Part shown: positions 1 to 64,000 of the stretch, piece by piece
Layout of the letters: the number at the start of each line of letters is the position of its first letter
Position numbering within the stretch: the stretch's first letter is position 1
Source of the DNA: Dehalococcoidia bacterium
GTDB lineage: Bacteria; Chloroflexota; Dehalococcoidia; Lucifugimonadales; Australimonadaceae
Direction: 5' to 3'
Assembly: GCA_034422595.1 (NCBI GenBank)
Contig: DAOUJO010000007.1
Coordinates: 212,040-276,039, forward strand
Length of the DNA stretch: 64,000 bases
Made by a program: the position numbers and the translations under genes
The notes under the pieces: model-generated
What the model saw: the letters and a program-made list of their open reading frames with translations, nothing else
Database searches by the model: none
What the model was told of the DNA's origin: nothing

Positions 1-777
1 GTACGCATCGTCCACAGCGACACGTACCGCGTGCCGGTGGACAGCTCGACGACGGCGAGCCGCTCCACGTACCACATGGGCCGCGCGGTGGTCGAGGCGA
101 CCGACAATCTGAAGCCGCAGATGCTCGAAGCGGCCTCGCAACTGCTGGAGCGCGAGGCGGCCAGCCTCGCGTTCACGCCGGAGGGCATCGCACTGCCTGA
201 CGATGGCGCGGGCGTCACGTACCAGGAACTCGTGGAGCGCGTCGGTTCACCGCTCGCGGCGACGGGCGACTGCGTCGTCGGTGGCATGTACGCGGGGCCG
301 GACGGCAAGTCGTACCCCATCGCGTCGACGTTCTGGACGTTCGCGTCGTGCGCCGCCGAGGTGGAGGTCGACACGGAGACCGGCACGGTGCGCGTCGTGA
401 AGGCCGCGGCATCGGCGACGACGGGCACCGCGGTCAACCCGCACTCCATCGAGACGCAGTTGGAAGGGGGCATCGGGCAGGAGATCGGCCCCACACTGTT
501 CGAGCAACTCGTCTGGGACGACGGCGGCCAGCTCATCAACGCGGCGCTGCTTGACTACCCGCTCCCCACGATGGAGACGATGCCCGAGTACGCGCCGCGC
601 TTCGTCGACCACCCGTTCGAGGGCGGGCCGTTCGGGGCGAAGGGCATGGGCGAGATCGGCTCGGTCGTCGTGCCGGGGGCCGTCGTCAACGCCGTCTACG
701 ACGCGACGGGCGTGCTCTTCCATGAGATCCCGCTGACGCCGCACAAGGTCATCGCGGGGTTGGAGGGGCAGGCATGA
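1..777 (+). CDS. Xanthine dehydrogenase/aldehyde oxidase/CO-dehydrogenase-family molybdopterin subunit, C-terminal part (5' end lies outside the window)
   Basis: Frame 1 is open from nt 1, with no stop before the ORF-track start at 31. The C-terminal FGAKGMGEIGSVVVPGAVVNAV pattern is typical of CoxL/XdhB-like large subunits. Its stop overlaps the start of the 2Fe-2S subunit (ATGA at 774). Confidence 0.85.
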   Translation, partial: VRIVHSDTYRVPVDSSTTASRSTYHMGRAVVEATDNLKPQMLEAASQLLEREAASLAFTPEGIALPDDGAGVTYQELVERVGSPLAATGDCVVGGMYAGPDGKSYPIASTFWTFASCAAEVEVDTETGTVRVVKAAASATTGTAVNPHSIETQLEGGIGQEIGPTLFEQLVWDDGGQLINAALLDYPLPTMETMPEYAPRFVDHPFEGGPFGAKGMGEIGSVVVPGAVVNAVYDATGVLFHEIPLTPHKVIAGLEGQA

Positions 778-1244
778 ACGTCACCTTCACCGTGAACGGC
801 GAGACGCTCTCGCTCGACGTGCCACCCTCTACCACGCTCCTCGACCTGCTGCGCGACCGGCTGGGCCTGCACGGGACGAAGGAGTACTGCCACAGCGGCG
901 TCTGTGGCGCGTGCACCGTGCTCGCCGACGGCAAGGCGGTCAGCTCGTGCAGCATGCTCGCCGGACAGGTGCAGGACGCTGACGTGCTCACCATCGAGGG
1001 GCTGACGCCGGAGGAGGGGCTGCACCCGATCCAGCAGGCGTTCGTGGACAACTTCGGGCTCCAGTGCGGCTACTGCACCCCCGGCATGATCCTGCTCGCG
1101 AAGGCGCTGCTCGACGAGAACCCGGCCCCGACGCGCGAGGAGATCATCCGCTACATGGGCGGCAACATCTGCCGCTGCACCGGGTATGCGGGCATCCTGC
1201 GGTCGGTGGAAGCAGCAGCGAAGGAGCGCGGCTCGTGGAGCTGA
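774..1244 (+). CDS. [2Fe-2S]-binding small subunit of a molybdenum hydroxylase (CoxS/CutS-like)
   Basis: 156 aa. Cys clusters CHSGVCGAC, CGYCTPG and NICRCTGY are characteristic of the small FeS subunit. It is translationally coupled to the upstream Mo subunit. Confidence 0.9.
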   Translation: MNVTFTVNGETLSLDVPPSTTLLDLLRDRLGLHGTKEYCHSGVCGACTVLADGKAVSSCSMLAGQVQDADVLTIEGLTPEEGLHPIQQAFVDNFGLQCGYCTPGMILLAKALLDENPAPTREEIIRYMGGNICRCTGYAGILRSVEAAAKERGSWS

Positions 1245-1681
1245 CCGACCGCTTCGCCGTGGACGCGTCGCCCGCCGAGGCGTGGGCGTTCTTCTGGGAC
1301 CTGCCCCGCGTCGCGAAGTGCCTGCCCGGCTGCGAGAGCATCGAGGATGCAGGCAGCGGCGCGTACCGTGCGCGCATGACGCAGCGCGTAGGGCCGTTCA
1401 AGGTGACGCTGGAGATGGAGATGCGCATCGACGAGGCGGAGGAAGGGCGGCGCGTGGTCGTGAGCGGCAACGGCAGGGACCGCATGGGCAACCGGCTCCA
1501 CGTCAACCGGCTCGCGCTCGAACTGAGCGAACCGTCGCCGGGGCAGACCGAGGTGAACTACGCGATGGACTTCAATCTCTACGGGCGTCTGGCGACACTC
1601 GGCAACACGGCGGTGAAGCGCAAGTCCGAGGAGATACGCGCCGAGTTCAGCCGCCGCATCGCGGAGGAGCTGGGGGGTTGA
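1235..1681 (+). CDS. CoxG/SRPBCC-family protein (carbon monoxide dehydrogenase subunit G-like)
   Basis: Internal GTG at 1235 is preferred; the ORF-track start 1064 would overlap coxS by 180 nt. The FAVDASPAEAWAFFWDLPRVAKCLPGCE start and about 148 aa length match CoxG-like proteins. It sits after the S subunit. Confidence 0.65.
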   Translation: MELTDRFAVDASPAEAWAFFWDLPRVAKCLPGCESIEDAGSGAYRARMTQRVGPFKVTLEMEMRIDEAEEGRRVVVSGNGRDRMGNRLHVNRLALELSEPSPGQTEVNYAMDFNLYGRLATLGNTAVKRKSEEIRAEFSRRIAEELGG

Positions 1682-1691
1682 GGGGGATGGC

Positions 1692-2813
1692 ATGAGCCAG
1701 GCTGAACTGGACCGCCGCATCCACCAGGTGCTCTCCGAGTTCGAACTGGTGGGCCCGTTCTTCGCCGGCTATCCGGTCAACCAGGACTTCGACTACTCCG
1801 CGCTCTATCCCCTGCTGCGCTTCGCCGCGAACAACGTTGGCGACCCCTTCGGCTATTCACGTTACCAGGCGAACACACACGAGACGGAGCGCGAAGTGGT
1901 GCGAACGGTCGCTGAGCTGATGCGGCTGCCGCCGGAGGAGGCCTGGGGGTACGTCACAGCGGGCGGCACCGAGGGCAACATGTACGGCATCTACGTGGGG
2001 CGCGAGATGCTGCGCAACCCGGTCGCCTATTTCTCGCAGGACACGCACTACTCGGTGCTCAAGATCCTGCACATCCTGAACATACGCAACATCATGATCC
2101 GCAGCCAGGAGAACGGCGAGATCGACTACGACGACCTGCGCGAGTCCATCCGCATCAACCGCGACGCACCGGCGCTGATCGTGGCGAACATCGGCACCAC
2201 GATGAAAGGCGCCGTGGACGACCTCGAACGCATCCGGGGGATCGTCGAGGAGTTGGCGCTGACGCGCTACTACATCCACGCCGACGCGGCGCTGAGCGGG
2301 ATGATCCTGCCGTTCGTGGACGACCCGCAGCCGTTCGGCTTCGACAGCGGGATACACAGCATCGCGGTATCCGGCCACAAGATGATCGGGTCGCCGCTGC
2401 CCTGCGGCGTCGTCATAACGAGGCGGGAGTACACCGCGCAGATCGGCCGCGCCATCGAGTACGTGGGCGCCCTGGACACCACGCTGCTCGGCTCGCGCAA
2501 CGCGATCACTCCGATGATCATCTGGTACTCGCTGACCAAGCACGGGCGGGACGGGTTCCGGCAGATCATTGCGGAGATGCTCGACACCGCCGAATACGCC
2601 GTGCAACGGTTCAACGCGAACGGCATCCCCGCCTGGCGTACGAGGAACAGCCCCATCGTCGTCATCCCCCGCCCCTCCCCACAGGTGTTGTTCCAGTGGC
2701 AGCTCGCGCCCCTGGGCGACATCGCTCACCTCATCACCATGCCCCACGTCACCCGCGAGATGATCGACGAGGTCATCGCCGATTGCCTGACACAGCCGCC
2801 AGCCAACACATGA
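1692..2813 (+). CDS. hdc: PLP-dependent group II decarboxylase, histidine decarboxylase-like
   Basis: 373 aa. The lysine motif SGHKMIGSPLPCGVVI closely resembles the PLP-binding site of Gram-negative histidine decarboxylases. A GAGGGGG RBS lies upstream. Confidence 0.7.
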   Translation: MSQAELDRRIHQVLSEFELVGPFFAGYPVNQDFDYSALYPLLRFAANNVGDPFGYSRYQANTHETEREVVRTVAELMRLPPEEAWGYVTAGGTEGNMYGIYVGREMLRNPVAYFSQDTHYSVLKILHILNIRNIMIRSQENGEIDYDDLRESIRINRDAPALIVANIGTTMKGAVDDLERIRGIVEELALTRYYIHADAALSGMILPFVDDPQPFGFDSGIHSIAVSGHKMIGSPLPCGVVITRREYTAQIGRAIEYVGALDTTLLGSRNAITPMIIWYSLTKHGRDGFRQIIAEMLDTAEYAVQRFNANGIPAWRTRNSPIVVIPRPSPQVLFQWQLAPLGDIAHLITMPHVTREMIDEVIADCLTQPPANT

Positions 2814-3235
2814 ACCAGCAGCCCACAGACCAACCGGCGCGCGAACGCCGCATCATCGTCATCGTGCCCGACCAGCCGGGGCAACTGGCGCGCGTCGCCG
2901 CGGCGCTCGCCGAAGAGGAGATCAACATCGAAGCGATCGACGGGCGGCTCGCGGGCGAACTGGGAATCATCACGCTGAACACCAGCGACGACGATGCGGC
3001 GCTGCTCGCACTGCTCAAGGCGAACCTGCGCGCGGTGACGTCGGACGCCGTCGTCTTCCGCCTGCCCGACCGGCCCGGCGCGCTCGCCGGCGTCGCGCAA
3101 CTCTTCGGGCAACATGACCTGAACGTGCGCACCATCCACATCATGCACCGCCTGGCGGGACAGGCCATCGTCGCGGTCACGACCGACGACGACGACCTCG
3201 CGCGCACGCTGCTCGACAGCGAGTCGCTGCTGTAG
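2810..3235 (+). CDS. Tandem ACT-domain protein
   Basis: ATG 2810 overlaps the hdc stop (ATGA). Two ACT-like repeats are present: IIVIVPDQPGQLARVAAALAEEEINIEAI and VVFRLPDRPGALAGVAQLFGQHDLNVRTI. Confidence 0.7.
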   Translation: MNQQPTDQPARERRIIVIVPDQPGQLARVAAALAEEEINIEAIDGRLAGELGIITLNTSDDDAALLALLKANLRAVTSDAVVFRLPDRPGALAGVAQLFGQHDLNVRTIHIMHRLAGQAIVAVTTDDDDLARTLLDSESLL

Positions 3236-3263
3236 CCTACATCTGAGACAGGCCAGCGCGCGG

Positions 3264-4289
3264 CTAGGGCTCGCCGTACATGTTGCGGGCGTTCTCGCGG
3301 AGGATCAGCATCTGGTGCTCCTCCTTGATGTCCTCCCGCTCGAGGATCTCGTCGATCTCCTCCATGCAGTTCTCGATGGTAATCTCGTGCGGGAAGTCGG
3401 ACGCGAACATGAACGGGTCGGGCCCCACGCGCTCGATGGCGTAGGAGAGGGCCTTCTCGTTGCCCTCGCAGCCGATGAAGACCTGCCCACGGCGGAAGTA
3501 GTCCTCCGGGTGGTGCGGCAGCTCCAGTCCGCCGTATCCCATCTCGCGTTCGAGGCGGTCGATGAGGAGCGGGATCCACGCCGTGCCGCCCTCCATGAAG
3601 CCGAAGTGCAGGTTCGGGAAGCGGTCGAGCACGCCGTCAACGATCATGCCCGTCATGCCGCTGAGCAGCGGGATGGGCATGCCGAGCGCACGCGACGCCG
3701 GGAAGTTGGACATGCTGTCGAAGCCGAGGCGCTCGTAGTTGCCGCCGTGCACCGCGAGGACGCACCCGAGCTCCTCGGCGGCCTCGTAGAGCGGCCAGTA
3801 CTCCCGGGAGGCGATGTGCTTGATGAGGCCGTTGGACGGGATCATGCCGCCGACCATGCCGAGGTCGCGAACGCACCTGCGGAGCTCGGCAACGGCTTCG
3901 TCGACGACCTGCATCGGGAGCAGGGCGATGCCCCGCAGCCTCGGGCTCTCCTTCACGAACTTATCGTGGAGCCAGTTGTTGTACGCCCTGGCGTACGCGA
4001 TGGCCCACTCCTCGAAGACGATGCGCCCGTAGAAGAGGCCGCGCGTGGGGTAGAGGACGGCCCAGTCCGTGCCGGTGAGGTCCATGAACGACGTCCACTT
4101 CGCCGCGTCGGCGGGCTCGAACGCTCCCGGCGCCGGGTTGGCGCTCTGCACGCTCGGCGAGTGGAACTTGTCGCCGTCCGGCAGGATGTTGAGCGGCGTG
4201 CGCATCCTGTCGAAGGGCGCTTCGAGATACTGGAAGATCTCGACGGCGTTCTCGATCACGTGACCATCTGCGTCGACGTAGCCGGACAT
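3264..4289 (-). CDS. Amidohydrolase-2 (ACMSD/LigW-type metal-dependent hydrolase/decarboxylase) family protein
   Basis: 341 aa. N-terminal DADGHV metal motif and C-terminal FASDFPH motif. GGGAGG RBS upstream. Confidence 0.8.
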   Translation of the reverse strand: MSGYVDADGHVIENAVEIFQYLEAPFDRMRTPLNILPDGDKFHSPSVQSANPAPGAFEPADAAKWTSFMDLTGTDWAVLYPTRGLFYGRIVFEEWAIAYARAYNNWLHDKFVKESPRLRGIALLPMQVVDEAVAELRRCVRDLGMVGGMIPSNGLIKHIASREYWPLYEAAEELGCVLAVHGGNYERLGFDSMSNFPASRALGMPIPLLSGMTGMIVDGVLDRFPNLHFGFMEGGTAWIPLLIDRLEREMGYGGLELPHHPEDYFRRGQVFIGCEGNEKALSYAIERVGPDPFMFASDFPHEITIENCMEEIDEILEREDIKEEHQMLILRENARNMYGEP

Positions 4290-4354
4290 GGCGCACCTCC
4301 CCTGCTGTGCTGGCGCTGTACGACGGAATCCGTTCCGTCCTCAGTACATGACGG

Positions 4355-4360
4355 AGTATA
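4355..4360 (-). promoter_or_regulatory. Candidate -10 box (TATACT on the minus strand, context TATACTCC) upstream of the amidohydrolase at 4289
   Basis: The + strand reads GGAGTATA, 66 nt upstream of the start codon. Confidence 0.3.
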
Positions 4361-4394
4361 TGCGAACCTCAGGGCAGCTGCGCCACGAATGTGC

Positions 4395-4422
4395 GTGGTT
4401 CGACAGGCTCGCCATGAACGGG
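4395..4422. repeat. TCGACAGGCTC-type REP-like intergenic repeat, copy 1
   Basis: GTGGTTCGACAGGCTCGCCATGAACGG. Related copies are at 5943 and 10900. Confidence 0.6.
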
Positions 4423-4444
4423 TCCGAAGGCCGGGACCGATGCC

Positions 4445-5884
4445 CTACGGCAGGCCGAACTCGTCCCAGCGGGCTGCGACGCCCTCCATGATGTGACGGC
4501 TCACCTTGTTCACGGGCGGAAAGTCGTTGTCCTTGAACTTCATGGTTGCGTCGATGCCGACGCCGCGCCTCGGCGGGGTGAAGTCGACCTCGCCGCGCAG
4601 GCGCGGGGTTGGCTCGAACTCCCGGCCGAGAACGACGTGGTCGTCCGGCTCGGCGGCTGAGACGACGCGCCACATGACCTCTTCCCAGTCGCGAACGTTG
4701 CAGTCGTCGTCCACGACGATGATCCAGCGCCACCGCTCGACGTCCCATATCGCTTCCATGATCTCGCGCGGCTCCTCCTGGCGCTCAATATCGGCGGAGA
4801 CGATGAGCATGCCGTGGCGTCCGACCTCCGGGAAGTAGACCTCGCGGATGTTCGTCTTGCCCGTCCGGTCGATGAGGCGCGACTGCATCGAGCCTGAGCG
4901 CAGCAGCTGGCGGGGGTAGTCCTCGACGCGCTGGCAGATGAGGCCGTACGTCAGCGGGTCCTTCCGGTGGGTGATGGCCTTGACCTTGATGACGAACGCG
5001 GCCAGGTTCTGGCCGTAGAAGCCGGTGGATTCGCCGTGCGGCCCCTCCTCGGTGCGCTCGTTGGGCACGACCTCGCCCTCGATGACCACCTCCGAGTCCG
5101 CCGGCACGAGCAGGTCGCTGGTCTCGCACTTCACGAGTTTCGTTGCCTCGCCGCGCCAGCCGCCCGCGGCTTCGTACTCCATGGAGCCTTCCAGTTCGCC
5201 GCTGTTGGGCCGGACGGGGCTGCCCGCCGCGAGCGTGACGAGCGGGTCGGTGCCCATCACGATGGCGATGGGCGTGGGGCGTCCCTCCGCCTCGTTGCTC
5301 AGGATGTGGTCGCCGCCGCCGGGGCCGGTCGACGACTCCCTGCCGCGAACGCCGCCGGAGAGGCTGAGCGTCTGCTTGTCCTTGATCATGGCACGGTAGA
5401 GGCCGATGTTCAGGATGCCGGTGACCGGGTCGCGGGTCACGACGCCCGCGGTCGTGGCGAGGTACTGCCCGCCGTCGTGCTCGTGCCAGACGGGCGTGGG
5501 GATGAAGTCGAGGTCGACGTCGTCGCCGGTGACGATGACGTCCTTGCACGGCCCGGAGTCGACCTCGACGGACGGCAGGCGGTGGTCCATCCCGCCGACG
5601 ACACGCTCGTGGATCTTCGCCTCGTCCGGCTCGGTGCCGAATGCGAGCGCGACCTGCTCGATGGTGGAGAGCAGGTTCACGACCATCGGCTTGTCCGGGT
5701 AGCCCTTGACGTTGTCGAAGATGATGGCCGGGCCCTGCCGCTCCAGCGAGCGAGCGGCGACAGCACCGAGCTCGAGGTAGGGGTCGACCTCCGCCGTGAC
5801 GTGGCGCACGAGCCCCTTCTCGTCCAGCAGGCGTATGAAGTCCCGCATGTCGGTGTAGGCGACTCGTTGGCGTTCGAGGGTCAT
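4445..5884 (-). CDS. UbiD-family (prFMN-dependent) decarboxylase
   Basis: Start moved to the second ATG (5884), which has GGGAGG 7 nt upstream. The N-terminus MRDFIRLLDEKGLVRHVTAEVDP and the about 480 aa length are typical of UbiD. Confidence 0.85.
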   Translation of the reverse strand: MTLERQRVAYTDMRDFIRLLDEKGLVRHVTAEVDPYLELGAVAARSLERQGPAIIFDNVKGYPDKPMVVNLLSTIEQVALAFGTEPDEAKIHERVVGGMDHRLPSVEVDSGPCKDVIVTGDDVDLDFIPTPVWHEHDGGQYLATTAGVVTRDPVTGILNIGLYRAMIKDKQTLSLSGGVRGRESSTGPGGGDHILSNEAEGRPTPIAIVMGTDPLVTLAAGSPVRPNSGELEGSMEYEAAGGWRGEATKLVKCETSDLLVPADSEVVIEGEVVPNERTEEGPHGESTGFYGQNLAAFVIKVKAITHRKDPLTYGLICQRVEDYPRQLLRSGSMQSRLIDRTGKTNIREVYFPEVGRHGMLIVSADIERQEEPREIMEAIWDVERWRWIIVVDDDCNVRDWEEVMWRVVSAAEPDDHVVLGREFEPTPRLRGEVDFTPPRRGVGIDATMKFKDNDFPPVNKVSRHIMEGVAARWDEFGLP

Positions 5885-5920
5885 CGTGCACCTCCCCTGA
5901 TGCATCGTGGTTCAGGCGGG

Positions 5921-5926
5921 AGTATA
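5921..5926 (-). promoter_or_regulatory. Candidate -10 box (TATACT on the minus strand) upstream of UbiD at 5884
   Basis: The + strand reads GGGAGTATACGCC, about 37 nt upstream of the start. GGGAGG RBS follows. Confidence 0.4.
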
Positions 5927-5942
5927 CGCCTGCGTGTCCCGC

Positions 5943-5967
5943 GTGGTTCGACAGGTTCATGAAACGG
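5943..5967. repeat. TCGACAGGCTC-type REP-like intergenic repeat, copy 2
   Basis: GTGGTTCGACAGGTTCATGAAACGG. Confidence 0.6.
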
Positions 5968-5993
5968 CTGGCACATGGGCGGGGTATACTGCG

Positions 5994-5999
5994 CGCGCC
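5994..5999 (+). promoter_or_regulatory. Candidate -10 box TATACT upstream of tctA
   Basis: GGGGTATACTGCG, 59 nt before ATG 6058. Confidence 0.35.
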
Positions 6000-6057
6000 G
6001 GAGACAGGACACCCGCCAGCAAGCAAGCCACCAGGACGAGCTAAGGGGACACTGCCG

Positions 6058-7587
6058 ATGCTCGAGGCCACCACAAGCGCGCTACAGCAGCTGTTCAGCC
6101 TTGGACCGCTGCTGGCGTTCTTCCTCGTCATCCCCTACGCGCTGCTCGGCGGGCTGATGCCGGGCACGAACCTCCCGCTCACCGTCATCCTGCTCGGCTT
6201 CGCTCACCGCATCGACCCGCTGGTGGCGCTGGTGCTGGTCACCGCGAAGGACGCCGCCGGCGACATCACGGAGCCGGTGCCATCGATCCTGATGGGCATT
6301 CCGGGAGCGCGCGCGGCGCAGGCCACGATCCTCGACGGCTACCCGCTCGCGCAGCAGGGCAAGGCTGCGTACGCCCTCGGGGCGAGCTACACGACGACGC
6401 TGGTCGGCGGGCTGGTCGGAGCGGCAGTGCTCTACGCGTTCCTGCCCGTCGGGCGCGAAGTGCTCAAGCTGCTCGGCTCGGCGGAGTTCTTCCTGCTGTC
6501 ACTCGCGGGAATCGCGGCGGTTGCGGTGGTGAGCAGCGGAGCGCTGGTGAAGGGACTGCTGACTGCGGCGTTCGGCATCACCATCGCGTGCATGGGCAAC
6601 TCGTTCACGGGCGAGAACGTCCGCACCGACTTCGGCATCGACTACCTGTGGGACGGCGTGCCGCTCATCCCGTCGGTTGTCGGGCTGTTCGCCGTGCCGG
6701 AGGTCGTGGGCCTCGTGGTGAGCAACAAGGCGATCGCCCGCGAACACGCCGAGGACGTGCTGCACGGCAAAGCGTCGCAGCAGCAGGCGCTGGAAGGCAT
6801 GCGCGAGGCGTTCCGCCACAAGCTGCTCATGGCACGCTCCTCGATCATCGGCGTGATCGTCGGCGTCATACCGGGCGTCGGCGCCAGCGCGGCGCACTGG
6901 ATCTCCTACGCGCAGGCTCGCCAGACGGAGAAGGGCGCGACCCAGACGTTCGGAACGGGCGACATCCGGGGAGTCATCGCGGCGGACGCGCCCAACAACT
7001 CCATCGACGGTGCCGAGCTCATCCCGACGCTTGCGTTCGGCATCCCGGGCTCCGGCGGCAAGGCCATCTTCCTGGCCCTGCTCATCCTGCTGGGGTTCGT
7101 ACCTGGCCCGTCGATGCTGAACGAGCATCTGGACATCACCATCGCGCTGGTGTTCACGATCGCGCTTGCCAATGTTGTGGTCGTGCCGATCATGTTCCTG
7201 TTCGCCGGGACCATCGCCAAGTTCACGGCGCTGCGGCCCACGCTCATCGCTCCGTTCGTGGCGGGCGTGGTGCTGCTGTCGGCGTTCCAGTCGTCCGCCA
7301 GCATGGCCGACCTCGGCATCGTGGCGGCGTTCACCGCGCTTGGCCTGTTCATGAAGGCGTACGGCTGGCCGAGGACCCCCATCCTGATCGCGCTCGTGCT
7401 GATCCCGACGGTGGAGAAGAATCTCTGGACGGCTTCGCAGGCCTACGGCTGGGAGATGCTCCAGCGGCCGCAGTTCCTGCTCATTCTGATCATCGGGGTC
7501 GGGCTCGTTGTCTGGACGGCCAGGACCCAGCGCAGCGCAGAGGTCGCGGCGCAGTCGCAGGGTTTCAAGGAAGCGACGACGGACTAG
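6058..7587 (+). CDS. tctA: Tripartite tricarboxylate transporter large permease (TctA family)
   Basis: About 509 aa polytopic membrane protein. Internal ATG 6058 has an AAGGGG RBS. It is followed by small membrane and Bug/TctC-like genes. Confidence 0.8.
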   Translation: MLEATTSALQQLFSLGPLLAFFLVIPYALLGGLMPGTNLPLTVILLGFAHRIDPLVALVLVTAKDAAGDITEPVPSILMGIPGARAAQATILDGYPLAQQGKAAYALGASYTTTLVGGLVGAAVLYAFLPVGREVLKLLGSAEFFLLSLAGIAAVAVVSSGALVKGLLTAAFGITIACMGNSFTGENVRTDFGIDYLWDGVPLIPSVVGLFAVPEVVGLVVSNKAIAREHAEDVLHGKASQQQALEGMREAFRHKLLMARSSIIGVIVGVIPGVGASAAHWISYAQARQTEKGATQTFGTGDIRGVIAADAPNNSIDGAELIPTLAFGIPGSGGKAIFLALLILLGFVPGPSMLNEHLDITIALVFTIALANVVVVPIMFLFAGTIAKFTALRPTLIAPFVAGVVLLSAFQSSASMADLGIVAAFTALGLFMKAYGWPRTPILIALVLIPTVEKNLWTASQAYGWEMLQRPQFLLILIIGVGLVVWTARTQRSAEVAAQSQGFKEATTD

Positions 7588-7598
7588 ATGGTCGAACG

Positions 7599-8210
7599 AT
7601 GAGCATGGAAGAGAACAAGCAACCAGGCACCCAACCGGAGACATCCGGCCAATCCGGGCAGCCCTCCCCCGGCTTCCTGCGGAGGCTGACGCGGCCCGAG
7701 GTTGCGGGCGAGATGGTGCTCCTGGCGATAGTGGGCGTGATGTTCGGCACGATGCTGTGGGAGTCGCGCGAGTGGACGACCGCATCGGCGCTCATGCCGC
7801 GCATCGCGATCGGGGTCGGCGCGCCGCTGTGGTTCATACGGGTGTTCGGCCTCGTGCGGTACGCCCTCGGGACGCAGCCCGAACGGTACCGGGGCGTGCG
7901 GCGGGAGGAGGAGTCCAGCGGCCAGATCATGGACCTCGGGTTCTACATGGGGGACGACCAACGGGCCGCACTCGTCCGGTTCCTCAACATCACGGGAGCG
8001 CTGGTGTTCCTCCTCCTCGGCATATGGCTCTTCGGCTGGCACATAACACTGCCGCTGTGGACATTCGCCTACCTGCTGATATTCGCCAGGTTGAAGATAT
8101 GGCAGGCTGCACTTGGCGGAATCTTCTTCCTCGCGGTTATCATCGGCATCTACGGCGCCTTGTTCGACACGATATGGAACGACCCGGTCGTATTCAGGAT
8201 GTTGAGATGA
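7599..8210 (+). CDS. tctB: Small membrane subunit, TctB-like
   Basis: 203 aa with about 4 hydrophobic helices, lying between tctA and tctC. The upstream part of ORF 6588..8210 is a shadow frame over tctA. The start is uncertain (7599 or 7605). Confidence 0.55.
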   Translation: MSMEENKQPGTQPETSGQSGQPSPGFLRRLTRPEVAGEMVLLAIVGVMFGTMLWESREWTTASALMPRIAIGVGAPLWFIRVFGLVRYALGTQPERYRGVRREEESSGQIMDLGFYMGDDQRAALVRFLNITGALVFLLLGIWLFGWHITLPLWTFAYLLIFARLKIWQAALGGIFFLAVIIGIYGALFDTIWNDPVVFRMLR

Positions 8211-8259
8211 GAACTCCCGCAGGGGGCCAGCGCAACGCTGAGCACGAAAGGAGACCGAC

Positions 8260-9528
8260 ATGAAGATGTTAGGCCGAGCTCTTCTGATGATGGCGCTGAC
8301 GGCAACGCTGGCCCTCGTGGCGTGCGGCGGCGACGATCCGACACCGACCACGGCGCCTCAGCCCACGGCGACGCCGGTCCCCGAACAGGCAACAGCGGCC
8401 CCGGCGCCAGCGGCGACAGCAGCACCTGCGCCGGCGGCGACGCCCACGCCTGTCCCGCCCGGCGTCACACCCCCGCCGACCCCGACGCCGCAGCCGGTTG
8501 CGCAGCCGACCCCCACTCCCCTTCCGCCGCCGGAGACCGATCTGACCGCACACTTCGAGGGCAAGACCGTCCGCTTCATCGTCGGGTTCTCGCCGGGCGG
8601 CGGCTACGACACGATCGGACGCATCTCGGCACGCTTCATCGAGAAGTACCTGCCGGGCAATCCCCCGGTCACCATCAGCAACCTGACCGGCGGTGGCAGC
8701 GTGCGGGCGCTCCAGTTCGTGATGCGTTCGGAGCCGAACGGTCTCACCGTCGGACAGCTGCACCCGCGCTTCGCCATCCGCGAACTGCTCGGCACGGACG
8801 TTCCCGGATTCGATCTGAGAACGGCCACCTTCGTCGCGGCGCCGAACGGCGGCTCCTCGTCGAGCTACGGCTGCATCCGCAAGGAGCTCGCGGACTCGTG
8901 GGAGGACGCGCTCGAGAAAGGCATCGAGTTTAAGGTGGCGAGCTCCGAGCCCGGCGGGACCGCATCCGCGATGCAGTGGGTCCAACTGGTCGGCGGGCCG
9001 GTCAACGTCATCTTCGGGTACGCCGGCACTACGGACAACCTGGCCGCCTTCAACCGGGGCGAGACGAACCTGGTCGTCGAGTGCAGCAGCGACTCGGCGC
9101 GGACCATCTACCCCAACTGGTTCGACGGCGAAACGCTCGTCCCCGTCTACTGGAATAACTTCCCGATCCCCGATGACGAACTGGCCCTGCTCGCCGGGCC
9201 GCAGCCCAGCGAGGTGAGCCAGCTGGCCGGCATCAGCCCCACCCAGGAGCAGATCGACATCCTCCGGCTCAAGAGCTCCCCGAGCCTCAGCACGAACCGG
9301 ATGATGGTGCTGGCGCCGGACACTCCGCGAGACATCCAGAACGCGTGGATCCAGGCAGCGAGGCAGATGTTCGAAGACCCCGAGTTCGTGGCGCTCTCGG
9401 CCGCGGCCGGATATGAGACGGTGCCCGTCTACGAGGACAAGGCGCTGGCGGACTACGGCATCGTGGACACGCTCTCGCCGGCGGGAGTGGAGATGTTCAA
9501 GTCCATCGTCGGCGCCGCAGCCGACTAG
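8260..9528 (+). CDS. tctC: Lipoprotein, Bug/TctC-family tripartite tricarboxylate transporter substrate-binding protein with a long Pro/Thr/Ala linker
   Basis: Lipobox LALVACGG, then an about 65-aa PT/PA-rich linker, then the FIVGFSPGGGYDTIGR motif typical of Bug/TctC. AAAGGAG RBS. Confidence 0.75.
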   Translation: MKMLGRALLMMALTATLALVACGGDDPTPTTAPQPTATPVPEQATAAPAPAATAAPAPAATPTPVPPGVTPPPTPTPQPVAQPTPTPLPPPETDLTAHFEGKTVRFIVGFSPGGGYDTIGRISARFIEKYLPGNPPVTISNLTGGGSVRALQFVMRSEPNGLTVGQLHPRFAIRELLGTDVPGFDLRTATFVAAPNGGSSSSYGCIRKELADSWEDALEKGIEFKVASSEPGGTASAMQWVQLVGGPVNVIFGYAGTTDNLAAFNRGETNLVVECSSDSARTIYPNWFDGETLVPVYWNNFPIPDDELALLAGPQPSEVSQLAGISPTQEQIDILRLKSSPSLSTNRMMVLAPDTPRDIQNAWIQAARQMFEDPEFVALSAAAGYETVPVYEDKALADYGIVDTLSPAGVEMFKSIVGAAAD

Positions 9529-9558
9529 ACAGAGATACCGGAACGAAGGGAGGCCGAC

Positions 9559-10881
9559 ATGCTGAGCGTTGAAGAGAACGAACTGATGACCGATATCTCA
9601 CCGGGGACGCCGATGGGCAACCTGGTGCGGCGCTACTGGATACCCGTCATGCTGTCGGAGGAGCTTCCCGAACCCGACGGCAACCCGATGCGGGTGCGCC
9701 TGCTGTGCGAGGACCTCGTCATCTTCCGGGACTCGTCCGGACGCGTGGGGCTGCTCCCTGAGCGCTGCCCGCACCGGCGCGCCTCGCTCTACCTCGGCAG
9801 GAACGAGGATGACGGCCTCCGCTGCATCTACCACGGTTGGAAGTTCGACGTCACCGGCCGCTGCGTCGACATGCCGAACGAGCCGGAGGTGAGCACGTTC
9901 AAGGAGAAGATCAGGCCGTCCGCGTACCCGTGCAGGGAAGCGGCGGGGATGATCTGGGCGTACATGGGCCCGCGCGCCGAGCCGCCGCCGCTCCCCCACT
10001 TCGAGTGGATGGACGTGCCGGAGGAGCAGCGCCAGCTGGCGTCGTTCCATCGCGGATGCAACTGGGTGCAGGCGCTCGAGGGCGACATCGACACGAGCCA
10101 CTCCGGCTTCCTGCACGGCGTGCTGGAGCGCACCGCCGACGCCGTCCACACCTGGCGGAAGGAGCACCCTCCCCTCCTCGACGTCGTCACCACGCGGTAC
10201 GGCATGATGTACGGCGGACGGTACGGCGACATCGATGCCCGGCAGGCCGACAGCGGCACGGCGTCGACCTACTGGCGGGTGAGCAACTTCCTCTTCCCGT
10301 TCTACACGTTCTTCCCCAGCCGCCCCAACGGGCTCGTGCCCGGTCACATCTGGGTGCCGCAGGACAACCACAACACGATGGTGTGGTCGGTGGGCTGGAA
10401 CCCGGTGCGCGAGCTCGAACAGAGCGGAGCGTGGCGGGCGCGCTCCGGCGCGATGGTCGGCGAGTACGAGCCTGAGTCCGCCGACGGCATGGGCCGCTGG
10501 CGCCCGAAGGCGAACTGGTACAACGACTACCTGCAGGACCGAGATGCCCAGCGGACGGACACGTTCACCGGCATCCCCACCATCCCGCTGCAGGACCAGG
10601 CGGTCACCGAGACGATGGGGTCGATAACCGACCGCTCCCACGAGCACCTTGGCCAGTCCGACGCGGCCATCATCCGGATGCGGCGGCGCCTGCTCGGCGC
10701 GGTGAAGGCGCTGCGCGACGACGACGTCGAGCCGCCCTGCGTCGACACGCCCGAGTGGTACCACATACGTTCGGCGTCGGGGACGATGCCGGCGGACGCC
10801 GACTGGATCGAGGAGCTCGGCGACTGGATGGACGCGCGCACGCTGGAGATCCCCGGCGTGGGGCTGCCGTCGCCAGTTTAG
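9559..10881 (+). CDS. Rieske [2Fe-2S] aromatic ring-hydroxylating/demethylating oxygenase alpha subunit (phthalate-family type)
   Basis: Rieske motif CPHRRASLYLGRNEDDGLRCIYHGWKF. N-terminal TPMGNLVRRYWIP box. GGGAGG RBS. Confidence 0.85.
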   Translation: MLSVEENELMTDISPGTPMGNLVRRYWIPVMLSEELPEPDGNPMRVRLLCEDLVIFRDSSGRVGLLPERCPHRRASLYLGRNEDDGLRCIYHGWKFDVTGRCVDMPNEPEVSTFKEKIRPSAYPCREAAGMIWAYMGPRAEPPPLPHFEWMDVPEEQRQLASFHRGCNWVQALEGDIDTSHSGFLHGVLERTADAVHTWRKEHPPLLDVVTTRYGMMYGGRYGDIDARQADSGTASTYWRVSNFLFPFYTFFPSRPNGLVPGHIWVPQDNHNTMVWSVGWNPVRELEQSGAWRARSGAMVGEYEPESADGMGRWRPKANWYNDYLQDRDAQRTDTFTGIPTIPLQDQAVTETMGSITDRSHEHLGQSDAAIIRMRRRLLGAVKALRDDDVEPPCVDTPEWYHIRSASGTMPADADWIEELGDWMDARTLEIPGVGLPSPV

Positions 10882-10899
10882 GAGCTGTGCGGCTCGACG

Positions 10900-10927
10900 G
10901 ACTCGACAGGCTCACCGCGAACGAACG
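10900..10927. repeat. TCGACAGGCTC-type REP-like intergenic repeat, copy 3
   Basis: GACTCGACAGGCTCACCGCGAACGAACG. Confidence 0.5.
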
Positions 10928-11026
10928 CGCTGCCCCTTCCAAGGCGGCGCGTTCCCGTTTCGCCGGAACAGGAAGAGCATGACACGTCATCCTGATGAAT
11001 AGTCCCATGCCGATGGAGGCCAGCCT

Positions 11027-11542
11027 GTGGACATCGTGATACGGCCCGAGACACCTGCCGATCTCCCCGCGGTCCAGGAGGTCATCGACCTGGCCTTCCC
11101 GGACGAGGACGTGAACGGATTGGCGGAAGCGTTGCGGGGGTCCGCAGAGTACATCCCTGAACTGGCCCTGGTGGCAGTGTGCGATGGGGTTGTGATCGGC
11201 CACATCATGTTCACCACCTCCCACATCGACGATGGGGACGAGTCCGTTCCCGCCCTGACGTTGGGGCCGCTGTCGGTGCTACCCGCAAAACAGCGGCAGG
11301 GAGTGGGATCCCAACTGGTCGAACACGGCCTCTCGGTCTGCCGGCGGCTGGGACATCGGATCGTCGTGCTCATCGGTCATCCGACGTACTACCCTCGCTT
11401 CGGTTTCGTGCAAGCCGGGCCGCTTGGCATTGAGGTGCCGCTCGCCATGTCCGAAGAGAGCCAGATGGTCCTGGCGCTCACGCCGGGAACCCTGGACGGC
11501 GTGCGAGGCCTCGTGCGGTTCTCGCCGGTTGTCTACATGTGA
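11027..11542 (+). CDS. GNAT-family N-acetyltransferase
   Basis: 171 aa. Acetyl-CoA motif QRQGVGSQLV. GTG start with GGAGG 8 nt upstream. Confidence 0.75.
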   Translation: MDIVIRPETPADLPAVQEVIDLAFPDEDVNGLAEALRGSAEYIPELALVAVCDGVVIGHIMFTTSHIDDGDESVPALTLGPLSVLPAKQRQGVGSQLVEHGLSVCRRLGHRIVVLIGHPTYYPRFGFVQAGPLGIEVPLAMSEESQMVLALTPGTLDGVRGLVRFSPVVYM

Positions 11543-11559
11543 CCTGGCGGTCACCCTGG

Positions 11560-11586
11560 ATCTCAGCTTTCGCTGGCATGACGGGG
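11560..11586. repeat. AFAGMT-type hairpin repeat, degenerate copy
   Basis: ATCTCAGCTTTCGCTGGCATGACGGGG (reads ISAFAGMTG in one frame). Related to 14945..14975. Confidence 0.5.
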
Positions 11587-11602
11587 CGTAAGGCCCATCG
11601 GG

Positions 11603-11608
11603 TACAAT
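11603..11608 (+). promoter_or_regulatory. Candidate -10 box TACAAT upstream of UbiD-2
   Basis: GGGTACAATCG, 25 nt before ATG 11633. AAGGAGGA RBS lies between. Confidence 0.45.
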
Positions 11609-11632
11609 CGCGCGGGACAGAAGGAGGACGAC

Positions 11633-13114
11633 ATGCCAGTGCAGGACCTGCGAGAGTGGATCGGGCGCATCGAGGAGATGGGCGAGCTGACCCGCATCGA
11701 GGGCGCCGACCCGAACCTCGAGATCGGCGGGCTCACCGACCTCTACCAGTGGGACATGGAGAACCCCGCCCTGCTCTTCGAGAAGATCAAGGGCCACCCG
11801 GAGAGCTACCGGCTCATCTCGAACGTCCTCACGTCGCTGCCGCGCATCTGCCTGAGCCTCGACCTCCCGACGCACCTCACGCGGCAGGAGTTCGTCCGGA
11901 CGTGGCGCGACCGGCTCAAGGAGTTCTCGCCCATCGCGCCGAGGCAGGTCGAGGACGGGCCCGTGCTCGACAACCGGCAGGTCGACGCCGACGTGGACGT
12001 GACGCAGTTCCCCGCGCCGTTCTGGCACGCCGAGGACGGCGGCAACTTCCTCGGCACCGGCAACATCGTCATCATGCGCGACCCGGAGACCGGCTGGGTG
12101 AACGCGGGCACATACCGGGTGCAGGTGCATGACAGCAAGACGCTCGGCATCATGATCTCGCCCGGGAAGCACGGACGCCTCATCCGCGAGAAGTACTGGG
12201 CGAAGGGCGAGGCGTGCCCGGTCGCGGTGTCGTTCGGGCAGGACCCGCTGCTGCTGCTGCTCGGCGGGCTGGAGGTCGACTACGGCGAGGACGAGTTCGC
12301 GGTCGCGGGCGGCATCCGCAACGAGGCGCTGGACGTCGTCGCCGCGCCGCTGACCGGCCTGCCCGTCCCCGCGACGTCGGAGATCGTCATCGAGGGCGAG
12401 ATACCGCCGGACCAGTTCCACCAGGAGGGTCCGTTCGGCGAGTGGACGGGCTACTACGCGAGCGGCGAGCGCGACATGCCCATCATCAACGTGAAGTCCA
12501 TCAACTGGCGGAACGACCCCATCGTGATGGGCTGCCTGCCGGGCAAGCCGCCGAACGACAACACGTACTTCCGCAGCCCGCTGCGCGCGGCGATGCTCTG
12601 GAACGAGCTGGAGCGCGCGGGCGTGCCGGGAGTCGTCGGCGCGTGGTCGCACGAGGCCGGCGGCGGGCGCTTCCTGAACGTCATCTCCATCAAGCAGATG
12701 TACCCCGGCCATGCGAAGCAGGTGGGGCACGCGACGACCGCCGTGCACGCGGGCGCTTACGCCAACCGGTTCGTCATCGTGGTCGATGACGACATCGACC
12801 CCACCGACACGAACGAGGTGCTGTGGGCGCTCTGCACGCGCACCGAGGTGACGGACGACATCGACGTCGTGAAGCGGATGTGGAGCACGTCGCTCGACCC
12901 GATGGCGTACGCCGGCGACGAGGGCCCGCGCTACTACAACAACCGCATGATCATCGATGCCTGCCGCCCCTTCGAGCGCCTCGCGACGTTCCCGCCGGTC
13001 GCCCGCGCGACGCAGGAGCACGCCGCCGAGCTCCGCTCCAACTGGCCGCAGCTCTTCACTGCCGACGGCAAGGTCCGCAAGGACGTGCGCCAGGTGAGGA
13101 GGAACGGGGGATAG
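11633..13114 (+). CDS. UbiD-family (prFMN-dependent) decarboxylase, second paralogue
   Basis: 493 aa. N-terminus DLREWIGRIEEMGELTRIEGADP is UbiD-like. AAGGAGGA RBS and a TACAAT -10 box upstream. Confidence 0.85.
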   Translation: MPVQDLREWIGRIEEMGELTRIEGADPNLEIGGLTDLYQWDMENPALLFEKIKGHPESYRLISNVLTSLPRICLSLDLPTHLTRQEFVRTWRDRLKEFSPIAPRQVEDGPVLDNRQVDADVDVTQFPAPFWHAEDGGNFLGTGNIVIMRDPETGWVNAGTYRVQVHDSKTLGIMISPGKHGRLIREKYWAKGEACPVAVSFGQDPLLLLLGGLEVDYGEDEFAVAGGIRNEALDVVAAPLTGLPVPATSEIVIEGEIPPDQFHQEGPFGEWTGYYASGERDMPIINVKSINWRNDPIVMGCLPGKPPNDNTYFRSPLRAAMLWNELERAGVPGVVGAWSHEAGGGRFLNVISIKQMYPGHAKQVGHATTAVHAGAYANRFVIVVDDDIDPTDTNEVLWALCTRTEVTDDIDVVKRMWSTSLDPMAYAGDEGPRYYNNRMIIDACRPFERLATFPPVARATQEHAAELRSNWPQLFTADGKVRKDVRQVRRNGG

Positions 13115-13116
13115 AG

Positions 13117-13431
13117 GTGCCGCCTCTTAAGCCAGACCACATAAGCCCAACGCCGGAAGAATCGGCCGCCATTGAAGCCGCCATTGCCGGTGACCCAGAC
13201 ACCTGGGAAGCAACCGGTCCGCTGGTTCCCATCGCAAAAGCCGACCCTGAACTCCTCGCGATGTACCACGAGGGCAAGCTGACCATCGCGCCCTACCTCC
13301 GCAAGGAGCACCCCAAGACCCGCGTGACGATCCGCCTCGACGCTGATGTCGTGGCCCGGCTCCGCGTAGACGGCCCCGGCTGGCAGACCCGCGCGAACGC
13401 CGCACTCCGCGAGGCCGTGCTAGGGAAGTAG
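13117..13431 (+). CDS. BrnA/DUF4415-family antitoxin-like protein (no BrnT partner seen)
   Basis: GTG 13117 lies 2 nt after the UbiD stop. The C-terminus TRVTIRLDADVVARLRVDGPGWQTRANAALREAVL matches the DUF4415/BrnA pattern (vTiRLD..v...f...G.GyQTriN..Lr). Confidence 0.65.
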   Translation: MPPLKPDHISPTPEESAAIEAAIAGDPDTWEATGPLVPIAKADPELLAMYHEGKLTIAPYLRKEHPKTRVTIRLDADVVARLRVDGPGWQTRANAALREAVLGK

Positions 13432-13457
13432 GGATCTTACTTTTGGAAGGAACTTAC

Positions 13458-14912
13458 GTGGGAATACGAATACAACCGAGAGAGCTCCAAGTATCTGACG
13501 ATAGCCCATTCGAAAAGGACCTCCTCAGTCGCAACGATGCCATCGAGGTTCTCAGTCACATAATTCAAAACATCGAAGGGCCTTGCGTCATTGCGTTAGA
13601 TGCGCCCTGGGGAACGGGGAAGTCCACTTTCTTAGAGATGTGGAAGAAGTACCTAGGGAATCGCGGTTTTCCTGTGGTTAAGTTCAATGCTTGGGAAACA
13701 GATTTCGCTGAGGATCCCTTTATTGCCCTTACTGCAGAATTGACTGATGGTATACAAGAACATATGCCTCGCAGGAAAAAGGTGATAGTTAATCGACTGA
13801 GGGCACAGGCTGAGAGAATTCTACTGACCACGAGTTCGAATGTTATCAAGAATGTGACGCAAGGAATAGTTGACCCTGCGGCAATCATAGCAAAAAGCGA
13901 GACTAACTCCGAGTCGAAGTCGAGGATCGCAAATTATCGCGACCTGAAGGCCTATTTCTCTGAGTTCAGACAATCCTTACAGGATGCCGCGAATGCTCTC
14001 CGGCCAACCAGGGACACTCCTCCGTTAGTTGTTATAGTCGATGAACTTGACAGATGCCGGCCTTCTTACGCTGTTGAATTGCTAGAGGTAGCCAAACACC
14101 TGTTCTCAGTAGATGAGATAATCTTCGTGCTCGCTATCAACCGGTCAGAGTTGTCCCACTCCGTAAGGGTTGTATACGGGAGCCGTTTTGACGCCGAATC
14201 CTACTTGCGCAGATTCTTCGATATAGATTTCCTTCTCCCTGACCCTGACCGACAAGATTTTATCACGGCGATGATTGATGAAGTCGGCATTAGTTCCTAT
14301 TTTGAACGTACCGCAGACCGTAGAGCATCCTTCGAACGAGACTCCATACAAGACTATCTTGTGAAGTATTTCAATACATCCGACCTCAGTTTGCGGAGTA
14401 TCGCGCAGTCTATTCATCACTTCGGTTTGGTTTACGCTTCACTTGCAAGCGATCAGCGCTCATTCATTACAATGGCTACAGTTGCCTTGATTCTGCGGAC
14501 GATGAATATTGACCTCTATCGCCGTTTCGTTGAGCACCGAGCATCTGACAAGGACGTAGTCGACTATCTAATTGAAAACAGGAAACCAAATCGTTTCGTT
14601 GTCGATAGATCGGATGCACAGTTTGAGGCATTGCTCATAGCTGCTGGCCAAGAAGATAACAATTGGGCGTTCAAGGAATTTGACGCATCTCCCTTGCTCA
14701 TCCATTACAAGGCATTGATAGCTGCGTCTCCATCTCAGGACGATTCCCGTGACCCAGTTGTGGGTTATGCTAGGGCAGTAGTCGAGCTAGCAACTAGGTT
14801 CTTAACCTCCCATAGGCATGAACCAACCTTCGGGTTTCGCCATGCAACACAACGCATTGAACTTATATCGCGTGGTCTTTTGGACCAACAAAATGACGAC
14901 AACTCTTGCTAG
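13458..14912 (+). CDS. KAP-family P-loop NTPase (soluble variant, no TM insert)
   Basis: Walker A DAPWGTGKSTFL, KAP-typical FNAWETDF, and Walker B VVIVDELDRCRP. GTG 13458 has GGAAGG 7 nt upstream; the ORF-track TTG 13443 is an alternative start. Strongly low GC. Confidence 0.85.
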   Translation: MGIRIQPRELQVSDDSPFEKDLLSRNDAIEVLSHIIQNIEGPCVIALDAPWGTGKSTFLEMWKKYLGNRGFPVVKFNAWETDFAEDPFIALTAELTDGIQEHMPRRKKVIVNRLRAQAERILLTTSSNVIKNVTQGIVDPAAIIAKSETNSESKSRIANYRDLKAYFSEFRQSLQDAANALRPTRDTPPLVVIVDELDRCRPSYAVELLEVAKHLFSVDEIIFVLAINRSELSHSVRVVYGSRFDAESYLRRFFDIDFLLPDPDRQDFITAMIDEVGISSYFERTADRRASFERDSIQDYLVKYFNTSDLSLRSIAQSIHHFGLVYASLASDQRSFITMATVALILRTMNIDLYRRFVEHRASDKDVVDYLIENRKPNRFVVDRSDAQFEALLIAAGQEDNNWAFKEFDASPLLIHYKALIAASPSQDDSRDPVVGYARAVVELATRFLTSHRHEPTFGFRHATQRIELISRGLLDQQNDDNSC

Positions 14913-14944
14913 CCCATGCCTCACTGTGTGGCCCATCGCCCACG

Positions 14945-14975
14945 CTGGATTCCCGCCTTCGCGGGAATGACGAGG
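14945..14975. repeat. IPAFAGMT-type hairpin repeat between convergent genes (possible bidirectional terminator)
   Basis: CTGGATTCCCGCCTTCGCGGGAATGACGAGG. Stem ATTCCCGC/GCGGGAAT spans 14949..14968. Confidence 0.6.
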
Positions 14976-14987
14976 TTGAGGAGCCCC

Positions 14988-15731
14988 CTAGATGTCCGCC
15001 GACCGCGGCCTGAGTGACTCCGGGTTGGCGTCGACCCACTTCCAGTAGTGCTCCCACGCCTCGGAGACTTCACCGGCGGAGCGGCGGGCGAGGCCGGGCC
15101 GGAGGACGAGCTCGGGCATCGCCTCGGGCGTGCCGATCAATTGGGCGTGCCACGTCATCTCGGCCAGGTGCTCGGTCGCGATGGCGTCGATCGTGGCGGT
15201 CTCGACGTTCGGGCCGGTAAAGACCATGCCATGGTTCTGCAGGTGGCAGGCGTTCGCACCCTGCATCCGCTCGGAGACCGCCCTGCCCTGCTCGACGCTG
15301 CGTATCAGCGCCTTGTCCTCGTCGTACATGACAGGCTCGTGCGCGACGGCGGTCGCGAGCTCGGGGTCGAGGAGCGGGAGGATGGTCGCGCCCGCGAGGC
15401 CCATCATCGTCGCCCACTTCTGGTGGGTGTGGATGATGGAGCCGACGTCCGGGTGCGTGCGGTAGATCTCGGCGTGTATCGGCCACTCGCTGACCTTCGT
15501 GATCTGGCGGTCGCCGGCGCCGACGATGTTGCCGTCGAGGTCCATGACGATGAGGTCCTCGGCGCGGACGCGGTGCATCTGGATGTGGGGCCACGGCTTG
15601 ATGAAGAAGGTGTCGGTGTCCGGGATGCGCGCGCTGGTGTGGCCGCGCGTGGTGCCGAGTCCGGTGAGGTAGAGGAGGCGGTGGGAGACGGCCACCGTCT
15701 CGCGCAGGGCTGCGAGTGCGTCGTCGGTCAT
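14988..15731 (-). CDS. Class II aldolase/adducin-domain protein
   Basis: Internal ATG 15731 (MTDDALAALRETVAVSHRLLY...) is chosen. The upstream 63 codons of the ORF are Arg-rich shadow overlapping the next gene. HTHQKW metal-site motif. Confidence 0.8.
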   Translation of the reverse strand: MTDDALAALRETVAVSHRLLYLTGLGTTRGHTSARIPDTDTFFIKPWPHIQMHRVRAEDLIVMDLDGNIVGAGDRQITKVSEWPIHAEIYRTHPDVGSIIHTHQKWATMMGLAGATILPLLDPELATAVAHEPVMYDEDKALIRSVEQGRAVSERMQGANACHLQNHGMVFTGPNVETATIDAIATEHLAEMTWHAQLIGTPEAMPELVLRPGLARRSAGEVSEAWEHYWKWVDANPESLRPRSADI

Positions 15732-15733
15732 GG

Positions 15734-16501
15734 CTACAGCCCCGTGTGGCGGACGTAGGCGGCGTCGCGGTGCTCGTCGAGCCACTCCTGGTTGCCCCAC
15801 TCGCCGCGGGCGACGCCGTCGCGCACGTCGGGCTTCGGCGTCTCCCAGCGCTTCGCGACGTCGGCGGCGAGGTACTCCTCCTCGATCCACTCCGGCGTGC
15901 CGACGAGCATCGCGCGCCACGTCAGCTCAGCCTGCTCCTCGGCATCGGCGGCGGCGAGCATCGACTTCGAGACCGTCGTGCCGACGAACACCATGCCGTG
16001 CCCGCGCAAGTGGCAGGCGACGTTCCCGCCGAGCCACGAGGCGACGGCGGCGCCTTTCTCCGGCGAGTCGATAGCGTCCGGCGTGCCGGTGTAGACCGGC
16101 CACCGCTCCGCTGCAACGGACGCCGTCGGGGGGTGGATGACGGGCAGCACGTCGTGTCCGGCAAGGCCGAACACGGTGCACCACTTCTGGTGCGTGTGCG
16201 TGACGGCGTTCACCTCGGGCCGCGCCTTGTAGATCTCCGTGTGCAGCGCCCACGAGCCGACGCGCCCGGGATAGGCCTCGCTCGCCTGCACGAGGTTGCC
16301 GTCGAGGTCGATGAGCATGAGGTCGTCCGCCTCGACGCGCTCGAGGCTGACGCTGGGCGTCGCGCGGATGAGGACGAGGTCGGAGTCCGGCACGCGCGCG
16401 CTCACGTGTCCCTGGTACGCGCCGAGGCCGTAGTGGTGCAGCAGCCGGTTGGCCAGCGCCACCTGCTCGCGCAACGCCTGGAGTTGAGCGTCGTCCGCCA
16501 T
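15734..16501 (-). CDS. Class II aldolase/adducin-domain protein (paralogue)
   Basis: Internal ATG 16501 (MADDAQLQALREQVALANRLLH...). THTHQKW motif. The upstream part of the ORF runs through a hairpin repeat and is rejected. Confidence 0.8.
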   Translation of the reverse strand: MADDAQLQALREQVALANRLLHHYGLGAYQGHVSARVPDSDLVLIRATPSVSLERVEADDLMLIDLDGNLVQASEAYPGRVGSWALHTEIYKARPEVNAVTHTHQKWCTVFGLAGHDVLPVIHPPTASVAAERWPVYTGTPDAIDSPEKGAAVASWLGGNVACHLRGHGMVFVGTTVSKSMLAAADAEEQAELTWRAMLVGTPEWIEEEYLAADVAKRWETPKPDVRDGVARGEWGNQEWLDEHRDAAYVRHTGL

Positions 16502-16525
16502 GGCGCGGATGCTACCACAGGCCAT

Positions 16526-16637
16526 GTCATGCTGAGCGGAGCCGGAGGCGCAGTCGAAACATCTCTCAGGGAAGGCTTGGGGCAAGTAACGCTCCCCGAG
16601 AGATTTCTCGACTCCGCTATGCTCCGCTCGAAATGAC
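16526..16637. repeat. About 112-bp MITE-like long hairpin element
   Basis: Outer arms are GTCATGCTGAGCGGAGC and GCTCCGCTCGAAATGAC. Inner arms are GTCGAAACATCTCTC and GAGAGATTTCTCGAC. It lies in the divergent aldolase/monooxygenase spacer. Confidence 0.7.
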
Positions 16638-16652
16638 ACACGGGGCGTGTGG

Positions 16653-16658
16653 TAGATT
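16653..16658 (+). promoter_or_regulatory. Candidate extended -10 box (TGGTAGATT) upstream of the FAD monooxygenase
   Basis: 31 nt before ATG 16689, immediately after the hairpin element. Confidence 0.35.
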
Positions 16659-16688
16659 GCCGCCGAGAACGTCCGGAGCGAGCGAGGC

Positions 16689-18344
16689 ATGGCTGAGCGC
16701 TACCAGGTGGTCATCGTCGGCGGGGGGCCAGTGGGCGTGGCGCTCGGCGTCGAGCTCGGCATGCGGGGCGTCTCGTGCGCGGTCGTGGAGCGCTTCCCGG
16801 AGCCGCAGCGCATCCCCAAGGGGCAGAACCTCACCGCGCGCACGCTGGAGCACTTCTACTTCTGGGGCATCGTCGACGAGCTGCGCGCCGCCCGCGTGAT
16901 GCCGAACAACTACCCCATCGCCGGTGTCACGGCGTACAAGCACCTGATGAGCGACTACTGGTACCTGCCGCCGGGCCGTGAGACCGTCCGCTCCTTCTAC
17001 TACGAGACGAATGACCGCCTGCCGCAGTACTGCACGGAAGCGGTGCTGCGCAGGAAGATGGCGACGCTCCCCAGCGTGACGGGACTGTTCGGCTGGAACG
17101 TGGAGAGCGTCGAGCAGGACGAGCACGCGGTCCGCGTCGAGATCGTCGAGACGAGCGGCGAGCGGGACGGCTACGCGTGGGGCGGGTTCACCGCCCGGCA
17201 GGGTGAGCCGTTCAGCACGGGCGGGGAGCGGCGCACGCTCGAAGCGGAGTACGTCGTGGGGTGCGACGGCGCGCGGTCGCTGGTGCGGGAGACAGCGGGG
17301 ATAGCGTCGAGCGGCGAGGACTTCGACCAGAAGATGCTGCTGGCGGTATTCAGGTCGCGTGAGCTGCACGAGGCGTTCAGCCGCTTCCCGGAGGTGACGA
17401 CGTACCGCGCGCTCGACCCGGAACTGCAGGGCTACTGGATGTTCTTCGGTCGCGTGGACGTCGGCGAGGGGTGGTTCTTCCACGCGCCGGTGCCGAACGA
17501 CGCCAACCTGGAGGACTACGACTTCCAAGCGCTGCTGGACCGCGCCGCCGGATTCGAATTCAGGGCCGAGTTCGACCACGTCGGGTTCTGGGACCTGCGC
17601 GTCACCGTGGCGGACGCCTACCGCAGCGGTCGGCTGTTCATCGCGGGAGACTCGGCGCACAGCCATCCGCCGTACGGCGGCTTCGGGCTGAACAACGGGC
17701 TGGAGGACATCGTCAATCTCGGCTGGAAGCTGGCGGCGGTGCTGCAGGGTTGGGGCGGCGAATCGTTGCTGGACTCGTACGGGGAAGAGCGGCGGGCCGT
17801 CTTCTGGGAGACGGGGCAGGACTTCATCGCGGCAGGCATCAGGTCGGACCGCGAGTTCCTGGAACGGTACAACCCCGAGCACGACAGGGCGGAGTTCGAG
17901 GAGGCGTGGCAGCGGATAGGACGCGGCACTCGCGTCGGCACCTACGAGCCGAACTACGAGGGCTCACCCGTGGTGTGGGGACCGCCCGGCGGGGTGTGCA
18001 GCGCGCACGGCAGCCACACGTTCACCGCGCGCGCCGGTCACCACCTGCCGCCAAGCATGCTGTCGAACGGTCGCGGCGTCCAGGAGGAGTTCGGCGCGTG
18101 GTTCACGCTGCTGGCGTTCGACGCGCCGGAGGCGGACGTCGCCGGGTTCGAGCGCGCGGCGCGTGAGCAGGGCGTTCCGCTGAAGGTCGTGCGCGACACG
18201 TTCGAGGAGAGCCGCGCGGCGTACGAGTCGCGCCTCATCCTCGTGCGTCCGGACCAGTACGCCGTCTGGTGCGGCGACGGCCTGCCCTCCGGCGTCGACG
18301 CCATGACACTGCTCGCGAGAACCGTCGGGCGGGCCAGCCTGTAA
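16689..18344 (+). CDS. FAD-dependent aromatic-ring monooxygenase (PheA/TfdB/MhpA-like)
   Basis: Dinucleotide fold VVIVGGGPVGVALGVELG. Second FAD motif GRLFIAGDSAHSHPPYGGFGLNNGLEDIVNLGWKL. 551 aa. Confidence 0.85.
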   Translation: MAERYQVVIVGGGPVGVALGVELGMRGVSCAVVERFPEPQRIPKGQNLTARTLEHFYFWGIVDELRAARVMPNNYPIAGVTAYKHLMSDYWYLPPGRETVRSFYYETNDRLPQYCTEAVLRRKMATLPSVTGLFGWNVESVEQDEHAVRVEIVETSGERDGYAWGGFTARQGEPFSTGGERRTLEAEYVVGCDGARSLVRETAGIASSGEDFDQKMLLAVFRSRELHEAFSRFPEVTTYRALDPELQGYWMFFGRVDVGEGWFFHAPVPNDANLEDYDFQALLDRAAGFEFRAEFDHVGFWDLRVTVADAYRSGRLFIAGDSAHSHPPYGGFGLNNGLEDIVNLGWKLAAVLQGWGGESLLDSYGEERRAVFWETGQDFIAAGIRSDREFLERYNPEHDRAEFEEAWQRIGRGTRVGTYEPNYEGSPVVWGPPGGVCSAHGSHTFTARAGHHLPPSMLSNGRGVQEEFGAWFTLLAFDAPEADVAGFERAAREQGVPLKVVRDTFEESRAAYESRLILVRPDQYAVWCGDGLPSGVDAMTLLARTVGRASL

Positions 18345-18379
18345 GCACACCACTGCAGGCAGACGGCCAAACCGACAGG

Positions 18380-18410
18380 AGGGGACGGTTCACGAATCGC
18401 CCCCTTTCTT
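18380..18410 (+). terminator. Hairpin plus T-rich tail after the FAD monooxygenase (also a GRFTNRP-type repeat)
   Basis: AGGGGACG-GTTCACGAAT-CGCCCCCT with one mismatch, followed by TTCTT. Confidence 0.45.
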
Positions 18411-18436
18411 GGTACCGTGTACGGACACCCTCACCC

Positions 18437-18475
18437 GCGCATCGGAGATGCGCACCCTCTCCCTGAGGGAGAGGG
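18437..18475. repeat. Twin hairpin repeat (GCGCATC-GGA-GATGCGC and CCCTCTCCC-TGA-GGGAGAGGG), copy 1
   Basis: Perfect 7-bp and 9-bp stems. The second hairpin is the same family as 62619..62639. Confidence 0.6.
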
Positions 18476-18499
18476 GAGAACGCTTTTCCAGTAGCGCCC

Positions 18500-20020
18500 A
18501 TGGACATCCAGCCCGTCATCATCGCCGTTTTCGCAGCGTACTTCCTCGCGCTGATCGCCATAGCCCTCGTCGGCGCGGTACGGATGCGCGAGATGGCCGA
18601 CTACGTGCTCGCCGGCAGGCGGATGAGCAGCATCACGTCGGCGCTCAGCGCCAGCTCGTCCACGACCAGTGGCTGGACGATGCTCGTCTTCCCGGCCCTG
18701 GCGTTCTCCGAGGGCACCGTGCATCTGTGGACGCTCGTGTCCATCGTGCTGGGCGCGTGGTTCAACTGGACGTTCGTGGCAAGGCGGTTGCGGCGCTACA
18801 CGATAGCAACGGAATCGCTCACGCTCCCGGACTTCTTCGAGAAGCGGTTCGCCGACCGGACGGGCGCGCTGCGGACGGTGGCGTCAGCGCTGACGCTCCT
18901 CTTCATCATGTTCTACGTCAACTCCGGGCTGATCGGCGGCACGAAACTGCTGGGGACGATCTTCGGCGTGGAGCACAACGTCGGCGTGCTGATAACGCTC
19001 GCCGCGGTCACGTCGTACACGTTCATCAGCGGCTTTATGGCCGTTTCTCGCACGGACGTCTTCCAGTCGATAGTGATGCTGTCGTGCTTCATCATCCTGC
19101 CGCTCACGCTCATCTCCACCACCACCTCCCCCTTCAGCGGGGAGGGACAGCCCGCGGGATTCCTCAACCCGTTCACCGGCGCGGGGAACGAGGCCATCAC
19201 CGCCGTATTCGTCCTCTCGACCGCGGGCTGGGGTCTGGGCGCGTTCGGATCGCAGCGCGTGCTGCAGCGCTTCATGGCGATAGAGAACGAGGGGAGAGTC
19301 ACCCAGAGCCGCAACTTCGCCGTCACCTGGATCGTCCTCATCTTCTCGTTCGGGTTCCTGTTCGGCATCGTGGCGCGCCCGGCCCTCATGGAGATGGGCC
19401 TGCTGGGCGGAGAGAGCCTCTTCGACCCGGAGCGCGTCTATTTCGTGGTCTCTGAGGCGTTCTTCAACCCAGTCTTCACCGGCCTGCTGCTCACGGGCGT
19501 GGTCGCCGCCATCATGAGCACGGCGGACTCGCAACTCCTGCTCGGCTCCGCCATCGCCACGGACGACGTTCCGCTCATCAGGCGGCTCGGGCGCCGGCTG
19601 GAGCCCGTACGCGTGCTGTGGGCGTCCGGCAGAGTGTGGCTGGGGCGCACGCTGCTGCTGGTCATCGGCGGTATCGCGGGAGCGCTGGCGATCGCCTGGC
19701 CGGACTCGATAGCGAGCCTGGTCGCCTACGCGTGGGGCGGCATGGGGGCCTCGTTCGGGCCGGTGACCATCCTCGCGCTCTGCTGGCGCAGGTTCAACTT
19801 CCCGGGCGCGCTCGCCGCCATCGTGACGGGAGCGACGACGGTCAGCGTGTTCCAGTTCACCTCGGGCGGTCCGTGGGGGATGTTCGACATGGCCATCGCC
19901 AGCGCGCCCGGCTTCATCCTCGCGTTGCCCGTCGCCGTCGTCGTCACGCTGCTCACTTCGCCGCCTTCCGCCGAGGTCACGGAGCGGTTCGACCGCGTCA
20001 ACGCGGCGCCGGCGGCGTAG
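18500..20020 (+). CDS. Sodium:solute symporter family transporter (PutP-like)
   Basis: 506 aa with about 13 hydrophobic segments. N-terminal layout is typical of SSF/PutP proteins. Confidence 0.75.
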   Translation: MDIQPVIIAVFAAYFLALIAIALVGAVRMREMADYVLAGRRMSSITSALSASSSTTSGWTMLVFPALAFSEGTVHLWTLVSIVLGAWFNWTFVARRLRRYTIATESLTLPDFFEKRFADRTGALRTVASALTLLFIMFYVNSGLIGGTKLLGTIFGVEHNVGVLITLAAVTSYTFISGFMAVSRTDVFQSIVMLSCFIILPLTLISTTTSPFSGEGQPAGFLNPFTGAGNEAITAVFVLSTAGWGLGAFGSQRVLQRFMAIENEGRVTQSRNFAVTWIVLIFSFGFLFGIVARPALMEMGLLGGESLFDPERVYFVVSEAFFNPVFTGLLLTGVVAAIMSTADSQLLLGSAIATDDVPLIRRLGRRLEPVRVLWASGRVWLGRTLLLVIGGIAGALAIAWPDSIASLVAYAWGGMGASFGPVTILALCWRRFNFPGALAAIVTGATTVSVFQFTSGGPWGMFDMAIASAPGFILALPVAVVVTLLTSPPSAEVTERFDRVNAAPAA

Positions 20021-20111
20021 CTGGCTGCCCGGTAGCCGCCAGCCGTCCTCTCCCCTAAACTGCCCCACAGCAGGCGCAGTCCCTGTTCCCCTTACGCACG
20101 AGGAGGGCAAC

Positions 20112-21161
20112 GTGGAATACCGAGAAGTTGGGAATACCGGTGTCCAGGTCTCTGAGATCGGGTTCGGCGGAGGCGGCAACGCAGGGCTGATGGTGCGCGG
20201 CACGCCCGAGCAGCAGCGCGAGGCCGTCGCACGTGCCATCGAGCTGGGCATCAACTACTTCGACCAGTCGCCCGACTACGGCGACGGCGTCTCGGAGGCG
20301 AACCTCGGCCGTTTGATGAAGGAGCTCGCCTTCCGGCCGTACCTCACCACGAAGATCGAGGTGCGCGCCGAGAACCTGGACGACATCGCCGGTCACGTGA
20401 CCCGCTCGCTCGACGAGAGCCTGGAGCGCCTCGGCGTCGACTACGTCGACTTCCTCCAGATACACAACGGTCCGCTCATGGAGCGTCCCGAGCTGTCAGG
20501 ACGCGCCTACGCCCGGCTCTGGATCGAGGACTACCTCAGGCCCGGCGGGGCGCTTGAAGGTCTGCAGCGCGCCCAGAAGAGCGGGAAGGCGCGCTTCATC
20601 GGGTTCATCACGCGGGGCGGCGACGGCGACGCTGCGCGCCAACTCATCGACACCGGCGTCTTCAGCCTGATCAACGTCTCGGTGCACCTGCTCAACCCGT
20701 CGGCCAGCATCAAGCCCGACGGAATGCGCTTCGACGCCGACTGGGACGGCATCCTGGACTATGCGGCAGCGAACGGCGTCGGAGCCGCTATCTACTCTCC
20801 GCTGGCAGGCTGGTTCCTGACCGACAACGCGGCGGAGGGAGGAGCGGCGCACCCCCTCGCCCGGGGGTCGCGCAGCCCGGAGGTTGACGCGGAGGGGCTC
20901 CATTGCGCGCGGGCGCTGAGGTTCCTCTCGCGGAACCTCAGCCCCGACACCCAGGAGGACGACCACAACCTTGCGGAGGCCGCGCTCCGGTTCGTACTCT
21001 CGCTCAACGGAGTGTCGACGGTGCTCGGCGGCTTCTCGGACGCCCACCAGGTCGAGGAGAACGCCGCCTGCTCCGGCAAGGGTCCGCTCTCCGTGCAGAA
21101 CATGAAGCGCATCGAGATGGTCTGGCGCGCTAACTTCGGGCTGGACGCGGCGGGGGAGTAG
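20112..21161 (+). CDS. Aldo/keto reductase
   Basis: GTG start after GAGGAGGG. N-terminus REVGNTGVQVSEIGFGG and YVDFLQIHN are AKR signatures. Confidence 0.8.
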   Translation: MEYREVGNTGVQVSEIGFGGGGNAGLMVRGTPEQQREAVARAIELGINYFDQSPDYGDGVSEANLGRLMKELAFRPYLTTKIEVRAENLDDIAGHVTRSLDESLERLGVDYVDFLQIHNGPLMERPELSGRAYARLWIEDYLRPGGALEGLQRAQKSGKARFIGFITRGGDGDAARQLIDTGVFSLINVSVHLLNPSASIKPDGMRFDADWDGILDYAAANGVGAAIYSPLAGWFLTDNAAEGGAAHPLARGSRSPEVDAEGLHCARALRFLSRNLSPDTQEDDHNLAEAALRFVLSLNGVSTVLGGFSDAHQVEENAACSGKGPLSVQNMKRIEMVWRANFGLDAAGE

Positions 21162-21171
21162 GACGGCCCCA

Positions 21172-21573
21172 CTAGAACGGGTTGAGGACCGGGACGCCCG
21201 TGGGCTCGAAGTGGCGGACGTTCCGGGTCACGACCGTCAGGCCGTGCTCGAGAGCAGTAGCGGCGATGATCAAGTCATCGTTCTGGTGACCAAGCACAGC
21301 GCACAAGCGACCCCAGCGCTTCGCCACAGGGAGGTCGACGGGCAGGATGCGGTCGCCGTACACGGCCAGCACGTCATCCAGCCAGGAGGCCAGAGTAAGC
21401 GCAAAGGCAGGATTACGACGCTCCTGGCGGGTTACCCCTCGCTCCACCTCCGCGATTGACACCACGCTTATGTACAGGTCCGGCATCCGCTGGGCCGACA
21501 TCCATCGTGTCAGGTTGGAGGCGCCCTCGTCTTTTCGCAACACCGAAATCACATCGGTATCAAGGAGGAACAT
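21172..21573 (-). CDS. vapC: PIN-domain type II toxin VapC
   Basis: 133 aa. N-terminal LLDTDVIS (PIN Asp). Its start overlaps the stop of the upstream antitoxin by 1 nt. Confidence 0.85.
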   Translation of the reverse strand: MFLLDTDVISVLRKDEGASNLTRWMSAQRMPDLYISVVSIAEVERGVTRQERRNPAFALTLASWLDDVLAVYGDRILPVDLPVAKRWGRLCAVLGHQNDDLIIAATALEHGLTVVTRNVRHFEPTGVPVLNPF

Positions 21574-21827
21574 CAGAAGTCAAACTCCCGGAGCCTCAGC
21601 GGCAACCGCTCGAACTCCTCGCCGTCCTTGGGGATAGCAAGCAGCATCTCGACGAACGTCGGCGCTGCCGCCTTTCCATTGCGGCGCAGGCGCTCGTAAT
21701 CCTCGACCGCCAGCACGACCACTGCGGGCTTGCCGCGCCGGGTCACGCATTGCGGCGAGCCCGCCAGCGCGGCGTCTACCACCGCGCTGAACCTGTTCTT
21801 GGCGTCCTGCAACTGCCACTCGGTCAT
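21573..21827 (-). CDS. Phd/YefM-type antitoxin (VapB-equivalent)
   Basis: The WQLQDAKNRFSAVVDAAL...PAVVVLAVEDYERL pattern. ATG 21827 is preferred (AGGA 8 nt upstream); the ORF-track start is 21845. Confidence 0.8.
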   Translation of the reverse strand: MTEWQLQDAKNRFSAVVDAALAGSPQCVTRRGKPAVVVLAVEDYERLRRNGKAAAPTFVEMLLAIPKDGEEFERLPLRLREFDF

Positions 21828-21945
21828 GGAACACATCCTGTCCATCTGTTCTGTCTAGATTGTCGTACTGGCCAGTTACGTATGTCAATCACTGCTTCCT
21901 CATCCCCCAGTGCTACACTCCCGCCATCCATAGCCGGAGTAGAAG

Positions 21946-23661
21946 ATGACCGACGCCACACCGACCCGGATGACCATCAGCAAGAGCGAGGCGCGCGCGT
22001 CGCGGGGGATGGTCGCGACGAAGGACGTCCACGCCACGCGGGCCGGTCTGCAGATGCTCGAGAGCGGCGGCAACGCGGTCGACGCTGCGGTCGCGGCGTG
22101 CTTCGCGGTCGGTGTCGTGGAGCCGGAGTCGAGCGGCATCGGCGGAGGCGGCTACCTCGTCTTCCAGATCGGGGACAGGGGCGGCGTCATCGGCTTCCCG
22201 ATGCGCGGGCCGCTCGACGCCAAGCCCGACATGTACGAGCTCACCGGCGAGGCCGCGGTCGGCAACTTCGGCTGGCCCGGCGTCGTCGACAACGAGAACC
22301 TCGACGGGCCGCGGTCGATCGCGACGCCCGGCGCGGTCGCAGGGCTGTGCGAGGCGCACCGGCTGCTCGGCAGGCTGCCGCTGCGCGAGGTGCTTGCGCC
22401 TGCGGTGTCGCTCGCGCGGGACGGCCACTCGCCCGGCTGGGAGAACATCTACTCGTGGGGGCTCCTCTCGCACCGCCTCTTCGCGTTCGAGGAGCTGCGC
22501 CGCATCCTGATGCCCGGCGACCGGCTTCCCGCGGGCGACGCGACCACTCCCTCATTCCTCCGACAGCCGGAGCTGGCCGACGTGCTGGAGGCCGTCGGGC
22601 GCGACGGTCCGCAGGCGTTCTACACCGGCGACGTCGCCAGCGCGCTCCTGTCGAGCATCCGCGACAACGGCGGCATCCTCTCCGAGCGGGACCTCGCGGA
22701 GTACCGCCCGTTCGTATGGGAGAACGAGCTGGAGTTCCCGTACGCCGGTCACACGGTGCGCGTGCCGCCGTTCGCCTGCGCCGGGACGACCTCCGCGATG
22801 ACGCTGCGCCTGCTGGACGGCTTCGACGTGCGTTCGATGGGCCACAACTCGCCTGACGCGCTCCACGCCTACATCTGCAGCGCCCGCCTCGCGTACGCAG
22901 ACCGGTTCGCGTACCTCGCCGACCCCGCGTTCGTCAGCGTGCCGTGGCAGGGCCTCGTCTCCAACGGCTACAGCGATCTGCGGCGCGGCCTGATCGACAT
23001 GCAGCGTCTCAACCCCGCTGAGCCGGGCGATCCGTGGGCGTTCGACGACGGCGCGCCGGGCGAGCGGCTGCCTGCGAGCGCTCCGGCGCTCGACACGGGC
23101 ACGACGCACCTGTGCGTCATCGACGGCGACGGCAACGCGGTGTCGCTCACGAACACGCTCATGGCGGGCTTCGGCTCCGGGTTCGTGCCGAAGGGCACCG
23201 GTGTCGTGATGAACAACGGCATGATGTGGTTCGACCCGGTGCCCGGGCGCGTGAACTCGATCATGCCCGGCAAGTATCCGCTCAACAACATGACCCCTGC
23301 CCTCGTGCTCGACGGGAACAGCGTCCGCATGGCGGTAGGCGCAACCGGCGGGCGGCGGATCACGAACTGCGTCACGCAGCTCATCTCCAAGGTGGTCGAC
23401 TTCGGCATGGGTCCGCAAGAGGCGATAGACGCGCCGCGTGTCGACTGCTCGCAGCCCGCCACGCTCGTCCACCGGGACCTGCCCGCCGGTGTGGCCGCCG
23501 AGCTCGAACGGCGCGGACACCGTATCCAGGTGATCGGTGAAGGCCACGTGCAGGGCGGTTTCGCCAGCTTCGCAAGCCCTGTCGCCATCGTGCGCGACCC
23601 GGACGGCGCCCTCCGCGCAGGCGTGGACACGTTCCACTCCGCGTACGCCGAGGGGCTGTGA
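21946..23661 (+). CDS. ggt: Gamma-glutamyltransferase family protein
   Basis: 571 aa. Autoprocessing/nucleophile region DTGTTHLCVIDGDGNAVSLTNT. Confidence 0.85.
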   Translation: MTDATPTRMTISKSEARASRGMVATKDVHATRAGLQMLESGGNAVDAAVAACFAVGVVEPESSGIGGGGYLVFQIGDRGGVIGFPMRGPLDAKPDMYELTGEAAVGNFGWPGVVDNENLDGPRSIATPGAVAGLCEAHRLLGRLPLREVLAPAVSLARDGHSPGWENIYSWGLLSHRLFAFEELRRILMPGDRLPAGDATTPSFLRQPELADVLEAVGRDGPQAFYTGDVASALLSSIRDNGGILSERDLAEYRPFVWENELEFPYAGHTVRVPPFACAGTTSAMTLRLLDGFDVRSMGHNSPDALHAYICSARLAYADRFAYLADPAFVSVPWQGLVSNGYSDLRRGLIDMQRLNPAEPGDPWAFDDGAPGERLPASAPALDTGTTHLCVIDGDGNAVSLTNTLMAGFGSGFVPKGTGVVMNNGMMWFDPVPGRVNSIMPGKYPLNNMTPALVLDGNSVRMAVGATGGRRITNCVTQLISKVVDFGMGPQEAIDAPRVDCSQPATLVHRDLPAGVAAELERRGHRIQVIGEGHVQGGFASFASPVAIVRDPDGALRAGVDTFHSAYAEGL

Positions 23662-23667
23662 GTACAG

Positions 23668-24393
23668 GTGAACCTCACCGTCATCGTCCCTGCGTTCAAC
23701 GAGGCCGAGTACCTCCCCGCGACGCTGGACGCCATCGAGGCCGCGGCAGGACACCTGCGCCCTCGCTCCGGCGCTGAGGTCGAGACGATCGTCGTCGACA
23801 ACAACAGCACGGACGAGACAGCCGCCATCGCCCGAGGCAAGGGCGCCGCAGTCGTGTACGAGCCAGTGCAGGGCATCGCACGGGCCCGCAATGCCGGAGC
23901 GCGTCACGCCCAGGGCGACGTGCTGGTGTTCGTCGATGCGGACGCCCTCGTGCCCCCTGCCCTCTTCGAGGCCATCCACGAAGCGATGAGCGACCCTGCC
24001 TGCGTGGGCGGCGGCGTGGACGTCGAGTACCGTCCCCAACGACGCGTCATGCGGCTCTACCTGCGCGCATGGCGATCGCTCGCGCGGCGGATGCGGCTGG
24101 TGCAGGGCGCGACGCAGTTCTGCCGCAGAGACGCCTTCGAGCAGATCGGAGGCTACGACGAGCAGGCGTGGATAGGCGAAGACGTGGACTTCTACAGGAG
24201 CATGGAGCGACTCGCCGGGAGCACGGGTGGCACGGTGCGGTTCATCGAGCAGCCGCGCGTCCAGGCATCGTCGCGGCGCTTCGACAGGTGGCCGCAGTGG
24301 AAGACGCTGCTCTGGACGAACCCACTCTTCATCGCGCTGTTCCGGCGACGTAAGGCGTTCTGGGCAGGCTGGTACCGGCGTCCAGTGCGATAG
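23668..24393 (+). CDS. Family 2 glycosyltransferase
   Basis: IVPAFNEAEYLPATLDAI start and a VFVDADA (DxD) motif. Confidence 0.75.
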   Translation: MNLTVIVPAFNEAEYLPATLDAIEAAAGHLRPRSGAEVETIVVDNNSTDETAAIARGKGAAVVYEPVQGIARARNAGARHAQGDVLVFVDADALVPPALFEAIHEAMSDPACVGGGVDVEYRPQRRVMRLYLRAWRSLARRMRLVQGATQFCRRDAFEQIGGYDEQAWIGEDVDFYRSMERLAGSTGGTVRFIEQPRVQASSRRFDRWPQWKTLLWTNPLFIALFRRRKAFWAGWYRRPVR

Positions 24394-24411
24394 AACGCAC
24401 CGCCGGTCTCC

Positions 24412-25683
24412 TCACGAAGCGTCCGGCACATTCTCGTACGGGACCACGCAGGTTACGGTCGTGCCGTGTCCCGATTCGCCCGAAGACACTTCGAGCGTGC
24501 CTCCCATCTGCTCGGCGTCCGCTTCCATGTTCGTGAAGCCACGGCCGCGCTCCGCGTAGTCGGACGGAAGGCCGATGCCGTCGTCGGATATCGACATGTG
24601 AAGCGCGTCGTCCTGGAAGTCGAGCGTGATGGTTATCTTCCCGGCCGACGCGTGCCGAAGCGCGTTCGCCATCGCGTTATGTGCGATGGCGAAGAGCAGC
24701 CCTCGGGCCACCGTGGAGAGCGGCGGTTCCTCGCCGGAGCACACCACCTCGGTGGGGATCGAGGTGATGTTGGTGAAGGTCGAGGCGTGCGCCTCGAGCA
24801 CCGTGCCGAGTTCCCTGCCCCTGAATATGAGGTCGATGTCTATGGGGTGCCTCAGATCCCACATGGTCGATCTCGACAGTGCGTGCATCGCCTGGAGCCG
24901 GGCGATCTGATCTCGGTTCTCCGGGTCCTCGGCTTGTATGGCCGATTCGATACCCAGCCCAAGCACGTACGCAGACTGTGCAATGGTGTCATGGATGATC
25001 TGCGAGACACGGAGCCGTTCCATCTGGAGCTGGCGCTCCCGCTCCTGCTGACGCACCCGCTCGACGGCTTCCAGTCTCCTGATGCGTTCGAACCCGGAGA
25101 TCAGAGTGACCACTACCGCCACTCCGTACATGGCGGCGATCCTCGCGATCAGCACCTTCTCTTCCTTCGCAGCCATATCGAGCCCATCTCCGGTCATCAG
25201 TACCACCATGCTGTACAGGACGGCAGCCATCGTCACCCAGACGAAGCTGATCCTGAAAGAAGCGAAGACGACGGCGAACATGGCCAGAGCCGGGTAGTAC
25301 AGCAGGAAGCACAACGTCCCCAGCTCCCCACCCACGGCGACGCCCCCCGTGATCAGGGCCACGTCCATCGCACTCAACATGAGCAGGCTCTGCCACTTCA
25401 CGTCCCTGCCGGTCCGCAGCAGGAAATGGACGTAGGCGTTGTAGGACATCGCAAGCAAAGCGAGCAGGGTGTAAGAGACGTGGATGGCAAGCGAGTAGTC
25501 CGGGCGGTAAGCCATCAGGCCCAGGGCCACCACCAAGATCAACCAACGTCCCCACACGGAGACCGCCGCCGCGTGGCGCAGGCCATCAGGATCGGTCCAC
25601 TCGGCCATGCGAGCGCGCTGCGAAAGAGAGTCGATCGGGATGTTCATGGAGTCGAAGTCCTTGGGGGAGCAGGGTTCGCCCAC
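24412..25683 (-). CDS. Membrane sensor histidine kinase, HisKA_3 (NarX/DegS-like) class
   Basis: N-terminal half has about 5 TM helices. H-box IHDTIAQSAY. ATPase boxes ISDDGIGL and GFTNMEADAEQMGGTLEV. No response regulator is adjacent. Confidence 0.8.
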   Translation of the reverse strand: MGEPCSPKDFDSMNIPIDSLSQRARMAEWTDPDGLRHAAAVSVWGRWLILVVALGLMAYRPDYSLAIHVSYTLLALLAMSYNAYVHFLLRTGRDVKWQSLLMLSAMDVALITGGVAVGGELGTLCFLLYYPALAMFAVVFASFRISFVWVTMAAVLYSMVVLMTGDGLDMAAKEEKVLIARIAAMYGVAVVVTLISGFERIRRLEAVERVRQQERERQLQMERLRVSQIIHDTIAQSAYVLGLGIESAIQAEDPENRDQIARLQAMHALSRSTMWDLRHPIDIDLIFRGRELGTVLEAHASTFTNITSIPTEVVCSGEEPPLSTVARGLLFAIAHNAMANALRHASAGKITITLDFQDDALHMSISDDGIGLPSDYAERGRGFTNMEADAEQMGGTLEVSSGESGHGTTVTCVVPYENVPDAS

Positions 25684-25772
25684 GTACGCGGTTGCGCTAT
25701 GCCATTATCACACGGGTGTGCAAACCCTTACCCGGCCGGAGGACAGAGCGAGGTCGTTCTCAACGCGCTCCC

Positions 25773-26450
25773 CTAGCCCAGCAGGAGCGGTCCGACCTCG
25801 CTGACGTGCGAAACCTCATGGTCCGGCGGTTCGACGCCGTCCAGCCACGACTGCCCGTTCGTCACCCACGCGGTCGAGAGCCCTACCCCTTTCGCGCCGC
25901 CCATGTCCGCTGCGACGTCGTCGCCCACGAACAGCACTTCGCGGCTGGCAGGCATTCCGAGGCACTCGAGCGCCACGTGGAATATCGCGGGGTCGGGCTT
26001 CCGGCAGCCTGCCTCCTCGGAGACGATAACGCACCCGGTCAGCCCCTCCAGCCCGCGCGACCTGATCGTCAAGTGCTGCCCCGACGATGGTCCGTTGGTG
26101 ACGATGCCCCATGGCACTCCCGCAACGTTGAGGTCGTGCAGCAGCGGGAAGACGTCCGGGTCCTGCGGGAGGACGGCGCGCGACACCTGCAGGTACCACT
26201 CGGCCAATGCCTCGGGCGACAGTCCGATGCCAGGCCATTCTTCGAGCGTGCGGGCCATCAGCCGCTCCCTGCCCGCCAGGCCTCTTTCATCGAACGCGGC
26301 GAACTTCGCCTCAGCCTCGTCGGCGGACGCTGCGGCGCGCACGGCGGGCCACGTCTCGTGCAGCAGCCGCCCGGTCGCGCGTATCGCGCCGTCGCGGTCC
26401 CAGAGCGTGTTGTCGAGGTCGAAGAGCGCGGCGGTGTACAGGGGTGGCAT
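25773..26450 (-). CDS. HAD-superfamily hydrolase
   Basis: Motif I FDLDNTLWD. Motif IV FVGDD. Confidence 0.75.
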   Translation of the reverse strand: MPPLYTAALFDLDNTLWDRDGAIRATGRLLHETWPAVRAAASADEAEAKFAAFDERGLAGRERLMARTLEEWPGIGLSPEALAEWYLQVSRAVLPQDPDVFPLLHDLNVAGVPWGIVTNGPSSGQHLTIRSRGLEGLTGCVIVSEEAGCRKPDPAIFHVALECLGMPASREVLFVGDDVAADMGGAKGVGLSTAWVTNGQSWLDGVEPPDHEVSHVSEVGPLLLG

Positions 26451-27154
26451 CAGATAACTCCTCGGTTCATTTGCGCCTGCTCCGCTCCGTTGATCCCGAG
26501 CAGCATAGGCAGCAAGGCCATATCGGTGAACCGCACAACTCCCCTCCTGTCGGCGACGTCACACGTTGGGCTCGCAACGTATGCCAGTACCCTCATCCCC
26601 GCTGCCAGCCCGGCTTGAACGCCTGAATCGCTGTCCTCGACGACCACGCACTCCGACGGAGAGAACCCCATCGTCTCCGCGGCGTGCAGGAACACGTCGG
26701 GGTGGGGCTTGCGTCGCGGGACCATCCCCCCACTGAACAGCCGCCCTTCGAACCAGGCGTAGAGGCCCGTGAGCTTCAGCCGCTGTTCTATCGCAGGGAG
26801 AGAGCCGTTCGAGCCTACGCAGACCATTGTCCCCGAAGCGGCGACCGAACGCACTGCGTCAGCAACGCCAGGAACAGCACGGAGCCCATCTTCCACCGCG
26901 ACGCGTTCTGCTTCTTCGATAAGGCTCACTATGTTATCCGGCAACCGCACGCCCCAATGCTTAAGCACTGCATCCTGCAGGGTGTCAAACGAAACTCCAC
27001 GGAAGAGAGCGTGCAGCTCCTCCAACTCTGCTTGCAGGCCGTAACGTGCAAGAACAGTTCCCAGGGCACGCACGATCAGCGGTTCGCTGTCGACCAGCAC
27101 GCCGTCACAATCGAAGATGACCAGTCTGGGCATAGTCTGAGGATTGTTTGTCAT
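26450..27154 (-). CDS. HAD-superfamily hydrolase (beta-phosphoglucomutase/phosphatase-like)
   Basis: Motif I VIFDCDGVLVDSE. ATG 27154 is preferred to the TTG at 27187. Confidence 0.75.
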   Translation of the reverse strand: MTNNPQTMPRLVIFDCDGVLVDSEPLIVRALGTVLARYGLQAELEELHALFRGVSFDTLQDAVLKHWGVRLPDNIVSLIEEAERVAVEDGLRAVPGVADAVRSVAASGTMVCVGSNGSLPAIEQRLKLTGLYAWFEGRLFSGGMVPRRKPHPDVFLHAAETMGFSPSECVVVEDSDSGVQAGLAAGMRVLAYVASPTCDVADRRGVVRFTDMALLPMLLGINGAEQAQMNRGVI

Positions 27155-27213
27155 CGTTCGTTCCGGCGCGTAGCTGCGACTCCTCAAGGAGGAACGGCAA
27201 CCTGGTGCCTTCG

Positions 27214-27558
27214 CTATCCTCCGCCACTCAGCATGAGAACCATCAACGGCCAGAGCAATACAGAGAGGATGCCCTCAAGGCTGAACAGGTTGCCCATCCA
27301 CCTGTCGGAGTCCCAAAAGAAGTTTATGGGACCACCCCAGTAAGCCGGAACGATCAAGAATCCAAGAACGAGATAGGCGCCTGCTGAGACGGGGATGCCT
27401 ATCGGAATGAGGATTCTATTCCACCTCCACCCGCGCCATACATACGAGGGTGCCAACAGAGCGCACGAGAGCGTTGTCCACGCGACAAACATCGAGAGGC
27501 CAAAGAGAGGGCCACCGAAGTTCCGCGTGAAGAATCCATACGTCCAGAAGTCGTCCAT
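27214..27558 (-). CDS. Small hypothetical membrane protein
   Basis: 114 aa with 3-4 hydrophobic helices and no recognisable family. Lies in a lower-GC patch. Confidence 0.45.
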   Translation of the reverse strand: MDDFWTYGFFTRNFGGPLFGLSMFVAWTTLSCALLAPSYVWRGWRWNRILIPIGIPVSAGAYLVLGFLIVPAYWGGPINFFWDSDRWMGNLFSLEGILSVLLWPLMVLMLSGGG

Positions 27559-27662
27559 GGAACCCGCCTTCGCTCCTCAGCAGCCAACTTGTTCCCTGAC
27601 CGGGAGCAATCAGCTGTCCCAGTCTCGTCTTCGGTTCCGTAGGGTCCCGCCCACCGGGAAAG

Positions 27663-29183
27663 CTAGTCCTGGTGGTAGTACTCCAGGCCGAGGTGGGTGA
27701 TCTGCTCCTCGCCCATCATCCAGCGCAGCGTGTTCTTGAGCTTCGTCTGCTGGATGAACAGGTCGTGCTCCGGATAGAGGTTCCGCGCATGGTGCGGGCT
27801 CTTGAAGTAGAACGAGAGCCACTCCTGGATGCCGGACATCCCGGCGCGCTGCGCCAGGTCCATGAAGAGGATGAGGTCCAGCACGATGGGCGCGGCGAGG
27901 ATGGAGTCGGAGCAGAGGAAGTCAATCTTCATCTGCATCGGATGCCGCAGCCACCCGAACAGGTCGACGTTGTCCCAGCCCTCCTTGGCGTCCCCGCGCG
28001 GCGGGTAGTAGTTGATACGCACCTTGTGATAGGCGTCGCCGTAGAGGCCCGGGTACATCTCCGGCTGCAGGATGTGCTCCAGCACGCCGAGCTTCGACTC
28101 CTCTTTCGTGCGGAAGTTCTCGGGCTCGTCGAGCACTTCGCCGTCGCGGTTGCCGAGGATGTTGGTGGAGAACCAGCCGTTCAGCCCCAGCATCCGCGCC
28201 TTCAGCATCGGGCCGATGACCGTCTTCACGAGCGTCTGGCCGGTCTTGAAGTCCTTGCCGCAGACGGGTACGCCTCTGTCCCGCGCCAGCCGTTCGAGCG
28301 CGGGGATGTCGACCGTCAGGTTAGGCGCGCCGTTGATATACGGAACGCCCTCCTGCAGCGCGGCGTAGGCGTAGATCATCGACGGCGCGATGTTCGGGTC
28401 GCTCGCATGGAGCGCGGAGACGAAGCCCTCGATGTCCTGGTGTATCTCTTCCTCGGTAATGAATTTCTCGGTGGATGCGCACCAGATCATCACCAGCCTG
28501 TCGCAGCCGTTCTCAGCCTTGAACCGGCGCATGTCCTCGCGGATGGCGTCGACGGCGCTGAGCTTGCTCTCGACCGTTTTGACGTTCGCGCCCTCGATGC
28601 GCTTGGCGTAGTCCTGGTCGAAGACCGCCGGCATCGGCTCGATCGACCTGAGATAGTCCGCGATGGGTTCGATCTCGGCGTAGCGGTCGAGCACCCCTGC
28701 CCGGAGCGCCGCCTCGTACGCATTGTCCGGGATCGGGTCCCACGCGCCGAAGACCAGCTGGTCGAGCTCCGCGAGCGGTACGAACTCCTTGATGAACGGC
28801 GCACGGCTGTCAGTGCGCCTCCCGAGGCGGATCGTCGCCATCTGCGTGAGCGAGCCAACCGGCTCGCCGGAGCCGCGTCGTATGTGCTCGACGCCCGCGA
28901 TCACGGTCGACGATACGGCGCCCAGGCCCACCATCAGCACGCCGAGTTTCCCGTCCGCGGGTCCGACGCCATTCGAGACCGACTCCATGAAGTCACTCGG
29001 GTCGAGGCCGATGCCGCGCCTGCGGGCGAGGTCCATCAGCGTGCCGTGCCACTGCGCGGGGATCCTCCCCGTCCGCGCCCAGTGCTGCACGGTGCTCTGA
29101 CGCCTGCCCAGCAGTCCCGCGAGCGCGGACTGCCCTCCGAACCGGTCGATGATCTGCTTTGCGGTGTTGTGTTGTGTGCTCAT
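27663..29183 (-). CDS. Inositol-3-phosphate synthase (MIPS) family protein with an N-terminal Cro/YdaS-like HTH extension
   Basis: Residues from about 78 (KLGVLMVGLGAVSSTVIAGVEHIRRG...) to the end follow the bacterial/archaeal MIPS layout. Residues 8-60 (AKQIIDRFGGQSALAGLLGRRQSTVQHWARTGRIPAQW) look like a Cro/YdaS helix-turn-helix. Confidence 0.7.
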   Translation of the reverse strand: MSTQHNTAKQIIDRFGGQSALAGLLGRRQSTVQHWARTGRIPAQWHGTLMDLARRRGIGLDPSDFMESVSNGVGPADGKLGVLMVGLGAVSSTVIAGVEHIRRGSGEPVGSLTQMATIRLGRRTDSRAPFIKEFVPLAELDQLVFGAWDPIPDNAYEAALRAGVLDRYAEIEPIADYLRSIEPMPAVFDQDYAKRIEGANVKTVESKLSAVDAIREDMRRFKAENGCDRLVMIWCASTEKFITEEEIHQDIEGFVSALHASDPNIAPSMIYAYAALQEGVPYINGAPNLTVDIPALERLARDRGVPVCGKDFKTGQTLVKTVIGPMLKARMLGLNGWFSTNILGNRDGEVLDEPENFRTKEESKLGVLEHILQPEMYPGLYGDAYHKVRINYYPPRGDAKEGWDNVDLFGWLRHPMQMKIDFLCSDSILAAPIVLDLILFMDLAQRAGMSGIQEWLSFYFKSPHHARNLYPEHDLFIQQTKLKNTLRWMMGEEQITHLGLEYYHQD

Positions 29184-29244
29184 GGCAGGGCAATCTACCG
29201 ATAAAATCGTTAGGTGTCAAGCCGCCAACGCTCGCCGCGATTGG

Positions 29245-29250
29245 TATGAT
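29245..29250 (+). promoter_or_regulatory. Candidate extended -10 box (TGGTATGAT) 6 nt before the Rieske-2 ATG (leaderless-type)
   Basis: TTGGTATGATGCGCGCATG. There is no RBS. It lies in the 73-bp divergent spacer with the MIPS gene. Confidence 0.4.
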
Positions 29251-29256
29251 GCGCGC

Positions 29257-30555
29257 ATGCTGAGCCTCGAGGACAACGAACTCCTCACCCGCGTCGGCAG
29301 GGGCAGGCCGATGGGCGAGCTGCTCCGCCGCTTCTGGCACCCTGTCCTGCTGTCGAGCGAGCTGCCGGAGCCCGACTGCCCGCCGGTGCGCGTGCGGCTC
29401 ATGGGCGAGCGCCTCGTCGCCTTCCGCGACACGAGCGGCCGGGTCGGCCTGCTGGCCGAGGCCTGCCCTCACCGCAGGGCGAGCCTCTTCTTCGGGCGCA
29501 ACGAGGAGAACGGCCTGCGCTGCATCTACCACGGATGGAAGTACGACGTCGAGGGCCGCTGCGTCGACATGCCCAGCGAACCCGCGGGCAGCAACTTCGC
29601 CTCCAAGGTGCGCACGACCGCCTATCCGTGCCGCGAGACGAACGGCGTTATCTTCGCCTACCTCGGCCCGCCGGAGCTGCAACCGGAACTGCCAGGCATC
29701 GAGTGGCTCGGGCTGCCGGAGGGCCACGTCTACTTGACCAAGCGGTACGAGTTCGCGAACTGGGTGCAGGGACTCGAGGGCGGCATCGACTCCTGCCATT
29801 CCAACTTCCTGCACACCACCGTCCCGGCGTTCCGGCGGACGGCCGAGTTCTTCGACGGCCTCCGCGACAGGCTCCAGTTCGACGCGAGGCTGGTCGAATA
29901 TTTCATCAGCGACCTCTCTCCCCGCTTCTGCCTGCGCGACACCGACTACGGCGTGTTGATCGGGACGCAGCGCGACGCCGGGGAGGACAGCTTCTACTGG
30001 CGCATAACGCACTGGCTGCTGCCGCACGCGAACATCTTCGGAGGCGTGCGCGAAGACGGCCAGACCCGCCTCGGCAGAGGGCTCATCTGGTCCGCGGTCG
30101 ACGACCACACCACCGCCGTCTTCTCGGTCAGCTGGGCGCTGGAGTCGCCGCTGACGGAGAGTGAACGCGCCGCCTGCGAGGCGTTCAGCGGGGCCGTCGT
30201 TCCGGGCACGTCCATGATGGTGCAGACGATGGCCAACGACTACCTGATAGACCGCGAGCGGCAGGCGACGGAGACGTTCACCGGCATCGAGTCGCTCCAG
30301 GCGCAGGACCTCGCCGCCCAGGAGGGCATGGGGAGCATCGTCGACAGGACGGAGGAGCACCTCGGCTCGTCCGACTCTGCCATCATCCGCGTGCGCCGCG
30401 CCCTGATCCGCGCGGCCAGGGATCTCATGGAAGGCACCGAGCCCCCGCAGGCAACCCGCCCGGCCTCCTACAAGCTCCGTACCGTCGACCTCATCAGGCC
30501 GCGCGCCGACGGCTTCGACGGAGAGGAGATCGAGGCGCTCTGCCGGTTGGGGTAG
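29257..30555 (+). CDS. Rieske [2Fe-2S] oxygenase alpha subunit (paralogue 2)
   Basis: Internal ATG 29257 (MLSLEDNELLTRVGRGRPMGELLRRFWHP). Rieske motif CPHRRASLFFGRNEENGLRCIYHGWKY. Confidence 0.85.
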   Translation: MLSLEDNELLTRVGRGRPMGELLRRFWHPVLLSSELPEPDCPPVRVRLMGERLVAFRDTSGRVGLLAEACPHRRASLFFGRNEENGLRCIYHGWKYDVEGRCVDMPSEPAGSNFASKVRTTAYPCRETNGVIFAYLGPPELQPELPGIEWLGLPEGHVYLTKRYEFANWVQGLEGGIDSCHSNFLHTTVPAFRRTAEFFDGLRDRLQFDARLVEYFISDLSPRFCLRDTDYGVLIGTQRDAGEDSFYWRITHWLLPHANIFGGVREDGQTRLGRGLIWSAVDDHTTAVFSVSWALESPLTESERAACEAFSGAVVPGTSMMVQTMANDYLIDRERQATETFTGIESLQAQDLAAQEGMGSIVDRTEEHLGSSDSAIIRVRRALIRAARDLMEGTEPPQATRPASYKLRTVDLIRPRADGFDGEEIEALCRLG

Positions 30556-30569
30556 CACATCTCCACTAA

Positions 30570-30619
30570 CACCCGCCGCTTCCCTCATCGCCCTCTGCCC
30601 ACGTACCCTATGTTCATGC
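30570..30619 (+). repeat. Left copy of an about 50-bp imperfect direct repeat bracketing low-GC island 2
   Basis: ACACCCGCCGCTTCCCTCATCGCCCTCTGCCCACGTACCCTATGTTCATG. I counted 35/50 ungapped identities with 31796..31845. Confidence 0.55.
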
Positions 30620-31790
30620 AGTGGTAACGCCGTCGACAGCGCAGTGCTGACATCATATGCCGGAAGCCAAAGTCAACTCGTGTCAGGTGATTCGCGGCGT
30701 GCCACCAATGCAACTCGACACTCACACTGGGGAGCGACCGAATGACCAATGAGATTACAACATGCCGGATCTGGGGTGATGATTTCACAGCCGTCGGAGA
30801 AAACATCCCCGAGCTCGACAGGATTACAGTAACTGAGTCCCCTCGCGCAGGTGGAGGATACACAGTCTCTAGTGGCATCGTTCGACACCTCGACAATCTT
30901 GATGACGGAGGGAAGGCTCAGCTCACTTCTTGGTTAGTAGATCAGCGAGAGCAGGGAAATAACTGTCCCATTGTGACGGAGGAAGCAATTGAATACGCGA
31001 CCCGCAAGCATAGGCTTCCAGTTTATGAGCGTGCTGAAAGATTGCTTAAGTTCCTTTCCAAACAAACTATAGTAGCAGGAGAAGGCATTTCATTAATCAA
31101 ACACTCCAGGGGCTGGGAGGAGTTCCCTCAGAATTCAAACGGTCAGCCAATCTTTCCGGATGTGCCGACAAACCCGTTTGTGCTAGGTGCGATGGCTTGG
31201 TCAGAGTCCATTACAGATAATGAAGTTTCATATTTGGTCGACTACCTAGAGGATGAGGGTTGGGTACGGGAGACTTTCAAGCGAAGTGGTGTATTCTCTC
31301 GTTCGCATCGATATTTGGTCACTGTTGGCGGGCATGTCCGAATCTCTGAAGAGGCAGCCAATGTAGATTCTTCTCAAGTCTTTGTGGCAATGTGGTTCGA
31401 TGACTCCCTTTCGCAGGTATACGATGAAGGAATCGCACCTGCGATCTATGACTGCGGATTTGAGCCAAAGAGAATCGACCGCGATTCTACGGTCGACAAG
31501 ATTGATGATGCCATAATTGCAGAGATTAGGCGGTCACGCTTTCTTGTCGCTGACTTCACACATGGCGACGATGGAGCAAGAGGGGGAGTGTACTACGAAG
31601 CTGGTTTTGCACATGGTCGCGGCATTCCCGTTATCTTTACCTGCCGTGGCGACATGATTGAAAAGATCCATTTCGATACACGCCAATACGCTCATATCAC
31701 CTGGAACAGTACGTCTGAACTACGCGAAAGCCTACGCGATAGAATATTGGCGCGGATCGGAGAAGGTCCGACCATAGCGCAGTAGTGGGC
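30620..31790. other. Compositional (low-GC) island 2
   Basis: The 60-nt lines I counted are 38-52% G+C, against about 72% in a counted flanking line. Contains one ORF only. Confidence 0.75.
30742..31785 (+). CDS. Hypothetical protein: unassigned N-terminal region + winged-helix-like segment + C-terminal nucleoside 2-deoxyribosyltransferase/TIR-like domain
   Basis: 347 aa with GGGGAG RBS 8 nt upstream. The C-terminus VFVAMWFDD...RFLVADFTHGDDGARGGVYYEAGFAHGRGIPVIF fits the NDT/deoxyribohydrolase/TIR-like Rossmannoid pattern. SYLVDYLEDEGWVRE...YLVTVGGHVRISE is wHTH-like. Confidence 0.6.
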   Translation: MTNEITTCRIWGDDFTAVGENIPELDRITVTESPRAGGGYTVSSGIVRHLDNLDDGGKAQLTSWLVDQREQGNNCPIVTEEAIEYATRKHRLPVYERAERLLKFLSKQTIVAGEGISLIKHSRGWEEFPQNSNGQPIFPDVPTNPFVLGAMAWSESITDNEVSYLVDYLEDEGWVRETFKRSGVFSRSHRYLVTVGGHVRISEEAANVDSSQVFVAMWFDDSLSQVYDEGIAPAIYDCGFEPKRIDRDSTVDKIDDAIIAEIRRSRFLVADFTHGDDGARGGVYYEAGFAHGRGIPVIFTCRGDMIEKIHFDTRQYAHITWNSTSELRESLRDRILARIGEGPTIAQ

Positions 31791-31795
31791 TCGCG

Positions 31796-31845
31796 ACACC
31801 CGCCCCTTTCGCAGTCGTCCCCTGCCCGCGTACGCTGGTCCCATG
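31796..31845 (+). repeat. Right copy of the about 50-bp imperfect direct repeat bracketing low-GC island 2
   Basis: ACACCCGCCCCTTTCGCAGTCGTCCCCTGCCCGCGTACGCTGGTCCCATG. It begins 11 nt after the island gene's stop. Confidence 0.55.
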
Positions 31846-31890
31846 AACGGAGCGACGGATACAGGACGCCCACTCACCCCACCGGCGCGG

Positions 31891-32016
31891 GTGAGCAGGG
31901 ATGAGGCGGTTTCGGGTGGTTCTGAGCGGAAATGAGCTGCGGATGAGCGGTTTTGAGCAGTTGAACCGCTCATCGGAAGGGCCGGTCCCAGAGGTGGATT
32001 CCTGCCCGATGAGCGG
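31891..32016 (+). repeat. Array of helically phased nTGAGCGG motifs with an embedded perfect 11-bp inverted repeat
   Basis: TGAG cores at 31892, 31902, 31923, 31933, 31944, 31954 and 32010. An inverted copy has CTCA at 31969. Hairpin GATGAGCGGTT-N11-AACCGCTCATC spans 31942..31974. The shared 11-mer CAGAGGTGGAT is at 31989..31999. Confidence 0.7.
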
Positions 32017-32107
32017 TAATGCACAGCATTTCCCCCGGAACTTTCGCTGGCGCGCCGGTTTTGCTAGCCTCACACGCAGGCAGACACCAGATGCCACGGA
32101 GGAACGG

Positions 32108-33118
32108 ATGGCCACAACAGCAGGGACCGCGCAGGAGGAGTTGGCGCAGCTGACGCCGGAGGAGCTCTACGCCCTCTACATGGAGAAGCAGGTGAACTTC
32201 GGGCGCGCCGCGCTCGCGCTCGACAAGCGCAGGAAGCTGGGCCGCGTCCACGTCCCCGCCGAGGAGGCCGACGTACCGAACGCCGGGCCGAACCAGCGCA
32301 TGATCGTGGGGCCGGAGCTCGGCTTCAACGTCCACAACCTGCACGTCTTCACCTCGGGGCGCGCGGGCGGCTCGGAGCGCTACCACACCCACGGCGACGC
32401 GCTCAAGTTCTACGTCAAGGGCGGCGGACAGGAGCTCATCGAGGACGTGCGCTTCGACGTGAAGGTCGGCGACTTCTGCCACATCCCCGCAAACATCTGG
32501 CACGGCACCGAGAACCCGCACCCGGAACCGCTCGTCTTCCTCGCCGCGCAGCAGTTCCCCGGCACATACCGGCAGGTGCCGACGCCGTTCGTCCACCTCA
32601 CCGCGCCCCACAAGGCACCGGAGGTGAGCGACCTCTCGGACGAGGAGCTGGCAAAGCTGGAGCCGTGGCCGCTATACCTCCGCTACCTGGAGGAGCAGAT
32701 GGCGTTCGGGCGCATCGCGATGGAGATGCAGCGCAGGCGCGAGCAGAAGCGCCTCCACGTCCCGGCGGAGGAGGCGCCCATCATGGAGTGGGGCCCCGGC
32801 AGGCACCACGTCATATCGCCGGAGCTCGGCTTCGACATCTACTCGTTCCAACTGTTCATGGAGAACGTCCCCGCGCACACGGAGAACGGCGCGCCCCAGA
32901 CCTCCGGCGACGCCGTCCGCTACTACATCAGCGGCGAGGGCGTCGAGATCATCGGCGAGGAGCGCGTCCGCGTGCGCGCGGGCGACTTCACCTGCATCCC
33001 CGCAGGAACCCGCCACGAGACGACGAACGCGCACGACGAGGACCTGCGCTTCATCTGCTGGCAGCAGATACCAGGCACCTACGTGCAGGTGCACTTGCCC
33101 GTCCTGCCCGTGGAGTAA
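32108..33118 (+). CDS. Bicupin protein (gentisate/quercetin dioxygenase-like fold)
   Basis: ATG 32108 after GGAGGA. There are two internally homologous halves (LGRVHVPAEEA... / KRLHVPAEEA...). The first cupin has HTHGD...H metal ligands; the second is degenerate (QTSGD). Confidence 0.7.
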   Translation: MATTAGTAQEELAQLTPEELYALYMEKQVNFGRAALALDKRRKLGRVHVPAEEADVPNAGPNQRMIVGPELGFNVHNLHVFTSGRAGGSERYHTHGDALKFYVKGGGQELIEDVRFDVKVGDFCHIPANIWHGTENPHPEPLVFLAAQQFPGTYRQVPTPFVHLTAPHKAPEVSDLSDEELAKLEPWPLYLRYLEEQMAFGRIAMEMQRRREQKRLHVPAEEAPIMEWGPGRHHVISPELGFDIYSFQLFMENVPAHTENGAPQTSGDAVRYYISGEGVEIIGEERVRVRAGDFTCIPAGTRHETTNAHDEDLRFICWQQIPGTYVQVHLPVLPVE

Positions 33119-33120
33119 CC

Positions 33121-35286
33121 ATGACCACCTACCGCGGCCAGGGCATGGCGCGCATGGAGGACGAGCGGCTGCTGCGCGGCGGCGGTACGTTCGTCGACGA
33201 CATCCAGCTCGACGGGATGCTCCACGCCGCCGTGCTCCGCAGCACCGAGCCGCACGCCCGCATCCGCTCCGTCGACACCGCCGCCGCGATCGCGAGTCCG
33301 GGCGTCGCCGTTGTCTACACCGGTGCAGACCTGGACGGCGTCGTGCCCGACATCGGCGCGATACGGCGCGAGGGCATGGGGGAGACGCCCGTCCCCGAGC
33401 ACCCCGTGCTGGCGAAGGGCCGCGTCTGCTACGTCGGCCAGCCCGTCGCCATCGTCGTGGCCTCGACCCGGTCGCAGGCCTTCGACGCGCGCGACCGCAT
33501 CGCCGTCGACTACGAGCCGCTCCCGCCCCTGCTCGACCCGCGCGAGTCGGCATCGGACGCCAGCCCGCTGCACCCGGACATCGGCACGAACGTCGTGATG
33601 CGCACCGAGGCGGGCGAAGGCAACGTCGCCGAGGCGTTCGAGAACGCCGACGCGATCGTCGAGGCCTCGTACGAGATACCCCGCCTCGTCGCGATGCCGA
33701 TGGAGACCCGGGGCATCGTCGTCGCGCCGGACGCGGCGAGCGGTCGGGTCACCGTCTGGACGTCGACGCAGGTGCCGCACCGCGTCAAGACGTTCCTCGC
33801 GATGCTCCTCCCCGGCGACCTGGACATGCGCGTCATCACGCCGGACGTGGGCGGAGGCTTCGGGCGCAAGATCGAGGTCTGGCCGGAGGAGGTTGCGGCG
33901 GCGTACGCGGCGGTCCAGCTCGGCGCGCCGGTCAAGTGGACGGAGCAGCGCTCGGAGAGCACGCTCGCGTCGCACGGTCGCGGCTTCACGGCTGACGTGG
34001 AGGCCGCCGTGCGCGCGGACGGCACGATGCTCGGCGTCCGCATCCGCATGCTGGCCGACATGGGCGCGTACTTCCTCACGTCCAGCGGCGGGCCGCTCGG
34101 CAACGCCGTGCAGCGCGTCGCCGGGCCGTACGCCATCCCCGCGATGGACGTCGAGTGTCTCGGCGTGACGACGAACCGCCCGCCCACCGGCCCCTACCGC
34201 GGCGCAGGCGGGCCCGAGGCCGCCGTGCCCATCGAGCGCATCATGGACGACGCCGCGCGCACGCTCGGGATGGACCCCGCCGAGATACGGCGACGCAACT
34301 TCATCCCCACCGACGCATTCCCCTACCGGACGGCCACCGGCCTCGAGTACGACTCCGGCGACTTCCACACCGCGTTCGACCGCGCGCTCGGCATGGCCGG
34401 GTACGCCGGTCTGCGCGAGCGGCAGGCGTCTGAGCGCGGCCCATTCCGCACCGGCATCGGCGTTGCCACGGTCACGAAGGCGTCCGGGGGCAAGGCGAAC
34501 GTGCGCAAGAGCCTCGCCCGCGTCGAGGTGAAGCCGGACGGGCGCGTCGTCATCGTCACGGACGTGTCGCCGCACGGACAGGGCACGGCCACGTCGTTCT
34601 CCCAGATCGCGGCCGACACGCTCGGTGTGGCGCCGGAGATGGTCGAGCTGCACCACGGCGACACCGACGAACTCGCGTCGGGCGGCGGCACCACGTCGAG
34701 CCGCGGCCTCGCGGTCGGCGGCAACGCGGCCTACGTGGCGCTGCGGGAGGTGAAGCGCCGGTTGGAAGCCGCGGGCGGGCGCATCCCCGCGAACGGCATC
34801 ACCGTGGAGCTGGAGTGGGAGCTGCCCGCCAACCCGTTCGGCTTCGCCGCGCACGTCGCGGTCGTGGAACTGGACGAGGGCACCGGCGACGTGCGCCTCA
34901 CCGACTACGCGGCGGTCCACGACTGCGGGCCGATGATCAACCCGGTCATCGTGCGCGGGCAGATACAGGGCGGCATCGCGCAGGGCATCGGCCAGGCGCT
35001 GAGCGAGGGGATGCTCTACACGGCGGCGGGCCAGCCGCAGACCGCCAGCTTCATGACCTACGGCATCCCCATCGCGGAGTCGCTGCCCTCATTCGCGCTG
35101 GAGAACCAGCAGACGCCGTCGCCGACCAACCCGCTGGGCATCAAGGGCATCGGCGAACTGCCGACGGTCGCTGCGCCGGTGGCGGTCACGAACGCCGTCG
35201 CGGACGCGCTCGCCCGCTCCGGTGCGGACGTGAGCGGCGTCGACATGCCGCTCCTCACCGAGCGCGTCTGGCGCGCCCTGGGGTAG
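33121..35286 (+). CDS. Molybdopterin-binding subunit of the xanthine dehydrogenase/aldehyde oxidase/CoxL family (no adjacent FeS/FAD subunits)
   Basis: ATG 33121, 721 aa. The N-terminus RMEDERLLRGGGTFVDDIQLDGMLHAAVLRS and the C-terminus GIKGIGELPTVAAPVAVTNAV are typical of the family. Confidence 0.85.
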   Translation: MTTYRGQGMARMEDERLLRGGGTFVDDIQLDGMLHAAVLRSTEPHARIRSVDTAAAIASPGVAVVYTGADLDGVVPDIGAIRREGMGETPVPEHPVLAKGRVCYVGQPVAIVVASTRSQAFDARDRIAVDYEPLPPLLDPRESASDASPLHPDIGTNVVMRTEAGEGNVAEAFENADAIVEASYEIPRLVAMPMETRGIVVAPDAASGRVTVWTSTQVPHRVKTFLAMLLPGDLDMRVITPDVGGGFGRKIEVWPEEVAAAYAAVQLGAPVKWTEQRSESTLASHGRGFTADVEAAVRADGTMLGVRIRMLADMGAYFLTSSGGPLGNAVQRVAGPYAIPAMDVECLGVTTNRPPTGPYRGAGGPEAAVPIERIMDDAARTLGMDPAEIRRRNFIPTDAFPYRTATGLEYDSGDFHTAFDRALGMAGYAGLRERQASERGPFRTGIGVATVTKASGGKANVRKSLARVEVKPDGRVVIVTDVSPHGQGTATSFSQIAADTLGVAPEMVELHHGDTDELASGGGTTSSRGLAVGGNAAYVALREVKRRLEAAGGRIPANGITVELEWELPANPFGFAAHVAVVELDEGTGDVRLTDYAAVHDCGPMINPVIVRGQIQGGIAQGIGQALSEGMLYTAAGQPQTASFMTYGIPIAESLPSFALENQQTPSPTNPLGIKGIGELPTVAAPVAVTNAVADALARSGADVSGVDMPLLTERVWRALG

Positions 35287-35290
35287 CAGT

Positions 35291-35316
35291 GGCGGGCGCC
35301 CAAAGGGACGCCCGCC
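35291..35316. terminator. GC-rich hairpin between convergent genes (possible bidirectional terminator, no U-tract)
   Basis: GGCGGGCG-CCCAAAGGGA-CGCCCGCC: an 8-bp perfect stem plus a possible CCC/GGG extension. Confidence 0.4.
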
Positions 35317-35336
35317 GGTAGCGTTATCGCTGAGAC

Positions 35337-35798
35337 TTACTTCGCGCCGAAGAACTTGCCCTCGATCTCCACGGGGTCGACGTGGAAGTTCTCGGCGGAG
35401 TCGGCGGGGATGGCGTTGCCGTCCGGCTTCACCCGCGTTTGGATGCCTCCGCTGGTGTCCATCTGTGCGCCGACGCGCAGCATGAAGAGGTTCCGCCCGC
35501 CGGTGTTCAGGTACCGGTAGTAGGCGCCCTTCGGGATCATGATGCCCTCGTACTCGCCGAGCACCTTCCCGTTGCCCTTGTCGTCGAAGAACGTGACCTC
35601 GCCTTCCAGGATGACGAACGCATGGTCCTCGTCCGTGTGGGCGTGCACCGCGTTCTCGCCGCCCTCCGCGTTGACCTTGAAGCTCAGCCAGAGCAGGTCG
35701 GTGCGGGCAAGGTCGATGTTCGTGCGTCCTGCCGACAGGTACGGGCCCTTGATGGCGAACGTGGACGTCTGGGGCGTCGTCTGCGTCTCGGTGGTCAT
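35337..35798 (-). CDS. Cupin-domain protein
   Basis: 153 aa. Cupin motifs GENAVHAHTDEDHAFVILEG and GIMIPKGAYYRY. Confidence 0.7.
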   Translation of the reverse strand: MTTETQTTPQTSTFAIKGPYLSAGRTNIDLARTDLLWLSFKVNAEGGENAVHAHTDEDHAFVILEGEVTFFDDKGNGKVLGEYEGIMIPKGAYYRYLNTGGRNLFMLRVGAQMDTSGGIQTRVKPDGNAIPADSAENFHVDPVEIEGKFFGAK

Positions 35799-35849
35799 GG
35801 CATCCTCCCTCGTTCTGTGTGGCGCTATCTTACTCCGTCTGGCAAGCCC

Positions 35850-37376
35850 TTACCCAACCAGTCCCTTCACGATGTCTGAGAGGCGCTCGCCGATCATGAT
35901 GGACGTGACGTTGGTGTTCGCGTGCGGGATGGTCGGCATGATGGACGCGTCCGCCACGTACAGGTTGTCGATCCCGTGCACCTTCAGGTTGGCGTCCACG
36001 ACGGCCATGGGGTCGGACGCCGGGCCCATCTTGCAGGTGCCAATGCCGTGGTGGTAGCTGCCGTGCGCGCTGCGGGCGAACTCGCCCCAGTCCTCGTCGC
36101 GCGTCGGCGAGATGAGCGGGCCGTAGAACTCCCGCATCGATTCGTCCTGAACGAGCTCGTAGATGAACTCCATCGCCGTGAGCATCGCCTTCAGGTCGTC
36201 CGGGTGGCGCAGCATCGCGTCCTCGATCTCCGGCAGGTCCTCGGGGTCCGTGCTCACGAGGCGGATGCGGCCCCTGTCCCGTTGCTCCAGCAGGTTGGCC
36301 GACACGGGCCACATGGTCTTCAAGCCCTCCACCACTGTCGGCGGGCGCTGGAAGATGTGGAAGTCGCCGTCCGGCCTGTTCGGGTCGCTCTTGTACATCA
36401 GGCGGAAGCGCGGGATGACCCAGTCCGGGTTGAAGTCGCTGTTCCCCTCGAACGTCATCTCTATCGTGGCGTGGTCCTGGTAGTTCCCGCCCACGCCCTC
36501 CAACGCCTGAACGACGGGGATGCCGTGGCGTTCCAGCTCGCCCGCCGGGCCGATGCCGGAGAGCATGAGGATCTGGGGGCTGTGGTAGACGCCCGCGCAG
36601 AGCACGACGACGTCCGCCGCCACCGTGCTCACCTCGCCCTCGTGCTTGTAGACGACGCCGTTGACGCGGCCGTTCGCGATGGAGAGCGACTGCACCTGCG
36701 CGTCGGCGATGACGTCCAGGTTCGGGCGTCCCCGCGCGGGGTCGAGGTACGCGACCGTCGTGTTCTGCCGCACGCCGTCCTTGACGTTGTACGCCGAACT
36801 GCAGATGCCGTACGGGTCCGGCACGTTCAGGTCAGGGCACATGGGCAGCCCCATGCTCAGGGCGCGGGCGATGAACGCGCGCACCGGCGCGTCCGCGCTC
36901 TCCTCCTCGTCCACCCTGAAGGCCCGGTAGACGTAGAGCGGCCCGTCCTCTCCATGGATGTCGTTGCCGCCATAGTCCGAGTCCGTTTCGATCCTCCGGA
37001 GGAGGGGCAGGCACTCGTCGAACGACCAGCCGGGGTTGCCGAGCCCGGCCCACGTATCGAGGTCGTGCTTCGTGGGGCGGACGACGGCCATCGCGTTGAC
37101 GGACGAGCCGCCGCCCATCACGCGGCCGCTCACCTTGTAGAACGTGCTGCCGTCGCCTGCGCGGGGCGTGGGGTAGAGCATGACATACGGCGACTCGAGC
37201 ACGACGCGCGCCACCCGGCTCCCGTCGGCAATCTCCTCCGGGATGGGATTAGGGTCGGGGCCGGCTTCGAGCAGCAGCACCTCTCTGTCCGCATCCTCGC
37301 TCAGCCGGGCGGCGGCGGCGCATCCCGCCGAGCCTCCGCCTATCACAACGACGTCGTAGGAACGTTTCGCCTGCAC
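35850..37376 (-). CDS. GMC-family FAD oxidoreductase (choline/alcohol dehydrogenase-like)
   Basis: YDVVVIGGGSAGCAAAARLSED at the N-terminus. C-terminal HHGIGTCKMG active-site region. Confidence 0.85.
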   Translation of the reverse strand: MQAKRSYDVVVIGGGSAGCAAAARLSEDADREVLLLEAGPDPNPIPEEIADGSRVARVVLESPYVMLYPTPRAGDGSTFYKVSGRVMGGGSSVNAMAVVRPTKHDLDTWAGLGNPGWSFDECLPLLRRIETDSDYGGNDIHGEDGPLYVYRAFRVDEEESADAPVRAFIARALSMGLPMCPDLNVPDPYGICSSAYNVKDGVRQNTTVAYLDPARGRPNLDVIADAQVQSLSIANGRVNGVVYKHEGEVSTVAADVVVLCAGVYHSPQILMLSGIGPAGELERHGIPVVQALEGVGGNYQDHATIEMTFEGNSDFNPDWVIPRFRLMYKSDPNRPDGDFHIFQRPPTVVEGLKTMWPVSANLLEQRDRGRIRLVSTDPEDLPEIEDAMLRHPDDLKAMLTAMEFIYELVQDESMREFYGPLISPTRDEDWGEFARSAHGSYHHGIGTCKMGPASDPMAVVDANLKVHGIDNLYVADASIMPTIPHANTNVTSIMIGERLSDIVKGLVG

Positions 37377-37387
37377 TCAGCGCCTCC

Positions 37388-37837
37388 TCAAGCCGGGACT
37401 TCGACCTTCTTCCGCAAGCGGTTGAAGAACTCCTCGATCACCTGCACGCCGGTCGCCCGCAGGATCATGTCGCCGACGATGCCCAAGCGGCCCTTGATGT
37501 TCACCTCGGCCACGTATGCCAGCTCGGTGGCGGACCCGTCCGGAGCGAGGGTCATCGTGATGTCCGAGGTCATCGTGCTCTTCGTCAGCGAGTCCTCACC
37601 CTCCACGTGCGCGGTCAGGCTCACGTGGGGGTCCACGTCCACGATCTGCGAGCGGAACCTGATGTCGCCCGCGACCGGCCCGACCTTCGCGCTCATGCCG
37701 CCCTCGAACGTCCGGTCGTCTATCTTCACGAGGTCCTGCATGCCGGGCATACAGTCCGCGAACTGCTCTATATCGAGCACCACGTCCCAGACCGTCTCGG
37801 CCGTGGCCTGCAGCGACACCTTTCCCTGGTACTTCAT
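37388..37837 (-). CDS. CoxG/SRPBCC-family protein
   Basis: Internal ATG 37837 with GAAAGGGG RBS. The 86 upstream codons of the ORF are rejected. The MKYQGKVSLQATAETVWDVVLDIEQFADCMPG start parallels the CoxG-like gene at 1235. Confidence 0.65.
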   Translation of the reverse strand: MKYQGKVSLQATAETVWDVVLDIEQFADCMPGMQDLVKIDDRTFEGGMSAKVGPVAGDIRFRSQIVDVDPHVSLTAHVEGEDSLTKSTMTSDITMTLAPDGSATELAYVAEVNIKGRLGIVGDMILRATGVQVIEEFFNRLRKKVEVPA

Positions 37838-37965
37838 CCCGCCCCTTTCACGGATGGATTGCGCACCGGAGACTATCGCAAGCGGCCCCCGCGCACAAAC
37901 GAAGACCACCCCGCCCGCAGGCGAGGTGGTCTGTTTCACGATGACGTTCGAGCCGTGTGGACGTC

Positions 37966-38601
37966 CTAGTCCTCCGGGAACATCTCCACTTCCCGCTGGA
38001 CCGGGCCGAGGCCCTCCCAGTACGCTCCCGTCTCGAGGTTGTAGCGGCCCTGCATGAAGTCGCCGGACTTCTGGCTGCGGATGATGACCGCACACGTCTG
38101 CTCGCCGAGGCTGCGCTCCGCGTGGATCTCGTACGGGCGCACCAGGTCGACGCAGCCCGGCTCGACCTTGAAGTTGCCGACCTCCTCGATGGGCACGTAG
38201 TCGTCACGGCGCTCGGCGCCCTCGACGGCGCGGTAGCGCTCGATCATCTCATGGCCCACGAGTACGCCGTAGAGCGTGTAGATATGCGCGTGGTCGTGGA
38301 TGCCGCGCCAGCCCGGATACTTCGGAGGCTCGACGGGCCTCCCGGTCGGCTCGCGCTTCAGCGCGTTGACCACGAAACCGTAGTCCGGGTCTTCGTAGAA
38401 GAGCAGGTTCTCCGCGCGGTCGGTGAAAACATTCACCGGCCACTTGGCCGACGCTTCCTGCACGGTGGGGTCCGCGAGGAACTCCTGCAGCACCGGCGTC
38501 AGCGCGACCCAGCGCTTCTCGAGGTCCGGCTCGCTGGCGAACAGCTCGCGCGTCTGCTTGATGAACCTGTCTAGGGCCGTCTCAGTCGTTACCGTGGTCA
38601 T
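37966..38601 (-). CDS. Cupin-fold protein, cysteine-dioxygenase-type-I-like
   Basis: ATG 38601 after GGAGAAAGAGGAG. His cluster GIHDHAHIYTLYGVLVGHE, with a later HAE. The family call is tentative. Confidence 0.45.
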   Translation of the reverse strand: MTTVTTETALDRFIKQTRELFASEPDLEKRWVALTPVLQEFLADPTVQEASAKWPVNVFTDRAENLLFYEDPDYGFVVNALKREPTGRPVEPPKYPGWRGIHDHAHIYTLYGVLVGHEMIERYRAVEGAERRDDYVPIEEVGNFKVEPGCVDLVRPYEIHAERSLGEQTCAVIIRSQKSGDFMQGRYNLETGAYWEGLGPVQREVEMFPED

Positions 38602-38621
38602 GGCTTCTCCTCTTTCTCCGG

Positions 38622-39773
38622 CTAAGCGTTGGCCGGAACTTCCGCGAGGTTGTAGAGGCTGGCGCAATTATCCCAGAGGATCTTCCTCTTGTCCTCATCC
38701 GGTATGCCGAGTTCGAGGAAACTCGACACCGCGTCCGGGTACTTGGAGTCCCCGTGCGGGTAGTCCGTCGAGAACACCATCTTGTCGCTGCCGACCCAGT
38801 CGATGGCGTACTTCGCGGGCTCCTCGTCCGGCTCGACGGATATCCAGCACTGCCGCTTGAAGTACTCCGTCGGCGCCATCTTGAGTTCGGGAACGAATAC
38901 GTCCGCTTCCCGCTCGTACGCCTCGTCCAGCCGCCAGAGCAGCCACGGCGCCCACGCGCAGTTCGCCTCCAGGAAGGCGGCCCGCAGCTTCGGGTGACGC
39001 TCCAGCACGCCCCCGCCGCAGAAGCTGGCGAGCGCCATCATCTGCTCGACGGGCTGCGCGAACACCCGGCGCAACATGAAGTTGGGTTCGAAGTGCTGGC
39101 CCACCTGCCGCGCGCCGGACGACGACGACTCGTGGAACCCGATGGCGACGTCGTACTCCTCGAGCACGCTCCACAGGGGGTCGTAGTACGGGTCGTGCCA
39201 GGTCTTGTCGGTCATCTGGTTGGAGCGCATGAACACCGCCCGGAAGCCGAGCTCCTTCACGGCGCGCTCAACCTCGGTAACGGCATCCTCAACGTCGAAC
39301 GGCGAGACCATCGCCGCGCCGAGAAGCCTGTCCGGCGCCGGGGCGCAGAAGTCGTACATCCAGTCGTTGTACGCCCGCGCTATCGCCGCGGCGAACGGTG
39401 GGTCCATGAACGGCTCGGCCAGTGTGTGCAGCCCGCGGGTGGGGAAGAGCACCGCGATGTCGAGCCCTTCCACGTCCATCGCCTCCAGCTGCACCTCGGT
39501 GGACCACCCACGGGCGGCATGGCTCTCGTAGAGCTTCTGGTTCCGCTCGTAGTTGTGCCCGCCCGCCTGGTTGGGGTTGCGCGACCGCACGCCCGTCGTA
39601 GTGCCCCACGGCGTGCCGTCCGGGTGGACCGTACGGAGGTCGCGGACGTTCTCGGAGAGAACGCCAACCTGCGCGTAGTCGCGGTACTTCTTGTCCGTGT
39701 ACCGCTGCCACAGGTCCGGCGGCTCCATGATGTGCATGTCGCTGTCGATGATCCTGAACCCACCCTTGGCCAT
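38622..39773 (-). CDS. Amidohydrolase-2 family protein (tandem paralogue A)
   Basis: IIDSDMHIMEPPDLW metal motif and STDYPHGDS near the C-terminus. Nearly identical to the next gene. Confidence 0.8.
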   Translation of the reverse strand: MAKGGFRIIDSDMHIMEPPDLWQRYTDKKYRDYAQVGVLSENVRDLRTVHPDGTPWGTTTGVRSRNPNQAGGHNYERNQKLYESHAARGWSTEVQLEAMDVEGLDIAVLFPTRGLHTLAEPFMDPPFAAAIARAYNDWMYDFCAPAPDRLLGAAMVSPFDVEDAVTEVERAVKELGFRAVFMRSNQMTDKTWHDPYYDPLWSVLEEYDVAIGFHESSSSGARQVGQHFEPNFMLRRVFAQPVEQMMALASFCGGGVLERHPKLRAAFLEANCAWAPWLLWRLDEAYEREADVFVPELKMAPTEYFKRQCWISVEPDEEPAKYAIDWVGSDKMVFSTDYPHGDSKYPDAVSSFLELGIPDEDKRKILWDNCASLYNLAEVPANA

Positions 39774-39799
39774 CGCCGTCCTCCTGTCTCTCTACTTGT

Positions 39800-40948
39800 C
39801 TAAACGCTGGCTGGGACTTCCGCGAGCTTGTAGAGGCTGGCGCAATTGTCCCAGAGTATCTTCTTCTTGTCCTCATCGGGAAGCGCGAGTTCGATGAAGC
39901 TGGATACCGCGTAGGGGTATTTCGAGTCCCCGTGCGGGTAGTCCGTCGAGAAGACCATCTTGTCGCTGCCGACCCAGTCGATGGCGTACTTCGCGGGCTC
40001 CTCGTCCGGCTCGACCGATATCCAGCACTGCCGCTTGAAGTACTCCGTCGGCGCCATGCTGAGTTCGGGAACGAATACGTCAGCCTCGCGCTCGTACCCC
40101 TCGTCCAGCCGCCAGAGCAGCCACGGCGCCCATGCGCAGTTCGCCTCCAGAAAGGCTGCCCGCAGCCTGGGGTGGCGCTCCAGCACGCCTCCGCCGCAGA
40201 AGCTGGCGAGCGCCATCATCTGCTCGACAGGCTGCGCGAACACGCGGCGCAGCATGGTGTTCGACCCGAAGTGGTCGCCCGCCTGCTTCGCGCCCGACGA
40301 TGAAGCCTCGTGGAACCCTATGGGGATGTCGTACTCCTCGAGCGCGCTCCACAGCGGGTCATAGAACGGGTCGTGCCAGGGTTTGTCCGTCATCTGGTTG
40401 GAGCGCATGAAGACGGTGCGGAAACCCAGCTCCTTCACCGCCCGCTCGACCTCGGCGACGGCGTCGTCCATGTCGAACGGCGAGACCATCGCCGCGCCGA
40501 TGAGCCGGTCCGGCGCCGGAGCGCAGAAGTCGTACATCCAATCGTTGTAGGCCCGCGCCAGCGCCGCCGCGAACGGCGGGTCCATGAACGGCTCGGCCAG
40601 CGTGTGCAACCCGCGCGTGGGGAAGAGCACCGCGACGTCCAGCCCTTCCACGTCCATCGCCTCCAGCTGCACCTCGGTGGACCAGCCGCGCTCCGCGTGA
40701 GTGACGTAGAGCTTCTGATTGCGCTCGTAGTTGTGGCCGCCCGCCTGGCTCGGTCTGCTCGCGGCGCGCACAGGCGCTCCCCAAGGTCTGCCATCCGGAT
40801 GGACCGTACGGAGGTCGCGCACGTTGTCCGACGTCACGCCCACCTGGGCGTGGTCGCGGTACTTCTTGTCCGTGTACCGCTGCCACAGGTCCGGCGGCTC
40901 CATGATGTGCATGTCGCTGTCGATGATCCTGAATCCACCCTTGGCCAT
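39800..40948 (-). CDS. Amidohydrolase-2 family protein (tandem paralogue B)
   Basis: Same motifs as paralogue A. Most residues are identical to 38622..39773, including the first 32 aa apart from one change. Confidence 0.8.
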   Translation of the reverse strand: MAKGGFRIIDSDMHIMEPPDLWQRYTDKKYRDHAQVGVTSDNVRDLRTVHPDGRPWGAPVRAASRPSQAGGHNYERNQKLYVTHAERGWSTEVQLEAMDVEGLDVAVLFPTRGLHTLAEPFMDPPFAAALARAYNDWMYDFCAPAPDRLIGAAMVSPFDMDDAVAEVERAVKELGFRTVFMRSNQMTDKPWHDPFYDPLWSALEEYDIPIGFHEASSSGAKQAGDHFGSNTMLRRVFAQPVEQMMALASFCGGGVLERHPRLRAAFLEANCAWAPWLLWRLDEGYEREADVFVPELSMAPTEYFKRQCWISVEPDEEPAKYAIDWVGSDKMVFSTDYPHGDSKYPYAVSSFIELALPDEDKKKILWDNCASLYKLAEVPASV

Positions 40949-40958
40949 CGCCGCTCTC

Positions 40959-42056
40959 CTATCGCGCAGGTTCGCCGTTGGGCAAAATCACCGCCACCAT
41001 CGCCTCGAGCCGCTCGTGCGCCCCGAAGCCTTCGTTCACGTCTTCCAGCTCGTACTTGTGCGTGATGAGCTTCTCCACGGGCCTGTCAACCATTGTACGC
41101 ATGGCCTGCAACGACCGGATGATATGCCTCGGGCCGGCCGAGAAGACACCCTGCACGCGGATGACCTTGCGCGTCAGCAGCGCCGGGTTCGCCTCGAGCA
41201 GGCCGTAGTCCGTCCACTGCCCTATCACGAGGTAGCGCCCGCCGAAGCGCACCATCTCCAGCCCCTCGCGGAACGCCGTCAGCCCGCCGGACGCCTCGAC
41301 GATGAGGTCGCCCCCGCGTCCGTCGGTCAGTTCCATCACGCGTTCGATGCGGGCCTCCGGGGTGTTCCACTCCGAGATGTCCACCGTTTCGGTCGCGCCA
41401 AGCTCGCGTGCGAGCTCGAGCCTGCTCTCGGGCGCGCCGACCACGATGACCCGCCCTGCCCCGCCGAGCAGCACCTGGTTGAGCACGCCCATGCCGATGG
41501 GGCCGGAGCCCTGCACGACCACCGTGTCGCCGAGGTCGACGCCGCCGATGCGGTCGACGCCGTTCAGCGCCGTGTGGTTGCCGATGACGCTCAGCAGCGC
41601 GCGCTCGTTCGAGACGTCGTCGGGGACGCGCAGCAGCCACGGCGTCGCGCTCAACTGGATGTACTGTCCGAAGCCGCCGCGCAGGAACGGCGGCTCGTCG
41701 CAGCGGGTCGTCCCGTACGACCGCGTGTTCTGGCACGATTCGCCCACGGCGCAGCGGACGCAGCGCCCGCACGACGCGTCGCGGAAGATGACGCGGTCGC
41801 CGGGGCGCAGCGGCTCCCCAAGCACGTCGGTCTTCAACTCCGGCGAGATCTCCTCTATGACACCCACGTTCTCGTGGCCGAAGATCATCGGCGCGGGCGT
41901 GGCGTCCAGGTGCCACGCGTGCACATCCGTGCCGCAGATGGCGGCCATCTGCATCTGCACGAGCGCACCGCCCGGCTCCATCGGCAGGACGGGGAACTCC
42001 TGCACCTCCAGCGGTCTGTTCGCTCCAACGAATACGGCAGCCTTGCACGTCGTCAT
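40959..42056 (-). CDS. Zinc-dependent medium-chain alcohol dehydrogenase/reductase
   Basis: GHENVGVIEE catalytic-Zn motif, structural Cys cluster CGRCVRCAVGESC, and Rossmann motif VQGSGPIGMG. Confidence 0.85.
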   Translation of the reverse strand: MTTCKAAVFVGANRPLEVQEFPVLPMEPGGALVQMQMAAICGTDVHAWHLDATPAPMIFGHENVGVIEEISPELKTDVLGEPLRPGDRVIFRDASCGRCVRCAVGESCQNTRSYGTTRCDEPPFLRGGFGQYIQLSATPWLLRVPDDVSNERALLSVIGNHTALNGVDRIGGVDLGDTVVVQGSGPIGMGVLNQVLLGGAGRVIVVGAPESRLELARELGATETVDISEWNTPEARIERVMELTDGRGGDLIVEASGGLTAFREGLEMVRFGGRYLVIGQWTDYGLLEANPALLTRKVIRVQGVFSAGPRHIIRSLQAMRTMVDRPVEKLITHKYELEDVNEGFGAHERLEAMVAVILPNGEPAR

Positions 42057-42060
42057 GCGC

Positions 42061-43041
42061 TTAACCCTCCGTCAGTTCCAGGCGTTCCGTCCATTCGAGC
42101 CAGTCACGTATCGCCGCCTCCGGCGGGTACTGGGGCTCGTAGCCCAGCTCGCGGCGGGCGCGGCCGATGTCGAGCGCATAGTACGCCAGCGGGCCCATGC
42201 CGCGCGGGTCGAGCCCCGGCCCTACCTCTATCTGCGCGCCGGGGATGACGGCGCGGATGGCGTCCGCGAAGTCGTTGAGCGTGTAGGTGCGGCCGCTGCC
42301 GATATGGAAGACGTGGCTCTCGAATCTGTCCGCCAAGCACCCCTTGACGACGCTCTGCGCCACGTCGCGCGCGTAGGTGAGGTCGAGCCGCTGGTCGCCG
42401 CCCTGCGGGATGACGATGGGACGTCCCGCGATGGCGCTCCGGATCAGCTCGCCCCAGATCATGTTGTGGCTGCCGTGGCGCTCCGCACCCTTGCCGAGGC
42501 CGTAGATGGCGGCGAACCGCATGGCGGCGAAGTCGATGCCGAAGAGCCGCTTGTACTGGATGCCCATGAGTTCGGAGGCCGTCTTGGCCGCGCCGTAGAC
42601 GCTCCCCATGGGGTACGCCGGGAAGTCTTCGTTCACGGGGACCATCTGCGGTTCGAGGTGCTCTTCCGTCATCCGCGAGAGCGCGCCTATCGAACTCGTG
42701 AACGAGACGCGGTCGATGCCGTTGCGCTTCGCCGCTTCGAGCACGTAGACCGTCGCGAGCGCGTTGACCGAGAAGCCGAGCAAGGGGTCGGCATCGGCAG
42801 TGTCGGGGTAGACCGCGGCGAGGTGACAGATGCGTTCGATGTGGTGCTCCCTGCACGCGCGGTCCAACTGCTCCAGCGACGTGATGTCGCCCTCGACGAA
42901 CGCGAACTCGTCGCTCACGTCGCGCAGCAGCGTGAAGTCGGGACGGTTGTCGAAGACGACAGGCTCATGCCCCATCGTGAGCAGGTCGCGGGTGACCCAG
43001 CACCCGTTCACTCCCAACCCGCCTGTTACGAGGATGCGCAA
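42061..43041 (-). CDS. NAD-dependent epimerase/dehydratase (extended SDR)
   Basis: MRILVTGGLGVNG start and YGAAK catalytic motif. Confidence 0.8.
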   Translation of the reverse strand: MRILVTGGLGVNGCWVTRDLLTMGHEPVVFDNRPDFTLLRDVSDEFAFVEGDITSLEQLDRACREHHIERICHLAAVYPDTADADPLLGFSVNALATVYVLEAAKRNGIDRVSFTSSIGALSRMTEEHLEPQMVPVNEDFPAYPMGSVYGAAKTASELMGIQYKRLFGIDFAAMRFAAIYGLGKGAERHGSHNMIWGELIRSAIAGRPIVIPQGGDQRLDLTYARDVAQSVVKGCLADRFESHVFHIGSGRTYTLNDFADAIRAVIPGAQIEVGPGLDPRGMGPLAYYALDIGRARRELGYEPQYPPEAAIRDWLEWTERLELTEG

Positions 43042-43056
43042 CCCTGCCTCCCGGTA

Positions 43057-44751
43057 TCAGATGCTGACCGCGGCTTCGACCTCTTCCCTGCTCATGCCGT
43101 ACACGTCGAGCGCCGTCTCCACGGAGATGTAGCCGTTGCGGAGGTCGGATGCGACGCGCTTGCGCTCGCGCTCCTTCGGGTCGCCAACACCCGCCGCGGA
43201 TGCCGTTTCCATGCGCACGACATCGCCCGGAGCCATGGGAACGTTGGAGATGAGGCCGGTGTAGGCCTTCTCCGTGTCGGTCCCCGGGTTCATCACGACG
43301 CGGCCCGGCCTGCCGTTGCCACCGCCGTTCACGCCGCGCGCCGGAGCGAGCGTCCTCGGTGTACCGCCCGCGTACTGCGCCTGCGAGCGGACGCGGTACT
43401 CGCGCCGGAGCGCGAGGCCCCCCCGGTACTTCCCTGCCCCGCCGGTGTCCGGCACGAGGCAGAACTGCTCCATATCCACGTCGAACTCGGACTCGATGAT
43501 CTCGACGCCCGTGTACTTCGCGCCGCCGGTCCAGGAGTGCGCGGTGCCCGTGTAGCCGTCGCCGCCGTCGTATGCGCCGTTGCCGGAGACGATGATCTCG
43601 TACTGCACGTACCGCTTCGCCGCGGGGCCGCTCGTGCCCAGCACCACCATGCCGGAGACGCTGTTGTGCGCAACTGCGGGGTTGCCCGAGACCTTGCTCA
43701 GCACCTCGAACACCACGTCCTCCACGACGGGCATCGTCATCGAGTAGAAGCCCACGGGCGCGGGGAACGTCGGGCAGATGACGCTGCCCTCCCGGAACCG
43801 GCACTCGATGGCGCGCGCGAGGCCGTAGTTATTGGGCATGTCGGAGCCCATCATCGCTATCGCCGCGTAGTTCACCATGCCGCGCACGAACGGCGGACGG
43901 GCGTTCACCGGCCCCAGCGACTGATCGCCCGAGCCGCTGAAGTCCATGACAAGCCTGTCGCCCTCCTTGATGGCCGCGACGTGGATCCGGATCGTCTCGG
44001 TGGGGTTGGCAACATCGTCGATGAACGCTTCGACCTCCACCGTGCCGTCCGGCCACTGTTCGATGGCCTGGCGGGCGCGCACCTCGGTGCGGTCCCCGAT
44101 GCCCTTGAACGCGTCCAGCACGGCTTCCTTGCCGTAGGTTTCCACCGTGTGGCCGAGGCGCCGGACGCCGATGCTCCAGAGCGCGCCCGCCTGCGCCTCC
44201 AGGTCCCCCAGCACGAGTTCCGGCGTGCGCGTGTTGGAACGCAGGAACTGTACGACCTCCTTGTGCAACACGCGCTGCCGCATGAACTGCACCGGCAGTA
44301 TCGAGAGTCCCTCGCCGAACAGGTCCCGCGCTATCGCGTTGCGCGAGCCGGGCGATTGCCCGCCGATGTCCACCTTGTGGCCCATGCTGGCGCAGAATGC
44401 GATGACTTCATCTCCGGCGAAAACGGGCATGACAACGACCATGTCGCTCGGATGGGGGCACCCGGAATGGTACGGGTGGTTCGTGAGGAAGCAGTCTCCC
44501 TCTCGCATCTCCTCGACGTCGTAGAACTCCAGCACGCCGCGCACGCAGTCCGGGTATGCGCCGAGATGTGTCGGCAGCGGCGAATGCTGGCCGACAACGT
44601 TGCCGTAGCGGTCGGTGATGCCGGCGGAGAAATCGTGGGACTCGCGGATGATGGTGGAATAGCCGGTGCGGAGGACGGCGGCCTGCATCTCGCGAACGAT
44701 GCCGTCCAGCCGGGCTCGTATGACTTCCTGCGTTATGACGTCCGTCGCCAT
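43057..44751 (-). CDS. hyuB: Hydantoinase B/oxoprolinase/acetone-carboxylase-alpha family protein (paralogue 1)
   Basis: ATG 44751 after GGGAGGGA. DVITQEVIRARLDGIVREMQAAVLRTGYSTIIRESHDFSAGITD is the canonical HyuB N-terminus. 564 aa. Confidence 0.85.
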   Translation of the reverse strand: MATDVITQEVIRARLDGIVREMQAAVLRTGYSTIIRESHDFSAGITDRYGNVVGQHSPLPTHLGAYPDCVRGVLEFYDVEEMREGDCFLTNHPYHSGCPHPSDMVVVMPVFAGDEVIAFCASMGHKVDIGGQSPGSRNAIARDLFGEGLSILPVQFMRQRVLHKEVVQFLRSNTRTPELVLGDLEAQAGALWSIGVRRLGHTVETYGKEAVLDAFKGIGDRTEVRARQAIEQWPDGTVEVEAFIDDVANPTETIRIHVAAIKEGDRLVMDFSGSGDQSLGPVNARPPFVRGMVNYAAIAMMGSDMPNNYGLARAIECRFREGSVICPTFPAPVGFYSMTMPVVEDVVFEVLSKVSGNPAVAHNSVSGMVVLGTSGPAAKRYVQYEIIVSGNGAYDGGDGYTGTAHSWTGGAKYTGVEIIESEFDVDMEQFCLVPDTGGAGKYRGGLALRREYRVRSQAQYAGGTPRTLAPARGVNGGGNGRPGRVVMNPGTDTEKAYTGLISNVPMAPGDVVRMETASAAGVGDPKERERKRVASDLRNGYISVETALDVYGMSREEVEAAVSI

Positions 44752-44845
44752 CAACCATCCCTCCCGCCTGGGTGGTGATAACCTATGCGCGCCACGAGGG
44801 GCTGTCAAACCTGCGCAGCGCTTTGCGCGAACGCCTGGGCGCCCC

Positions 44846-44851
44846 TATAGT
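44846..44851 (+). promoter_or_regulatory. Candidate -10 box (TATAGT) for hyuA
   Basis: Lies in the 136-bp divergent hyuB1/hyuA spacer, 36 nt before the ATG and upstream of the AAGGAAGG RBS. Confidence 0.3.
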
Positions 44852-44887
44852 TCGCGTTCGATCCCACGCAAGGAAGGCTGGTTCCAG

Positions 44888-46936
44888 ATGAAGACGGTTG
44901 CAGTAGACACGGGCGGAACGTTCACCGACATGGTCGTGCTCGAGCACGAGTCCGGCGAAGTCGACGTGCTGAAGGTACCGTCCACGCCCCAGGACCCCGG
45001 ACGCGCAATCATCGACGGCCTGCGCGAGCTGCTCGACGCCAACCTCGAGGCCGACGAAGTGGCTTCGTTCACCCACGGAACGACAGTCGGTACGAACATC
45101 CTCGTGCAGGACAAGGGCGCGCGCGTGGGGCTGCTCATCACGGACGGCTTCAGCGGCGTGAACGACGTCTGGCACATCCCGCGGTTCGGCAGCGACCTGT
45201 CCGACATCTACGTGGAGAAGAACCCGCCCGTGGAGCCGTGGCTGCGCGAGGAGATCGTGGAGCGCGTCGACTACAAGGGCAACGTGAAGAAGCCGCTGGA
45301 CGTGGAGCAGGCGCGTGAAGCCGTGAAGCGTCTCAAGAAGAAGGGCGCGGAGTCCGTTGCCGTCGTGCTGCTGTTCTCGTTCCTGAACCCGGAGCACGAG
45401 CGGGCGCTCGGCGAGATGATCAAGGAGGAGTTCCCGGACGGTTCGGTCTCGCTCTCGTCGGAGATACTGCCGCAGATACGCGAGTTCCCCCGCCTGAGCA
45501 CCACAGTCGCGAACGCGCGGCTTGCTCCCGCGATGATCGACTACCTCGGCAAGCTGGCCGCCGGGCTTCGCGGCCTCGGCATCACCACCGAGCAGCTCTA
45601 CATCATGCAGAGCAACGGGGGCGTCGCGAAGATCACGAGCGTCATCCCCATCACCACCCTGCTCTCCGGCCCGTGCGCCGGTTCCGAGGCGGGGATGCAG
45701 ATAGCCGATTCCGCCGGGTTCTCCAACATGGTGTCGTTCGACATGGGCGGCACGAGCAGCGACATCGCGCTCGGCGAGAACGGCTCCGTGCTCGAGCAGA
45801 CGTCCGTGCTCGTCGGCGACTGGGAGATAGCGGCGCCGATGCTGATGATCAACACCATCGGCGCGGGCGGCGGCACCATCGCGTGGATAGACGGCGGCGG
45901 CGCGCTGCAGGTCGGCCCACACAGCGCGGGCGCGGACCCCGGCCCGGTTGCCTACGACAAGGGAGGCACCCAGCCGACCGTGACCGACGCCAACCTGCTG
46001 CTCGGCTTCCTGCACCCGGAGTACCTGCTGGGCGGCAAGGTGAAGACGAACAGGCAGAAGGCGTACGAGGCCGTCGCGGACATGGGCAGGCAACTCGGCA
46101 TCGAGCCGATGGCCACTGCCGAGGGCATCATCCGCATCATCAACGCGAAGATGGAGGAGGGCATCCGCGAAGTCTCGACCGAGCGCGGGTACGACCTCCG
46201 CAACTTCGTGCTCGTCGCGTTCGGCGGCGCGGGGCCGGTACATGCCGGACGACTCGCCGCCGACCTCGGCATGAGCAAGGTTGTCGTCCCGCCGATGCCG
46301 GGCGTGAGCTCGGCGCTCGGCCTCATCATGGCGGACCCGCGCCGCGACTTCGTGCGCTCCCGCCTGACCGACCTCGAACAGCTGGGCGCGGGCGAGCTGG
46401 GCTCCATCTTCGGGGCGTTGCGCGACCACGCGATCGGTGAGTTCAAAGCGGACGGCTTCGACGAGGACTCCATCGGCTGTTCGTTCTCGGTGGACCTGCG
46501 GTACCAGGGCCAGGGCTACGAGCTGAACGTCCCCGCGGGGGACGACGTCAACCTGAGCGCGCAGGCCATCGCCGACATACGCGAGCGGTTCGACCAGGCG
46601 CACGAGCAGCTGTTCGGTCACAGCGCAAAGACGGAGCCGGTGGAGGCGGTGAACTACCGCGTCCGCGCGACGGTGCGCGTGCCGAAGTTCTCCATGAAGC
46701 GCCATGAACGCGCCACGGGGTCGGCGGACAGCGCGAAGATAGGCGAGCGCGAGGTGTACTTCGACCGTGCGTCCGGAATGACGCCGACGCCGGTGTTCGA
46801 GCGCACGCTGCTCGCGCCCGGCCACGAGGTCGGAGGCCCGGCCATCGTCGAGCAATTGGACAGCACGACGGTCGTCTACCCCGGCCAGCAAGCGCTCGTG
46901 GACGACTACGGCAACCTCATCATCTCCATCGGCTGA
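44888..46936 (+). CDS. hyuA: Hydantoinase A/oxoprolinase family protein (ATP-binding subunit)
   Basis: ATG 44888. VAVDTGGTFTDMVVL actin-like ATPase motif, with a second motif SFDMGGTSSDIAL. 682 aa. Confidence 0.85.
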   Translation: MKTVAVDTGGTFTDMVVLEHESGEVDVLKVPSTPQDPGRAIIDGLRELLDANLEADEVASFTHGTTVGTNILVQDKGARVGLLITDGFSGVNDVWHIPRFGSDLSDIYVEKNPPVEPWLREEIVERVDYKGNVKKPLDVEQAREAVKRLKKKGAESVAVVLLFSFLNPEHERALGEMIKEEFPDGSVSLSSEILPQIREFPRLSTTVANARLAPAMIDYLGKLAAGLRGLGITTEQLYIMQSNGGVAKITSVIPITTLLSGPCAGSEAGMQIADSAGFSNMVSFDMGGTSSDIALGENGSVLEQTSVLVGDWEIAAPMLMINTIGAGGGTIAWIDGGGALQVGPHSAGADPGPVAYDKGGTQPTVTDANLLLGFLHPEYLLGGKVKTNRQKAYEAVADMGRQLGIEPMATAEGIIRIINAKMEEGIREVSTERGYDLRNFVLVAFGGAGPVHAGRLAADLGMSKVVVPPMPGVSSALGLIMADPRRDFVRSRLTDLEQLGAGELGSIFGALRDHAIGEFKADGFDEDSIGCSFSVDLRYQGQGYELNVPAGDDVNLSAQAIADIRERFDQAHEQLFGHSAKTEPVEAVNYRVRATVRVPKFSMKRHERATGSADSAKIGEREVYFDRASGMTPTPVFERTLLAPGHEVGGPAIVEQLDSTTVVYPGQQALVDDYGNLIISIG

Positions 46937-47013
46937 CGGTTACCGCGCCCCTGCGCAGTCCGGGCTGAACGGTCGGCTCCGGCTGCCTGTCCGCATGCGC
47001 AGATCTACCCCTA

Positions 47014-47031
47014 AAGTGAAATCTTTCACTT
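47014..47031. promoter_or_regulatory. Perfect 18-bp palindrome AAGTGAAATCTTTCACTT overlapping a TTGACT -35-like hexamer: candidate operator
   Basis: Lies in the only AT-rich stretch of the hyuA/ABC intergenic region. TTGACT is at 47030..47035. A second hairpin TATCCGG-N7-CCGGATA is at 47070..47090. Confidence 0.45.
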
Positions 47032-47123
47032 GACTTTCAAGCGCATGACTGATATGCGTTTTCCACCTGTATCCGGTTAACAGCCGGATAAGGAAATCAC
47101 ATGGATAGCAGGGGGAGGACCTG

Positions 47124-48431
47124 ATGCACTTCGGACCCATTCGCGCAAGAATCCTGCTGGCGTTCGCCGCACTGATGAGCATCTCGCTCATCGCTTCGGC
47201 GTGCGGCGCAGACCCAACGGCAACGCCCGTGCCGCCCACCGCGACGCCGACACCGGCTCCGGCCATGGACGATAAGCCGGATCCGACGCCGACGCCCGTG
47301 CCCCCGACGCCAACCCCGGAGCCTGAGCCGCAGGTGCTCAAGCTCGGTTTCACCGTCCCGCAGTCCGGCTCCTACGCCCACTGGGGACGGCTCGTCTCCG
47401 CCATGCAGTGCGCCATCGACGAAGTACACGCGAGCGGCGACCTCGGTTCCACGACTATCGAACTCCTCCCCGAGGACTCGAAGGCAGACCAGGCGGAGGG
47501 CGTCTCCGGACTCCGCAAGCTGGCCACAGTGAACGACGCTCCGGTCGTCATGACCATCTTCACCGGCATCGGGCTTGCCCAGAAGCCGGTCGCTTCCGAA
47601 CTCGAAGTTGTGCTGTTCAGCTCCGGCATCCAGAACCCCATGTTCGCTTACGACAGCCCGTGGGTGTTCCGCAACGCGCTGAACACGACGCTCAACGCTG
47701 ACGCGCTGGTCCGCTGGCTGGACGACTACGCGGGCGGCTCCGGTGAGGACCTCAGCGGCCTGCGCTACGCCTACATCAAGGAGGAGGGCAACGACTCGAT
47801 CGACCTGCAGGTTGACCGGCTGCACGTGCTCTCCGACGCGCTGGGCTTCGAGATCGTCGCCGAGGAGACGTTCCAGAAGGATGACGTCTCGTTCGACACG
47901 CAGATCACGAAGATGAAGGCCGCCGAACCGGACGTCGTTCAGCTGATGTCGCTCGGCAAGGAGATGGGCCTCATCATCAACACGATGGCCCAGCAAGGGC
48001 TCGAGCCCAAGTACACCATCTCCGGCGGCGGAGCCGAGGGCAACACGGAGCTGATCGACGTGGCCGGCGCAGCCGCGAACGGCCTGGTCTACTCCGCCCC
48101 GGGCCAGTTCGACAAGGAAGCCGACGCGCGCGCTCCGCGCTTCATCGACTGCTACGCGGGCAAGGAAGGCAACGACCCCGACACCTACGCCACGCACTTC
48201 TACGACGGCACGCTCGTCATCGCCGAGGCGCTGAAGATGGGCGCAGACGCGACCTCTTCCGAGTCGATGCGCGACCACCTCGCAGAAGTCCGGGAGATCA
48301 CCGGCCTCGCCGGACTCTGGGTCTTCGACGAGGGCGGCGACGCCTGGGCGCCGCCGGGTATCGGCCATGTCGTGAACGGCGAGTTCGTCAACCTCGTCCC
48401 GCAGATCGAGCCGTACCGGGACATCCAGTAG
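47124..48431 (+). CDS. Lipoprotein, ABC transporter substrate-binding protein (Leu/Ile/Val-binding, type I PBP fold) with a PT-rich linker
   Basis: Lipobox LIASACG, then the linker PTATPVPPTATPTPAPAMDDKPDPTPTPVPPTPTPEPEP. It is followed by livHMGF-type genes. GGGGGAGG RBS. Confidence 0.8.
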   Translation: MHFGPIRARILLAFAALMSISLIASACGADPTATPVPPTATPTPAPAMDDKPDPTPTPVPPTPTPEPEPQVLKLGFTVPQSGSYAHWGRLVSAMQCAIDEVHASGDLGSTTIELLPEDSKADQAEGVSGLRKLATVNDAPVVMTIFTGIGLAQKPVASELEVVLFSSGIQNPMFAYDSPWVFRNALNTTLNADALVRWLDDYAGGSGEDLSGLRYAYIKEEGNDSIDLQVDRLHVLSDALGFEIVAEETFQKDDVSFDTQITKMKAAEPDVVQLMSLGKEMGLIINTMAQQGLEPKYTISGGGAEGNTELIDVAGAAANGLVYSAPGQFDKEADARAPRFIDCYAGKEGNDPDTYATHFYDGTLVIAEALKMGADATSSESMRDHLAEVREITGLAGLWVFDEGGDAWAPPGIGHVVNGEFVNLVPQIEPYRDIQ

Positions 48432-48446
48432 GATCGATTGACACGA

Positions 48447-48475
48447 GGGGCTCCTCCGGTCGGAGGAGCCCCTTT
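48447..48475 (+). terminator. Rho-independent-type hairpin between the SBP and permease genes (intra-operon attenuator)
   Basis: GGGGCTCCTCCG-GT-CGGAGGAGCCCC: a perfect 12-bp stem followed by TTT. Confidence 0.6.
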
Positions 48476-48486
48476 AAGACTACTCA

Positions 48487-49398
48487 GTGGAAACCTTCAT
48501 CCAGATAGGCATCAACGCCCTCTCGCTCGGGGCCATCTATGCCCTGCTGTCGCTGGGGTTCGCGGTCATCTACAACACCGTGCGCATCTTCCACGTGCTG
48601 CACGGCGCGGCGTTCCTCATCGCGGGCTACGCCACGTGGTGGCTGGCACAGGAGCAGGGGCTGCCCATCTTCTTCGCGGCCTCCATCGCAGTCATCCTCG
48701 CGGGCGCATCGGGCATCTTCATGGAGCTCGCCGTCTACCGGCGGTTGCGGGTACGCGGCGCGGGCTTCCTCGTCTCGTTCCTGGGTTCGCTCGCGGCGCT
48801 CTTCTTCTTCGAGGGCCTGCTGCTCACCATCGCCCGCACGACTGCCCGGCTGCCCCGGCCCGGAGGGCCCCTGCCGACGTTCAACCTGCAGATCGAGGCG
48901 CTCGACATCGACCTCTTCATCAAGTGGCACGCGGTCAACACCATCGTGCTGGTCGCCATCCTCGTGGTCGCCGTGACGCTTTTCTTCCGCTACACGAAGT
49001 GGGGACGCATGATCCGCGCCATCGCCTCGAACCCAGACCTTGCGGTCGCGGTGGGCATCAACGCCTCGCAGGTCTACCTGATGGTGTTCGTGCTCGGCTC
49101 GACGCTCGCCGGCATCGGCGGTGTCATGCAGACGTACGAGGGCGGCGTCATCCCGAACGTCGGCATCCGGCTGGCCATCACGGCGGCGGGCGGAGTCATC
49201 ATCGGCGGCATCGGGAGCATGCCCGGCGCGGTTGTGGGCGGACTGGCGCTTGGACTGGCGCAGACCATCGCGAGCTATTACTTCGGCGGCAACTGGGCGA
49301 TACCCGCGGGGTTCATCCTGTTGCTGCTCGTCATCCTGTTCCGGCCCTACGGACTTCTGGGAACGCGGGAACACCGCGAACTGCGGAGGCTGCTGTGA
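48487..49398 (+). CDS. livH: Branched-chain amino acid-type ABC transporter permease (LivH family)
   Basis: 303 aa polytopic protein. GTG start. Sits in SBP-permease-permease-ATPase-ATPase order. Confidence 0.8.
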   Translation: METFIQIGINALSLGAIYALLSLGFAVIYNTVRIFHVLHGAAFLIAGYATWWLAQEQGLPIFFAASIAVILAGASGIFMELAVYRRLRVRGAGFLVSFLGSLAALFFFEGLLLTIARTTARLPRPGGPLPTFNLQIEALDIDLFIKWHAVNTIVLVAILVVAVTLFFRYTKWGRMIRAIASNPDLAVAVGINASQVYLMVFVLGSTLAGIGGVMQTYEGGVIPNVGIRLAITAAGGVIIGGIGSMPGAVVGGLALGLAQTIASYYFGGNWAIPAGFILLLLVILFRPYGLLGTREHRELRRLL

Positions 49399-50660
49399 CC
49401 ACCGACGCACAGGAACCGCAAGCGCTCAGCGACGGAGAGGTCGACGAGGAGCAGGCCGGGGCTGTCGAGCCACTGGAAGGCTGGCGCGCCGTCGTAACTC
49501 CGAACCGGACGCTCGTCGCCTTCGGCGCATTGATGCTGCTGGCGCTCATCCCATTCGGCACGGGGCACGTCACCGGGGCGTTCGTAACAACGGTCCACGC
49601 CGTCGGCAGCGTCGCGGTGCTGATCGTCGCAGCGCTGCAACAGAAGTACGGCCTGGGGGCGTTCGCGCTCTTCATCCTGGTCCTCTCTCTGCTGTGGCGC
49701 TTCGAGCTGGGGCTGAGCGACGAATACATGGCGCACCTCATCGTCGTGGCCAGCGTCTTCTCCATACTGGCATCCTCGCTGAACATGTCGGTCGGCTACA
49801 CGGGACTGATGAGCCTGTCGCACGCCGGGTTCATGGGCATCGGCGCGTACGCGTTCGCCGTCCTGACGACGGAGACGCTCAACCCGCCGCCCGGCGCAGA
49901 GGTGTTCAGCCTCCCCTACTGGCCGTCAATCATTGTCGCTGGCCTCGTCGCTTCGGTCGTGGCCTTCATCGTCTCGCCGATCCTGCGGTTGCGCGGTCAC
50001 TTCTTCGTGCTGGCGACCGTAACGGTGATGCTGAGCCTCTCGCAGGTGATACTCGCGTGGCGTTGGATGACGAACGGCTCGCTCGCCATCCGCGAGGTGC
50101 CGCGCCCGGTGATCTTCGGCTACGCGTTCGACACCGCCGACAAGTTCCTGCTGTTCAGCATCCCCATCGCCATCATCTGCATCATCATCCTCTGGCGGCT
50201 AGTGGAATCTCCCTACGGGCGCGTGCTGACGACGATCCGCGCGAACCCGGCGGTCGCAGAGAGCATCGGCAAGAACGTCGGCTTCGTGCGGCTGCGCGTC
50301 TACGTCATCACCGCGTTCTTCGCGGGGGTGGCCGGCGCGGTGTACGTCTCGTATGTCACGGTCGCGGCGCACTCGCAGTACCTCGTCGAGTTCAGCACGT
50401 TCCTGCTCATCATGGTGGTGCTGGGCGGCTCCGGTCGGTGGCTCGGCGCGGTGCTGGGCGCGCTCGCCTATGTGACGGTCTCGGAAGTGGTGCGCTACGT
50501 GCCGGAGATCACCGAGTGGTTCCACTCCTACGTCTCGTTCTTCCCGGTCATCCCCGGCGAGAAGACGGGCGGCATCACCACGATGACCTGGGGCGCGCTG
50601 CTCTTCTTCCTCATGCTGTTCAGGCCGCAGGGCATCATCGGCAGGTACCGGCTGGAGTAA
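49395..50660 (+). CDS. livM: Branched-chain amino acid-type ABC transporter permease (LivM family)
   Basis: GTG 49395 overlaps the livH stop (GTGA). An acidic N-terminal tail is followed by about 9 TM helices. The upstream part of ORF 48438..50660 is shadow. Confidence 0.75.
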   Translation: MTTDAQEPQALSDGEVDEEQAGAVEPLEGWRAVVTPNRTLVAFGALMLLALIPFGTGHVTGAFVTTVHAVGSVAVLIVAALQQKYGLGAFALFILVLSLLWRFELGLSDEYMAHLIVVASVFSILASSLNMSVGYTGLMSLSHAGFMGIGAYAFAVLTTETLNPPPGAEVFSLPYWPSIIVAGLVASVVAFIVSPILRLRGHFFVLATVTVMLSLSQVILAWRWMTNGSLAIREVPRPVIFGYAFDTADKFLLFSIPIAIICIIILWRLVESPYGRVLTTIRANPAVAESIGKNVGFVRLRVYVITAFFAGVAGAVYVSYVTVAAHSQYLVEFSTFLLIMVVLGGSGRWLGAVLGALAYVTVSEVVRYVPEITEWFHSYVSFFPVIPGEKTGGITTMTWGALLFFLMLFRPQGIIGRYRLE

Positions 50661-50663
50661 CGC

Positions 50664-51437
50664 ATGGCGATACTTGAAGTCAGGAACGTCAACAAGAGTT
50701 TCGGCGGGAACCTCGTGCTCGAGGACGTGAGCATGAACGCCGAACTCGGCCAGGTGACGAGCCTCATCGGACCGAACGGCGCGGGCAAGTCCACGCTGCT
50801 CAACATCATCTCCGGGTTCCTCAAGGCGGACTCCGGCAGCGTCGTGATGGACGGGCACGAGATCATCGGCTCCCCGCCGTTCAAGTGCTTCAAGGCCGGC
50901 ATCGCGCGCACCTTCCAGGACTCGCAGGTGCTCTTCTACATGAACGGGCTGGACAACGTCGTCGTCTCGTCGCCGGGCCAGAAGGGCGAACTGGAGTACA
51001 ACGCGCTCCTGCGTCCGGTGATGGTCGCCGCGGAGGAGAGCGAGCGCCGCGCCGAGGCGATGGGGCACCTGACCGACCTGAACATCCAGTCCAAGGCTAC
51101 GAGCCTGTCGCAGGCGCTCTCCTATGGCCAGCAGAAGCTTCTCGAGTTCGCACGGATGCTGAACTCGCGCGCGCAGGTGTTCCTGCTGGACGAACCGATG
51201 GCCGGCATCCACCCGGACCTCATCGCGGGACTGAGTGCGATGATCCGCTCCGCCGCGGTGGACCACGGCAAGGCCGTCATCCTCGTCGAGCACAACCTGA
51301 AGGTCGTCATGGACGTGTCGGACTACGTCGTGGTGGTGCGCGGGGAGGTCGTCGTGGAGGGCCCGCCGTCCGAAGTCGAGAACGACGAACGCCTCACGAG
51401 CGCGTTCCTGGGATTCGTGTCGAATGCCGCTACTTGA
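50664..51437 (+). CDS. livG: ABC transporter ATP-binding protein (LivG family)
   Basis: Walker A GPNGAGKST, signature LSYGQQKLLEFAR, and Walker B FLLDEP. Confidence 0.85.
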   Translation: MAILEVRNVNKSFGGNLVLEDVSMNAELGQVTSLIGPNGAGKSTLLNIISGFLKADSGSVVMDGHEIIGSPPFKCFKAGIARTFQDSQVLFYMNGLDNVVVSSPGQKGELEYNALLRPVMVAAEESERRAEAMGHLTDLNIQSKATSLSQALSYGQQKLLEFARMLNSRAQVFLLDEPMAGIHPDLIAGLSAMIRSAAVDHGKAVILVEHNLKVVMDVSDYVVVVRGEVVVEGPPSEVENDERLTSAFLGFVSNAAT

Positions 51438-52134
51438 GACTACCGACCTGCTCGTCTCCTACGGCCCGAAGCAGATCCTGAACGGGGTCAGCATGGGCGT
51501 GGAGGCCGGGAAGGTAACGACCATCGTCGGCCACAACGGCGCGGGCAAGTCCACGCTCATCAAGGGCGTCTACGGCATCGCGCGGGTCACGGGCGGCTCC
51601 GTCACGTTCGACGGCCACGACATCACGAACCACGCGCCGTACGACAACATCAAGGACGGCATCGGCTACCTTGCGCAGGGCGGACAGGTCTTCGCCGACC
51701 TCCCGGTGGAGGACAACCTGAAGCTCGGCGGCTACGCGCTGCCGAACGAAGTCGTCCCCGAGCGCCTCGAGCAGGCGTACCAGATGTTTCCCATCCTCGA
51801 CCGGCGCCGCCGCTCCGACGCCGACACGCTCTCCGGCGGCGAGCGGCAGATGCTCGCGATCGCCATGACGCTGATGCTCAAGCCGAAGCTGATGCTCATG
51901 GACGAGCCGTCCGGCGCTCTCGCGGGCCCGATCCTTGAGCAGATATCAGCCATCATCCGCAACCTCGTGGAGGAGGTCGGCATCGGCATCCTGCTTGTGG
52001 AGCAGAACGTGGAGCTGGGCATCCGGGTCGCGGACAACGTCCACGTTGTGGAGGCGGGCAAGGTCATCTTCAGCGGCACGCCGGACGACCTGAGCGACCC
52101 CGAGGCCCGCAGACGACTGCTCGGTCTGGCGTAA
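51424..52134 (+). CDS. livF: ABC transporter ATP-binding protein (LivF family)
   Basis: Walker A GHNGAGKST, signature LSGGERQMLAIA, and Walker B LMLMDEPS. It overlaps livG by 14 nt. Confidence 0.85.
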   Translation: MPLLETTDLLVSYGPKQILNGVSMGVEAGKVTTIVGHNGAGKSTLIKGVYGIARVTGGSVTFDGHDITNHAPYDNIKDGIGYLAQGGQVFADLPVEDNLKLGGYALPNEVVPERLEQAYQMFPILDRRRRSDADTLSGGERQMLAIAMTLMLKPKLMLMDEPSGALAGPILEQISAIIRNLVEEVGIGILLVEQNVELGIRVADNVHVVEAGKVIFSGTPDDLSDPEARRRLLGLA

Positions 52135-52171
52135 GCGGCCGTAACCACCTGCCCCGCGCGTCGGTTGCTGG

Positions 52172-52177
52172 TAGTAT
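52172..52177 (+). promoter_or_regulatory. Candidate -10 box TAGTAT 7 nt before the hyuB2 ATG (leaderless-type promoter)
   Basis: TTGCTGGTAGTATCCGGCACATG. There is no RBS between the box and the ATG. A homologous block occurs before hyuB3. Confidence 0.4.
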
Positions 52178-52184
52178 CCGGCAC

Positions 52185-53885
52185 ATGGCCACCACCGACG
52201 TCATCACCCAGGAAGTTATCCGCGCCAGGCTGGACGGCATCGTCCGCGAGATGCAGGCCGCCGTGCTCCGCACCGGCTTCTCCACCATCATCCGCGAGTC
52301 CCACGACTTTTCCGCCGGCATCACGGACATCTCCGGCGCTGTTGTCGGCCAGTACTCTCCCCTGCCCACGCACCTCGGCGCGTACCCGGACTGCGTGCAG
52401 GGCGTCCTCGATTTCTACCCCCTCGACGAGATGGAGGAGGGCGACTGCTACCTGGCCAACCACCCCTACTACTCCGGTTGCCCCCACCCGAACGACATGG
52501 TCGTGGTGCTGCCGGTGTTCCACGAGGGCGAGGTCATCGCCTTCTGCGCCAGCATGGGGCACAAGGCCGACATCGGCGGGCAGTCGCCCGGCTCGCGGAA
52601 CACCATCGCGCGGGACGTGTTCGGCGACGGCCTGCAGATCATGCCCGTGCTCTTCCAGCGCGGCGGCGAGATGAACAAGGAGGTCGCGCAGTTCCTGCGG
52701 GCGAACAGCCGGACGCCAGAGCTGGTCATCGGCGACCTCGGCGCGCAGGCAGGCGCGCTGCGGAGCATCGGCGCGGCGCGGTTGAAGACGCTCGCGAACG
52801 AGTACGGAGGAGAGACGCTCACCGCCGCGTTCGGCGACATCATCGAGCGCGTCGAGGCGCGCGTCCGAGGTCACTTCGCCGAGTGGGCCGACGGCATCGC
52901 CGAGGCGGAAGCGCTCGTCGACGACATCGTCGACCCATCGACGACGATCCGGCTGCACGTCGCGGCCATCAAGCAGGGTAACCGGCTCACGCTCGACTTC
53001 TCCGGCTCCGGCGACCAGAGCGCCGGGCCCATCAACGTGCGACCACCCTTCATACGCGGGATGGCCTACTTCGCCGCCATCGCCATGATGGACCCGAGCG
53101 TCCCCAACAACGGCGGGCTCGCGCGGGCGGTCGAGTGCCGCTTTCGTGAGGGGAGCGTCATGGACCCGCGCTTCCCCGGCCCGGTGGGGTTCTACTCGAC
53201 GACGATGGCCGCGATAGAGGACGTGGTATTCGAAGCGATGAGCAAGGTCGCCGGACGCCCCGCCGTCGCACACAACGCCGCTTCCTCGATGGTCGTGCTC
53301 GGCACGTCCGGCGAGGGGCGCGCCCGCTACGTGCAGTACGAGCTGCTCCGCTCCGGCAACGGCGCGCACACCGGCGGCGACGGTTACACCGGCACCGGTC
53401 ATTCGTGGGCGGGCGGCGCGAAGCTGACGAGCGTGGAGATACTCGAGTCCGAGTTCGACGTGGAGCTGCAGCGGTTCGCCCTCATCCCTGACTCCGGCGG
53501 GCCGGGAGCGAACCGGGGCGGGCACGGCATGCGGCGGGAGTACAAGGTGCTCAAGGAGAGTAAGTACTCCGGCGGCACCGCGCGCCAGAACGACCCTCCC
53601 CACGGCGTGGAGGGCGGACTGCCTGGACGCCCCGGCGTCATCACCATCAACCCGGATACTGAGGACGCCGTCGAGTACCGCGGACTCGTCTCCAACCTGC
53701 TGCTCAACGAGGGCGACGTTATCCGCATCGACACCGGCAGTTCAGGCGGCGCCGGCGACCCCAAGGAACGCGACCCCGCGCTCGCGGCGTCGGACCTGCG
53801 CAACGGCTACGTCACGCCGGAGCAGTCCGCGAGTGTCTACGGCCTCGACGCGGCGTCCATCGAGCAGGCGCTATCGTTGGAGTAA
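52185..53885 (+). CDS. hyuB: Hydantoinase B/oxoprolinase family protein (paralogue 2)
   Basis: 566 aa. The N-terminus MATTDVITQEVIRARLDGIVREMQAAVLRTGFSTIIRESHDFSAGITD is almost identical to paralogues 1 and 3. Confidence 0.85.
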   Translation: MATTDVITQEVIRARLDGIVREMQAAVLRTGFSTIIRESHDFSAGITDISGAVVGQYSPLPTHLGAYPDCVQGVLDFYPLDEMEEGDCYLANHPYYSGCPHPNDMVVVLPVFHEGEVIAFCASMGHKADIGGQSPGSRNTIARDVFGDGLQIMPVLFQRGGEMNKEVAQFLRANSRTPELVIGDLGAQAGALRSIGAARLKTLANEYGGETLTAAFGDIIERVEARVRGHFAEWADGIAEAEALVDDIVDPSTTIRLHVAAIKQGNRLTLDFSGSGDQSAGPINVRPPFIRGMAYFAAIAMMDPSVPNNGGLARAVECRFREGSVMDPRFPGPVGFYSTTMAAIEDVVFEAMSKVAGRPAVAHNAASSMVVLGTSGEGRARYVQYELLRSGNGAHTGGDGYTGTGHSWAGGAKLTSVEILESEFDVELQRFALIPDSGGPGANRGGHGMRREYKVLKESKYSGGTARQNDPPHGVEGGLPGRPGVITINPDTEDAVEYRGLVSNLLLNEGDVIRIDTGSSGGAGDPKERDPALAASDLRNGYVTPEQSASVYGLDAASIEQALSLE

Positions 53886-53936
53886 GCTGAAGCCTGAGCA
53901 TCCGACAAGGAACGCTCCGCAAGAGGAGGAACGGCG

Positions 53937-55181
53937 ATGCTTTCGCAGCAGGACAACGAACGGTACACGCGCGTCGGCAAGGGCACGCCGATGGGCGAGC
54001 TGATGCGCCGCTACTGGCACCCCATCGCCGGAACGTCCCAGATGATGGGCGAAGACCCCACGATGGCAGTCCGGCTCCTCGGCGAGGACCTCGTTCTCTA
54101 CCGGACGCCGGACAACGAGTTCGGCCTCATCGAGCAGCGCTGCGCCCATCGCGGCGTCGACATGCTCTACGGCATCCCGGAGAAGGAGGGCATCCGCTGC
54201 TGCTACCACGGCTGGCTGTACGACTTCAACGGCCAGTGCCTGGAGCAGCCCTCCGAGCCGACGGGCAGCACGTACAAGGAGAAGATCAGGCTGACCGCCT
54301 ACCCGGTGCAGGAGCTGCACGGGCTCATCTGGGCGTACCTCGGACCGGAGCCCGCGCCCCTGCTCCCCCGATGGGACGTCTTCGCGTGGGAGGAGGACGT
54401 CACCCGGCGCATCCAGGCGACCACGCTCCCCTGCAACTGGCTGCAGTGCGTCGACAATGCGCTCGACCCGGCGCACTTCGAGCACCTGCACGGCTACTAC
54501 GGCACCTGGATCAACGCGCAGAAGGGACAGGGCGAGGAGTGGACGAACCGCCTGCCGCAACGGGCGAAGCACCACCTGAAACTGGGGTTCGAGCGGTTCG
54601 AGCACGGCGTCATCAAGCGACGGGTCACCGCAGGCATCGACGAAACGCACCCCGACTGGCAGACCGGCCACCCGATCGTCTTCCCGTATACGCTGAAGAT
54701 CGGCGGTCTGGAAGGCGCGCATCGATTCCTGCTCCGCGTCCCCATCGACGACGAGCACACGTGGTACGTGCGCTACACGACGACCGTGCATCCAGCCGGC
54801 GCCAACGTGCCGGTGCAGGCGTTCGGCTCCATCCCGGTCGAGGGGCAGCCGCTCTACGACGAGAAGGGGCGACTGGTCAGCACGGACGTGCCGGGGCAGG
54901 ACCAGATGACGTGGGTCGCGCAGGGCCCCATCGTGGACCGGACGCGCGAGAACCTCGGGGTGACCGACGCGGGCATCATCCTCTACCGGAAGGTGATGGA
55001 GGAGAACCTCCGCATCGTCGAGGATGGCGGCGACCCGATGAACACGTTCCGCGACCCCGCGCAGAACGAGTGCATCCTGCTGCCGAACGAGGCAGCCCCG
55101 TTCCCCGGCTTCGACGAGCCGGGTGGGCCGTGGTACGGCGTCATGCCGCGCAAGCCGGACGTGGAGGTATCGCTCCTCTGA
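53937..55181 (+). CDS. Rieske [2Fe-2S] oxygenase alpha subunit (paralogue 3)
   Basis: Rieske motif CAHRGVDMLYGIPEKEGIRCCYHGWLY. N-terminal GTPMGELMRRYWHP. GAGGAGGA RBS. Confidence 0.85.
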   Translation: MLSQQDNERYTRVGKGTPMGELMRRYWHPIAGTSQMMGEDPTMAVRLLGEDLVLYRTPDNEFGLIEQRCAHRGVDMLYGIPEKEGIRCCYHGWLYDFNGQCLEQPSEPTGSTYKEKIRLTAYPVQELHGLIWAYLGPEPAPLLPRWDVFAWEEDVTRRIQATTLPCNWLQCVDNALDPAHFEHLHGYYGTWINAQKGQGEEWTNRLPQRAKHHLKLGFERFEHGVIKRRVTAGIDETHPDWQTGHPIVFPYTLKIGGLEGAHRFLLRVPIDDEHTWYVRYTTTVHPAGANVPVQAFGSIPVEGQPLYDEKGRLVSTDVPGQDQMTWVAQGPIVDRTRENLGVTDAGIILYRKVMEENLRIVEDGGDPMNTFRDPAQNECILLPNEAAPFPGFDEPGGPWYGVMPRKPDVEVSLL

Positions 55182-55187
55182 CCTCCG

Positions 55188-56018
55188 TCAGCCGGGGCCG
55201 CGCGCGAGCTGCCTCCAGGCGGCGGGCGCCGACGAGCGTTGGAGATTTTCCTCGACGCTGAGGGCCGTGTCCCAGTCGTTGGCGATGACGCGCATGCCGT
55301 TGAAGCCGTCCGACTCCCCGGACGCGAGCCAGACGGCGGGCGGGCCCATGACCTCCGGCTGCACGAGCGCGGAGAAGTCGCGGCTGGGGTCGCGGTCGAC
55401 GAACATGGTGTTCGTGCCGCCGCCGGGGAGCAGCGCGTTCGTCGTTACCCCGGTGCCTTCCAATTCAGGCGCCATCGCCGACACCATCGCCTCGTGGGTC
55501 GCCTTGCTCGGGCCGTAGGGGATGTTGCGCGTCATGGTGTCGAGGCTGGTCGTGACGCCGATGACGCGGCCCCAGCCACGCTCAAGCATGCCCGGCACCG
55601 CCGCGCGCGCCATCAGGAACGGGCCGGTCGAGTTGACCGCGATCATCCGCTCCCAGACCTCCACCGGCTGCTCCCAGAAGTGGAGCGGTCTGTCCGACGG
55701 CGGGAGGAGCGAGCGATGGTGTACCCCGGCCAGGTTCACGAGGACGTCCAGGCTCCCGTGCGTATCGACCGTGCTCTGCACGACGCGCTGCGCCTCGTCC
55801 CACCGGCTGGTGTCGGCCACGAGCGTGGAGACCGCAGCGTCGCCTGCTATCTCGCGGGCCTCGTTCGCGGTCTGCTGGAGCCAATCGGCCTTGATGTCCA
55901 GCATCGCAACCCGTGCCCCGGCGCGGAGCATCGCGAGCGCAATCACCCGCCCCATGCCGATGGGGCTGCCCGCGCCCGTCACGAGCGCCACCTTCCCGTC
56001 GAGCCTTACGTCAGCCAT
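55188..56018 (-). CDS. Short-chain dehydrogenase/reductase (SDR)
   Basis: VALVTGAGSPIGMG cofactor motif and YGPSK catalytic motif. Confidence 0.85.
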   Translation of the reverse strand: MADVRLDGKVALVTGAGSPIGMGRVIALAMLRAGARVAMLDIKADWLQQTANEAREIAGDAAVSTLVADTSRWDEAQRVVQSTVDTHGSLDVLVNLAGVHHRSLLPPSDRPLHFWEQPVEVWERMIAVNSTGPFLMARAAVPGMLERGWGRVIGVTTSLDTMTRNIPYGPSKATHEAMVSAMAPELEGTGVTTNALLPGGGTNTMFVDRDPSRDFSALVQPEVMGPPAVWLASGESDGFNGMRVIANDWDTALSVEENLQRSSAPAAWRQLARGPG

Positions 56019-56056
56019 GAGCGCGCCCTCCTTGTCCGCGACTGGAACCCTGATGA

Positions 56057-56620
56057 TTACCCTGCGGACAGCACGCCGCAGGCGACGCGCCCCCCTGCCC
56101 CACCGATGGGCTGCGTAATGTGGTCGTCGCGGTTCTCGTGGACGACGATAGCCGAGCCGTCGTCGTCCATGAGCATGTCCGCGTCCACGAGCGTCGTGAA
56201 CATCTCCGCCTGCGCCGTCCCGTCCGCGGCGACGTAGATGTTCGGCAGATCGCCGTTATCCGGTCCCTCGGGATTGAGCAGCCCGTGCTGCTTGTCGTGC
56301 ACGTTGATGTGCCCACCGGACGCCTTGAAGTCCGGGCTGCACGAACCGATCGTGTGGATGTGGATGCCGTGGAAACCCGGTTCGAGCCCTTCCAGCATGA
56401 CTGTCACCAGGAAGCCGCGCGTCGGCGACTGCTCCATGACGACCGTGCCGATGGCGTCGCCGTCCACGTTCTGCATCCGAGCGGTCAGGCGCGCGTCGCC
56501 CCCGCTGCTCTCCGATCCCACGGAAACCGAGAGATTGCACGCGGCAGACGCGAGCGCGATAAGCGATATAATCAGAACGATCCCTGTCGTTACGGATACC
56601 AAGCGGTTTCTGGGCCCCAT
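56057..56620 (-). CDS. sodC: Cu/Zn superoxide dismutase-family protein with an N-terminal membrane anchor/signal
   Basis: GFHGIHIHTIGSC copper-site motif and C-terminal GGAGGRVACGVL. Hydrophobic N-terminus IVLIISLIALASAAC. Confidence 0.8.
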   Translation of the reverse strand: MGPRNRLVSVTTGIVLIISLIALASAACNLSVSVGSESSGGDARLTARMQNVDGDAIGTVVMEQSPTRGFLVTVMLEGLEPGFHGIHIHTIGSCSPDFKASGGHINVHDKQHGLLNPEGPDNGDLPNIYVAADGTAQAEMFTTLVDADMLMDDDGSAIVVHENRDDHITQPIGGAGGRVACGVLSAG

Positions 56621-56682
56621 GCGTACTCCTAAGTAATGACGATGCTCAAAGCATAACAGCGCATCTGAATCCCCGTGAAAAA

Positions 56683-56807
56683 CCGCTCATCTGCGCTCAT
56701 TCCGCGCTCATCCACCTCTGTTTCCGCGCCCTGCTCAACCTCCCCAAATCGCGCGAAACCGCTCATTACCGCCTCATTCCCGCGCGAAACCGCCGATAGC
56801 CGCTCAC
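56683..56807 (-). repeat. Second, inverted copy of the phased ATGAGCGG-motif array
   Basis: CTCA cores at 56686, 56696, 56707, 56734, 56762, 56773 and 56803 on the + strand. The 11-mer ATCCACCTCTG at 56710..56720 is the reverse complement of CAGAGGTGGAT at 31989. Confidence 0.65.
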
Positions 56808-57046
56808 GCTATTGCACTCCTGTGACCACAACCTGCGGCGCGGCGTTCCGCCGGACAACCGCCGTAGCTGCAACATTCTGTAACACTTCGCAACATCCCT
56901 CTCCCGCGACCCGGCCCCGCGCCCGGGCAGCCCCACGCCGACGCCACGCCGCCGAAGACAGCGTACGCGGCCAGGGCGCGACCGCGAAAGAGGCGCGTGT
57001 CACCGATCGCAGCAAAGGGAGGGATGTGGAAGTGCGGCGATTGCGG

Positions 57047-57052
57047 TAGCAT
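57047..57052 (+). promoter_or_regulatory. Candidate -10 box TAGCAT 7 nt before the hyuB3 ATG (leaderless-type promoter)
   Basis: TTGCGGTAGCATCCGGCGCATG. It is homologous to the block before hyuB2. Confidence 0.35.
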
Positions 57053-57059
57053 CCGGCGC

Positions 57060-58763
57060 ATGAGCACAGCAGACGTCATCACCCAGGAAGTCATCCGCGC
57101 CCGGTTGGACGGCATCGTGCGCGAGATGCAGGCCGCCGTGCTCCGCACCGGCTTCTCCACCATCATCCGCGAATCGCACGACTTCTCCGCCGGCATCACC
57201 GACCGCGACGGCAACGTCGTCGGCCAGTACTCACCGCTCCCTCCGCACCTCGGCGCGTACCCGGAGTGCGTCAAGGGCGTCCTCCAGTTCTACTCGTTCG
57301 AGGAGATGGAGGAGGGCGACTGCTTCCTCATCAACCACCCGTACTACTCCGGTTGCCCGCACCCCAACGACATGGTCGTCGTGCTGCCGGTCTTCCACGG
57401 GGGGCGCGTCGTCGCGTTCTGCGCCAGCATGGGGCACAAGAGCGACATCGGCGGGCAGTCGCCCGGAAGCCGGAACACCCTAGCGCGGGACGTATTCGGC
57501 GAGGGGCTGCAGATCATGCCGGTCAAGTTCCTCAGCAGGCGCGAACCGCTGTACGAGACGCACCAGATGCTGCGCGCGAACAGCCGCACGCCCGAGCTCG
57601 TCATCGGCGACCTCGGCGCGCAGGCGGGGGCGCTGTGGAGCATCGGCTCGACGCGGCTGAAGAACCTCATGGACGAGTATGGCCAGGAGACCGTGGTCGA
57701 CGCGTTCGAGCAGATCGGCCTCCGCACGGAGGCCCGCGTCCGCCAGGAGATACGGCAGTGGCCGGACGGCGTCTACGAGGCAGAGGCGTTCACCGACGAC
57801 ATCGTCGACCCCAACCGCAAGCTGCGCCTGCACGTCTCCGCTATCAAGCAGGGCGACTCGCTCACCCTCGACTTCTCCGGAACCGACGACCAGAGCCCCG
57901 GCCCCATCAACGTGCGCCCCCCGTTCATCCACGGCATGGCCTACTACGCCGTCATCGCGATGATCGACCCTGGCGTGCCGAACAACTTCGGGCTCGCGCG
58001 GGCGGTCGAGTGCCGCTTCCGCGAGGGGACGGTGCTGAACCCGACGTTCCCGACGCCGGTGGGCTTCTACTCGATGACGCTCTCCACCGTCGAGGACATC
58101 ATCTTCGAGGCGCTGAGCCAGGCCGCGGGACGCCCCGCCGTCGCGCACAACGCCAGCAGCGGCATGGTGGTCATGGGCACGGTCGGCGGCGGACGGCGCT
58201 ACGTGCAGTACGAGCTGATGATGTCCGGCAACGGCGCACACCACGGCGGCGACGGCTGGACCGGCACCGGCCACTCCTGGGGAGGCGGCAGCAAGATCAC
58301 GAGCGCGGAGATCCTCGAGTCCGAGTTCGACGTCGAGATGCAGCGCTTCGAACTCGTGCGGGACACCGGCGGGCCGGGCGAATACCGGGGCGGGCTCGCG
58401 ATGCGGCGCGAGTACCTCGTCAAGCAGCCGAGCCGCTACGCCGGAGGCAGCCCGCGCAACCTCGCACCCGCGCACGGCGTCGTGGGCGGCATGGACGGCG
58501 TCGGCGGCGCAGTGACGGTCAACCCCGGCGCGGACGACGAGCGGCGCTACGTCGGCATCATCTCGAACGTCATGGTCGAGCAGGGCGACGTCGTGCGCGT
58601 CGAGACCGGCAGCGCGGGCGGCGCGGGCGATCCCGTCGAGCGCGATCGCGAGCGTGTCGTGAGCGACCTGCGCAACGGCTACATCAGCACGGAGGCCGCC
58701 GTCCGGATCTACGGACTGGACGAGGAGGCCATCAGCGAGGCCCTCGCGGTTCAGGCGGAATGA
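57060..58763 (+). CDS. hyuB: Hydantoinase B/oxoprolinase family protein (paralogue 3)
   Basis: ATG 57060 was chosen by alignment with the paralogues (MSTADVITQEVIRARLDGIVREMQ...). 567 aa. Confidence 0.85.
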   Translation: MSTADVITQEVIRARLDGIVREMQAAVLRTGFSTIIRESHDFSAGITDRDGNVVGQYSPLPPHLGAYPECVKGVLQFYSFEEMEEGDCFLINHPYYSGCPHPNDMVVVLPVFHGGRVVAFCASMGHKSDIGGQSPGSRNTLARDVFGEGLQIMPVKFLSRREPLYETHQMLRANSRTPELVIGDLGAQAGALWSIGSTRLKNLMDEYGQETVVDAFEQIGLRTEARVRQEIRQWPDGVYEAEAFTDDIVDPNRKLRLHVSAIKQGDSLTLDFSGTDDQSPGPINVRPPFIHGMAYYAVIAMIDPGVPNNFGLARAVECRFREGTVLNPTFPTPVGFYSMTLSTVEDIIFEALSQAAGRPAVAHNASSGMVVMGTVGGGRRYVQYELMMSGNGAHHGGDGWTGTGHSWGGGSKITSAEILESEFDVEMQRFELVRDTGGPGEYRGGLAMRREYLVKQPSRYAGGSPRNLAPAHGVVGGMDGVGGAVTVNPGADDERRYVGIISNVMVEQGDVVRVETGSAGGAGDPVERDRERVVSDLRNGYISTEAAVRIYGLDEEAISEALAVQAE

Positions 58764-60469
58764 GCGCGACGGCGCCGGACGTCATCACGCAGGAGGTGGT
58801 CCGCGCGCGGGTGGACGGCATCATGCGCGAGATGCAGGCCGCCGTCATGCGCACCGGCTTCTCCACCATCATCCGCGAGTCCCACGACTTCTCCGCAGGC
58901 ATCACCGACCGCGACGGCAACACCGTCGGCCAGCACTCGGCGCTCCTCCAGCACCGCGGCGCGTACCCGGACTGCGTCGCGGGTGTCCTCCGTCACTACC
59001 CGCGCGAGGCGATGGAGGACGGCGACTGCTACCTCATCTCCGACCCGTACTCGTCCGGCTGCCCACACCCCAACGACATGGTCGTCGTGACGCCCGTCGT
59101 CGTGGACGGCGAGGTCGTCGCGTTCTGCTCCTCGATGGGCCACAAGAGCGACATCGGCGGGCAGTCGCCCGGCAGCCGGAACGCGATAGCGCGCGACGTG
59201 TTCGGCGAGGGGCTGAACATCGCGCCCGTGCGCTTCCACCGCCGCCGCGAGCCCGTGAAGGAGGTCATGCAGTTCCTCACGGCCAACAGCCGCACGCCGG
59301 AGCTGGTCATCGGCGACCTGAACGCGCAGGCTGGCGCGATGTACACCATCGGCGCGGGACGGTTGAAGGAGCTGTTCGCGCAGTTCGGCACGGAGACGGT
59401 CACCGGCGCGTTCGCGGACACCGCGCGGCGCACGGAGATGCGCGTGCGGGCCGCCATCGCCGAGTGGCCGGATGGCGAAGCCGAGGCCGAGGGCTACGTG
59501 GACGACATCGTGGACAAGAGCAAGGCGGTGCGCATCCACGTCCGCATCGAGAAGTCGGGCGACGGCCTGCTCGCCGACTTCTCCGGCTCCGACGACCAGA
59601 GCCCCGGCCCCATCAACGTGCGCCCGCCGTTCATCTACGGCATGGCACAGTTCGCCCTCATCGCGATGATCGACCCGGACCTGTACGGCAACGCGGGGCT
59701 CGCGCGGACGATACGGTTCCGCTTCCGCCCCGGCAGCGTCGTCAACCCCACCTACCCTGCGCCAGTCGGCTTCTACTCGATGACCATCCCGGTCGTCGAG
59801 GACGTGCTGTTCGAGGCGATGAGCAAGGTGGCGGGGCGTCCGCTCGTGGCGCACAACGCGCCGCCGAACCTCGTCGTCATCGGCAACGTCTCCGGCCGGG
59901 GAAAGCGCTACGTGCAGTACGAGTTGCTGCGCTCCGGCAACGGCGCGTACGACGGCGGCGACGGCTGGACGGGCACCGCGCACTCGGCGAGCGGCGGCTC
60001 CAAGTTCACGAGCGTCGAGATAATCGAGTCCGAGTTCGACGCGGAGGTCGAGCGGTTCGAGATCATCCCGGACTCCGGCGGCGCGGGGAAGCACCGGGGC
60101 GGCAACGGCCTGCTGCGCCGCTACCGCATCCACTCGGAAAGCCGGTTCGCGGGCGGCAACCCGCGCAACCTGCGCCCTCCGCACGGGCTCGCGGGCGCGG
60201 GCGACGGCGCGCCGGGCGGCGTCACCGTCAACCCCGGCGCCGAGAACGAGGAGACGCACCTGGGCCTGATCTCCAACGTACCGCTGCCCGAGGACTGCAT
60301 CATCGAGGCGCGCACGAGCGGCGCGGGCGGCGTCGGCCCGCCGAAGGAGCGCGACCGCCGCAAGGTGGTCCGCGACCTGCGCAACGGCCTCATCAGCAGG
60401 CAGGCCGCGATAGACGTCTACGGCCTCGACCCGCAGACCGCGGATGCCGCGCTCGTGCCTGGGCTGTAG
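58760..60469 (+). CDS. hyuB: Hydantoinase B/oxoprolinase family protein (paralogue 4)
   Basis: ATG 58760 overlaps the hyuB3 stop (ATGA). MSATAPDVITQEVVRARVDGIMREMQAAVMRTGFSTIIRESHDFSAGITD. 569 aa. The first about 1.5 kb of ORF 57266..60469 is shadow. Confidence 0.85.
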   Translation: MSATAPDVITQEVVRARVDGIMREMQAAVMRTGFSTIIRESHDFSAGITDRDGNTVGQHSALLQHRGAYPDCVAGVLRHYPREAMEDGDCYLISDPYSSGCPHPNDMVVVTPVVVDGEVVAFCSSMGHKSDIGGQSPGSRNAIARDVFGEGLNIAPVRFHRRREPVKEVMQFLTANSRTPELVIGDLNAQAGAMYTIGAGRLKELFAQFGTETVTGAFADTARRTEMRVRAAIAEWPDGEAEAEGYVDDIVDKSKAVRIHVRIEKSGDGLLADFSGSDDQSPGPINVRPPFIYGMAQFALIAMIDPDLYGNAGLARTIRFRFRPGSVVNPTYPAPVGFYSMTIPVVEDVLFEAMSKVAGRPLVAHNAPPNLVVIGNVSGRGKRYVQYELLRSGNGAYDGGDGWTGTAHSASGGSKFTSVEIIESEFDAEVERFEIIPDSGGAGKHRGGNGLLRRYRIHSESRFAGGNPRNLRPPHGLAGAGDGAPGGVTVNPGAENEETHLGLISNVPLPEDCIIEARTSGAGGVGPPKERDRRKVVRDLRNGLISRQAAIDVYGLDPQTADAALVPGL

Positions 60470-60493
60470 CCCCCTCCCTTCCTCCCACGGGCG

Positions 60494-60499
60494 TATACT
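60494..60499 (+). promoter_or_regulatory. Candidate -10 box TATACT(CC) upstream of the amidohydrolase at 60530
   Basis: GGCGTATACTCCCC is the exact reverse complement of the 13-mer at 5918..5930. GAAGGAGG RBS follows. Confidence 0.4.
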
Positions 60500-60529
60500 C
60501 CCCGCACGCACCAGCGAAGGAGGCGCATC

Positions 60530-61600
60530 ATGCCGGTCGTCGACGCCGACACCCACGTGGACGAGAACGAGGAGACGTGGTCGTACCTGCTGCCGGAGCA
60601 CGAGCGGTTCCGCCCAATCACCATCGAACCGCCCGACGGCTGGGTCGACCCCTCGCTCGCCCCGAAGGGCTACAACCGCTTCTGGAGCATCGATGGCGCG
60701 CTCCGCATCCGCCGCAACCGCGACGACATCCGCACCGGCACGACCGTCGGGACACGCGAGTTGACCGACGTCGCCGGACGGTTGCGCGACATGGACCAAC
60801 TGGGCGTCGACGTGCAGGTGATGTACCCCACCCTCTTCCTCACCACGGTCAGCGCGAAGCCGGACGTGGAGTACGCGCTCGTCCGCGCCTACAACCGCTG
60901 GCTCGGCGCGAAGTCGGAGGAGAGCGGCTGGCGTCTCCGCTGGGTCGTCATCCCGCCCATCCTGAGCATGGACAAGGCCGCGGAAGAGATCGAGTGGGGC
61001 AAGGAGCACGGTGCGTGCGGCGTGTTCAAGCGCGGCGTCGAGGCGGGCAACCGCTCGGCGAACGATCCGTACTTCTTCCCGCTGTACGAGGCGGCGGAGC
61101 GGCTGGACATGCCGGTCTGCGTTCACATCGCCGCAGGCGACCCGGCCATCACCGACACGCTCATGTCCCATCTGACGATGTACAACTTCAGCCTCTCCCC
61201 GATCGACGCGTTCATCTCCATGGTCCTGGCAGGCATACCGGCGCGCTTCCCGAAGCTGCGCGTGGGCTTCATCGAGACGATGTCGTCCTGGGCGCCGTAC
61301 GCGATGGCGGAGCTGCAGGCGCGGCACGAGCGCTCAGGCTGGATGGGGCAGTTCGAGTTGGGACAGGACCTCTTCCGCGAAGGACGGCTCTACCTCGCCT
61401 GCCAGACACACGAGGACCTGCCATACATCATGAAGTGCACCGGCGAGGACAACCTCGTCATCGGCACCGACTACACGCACGCCGACCAGTCCGCCGAGAT
61501 CGAGGCGCACGCCATCCTGCGCAGGCGCGAGGACATACCCGCGCACGTGGCCGACAAGATCGTGCGCGACAACCCCACGCGGTTCTACGGTCTTGACTGA
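60530..61600 (+). CDS. Amidohydrolase-2 family protein
   Basis: MPVVDADTHVDENEETW metal motif and GTDYTHAD near the C-terminus. 356 aa. Confidence 0.8.
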   Translation: MPVVDADTHVDENEETWSYLLPEHERFRPITIEPPDGWVDPSLAPKGYNRFWSIDGALRIRRNRDDIRTGTTVGTRELTDVAGRLRDMDQLGVDVQVMYPTLFLTTVSAKPDVEYALVRAYNRWLGAKSEESGWRLRWVVIPPILSMDKAAEEIEWGKEHGACGVFKRGVEAGNRSANDPYFFPLYEAAERLDMPVCVHIAAGDPAITDTLMSHLTMYNFSLSPIDAFISMVLAGIPARFPKLRVGFIETMSSWAPYAMAELQARHERSGWMGQFELGQDLFREGRLYLACQTHEDLPYIMKCTGEDNLVIGTDYTHADQSAEIEAHAILRRREDIPAHVADKIVRDNPTRFYGLD

Positions 61601-61642
61601 CGCGCCCCCGCCGGGGAATGACGGGCGCACGGACGCGCCGAG

Positions 61643-62563
61643 GTGAGCACCGAGCTCACCGGCGTCCTCTTCGCCGTCGGCACTTCCATCGCGTTCGGGC
61701 TTGGCTCCACCGTCGCGCGGCTCGGGCTCGTTGGCACGCCGGTCGTCACCGGCACCGTGGTCTCGATGATCGCGGGCACGACACTCATCGTAGCGGTCGC
61801 GGCGCCCAGCTACGCCTCCACGCTCGGCGGGATCCAGGCTTCCGGCTGGGCGCTCATCGTGTTCACCTCCGTCATCAACTATCCCATCGGGCGGCTGCTG
61901 GTGTTCAACGCGATGCTGCGTATCGGTGTCGCGCGGGGCAACACCATCGTCTCCGCGAACCCCGTGGTCGCCGGCACCATCGCCATCATCTGGCTCGGTG
62001 AGGTGCTCGGCTTCCAGAAAGGGTTGGGTATGTTCGCCTGTGTCGGCGGAGGGGTGCTCGTCGCGTGGGCCGCGCGGCAGGGACCGTCCGCCGACGAGTC
62101 CGCGCTCGCCGAGGACCCGCGACTCGCAGAGACGACCAAGGGCCTCCTCGCCGCGCTTGGCGCGATGCTCTCCTACGGAACAGTGAGCGCGCTCGTCAAG
62201 AAGATCGTGACGGACGTGACGGAGCCCATCATCGGGGCGTCGCTCGTGTTCTCGTTCGGCACGGCGATGGTCGCGATGCTGTCGCTGCCGCGTCTTAGGA
62301 AAGACCTGCGGCGGATCACGTTCCGGCGCGGCTGGCAGCTCGTGCTGGGCGGCTCCGGCATGTCGCTCGGCGTCCTGCTCTTCTACAACGCAGCGAGCCG
62401 TGCGCCCGTCACGGCGGTCGCGCCGGTCGTGGCGCTATCGCCCATCATCGCGATCCTCTTCGCGCAGGTCATCGCGCGGCGCTTCGAACTCATGGACAAG
62501 CGCATCTGGATAGGCGCGGCGTCGGTCGTGGTGGGCGTCGCGCTCATCGGCACGTCGCTCTGA
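61643..62563 (+). CDS. DMT-superfamily (EamA-like) transporter
   Basis: 306 aa with about 10 TM helices arranged as two similar halves. Confidence 0.7.
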   Translation: MSTELTGVLFAVGTSIAFGLGSTVARLGLVGTPVVTGTVVSMIAGTTLIVAVAAPSYASTLGGIQASGWALIVFTSVINYPIGRLLVFNAMLRIGVARGNTIVSANPVVAGTIAIIWLGEVLGFQKGLGMFACVGGGVLVAWAARQGPSADESALAEDPRLAETTKGLLAALGAMLSYGTVSALVKKIVTDVTEPIIGASLVFSFGTAMVAMLSLPRLRKDLRRITFRRGWQLVLGGSGMSLGVLLFYNAASRAPVTAVAPVVALSPIIAILFAQVIARRFELMDKRIWIGAASVVVGVALIGTSL

Positions 62564-62618
62564 GCGCACACTCGAATGTTGCGCCCCTCTCCCCCACGGG
62601 ATACCCTCCGCACGCGCG

Positions 62619-62639
62619 CCCTCTCCCTCCAGGAGAGGG
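62619..62639. repeat. CCCTCTCC-loop-GGAGAGGG hairpin repeat (copy 2)
   Basis: 8-bp perfect stem. Same family as 18455..18475. Confidence 0.55.
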
Positions 62640-62663
62640 GATTCGAGCGAGAGGAGCGAAATC

Positions 62664-63614
62664 ATGACCAGCCTGATCACCGGAGCGGGACTCGTCGGAA
62701 CGTCGTACGCGCGGGAGGCCATCGCGCAGGGAGACCCCGTCGTCTTCTACGACGTGCGCCCGGACGCGAACTACATCAACGTGAAACTCGACGGCGCAGC
62801 GTACGAGACCGCGCAGGGCGACCTGCGCGACCTGCCCGCGCTCGTGACCGCGATGCAGAAGCACCAGCCGGAGATCGTCGTGCACACGGCGGGGCTCATC
62901 GGCAACAGCGTCAGCAGCCCGGTCTACACCGGCATGCAGATCAACGTGCAAGGCACCATCAACGTGCTGGAGGCCGCGCGGCTCACCGGCGTGAAGCGGT
63001 TCATCCACGTGAGCACCTACGGCGTCTACGACCGCCGCTCCGAGGCCGGCGGGACGATACCCGAGAACTATCCCCGCGCAGGCGAGGGCAACCCCTACTC
63101 CGCGTCCAAGGTGGCGAACGAGCACATCGCCGAGGCGTACGCGACGTACTACGGCTTCGAGTTGGTGTTCGTACGCCCGTCCAACGTCTTCGGCTACAAC
63201 CACTTCCGGGGCGGCTCCGGCGGCGGCATGACCGTCCACAGCGTCGTCGAGGCCGGGCTCACCGGCGAGCCGCTGGTCGTGCCCGCCATCCGCGGCCGGG
63301 CGTTCGAGTACGTGTACGGCAAGGACCTGGGGCGTCTCATCCGCCGCGCGGCGGGCATCCCGCTCTCCGGCGTCACGGCGTTCAACGGCGGCAACGGCTA
63401 CATCACCACGTTCGAGGAGCTGGTGGAGGCGGTGCGCACGGTGTTCCCTGACCTCAACGTGACCGTCGAATCGCCGGACCGGCCCATCCCCGACGCCACA
63501 ACGCCGCTCGACATCTCCAACGCCAAGGCACTGCTCGACTGGCAGCCGGAGTTCTCGGTGCCCGAGGCGTTCGCCGACTACGTCGCGGAGATGCGCCGCG
63601 CCGAGGGGCGGTAG
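62664..63614 (+). CDS. NAD-dependent epimerase/dehydratase (extended SDR)
   Basis: LITGAGLVGTS cofactor motif and YSASK catalytic motif. GAGGAG RBS. Confidence 0.8.
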   Translation: MTSLITGAGLVGTSYAREAIAQGDPVVFYDVRPDANYINVKLDGAAYETAQGDLRDLPALVTAMQKHQPEIVVHTAGLIGNSVSSPVYTGMQINVQGTINVLEAARLTGVKRFIHVSTYGVYDRRSEAGGTIPENYPRAGEGNPYSASKVANEHIAEAYATYYGFELVFVRPSNVFGYNHFRGGSGGGMTVHSVVEAGLTGEPLVVPAIRGRAFEYVYGKDLGRLIRRAAGIPLSGVTAFNGGNGYITTFEELVEAVRTVFPDLNVTVESPDRPIPDATTPLDISNAKALLDWQPEFSVPEAFADYVAEMRRAEGR

Positions 63615-63633
63615 GGGCTGCGCTGCAGTATCC

Positions 63634-64000
63634 TCACCCCTCCTGCAGGAACTCCCTGACGATCCCGGCCACGAGGTCGGGTTGGTCGCTCTGGACCTGG
63701 TGGCCCGCGTTCGGGATCCAGTGGAAGGGGACGTGCGGCAGCATCTTCTCGAGCTGCTTCCCGTACTCCGGAGAAGCGAAGTGGTCTTGCTCGCCCCACA
63801 GGAAGATCGTCGGGATGCGTTCCGTTACCCAGGGAAGCGTCTCGCGCAGGTCATAGCCGATCCTGAGCAGCGGGTCGTTCTGGAACCGCTGGTTCGCCTC
63901 CTGGAAGGCCTTGTTCGTCTCCGGGACTCCGGGCCGGTTCGCAACCGCCAGTCGCTGGTCGATGACCTCGTCGGTAATCATCTCATCCCGGTGGATGATG
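63634..64000 (-). CDS. Alpha/beta-fold hydrolase, C-terminal part (5' end lies outside the window)
   Basis: The frame stays open to nt 64000 (…IIHRDEMITDE…). LWGEQDHFASP and IPNAGHQVQSDQP (catalytic His region) resemble meta-cleavage-product hydrolases/esterases. Confidence 0.7.
   Translation of the reverse strand, partial: IIHRDEMITDEVIDQRLAVANRPGVPETNKAFQEANQRFQNDPLLRIGYDLRETLPWVTERIPTIFLWGEQDHFASPEYGKQLEKMLPHVPFHWIPNAGHQVQSDQPDLVAGIVREFLQEG

Follow-up and report, generated by a model that had tools for sequence, protein, structure and literature searches.

How does a locus that encodes a single HyuA subunit make use of four HyuB subunits? The question is raised by a 64,000-nucleotide stretch of DNA from a Dehalococcoidia bacterium of the marine SAR202 type (contig DAOUJO010000007.1; hereafter the window), and it matters since descriptions of the enzyme family have up to now given it an invariable subunit composition, either one A-type subunit per B-type subunit or, in acetophenone carboxylase, two A-type and one B-type. 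An earlier note on this DNA had offered two readings, namely that one HyuA serves several HyuB modules or that the B-type proteins function without an A subunit. The four-to-one count and its conservation are confirmed here; from synteny and conservation we infer that a shared HyuA is more likely than B proteins that act without A. All four hyuB products are full-length Hydantoinase_B proteins (Pfam PF02538, profile positions 1-519 of 519, E 1e-137 to 1e-141) of 564-569 aa, with pairwise identities of 61-70% (tblastn), and HyuA has 682 aa. A tblastn search of the 64 kb window with all five proteins returned four hyuB and one hyuA and no further copies, in agreement with the gene positions and the 136-bp divergent hyuB1/hyuA spacer given in the earlier note (Table 1). 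As the same genes recur in many independent assemblies, complete chromosomes among them, the imbalance is neither chance nor an assembly artefact.

Table 1. Features of the hyu locus, numbered from the first letter of the window.
Feature	Position	Strand	Basis and remarks
NAD-dependent epimerase/dehydratase, Zn-ADH, two Amidohydro_2; downstream of hyuB1	38622..43041	-	Pfam; gaps 4-26 bp
hyuB1	43057..44751	-	PF02538, E 4.7e-139; opens minus-strand string, divergent from hyuA
Divergent spacer, 136 bp, hyuB1/hyuA	44752..44887	.	
hyuA, sole Hydantoinase_A gene of the window (ASKHA fold)	44888..46936	+	Pfam Hydant_A_N + Hydantoinase_A + Hydant_A_C (PF05378 + PF01968 + PF19278)
LivK-type periplasmic substrate-binding protein	47124..48431	+	Pfam Peripla_BP_6; kept after hyuA in relatives
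LivH/LivM-type permeases (two)	48487-49398, 49395-50660	+	Pfam BPD_transp_2; GC3 and start-codon check
ABC ATPases (two)	50664-51437, 51424-52134	+	Pfam ABC_tran
hyuB2	52185..53885	+	PF02538; 50 bp 3' of the transporter genes
Rieske/LigXa-like oxygenase, last of the hyuA string	53937..55181	+	Pfam Rieske + LigXa_C
SDR, opposite-strand variable insert	55188-56018	-	NCBIfam
Cu/Zn superoxide dismutase, opposite-strand variable insert	56057-56620	-	NCBIfam
hyuB3, heads the string hyuB3-hyuB4-Amidohydro_2-EamA	57060..58763	+	PF02538, E 1.3e-141
hyuB4	58760..60469	+	PF02538; start overlaps hyuB3 stop by 4 bp
Amidohydro_2	60530-61600	+	Pfam
EamA-type transporter	61643-62563	+	Pfam

Gene order ties part of the HyuB complement closely to hyuA. 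In the window, hyuA opens a same-strand string that runs through the substrate-binding protein, two permeases and two ABC ATPases to hyuB2 and the Rieske gene, with gaps of at most 187 bp and with hyuB2 as the seventh gene. The earlier statement that hyuB2, hyuB3 and hyuB4 have no A partner nearby thus goes too far, and in the relatives L016, L019 and L020 (L numbers denote loci of relatives) hyuA, hyuB2 and hyuB3 are directly adjacent. In the window, hyuB3-hyuB4 form a transcription unit of their own, separated from the hyuA unit by two opposite-strand genes and a 439-bp gap. The hyuA-hyuB2-hyuB3 gaps of L016 measure only 19 and 11 bp, as in a tight operon, and in some relatives hyuB2 occupies the canonical slot straight after hyuA. 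Such tight operons of hyuA with several hyuB genes count in favour of a shared HyuA, and the separate hyuB3-hyuB4 unit counts against it. Further tight operons of this kind have the order hyuA-transporter-hyuB2-hyuB3-hyuB4 (L001), hyuA-hyuB-transporter-hyuB-hyuB (L078) and hyuB1/hyuA-transporter-hyuB2-hyuB3 (L007); two permeases are found at the equivalent position in relatives too, and the Rieske/LigXa-like gene after hyuB2 is conserved in the closest relatives. The site of the SDR and superoxide dismutase genes carries an SDR with E1 alpha and beta instead in the 97%-identical relatives L005 and L006, and no insert in L001. No sigma-70-like consensus was found in the hyuB1/hyuA spacer, and promoter/terminator and Rfam scans returned nothing informative.

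The imbalance was followed across 23 orthologous hyuA loci with full flanks, hyuB genes being counted within 10 kb. Exactly one hyuA is present at each (23/23), a constancy that argues for sharing, and the number of hyuB genes varies from none (2 loci) through one (4), two (13, the commonest) and three (3) to four (1), with one to four copies in at least 19/23. The two loci that combine an orthologous hyuA with no hyuB within 10 kb (L015 and L054) count against sharing, and they show that hyuA-hyuB adjacency is not obligatory. Taken as a whole, the locus is best explained as a catabolic one of SAR202/Dehalococcoidia bacteria, conserved but plastic.

A more ordinary account, also raised in the earlier note, is that the extra HyuBs pair with HyuA proteins encoded elsewhere, the local imbalance being a mere matter of gene order. 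The same genomes do contain a second hyuA, ~60% identical to the first, the survey reached hyuA genes down to about 59% identity, and the non-adjacency of hyuA and hyuB in L015 and L054 would fit a distant partner. The second hyuA, however, has its own adjacent hyuB in 27/27 loci that extend past the A gene, with a 1A:1B arrangement in all 23 of those with full flanks, and its partner hyuB falls outside the B1-B4 clade; both observations count for a shared HyuA at the present locus. No third hyuA at 59% identity or above was seen on large contigs, and in most of the genomes sampled B1-B4 lie together with the orthologous hyuA. More distant HyuA genes, below 59% identity, could lie elsewhere in the genome, but pairing of the extra HyuBs with such partners is on this evidence distinctly unlikely. 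Were it so, the locus would represent an ordinary paralogue expansion.

The B subunits themselves have a long separate history. B1-B4 are four old orthogroups that jointly form one clade, with 15 relatives in B1 (82-98% identical), 23 in B2 and 17 in B3. All four groups are under strong purifying selection (dN/dS 0.03-0.17), hyuB4 being the fastest-evolving, and they have been retained across lineages with saturated synonymous sites, with no frameshifts and no lost motifs. Although the near-identical predicted pockets of B1-B3 would be expected of redundant or decaying duplicates without distinct roles, this record of retention and constraint makes such a reading highly improbable, and we disfavour it. 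The dS between the paralogues of the locus is low (0.5-0.8), probably as an effect of extreme GC3 codon bias.

The long identical peptide runs and the more divergent C-terminal half described earlier for the four proteins are real: the proportion of positions shared across the four groups is 77% in the first CapA-contacting-helix segment, the best-conserved part of B1-B4, vs ~35% in the C-terminal domains. Recent gene conversion was considered as a source of the identical runs and rejected, as exact DNA matches between paralogues reach 24-53 nt at their longest, and codon identity, taken over identical residues, stays within 0.57-0.84 throughout; in the absence of long identical DNA tracts, the runs are attributed to selection. 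Conservation of the segment matching this CapB helix was counted in favour of a shared HyuA. As proof of co-evolution with one HyuA it is non-discriminating, because the N-terminal helix evolves slowly in the family at large, CapB and the other paralogue group included, and its conservation thus does not establish a common partner.

The catalytic motifs are intact in both subunit types. The Asp-His-Asp-His metal tetrad, which is essential in CapB (D41, H99, D102, H124; PMC8453981) and corresponds to D40/H100/D103/H125 in hyuB1, is the same in B1-B4 and in each of the 63 orthologues examined, apart from an alignment gap at the D41 column in one B3 sequence. HyuA retains both phosphate-binding motifs, DTGGTFTD and DMGGTSSD, of the ASKHA type (DxGGTxTD and DxGGT; PMC8453981). 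We count the invariant metal ligands for the shared HyuA. A complete metal site in every B, together with the transcription of hyuB3-hyuB4 apart from hyuA in the window, might also suggest that some of the paralogues act as stand-alone metal-dependent hydrolases that dispense with HyuA. That idea we regard as very unlikely: linkage to one hyuA is kept across many genomes, the CapA-interface helix is the best-conserved segment, and the A subunit is needed by all characterised members of the family, with CapA ATP-site mutants losing nearly all activity and the hydrolysis of caprolactam without assistance being strongly disfavoured (PMC8453981).

Predicted pocket residues scarcely differ among B1-B3, so differing substrate specificities are not evident for these three, which counts against a panel of alternative subunits sharing one HyuA. 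The most altered predicted pocket is that of hyuB4, with W replaced by A, S by P, and a Q at the position of CapB residue 62. Residues in the region matching the CapB dimer interface are group-specific. These residues count in favour of a further possibility, in which the B subunits form an obligate heteromeric core, with fixed heterodimers (e.g. B3-B4 or B2-B3) flanked by HyuA in one A2BB' enzyme. A CapB-CapB pair is already the core of the (alpha-beta)2 caprolactamase (PMC8453981), the 4-bp hyuB3/hyuB4 overlap of the window is found in L001 and L005 as well, and hyuB4 always has hyuB3 directly upstream in the loci sampled. Moreover, MAGs of Binatia and Desulfobacterota repeatedly show the order hyuA-hyuB-hyuB', in which the B genes belong to two old clades (3/4 full-flank and 4 truncated loci); this arrangement is independent of that in SAR202. 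Against a fixed core, the B complement differs by genome and may be B1 only, B2 only, B2+B3, B3+B4 or all four: B2 is found without B3 in L022 and L076, B3 without B4 in L007 and L016, and B1 alone in L014. This variation is a better fit to independent modules than to one obligate hetero-complex. The metal site is also complete in every copy, although obligate heteromers often let one decay. An obligate heteromeric core is, taken together, unlikely.

On the shared-HyuA reading, which we give about even probability, a single HyuA works with several alternative HyuBs in an island for uptake and ring opening. HyuA is the ATP-binding, actin-fold subunit, which activates the substrate in characterised relatives, and HyuB is the metal-dependent subunit, which would receive the activated intermediate and open the ring. 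HyuA is accompanied by the Liv-type ABC importer and by HyuBs that number from one to four according to lineage, and several closely related polar cyclic amides, of the lactam, hydantoin or imide type, would be taken up by the one transporter and then ring-opened. All four HyuBs may partner the single HyuA to give alternative (HyuA-HyuBx)2 enzymes, and mixed B-B cores may form too. Put more generally, the chances are evenly balanced that HyuA is a common ATP-dependent activation subunit for an interchangeable panel of HyuBs, possibly including mixed B-B' cores. The gene content and its conservation, the orthology of the B groups, the purifying selection and the intact catalytic motifs are observed; that the enzymes depend on ATP, that HyuA is physically shared and which class of substrate is opened are predictions.

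Among the nearest characterised systems is the caprolactamase CapAB of Pseudomonas jessenii (PDB 6YRA), which hydrolyses lactams with ATP by means of two components. The match of HyuA to CapA has E 2e-122 and that of the HyuBs to CapB E about 1e-56, and the locus resembles CapAB in its Asp-His-Asp-His metal site, its subunit sizes and the absence of a gamma subunit. CapAB, however, is an (alpha-beta)2 enzyme encoded by one A and one B gene, whereas the locus has one A and four B. The locus proteins also score far below equivalog level for caprolactamase (NCBIfam NF050156/NF050157, cut-off 1000 bits; HyuA 559, HyuB 200-240). Where CapB has a hydrophobic pocket and a vicinal Cys410-Cys411 disulfide, the aligned residues of the locus B proteins are E, L, T/P/Q, R, S, E, H, W/A and K, in an alignment that rests on 27-30% identity.

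PDB relatives of HyuA comprise 7HK5 (N-methylhydantoinase), 6YRA_A (CapA), 5L9W_B and 5L9W_b, and the identity of the locus proteins to solved relatives is just 27-30%. The best PDB match is 7HK5, a fused N-methylhydantoinase/5-oxoprolinase of the HyuAB/OplAB type (A, E 3e-133; B, E 8e-69), and close homologues often carry the label "N-methylhydantoinase A/B" in public sources. The B domain of 7HK5 is 26-30% identical to the locus HyuBs, differs from them in most pocket residues and has Gln at the position of the fourth metal ligand, which is His in the locus proteins; a fused enzyme of this type, moreover, has a fixed 1:1 A:B ratio. Hydantoinase-type clusters consist of two genes only, hydAB (Weidenweber et al. 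2017). The locus agrees with the subunit sizes given there for HydAB (beta ~570 aa, alpha ~680 aa, without gamma) but departs from its two-gene order hydA-hydB in having one A and four B genes.

Acetophenone carboxylase, of the same superfamily, is the sole characterised member in which one subunit type occurs as two paralogues. Since these are two HyuA-type subunits (alpha, alpha') beside one HyuB-type (beta), the assertion of the earlier note that all characterised members are encoded pairwise does not apply to this enzyme, and the ratio is the reverse of that at the locus. The idea that acetophenone carboxylase sets a precedent for a pair of B-type subunits beside one A was rejected for the same reason, the PDB, NCBIfam and the paper all pointing the other way. 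It is also a carboxylase with subunits longer than the locus proteins, it requires gamma and epsilon subunits that are absent at the locus, and the locus proteins score far below the ApcA, ApcC and ApcD cut-offs (NCBIfam). Acetone carboxylase AcxABC (PDB 5M45, 5SVB) likewise combines an A-type kinase with a B-type metal subunit, with a channel between them, but the locus B proteins match it only weakly (E 2e-09), and AcxABC differs in its gamma subunit, its 1:1:1 ratio and its long subunits (776 aa vs ~565 aa for the locus B proteins). No acetone-carboxylase gamma domain was present among the locus ORFs scanned (Pfam).

The searchable literature yielded no account of loci with several HyuB genes, nor of hyuAB from SAR202 or Chloroflexota. 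A shared HyuA, if true, would mean that ATP-dependent enzymes that activate lactams, hydantoins and ketones have a further, new way of assembling, and a range of stable cyclic amides could be opened with one ATPase. The family would then be added to those whose paralogue expansions are thought to enable SAR202 to break down recalcitrant dissolved organic matter, and one ATPase would come with a natural set of catalytic subunits, useful in the biocatalytic opening of stable lactams. A functional parallel exists in an unrelated family whose chemistry is different: in actinobacterial acyl-CoA carboxylases a single alpha subunit, the biotin carboxylase, works with several carboxyltransferase beta subunits, i.e. 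one ATP-using subunit is common to paralogous, specificity-setting subunits. The surroundings of the hyu genes are themselves partly conserved, with Amidohydro_2 and then EamA following the last hyuB in the same order in L001, L005, L022 and L076, and with the ADH-epimerase flank kept in L016 and L076.

The single hyuA and four hyuB genes (hyuB1-hyuB4, encoding B1-B4) described in the earlier note were confirmed by Pfam, and tblastn of the five proteins against the entire 64 kb window revealed no further copies of either gene. The gene spacing also bore out the 136-bp spacer between hyuB1 and hyuA, while hyuB3 and hyuB4 overlap by 4 bp. Four gene units were defined from gene spacing together with Pfam and NCBIfam annotation. 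Unit 1 (minus strand, gaps of 4-26 bp) comprises hyuB1, an NAD-dependent epimerase/dehydratase, a Zn-ADH and two Amidohydro_2 genes; unit 2 (plus strand, gaps ≤187 bp) comprises hyuA, a LivK-type binding protein, two permeases, two ABC ATPases, hyuB2 and a Rieske/LigXa-like oxygenase; unit 3 (minus strand) consists of a Cu/Zn superoxide dismutase and an SDR; and unit 4 (plus strand), preceded by a 439-bp gap, contains hyuB3, hyuB4, an Amidohydro_2 gene and an EamA transporter. Unit 2 thus contains both hyuA and hyuB2, and the latter has an A partner close by, contrary to what had been proposed. What lies between hyuB2 and hyuB3 differs among relatives: two that are 97% identical (L005, L006) have a Rieske gene, an SDR and the E1 alpha and beta genes of a 2-oxoacid dehydrogenase there, and a marine MAG (L001) has no insert. 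The repeats found 5' of hyuB3 may form an operator array.

Coordinates of features in the window and of hyuA in two relatives
Feature	Position	Strand	Annotation
hyuB1	43057-44751	minus	full-length Hydantoinase_B (Pfam)
hyuA	44888-46936	plus	three-domain Hydantoinase_A (Pfam)
hyuB2	52185-53885	plus	full-length Hydantoinase_B (Pfam)
hyuB2-hyuB3 slot	53886-57059		Rieske (+), SDR (-), Cu/Zn superoxide dismutase (-)
Intergenic region 5' of hyuB3	56621-57059		three ~23-nt direct repeats, CGCGCGAAACCGCTCATTACCGC-like (starts 56674, 56750, 56781); two imperfect inverted repeats
hyuB3	57060-58763	plus	full-length Hydantoinase_B (Pfam)
hyuB4	58760-60469	plus	full-length Hydantoinase_B (Pfam)
UbiD-type decarboxylases	4445-5905, 11633-13114		
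Further Rieske/LigXa oxygenases	9559-10881, 29149-30555		
Lower-G+C patch	12000-16000		0.59-0.62 vs ~0.67
KAP-family P-loop NTPase	13443-14912		inside lower-G+C patch
Gamma-glutamyltranspeptidase	21946-23661		
ORFs	8260-9528, 30742-31785		no Pfam match
ORF	62576-63451		no Pfam match; overlaps epimerase ORF 62664-63614
hyuA in L015	10001-12049		
hyuA in L054	10001-12043		

The best database protein matches were from Chloroflexota/Dehalococcoidia MAGs, and a HyuA scan of species-representative genomes gave 68 loci. Many of these are located on complete Dehalococcoidia chromosomes of 2.4-3.7 Mb, and two records bear an explicit SAR202 name. Mapping of the A and B genes on all 68 loci defined three groups. 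G1 consists of HyuA proteins orthologous to that of the window (72-98% identical), with exactly one hyuA in every locus. Among the 23 G1 loci that have full flanks, hyuB within 10 kb numbered zero (n=2), one (4), two (13), three (3) or four (1); these counts are lower bounds, since hyuB3-hyuB4 fall outside the flank in window-like loci. G2 is a second HyuA (~60% identical) from the same genomes, found as a simple hyuA-hyuB pair in 23/23 loci with full flanks. The earlier note had allowed that additional HyuA genes might each pair with one of the HyuB proteins; there are indeed two HyuA genes per genome at an identity of at least ~59%, but the second is already paired, which answers this point in part. 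G3 (47-51% identity) occurs in Binatia and Desulfobacterota MAGs, mostly as hyuA-hyuB-hyuB' (L058, L061, L063, L064, L067, L070, L072, L074; e.g. L063:9950-16670), a 1A:2B architecture that exists independently in these other phyla. Both G3 B proteins retain the metal site, and in L063 the two B genes are separated by an NMT1-like binding-protein gene.

The G1 architectures differ from locus to locus: A-transporter-B2-B3-B4-Amidohydro_2-EamA (L001), B1/A-transporter-B2-B3 (L007, L021), B1/A-transporter-B3-B4 (L018), B1/A-transporter-B2 (L022), B/A-transporter-B-EamA with neither B gene placed in an orthogroup (L076), A-B2-B3 as immediate neighbors (L016, L019, L020), A-B-transporter-B-B (L078, L024) and B1/A only (L014). 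On two complete Dehalococcoidia chromosomes (L015, L054), the 10 kb to each side of the orthologous hyuA contain no hyuB; the L054 neighbors include a poly(A) polymerase-like gene. The flanks of L016:6496-16576 match those of window positions 40959-63614 (Zn-ADH-epimerase on one side, epimerase on the other) and enclose only Amidohydro_2, hyuA, hyuB2 and hyuB3, and the 17 kb locus of the window therefore looks like an expanded form of a compact core, at what appears to be a hotspot of gene gain and loss.

The B1-B4 proteins are 61-70% identical to each other. In neighbor-joining trees they form four distinct orthologue groups within one clade, apart from the G2 B proteins and with the longest branches in B4; the B and B' of G3 make up two further clades, both old. 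Comparison with orthologues gave dN/dS values of 0.03-0.17, indicating strong purifying selection on each of the B1-B4 groups. The identical peptide runs noticed earlier are real. Recent gene conversion was ruled out as their source, the longest identical DNA stretches between window paralogues being 24-53 nt and codon identity at identical residues being similar along the entire gene; the runs thus reflect selection.

The nearest solved relatives are a fused N-methylhydantoinase (7HK5) and CapB, the B subunit of caprolactamase; all equivalog-level NCBIfam scores were far below cut-off. Caprolactamase is an (alpha-beta)2 complex with a CapB-CapB core and one CapA bound per CapB, in which a tunnel connects the CapA ATP site with a CapB Zn site (D41, H99, D102, H124) whose mutation abolishes activity (PMC8453981). 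Neither B1-B4 nor their orthologues vary at the four equivalent ligands, and the window HyuA retains both phosphate-binding motifs. In a tentative alignment at 27-30% identity, hydrophobic CapB pocket positions are replaced by polar ones (Glu, Arg, Ser, Glu, His, Trp, Lys), suggesting a substrate that is probably polar or charged; the aligned residues are near-identical in B1-B3, with B4 the most different (Trp to Ala, Ser to Pro, Gln).

In CapB, the first long helix touches CapA (PMC8453981), and across the four B groups conservation is highest in the corresponding segment, with 77% of positions common to all four, as opposed to ~35% in the C-terminal domains, where divergence had already been noted. 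This would fit docking of all four B proteins on one HyuA, albeit weakly, as slow evolution of this helix is a family-wide trait. The 1A:multi-B arrangement is real and conserved, and the interpretation put forward in the earlier note is supported in part. As to its function and assembly, we infer a shared HyuA mainly from genomic linkage, a stronger argument than the helix: linkage of several hyuB to a single hyuA recurs, tight operons included, while the paralogous hyuA of the same genomes is strictly 1:1. A single obligate hetero-complex agrees poorly with a B complement that varies between loci, which favors independent, alternative B modules. A core combining different B proteins is also in play, given that hyuB4 was never found without hyuB3 in G1 loci, that their 4-bp overlap is conserved and that hyuA-hyuB-hyuB' recurs in most G3 loci. 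Between the two readings of the earlier note, linkage thus favors sharing of the A subunit, and B proteins acting independently of A are the least likely, because the hyuA linkage is conserved and, to our knowledge, every characterized family member requires an A subunit.

The locus is best placed among the hydantoinase/oxoprolinase two-component enzymes, as a single A combined with a lineage-specific complement of B paralogues. Hydantoinase-type clusters contain two genes only (hydAB), unlike the one A and four B seen here, and acetone carboxylase has an extra gamma subunit (Weidenweber et al., PMC5214803). Acetophenone carboxylase combines HyuA-like alpha and alpha' with a HyuB-like beta, gamma and epsilon (PMC5214803), assignments with which PDB and NCBIfam matches agree, and this known multi-paralogue case, with two A-type subunits to one B-type, therefore reverses the ratio of the window. 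Full-text literature searches turned up neither a description of loci with several HyuB genes nor one of hyuAB in SAR202. The gene content points to a candidate subunit-sharing or mixed-core architecture.

SAR202 bacteria are known for expanding catabolic enzyme families, and the one-A/multi-B locus fits this pattern. Catabolic paralogues are abundant elsewhere in the window (five Amidohydro_2, three Rieske/LigXa, two UbiD and two CoxG genes), which also encodes Mo-hydroxylases, a GMC oxidoreductase and cupins. Positions 1-38000 hold a dense catabolic set: besides the UbiD, Rieske/LigXa and gamma-glutamyltranspeptidase genes tabulated above, both CoxG genes, genes for large subunits of Mo-hydroxylases and for two class II aldolases, and transporters of the TctA and SSF types are found there. 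The lower-G+C patch with the KAP gene may be a foreign insertion. Two of the three ORFs without a Pfam match have coding-like GC3 (0.88 for 8260-9528), and the one overlapping an epimerase ORF is probably spurious.
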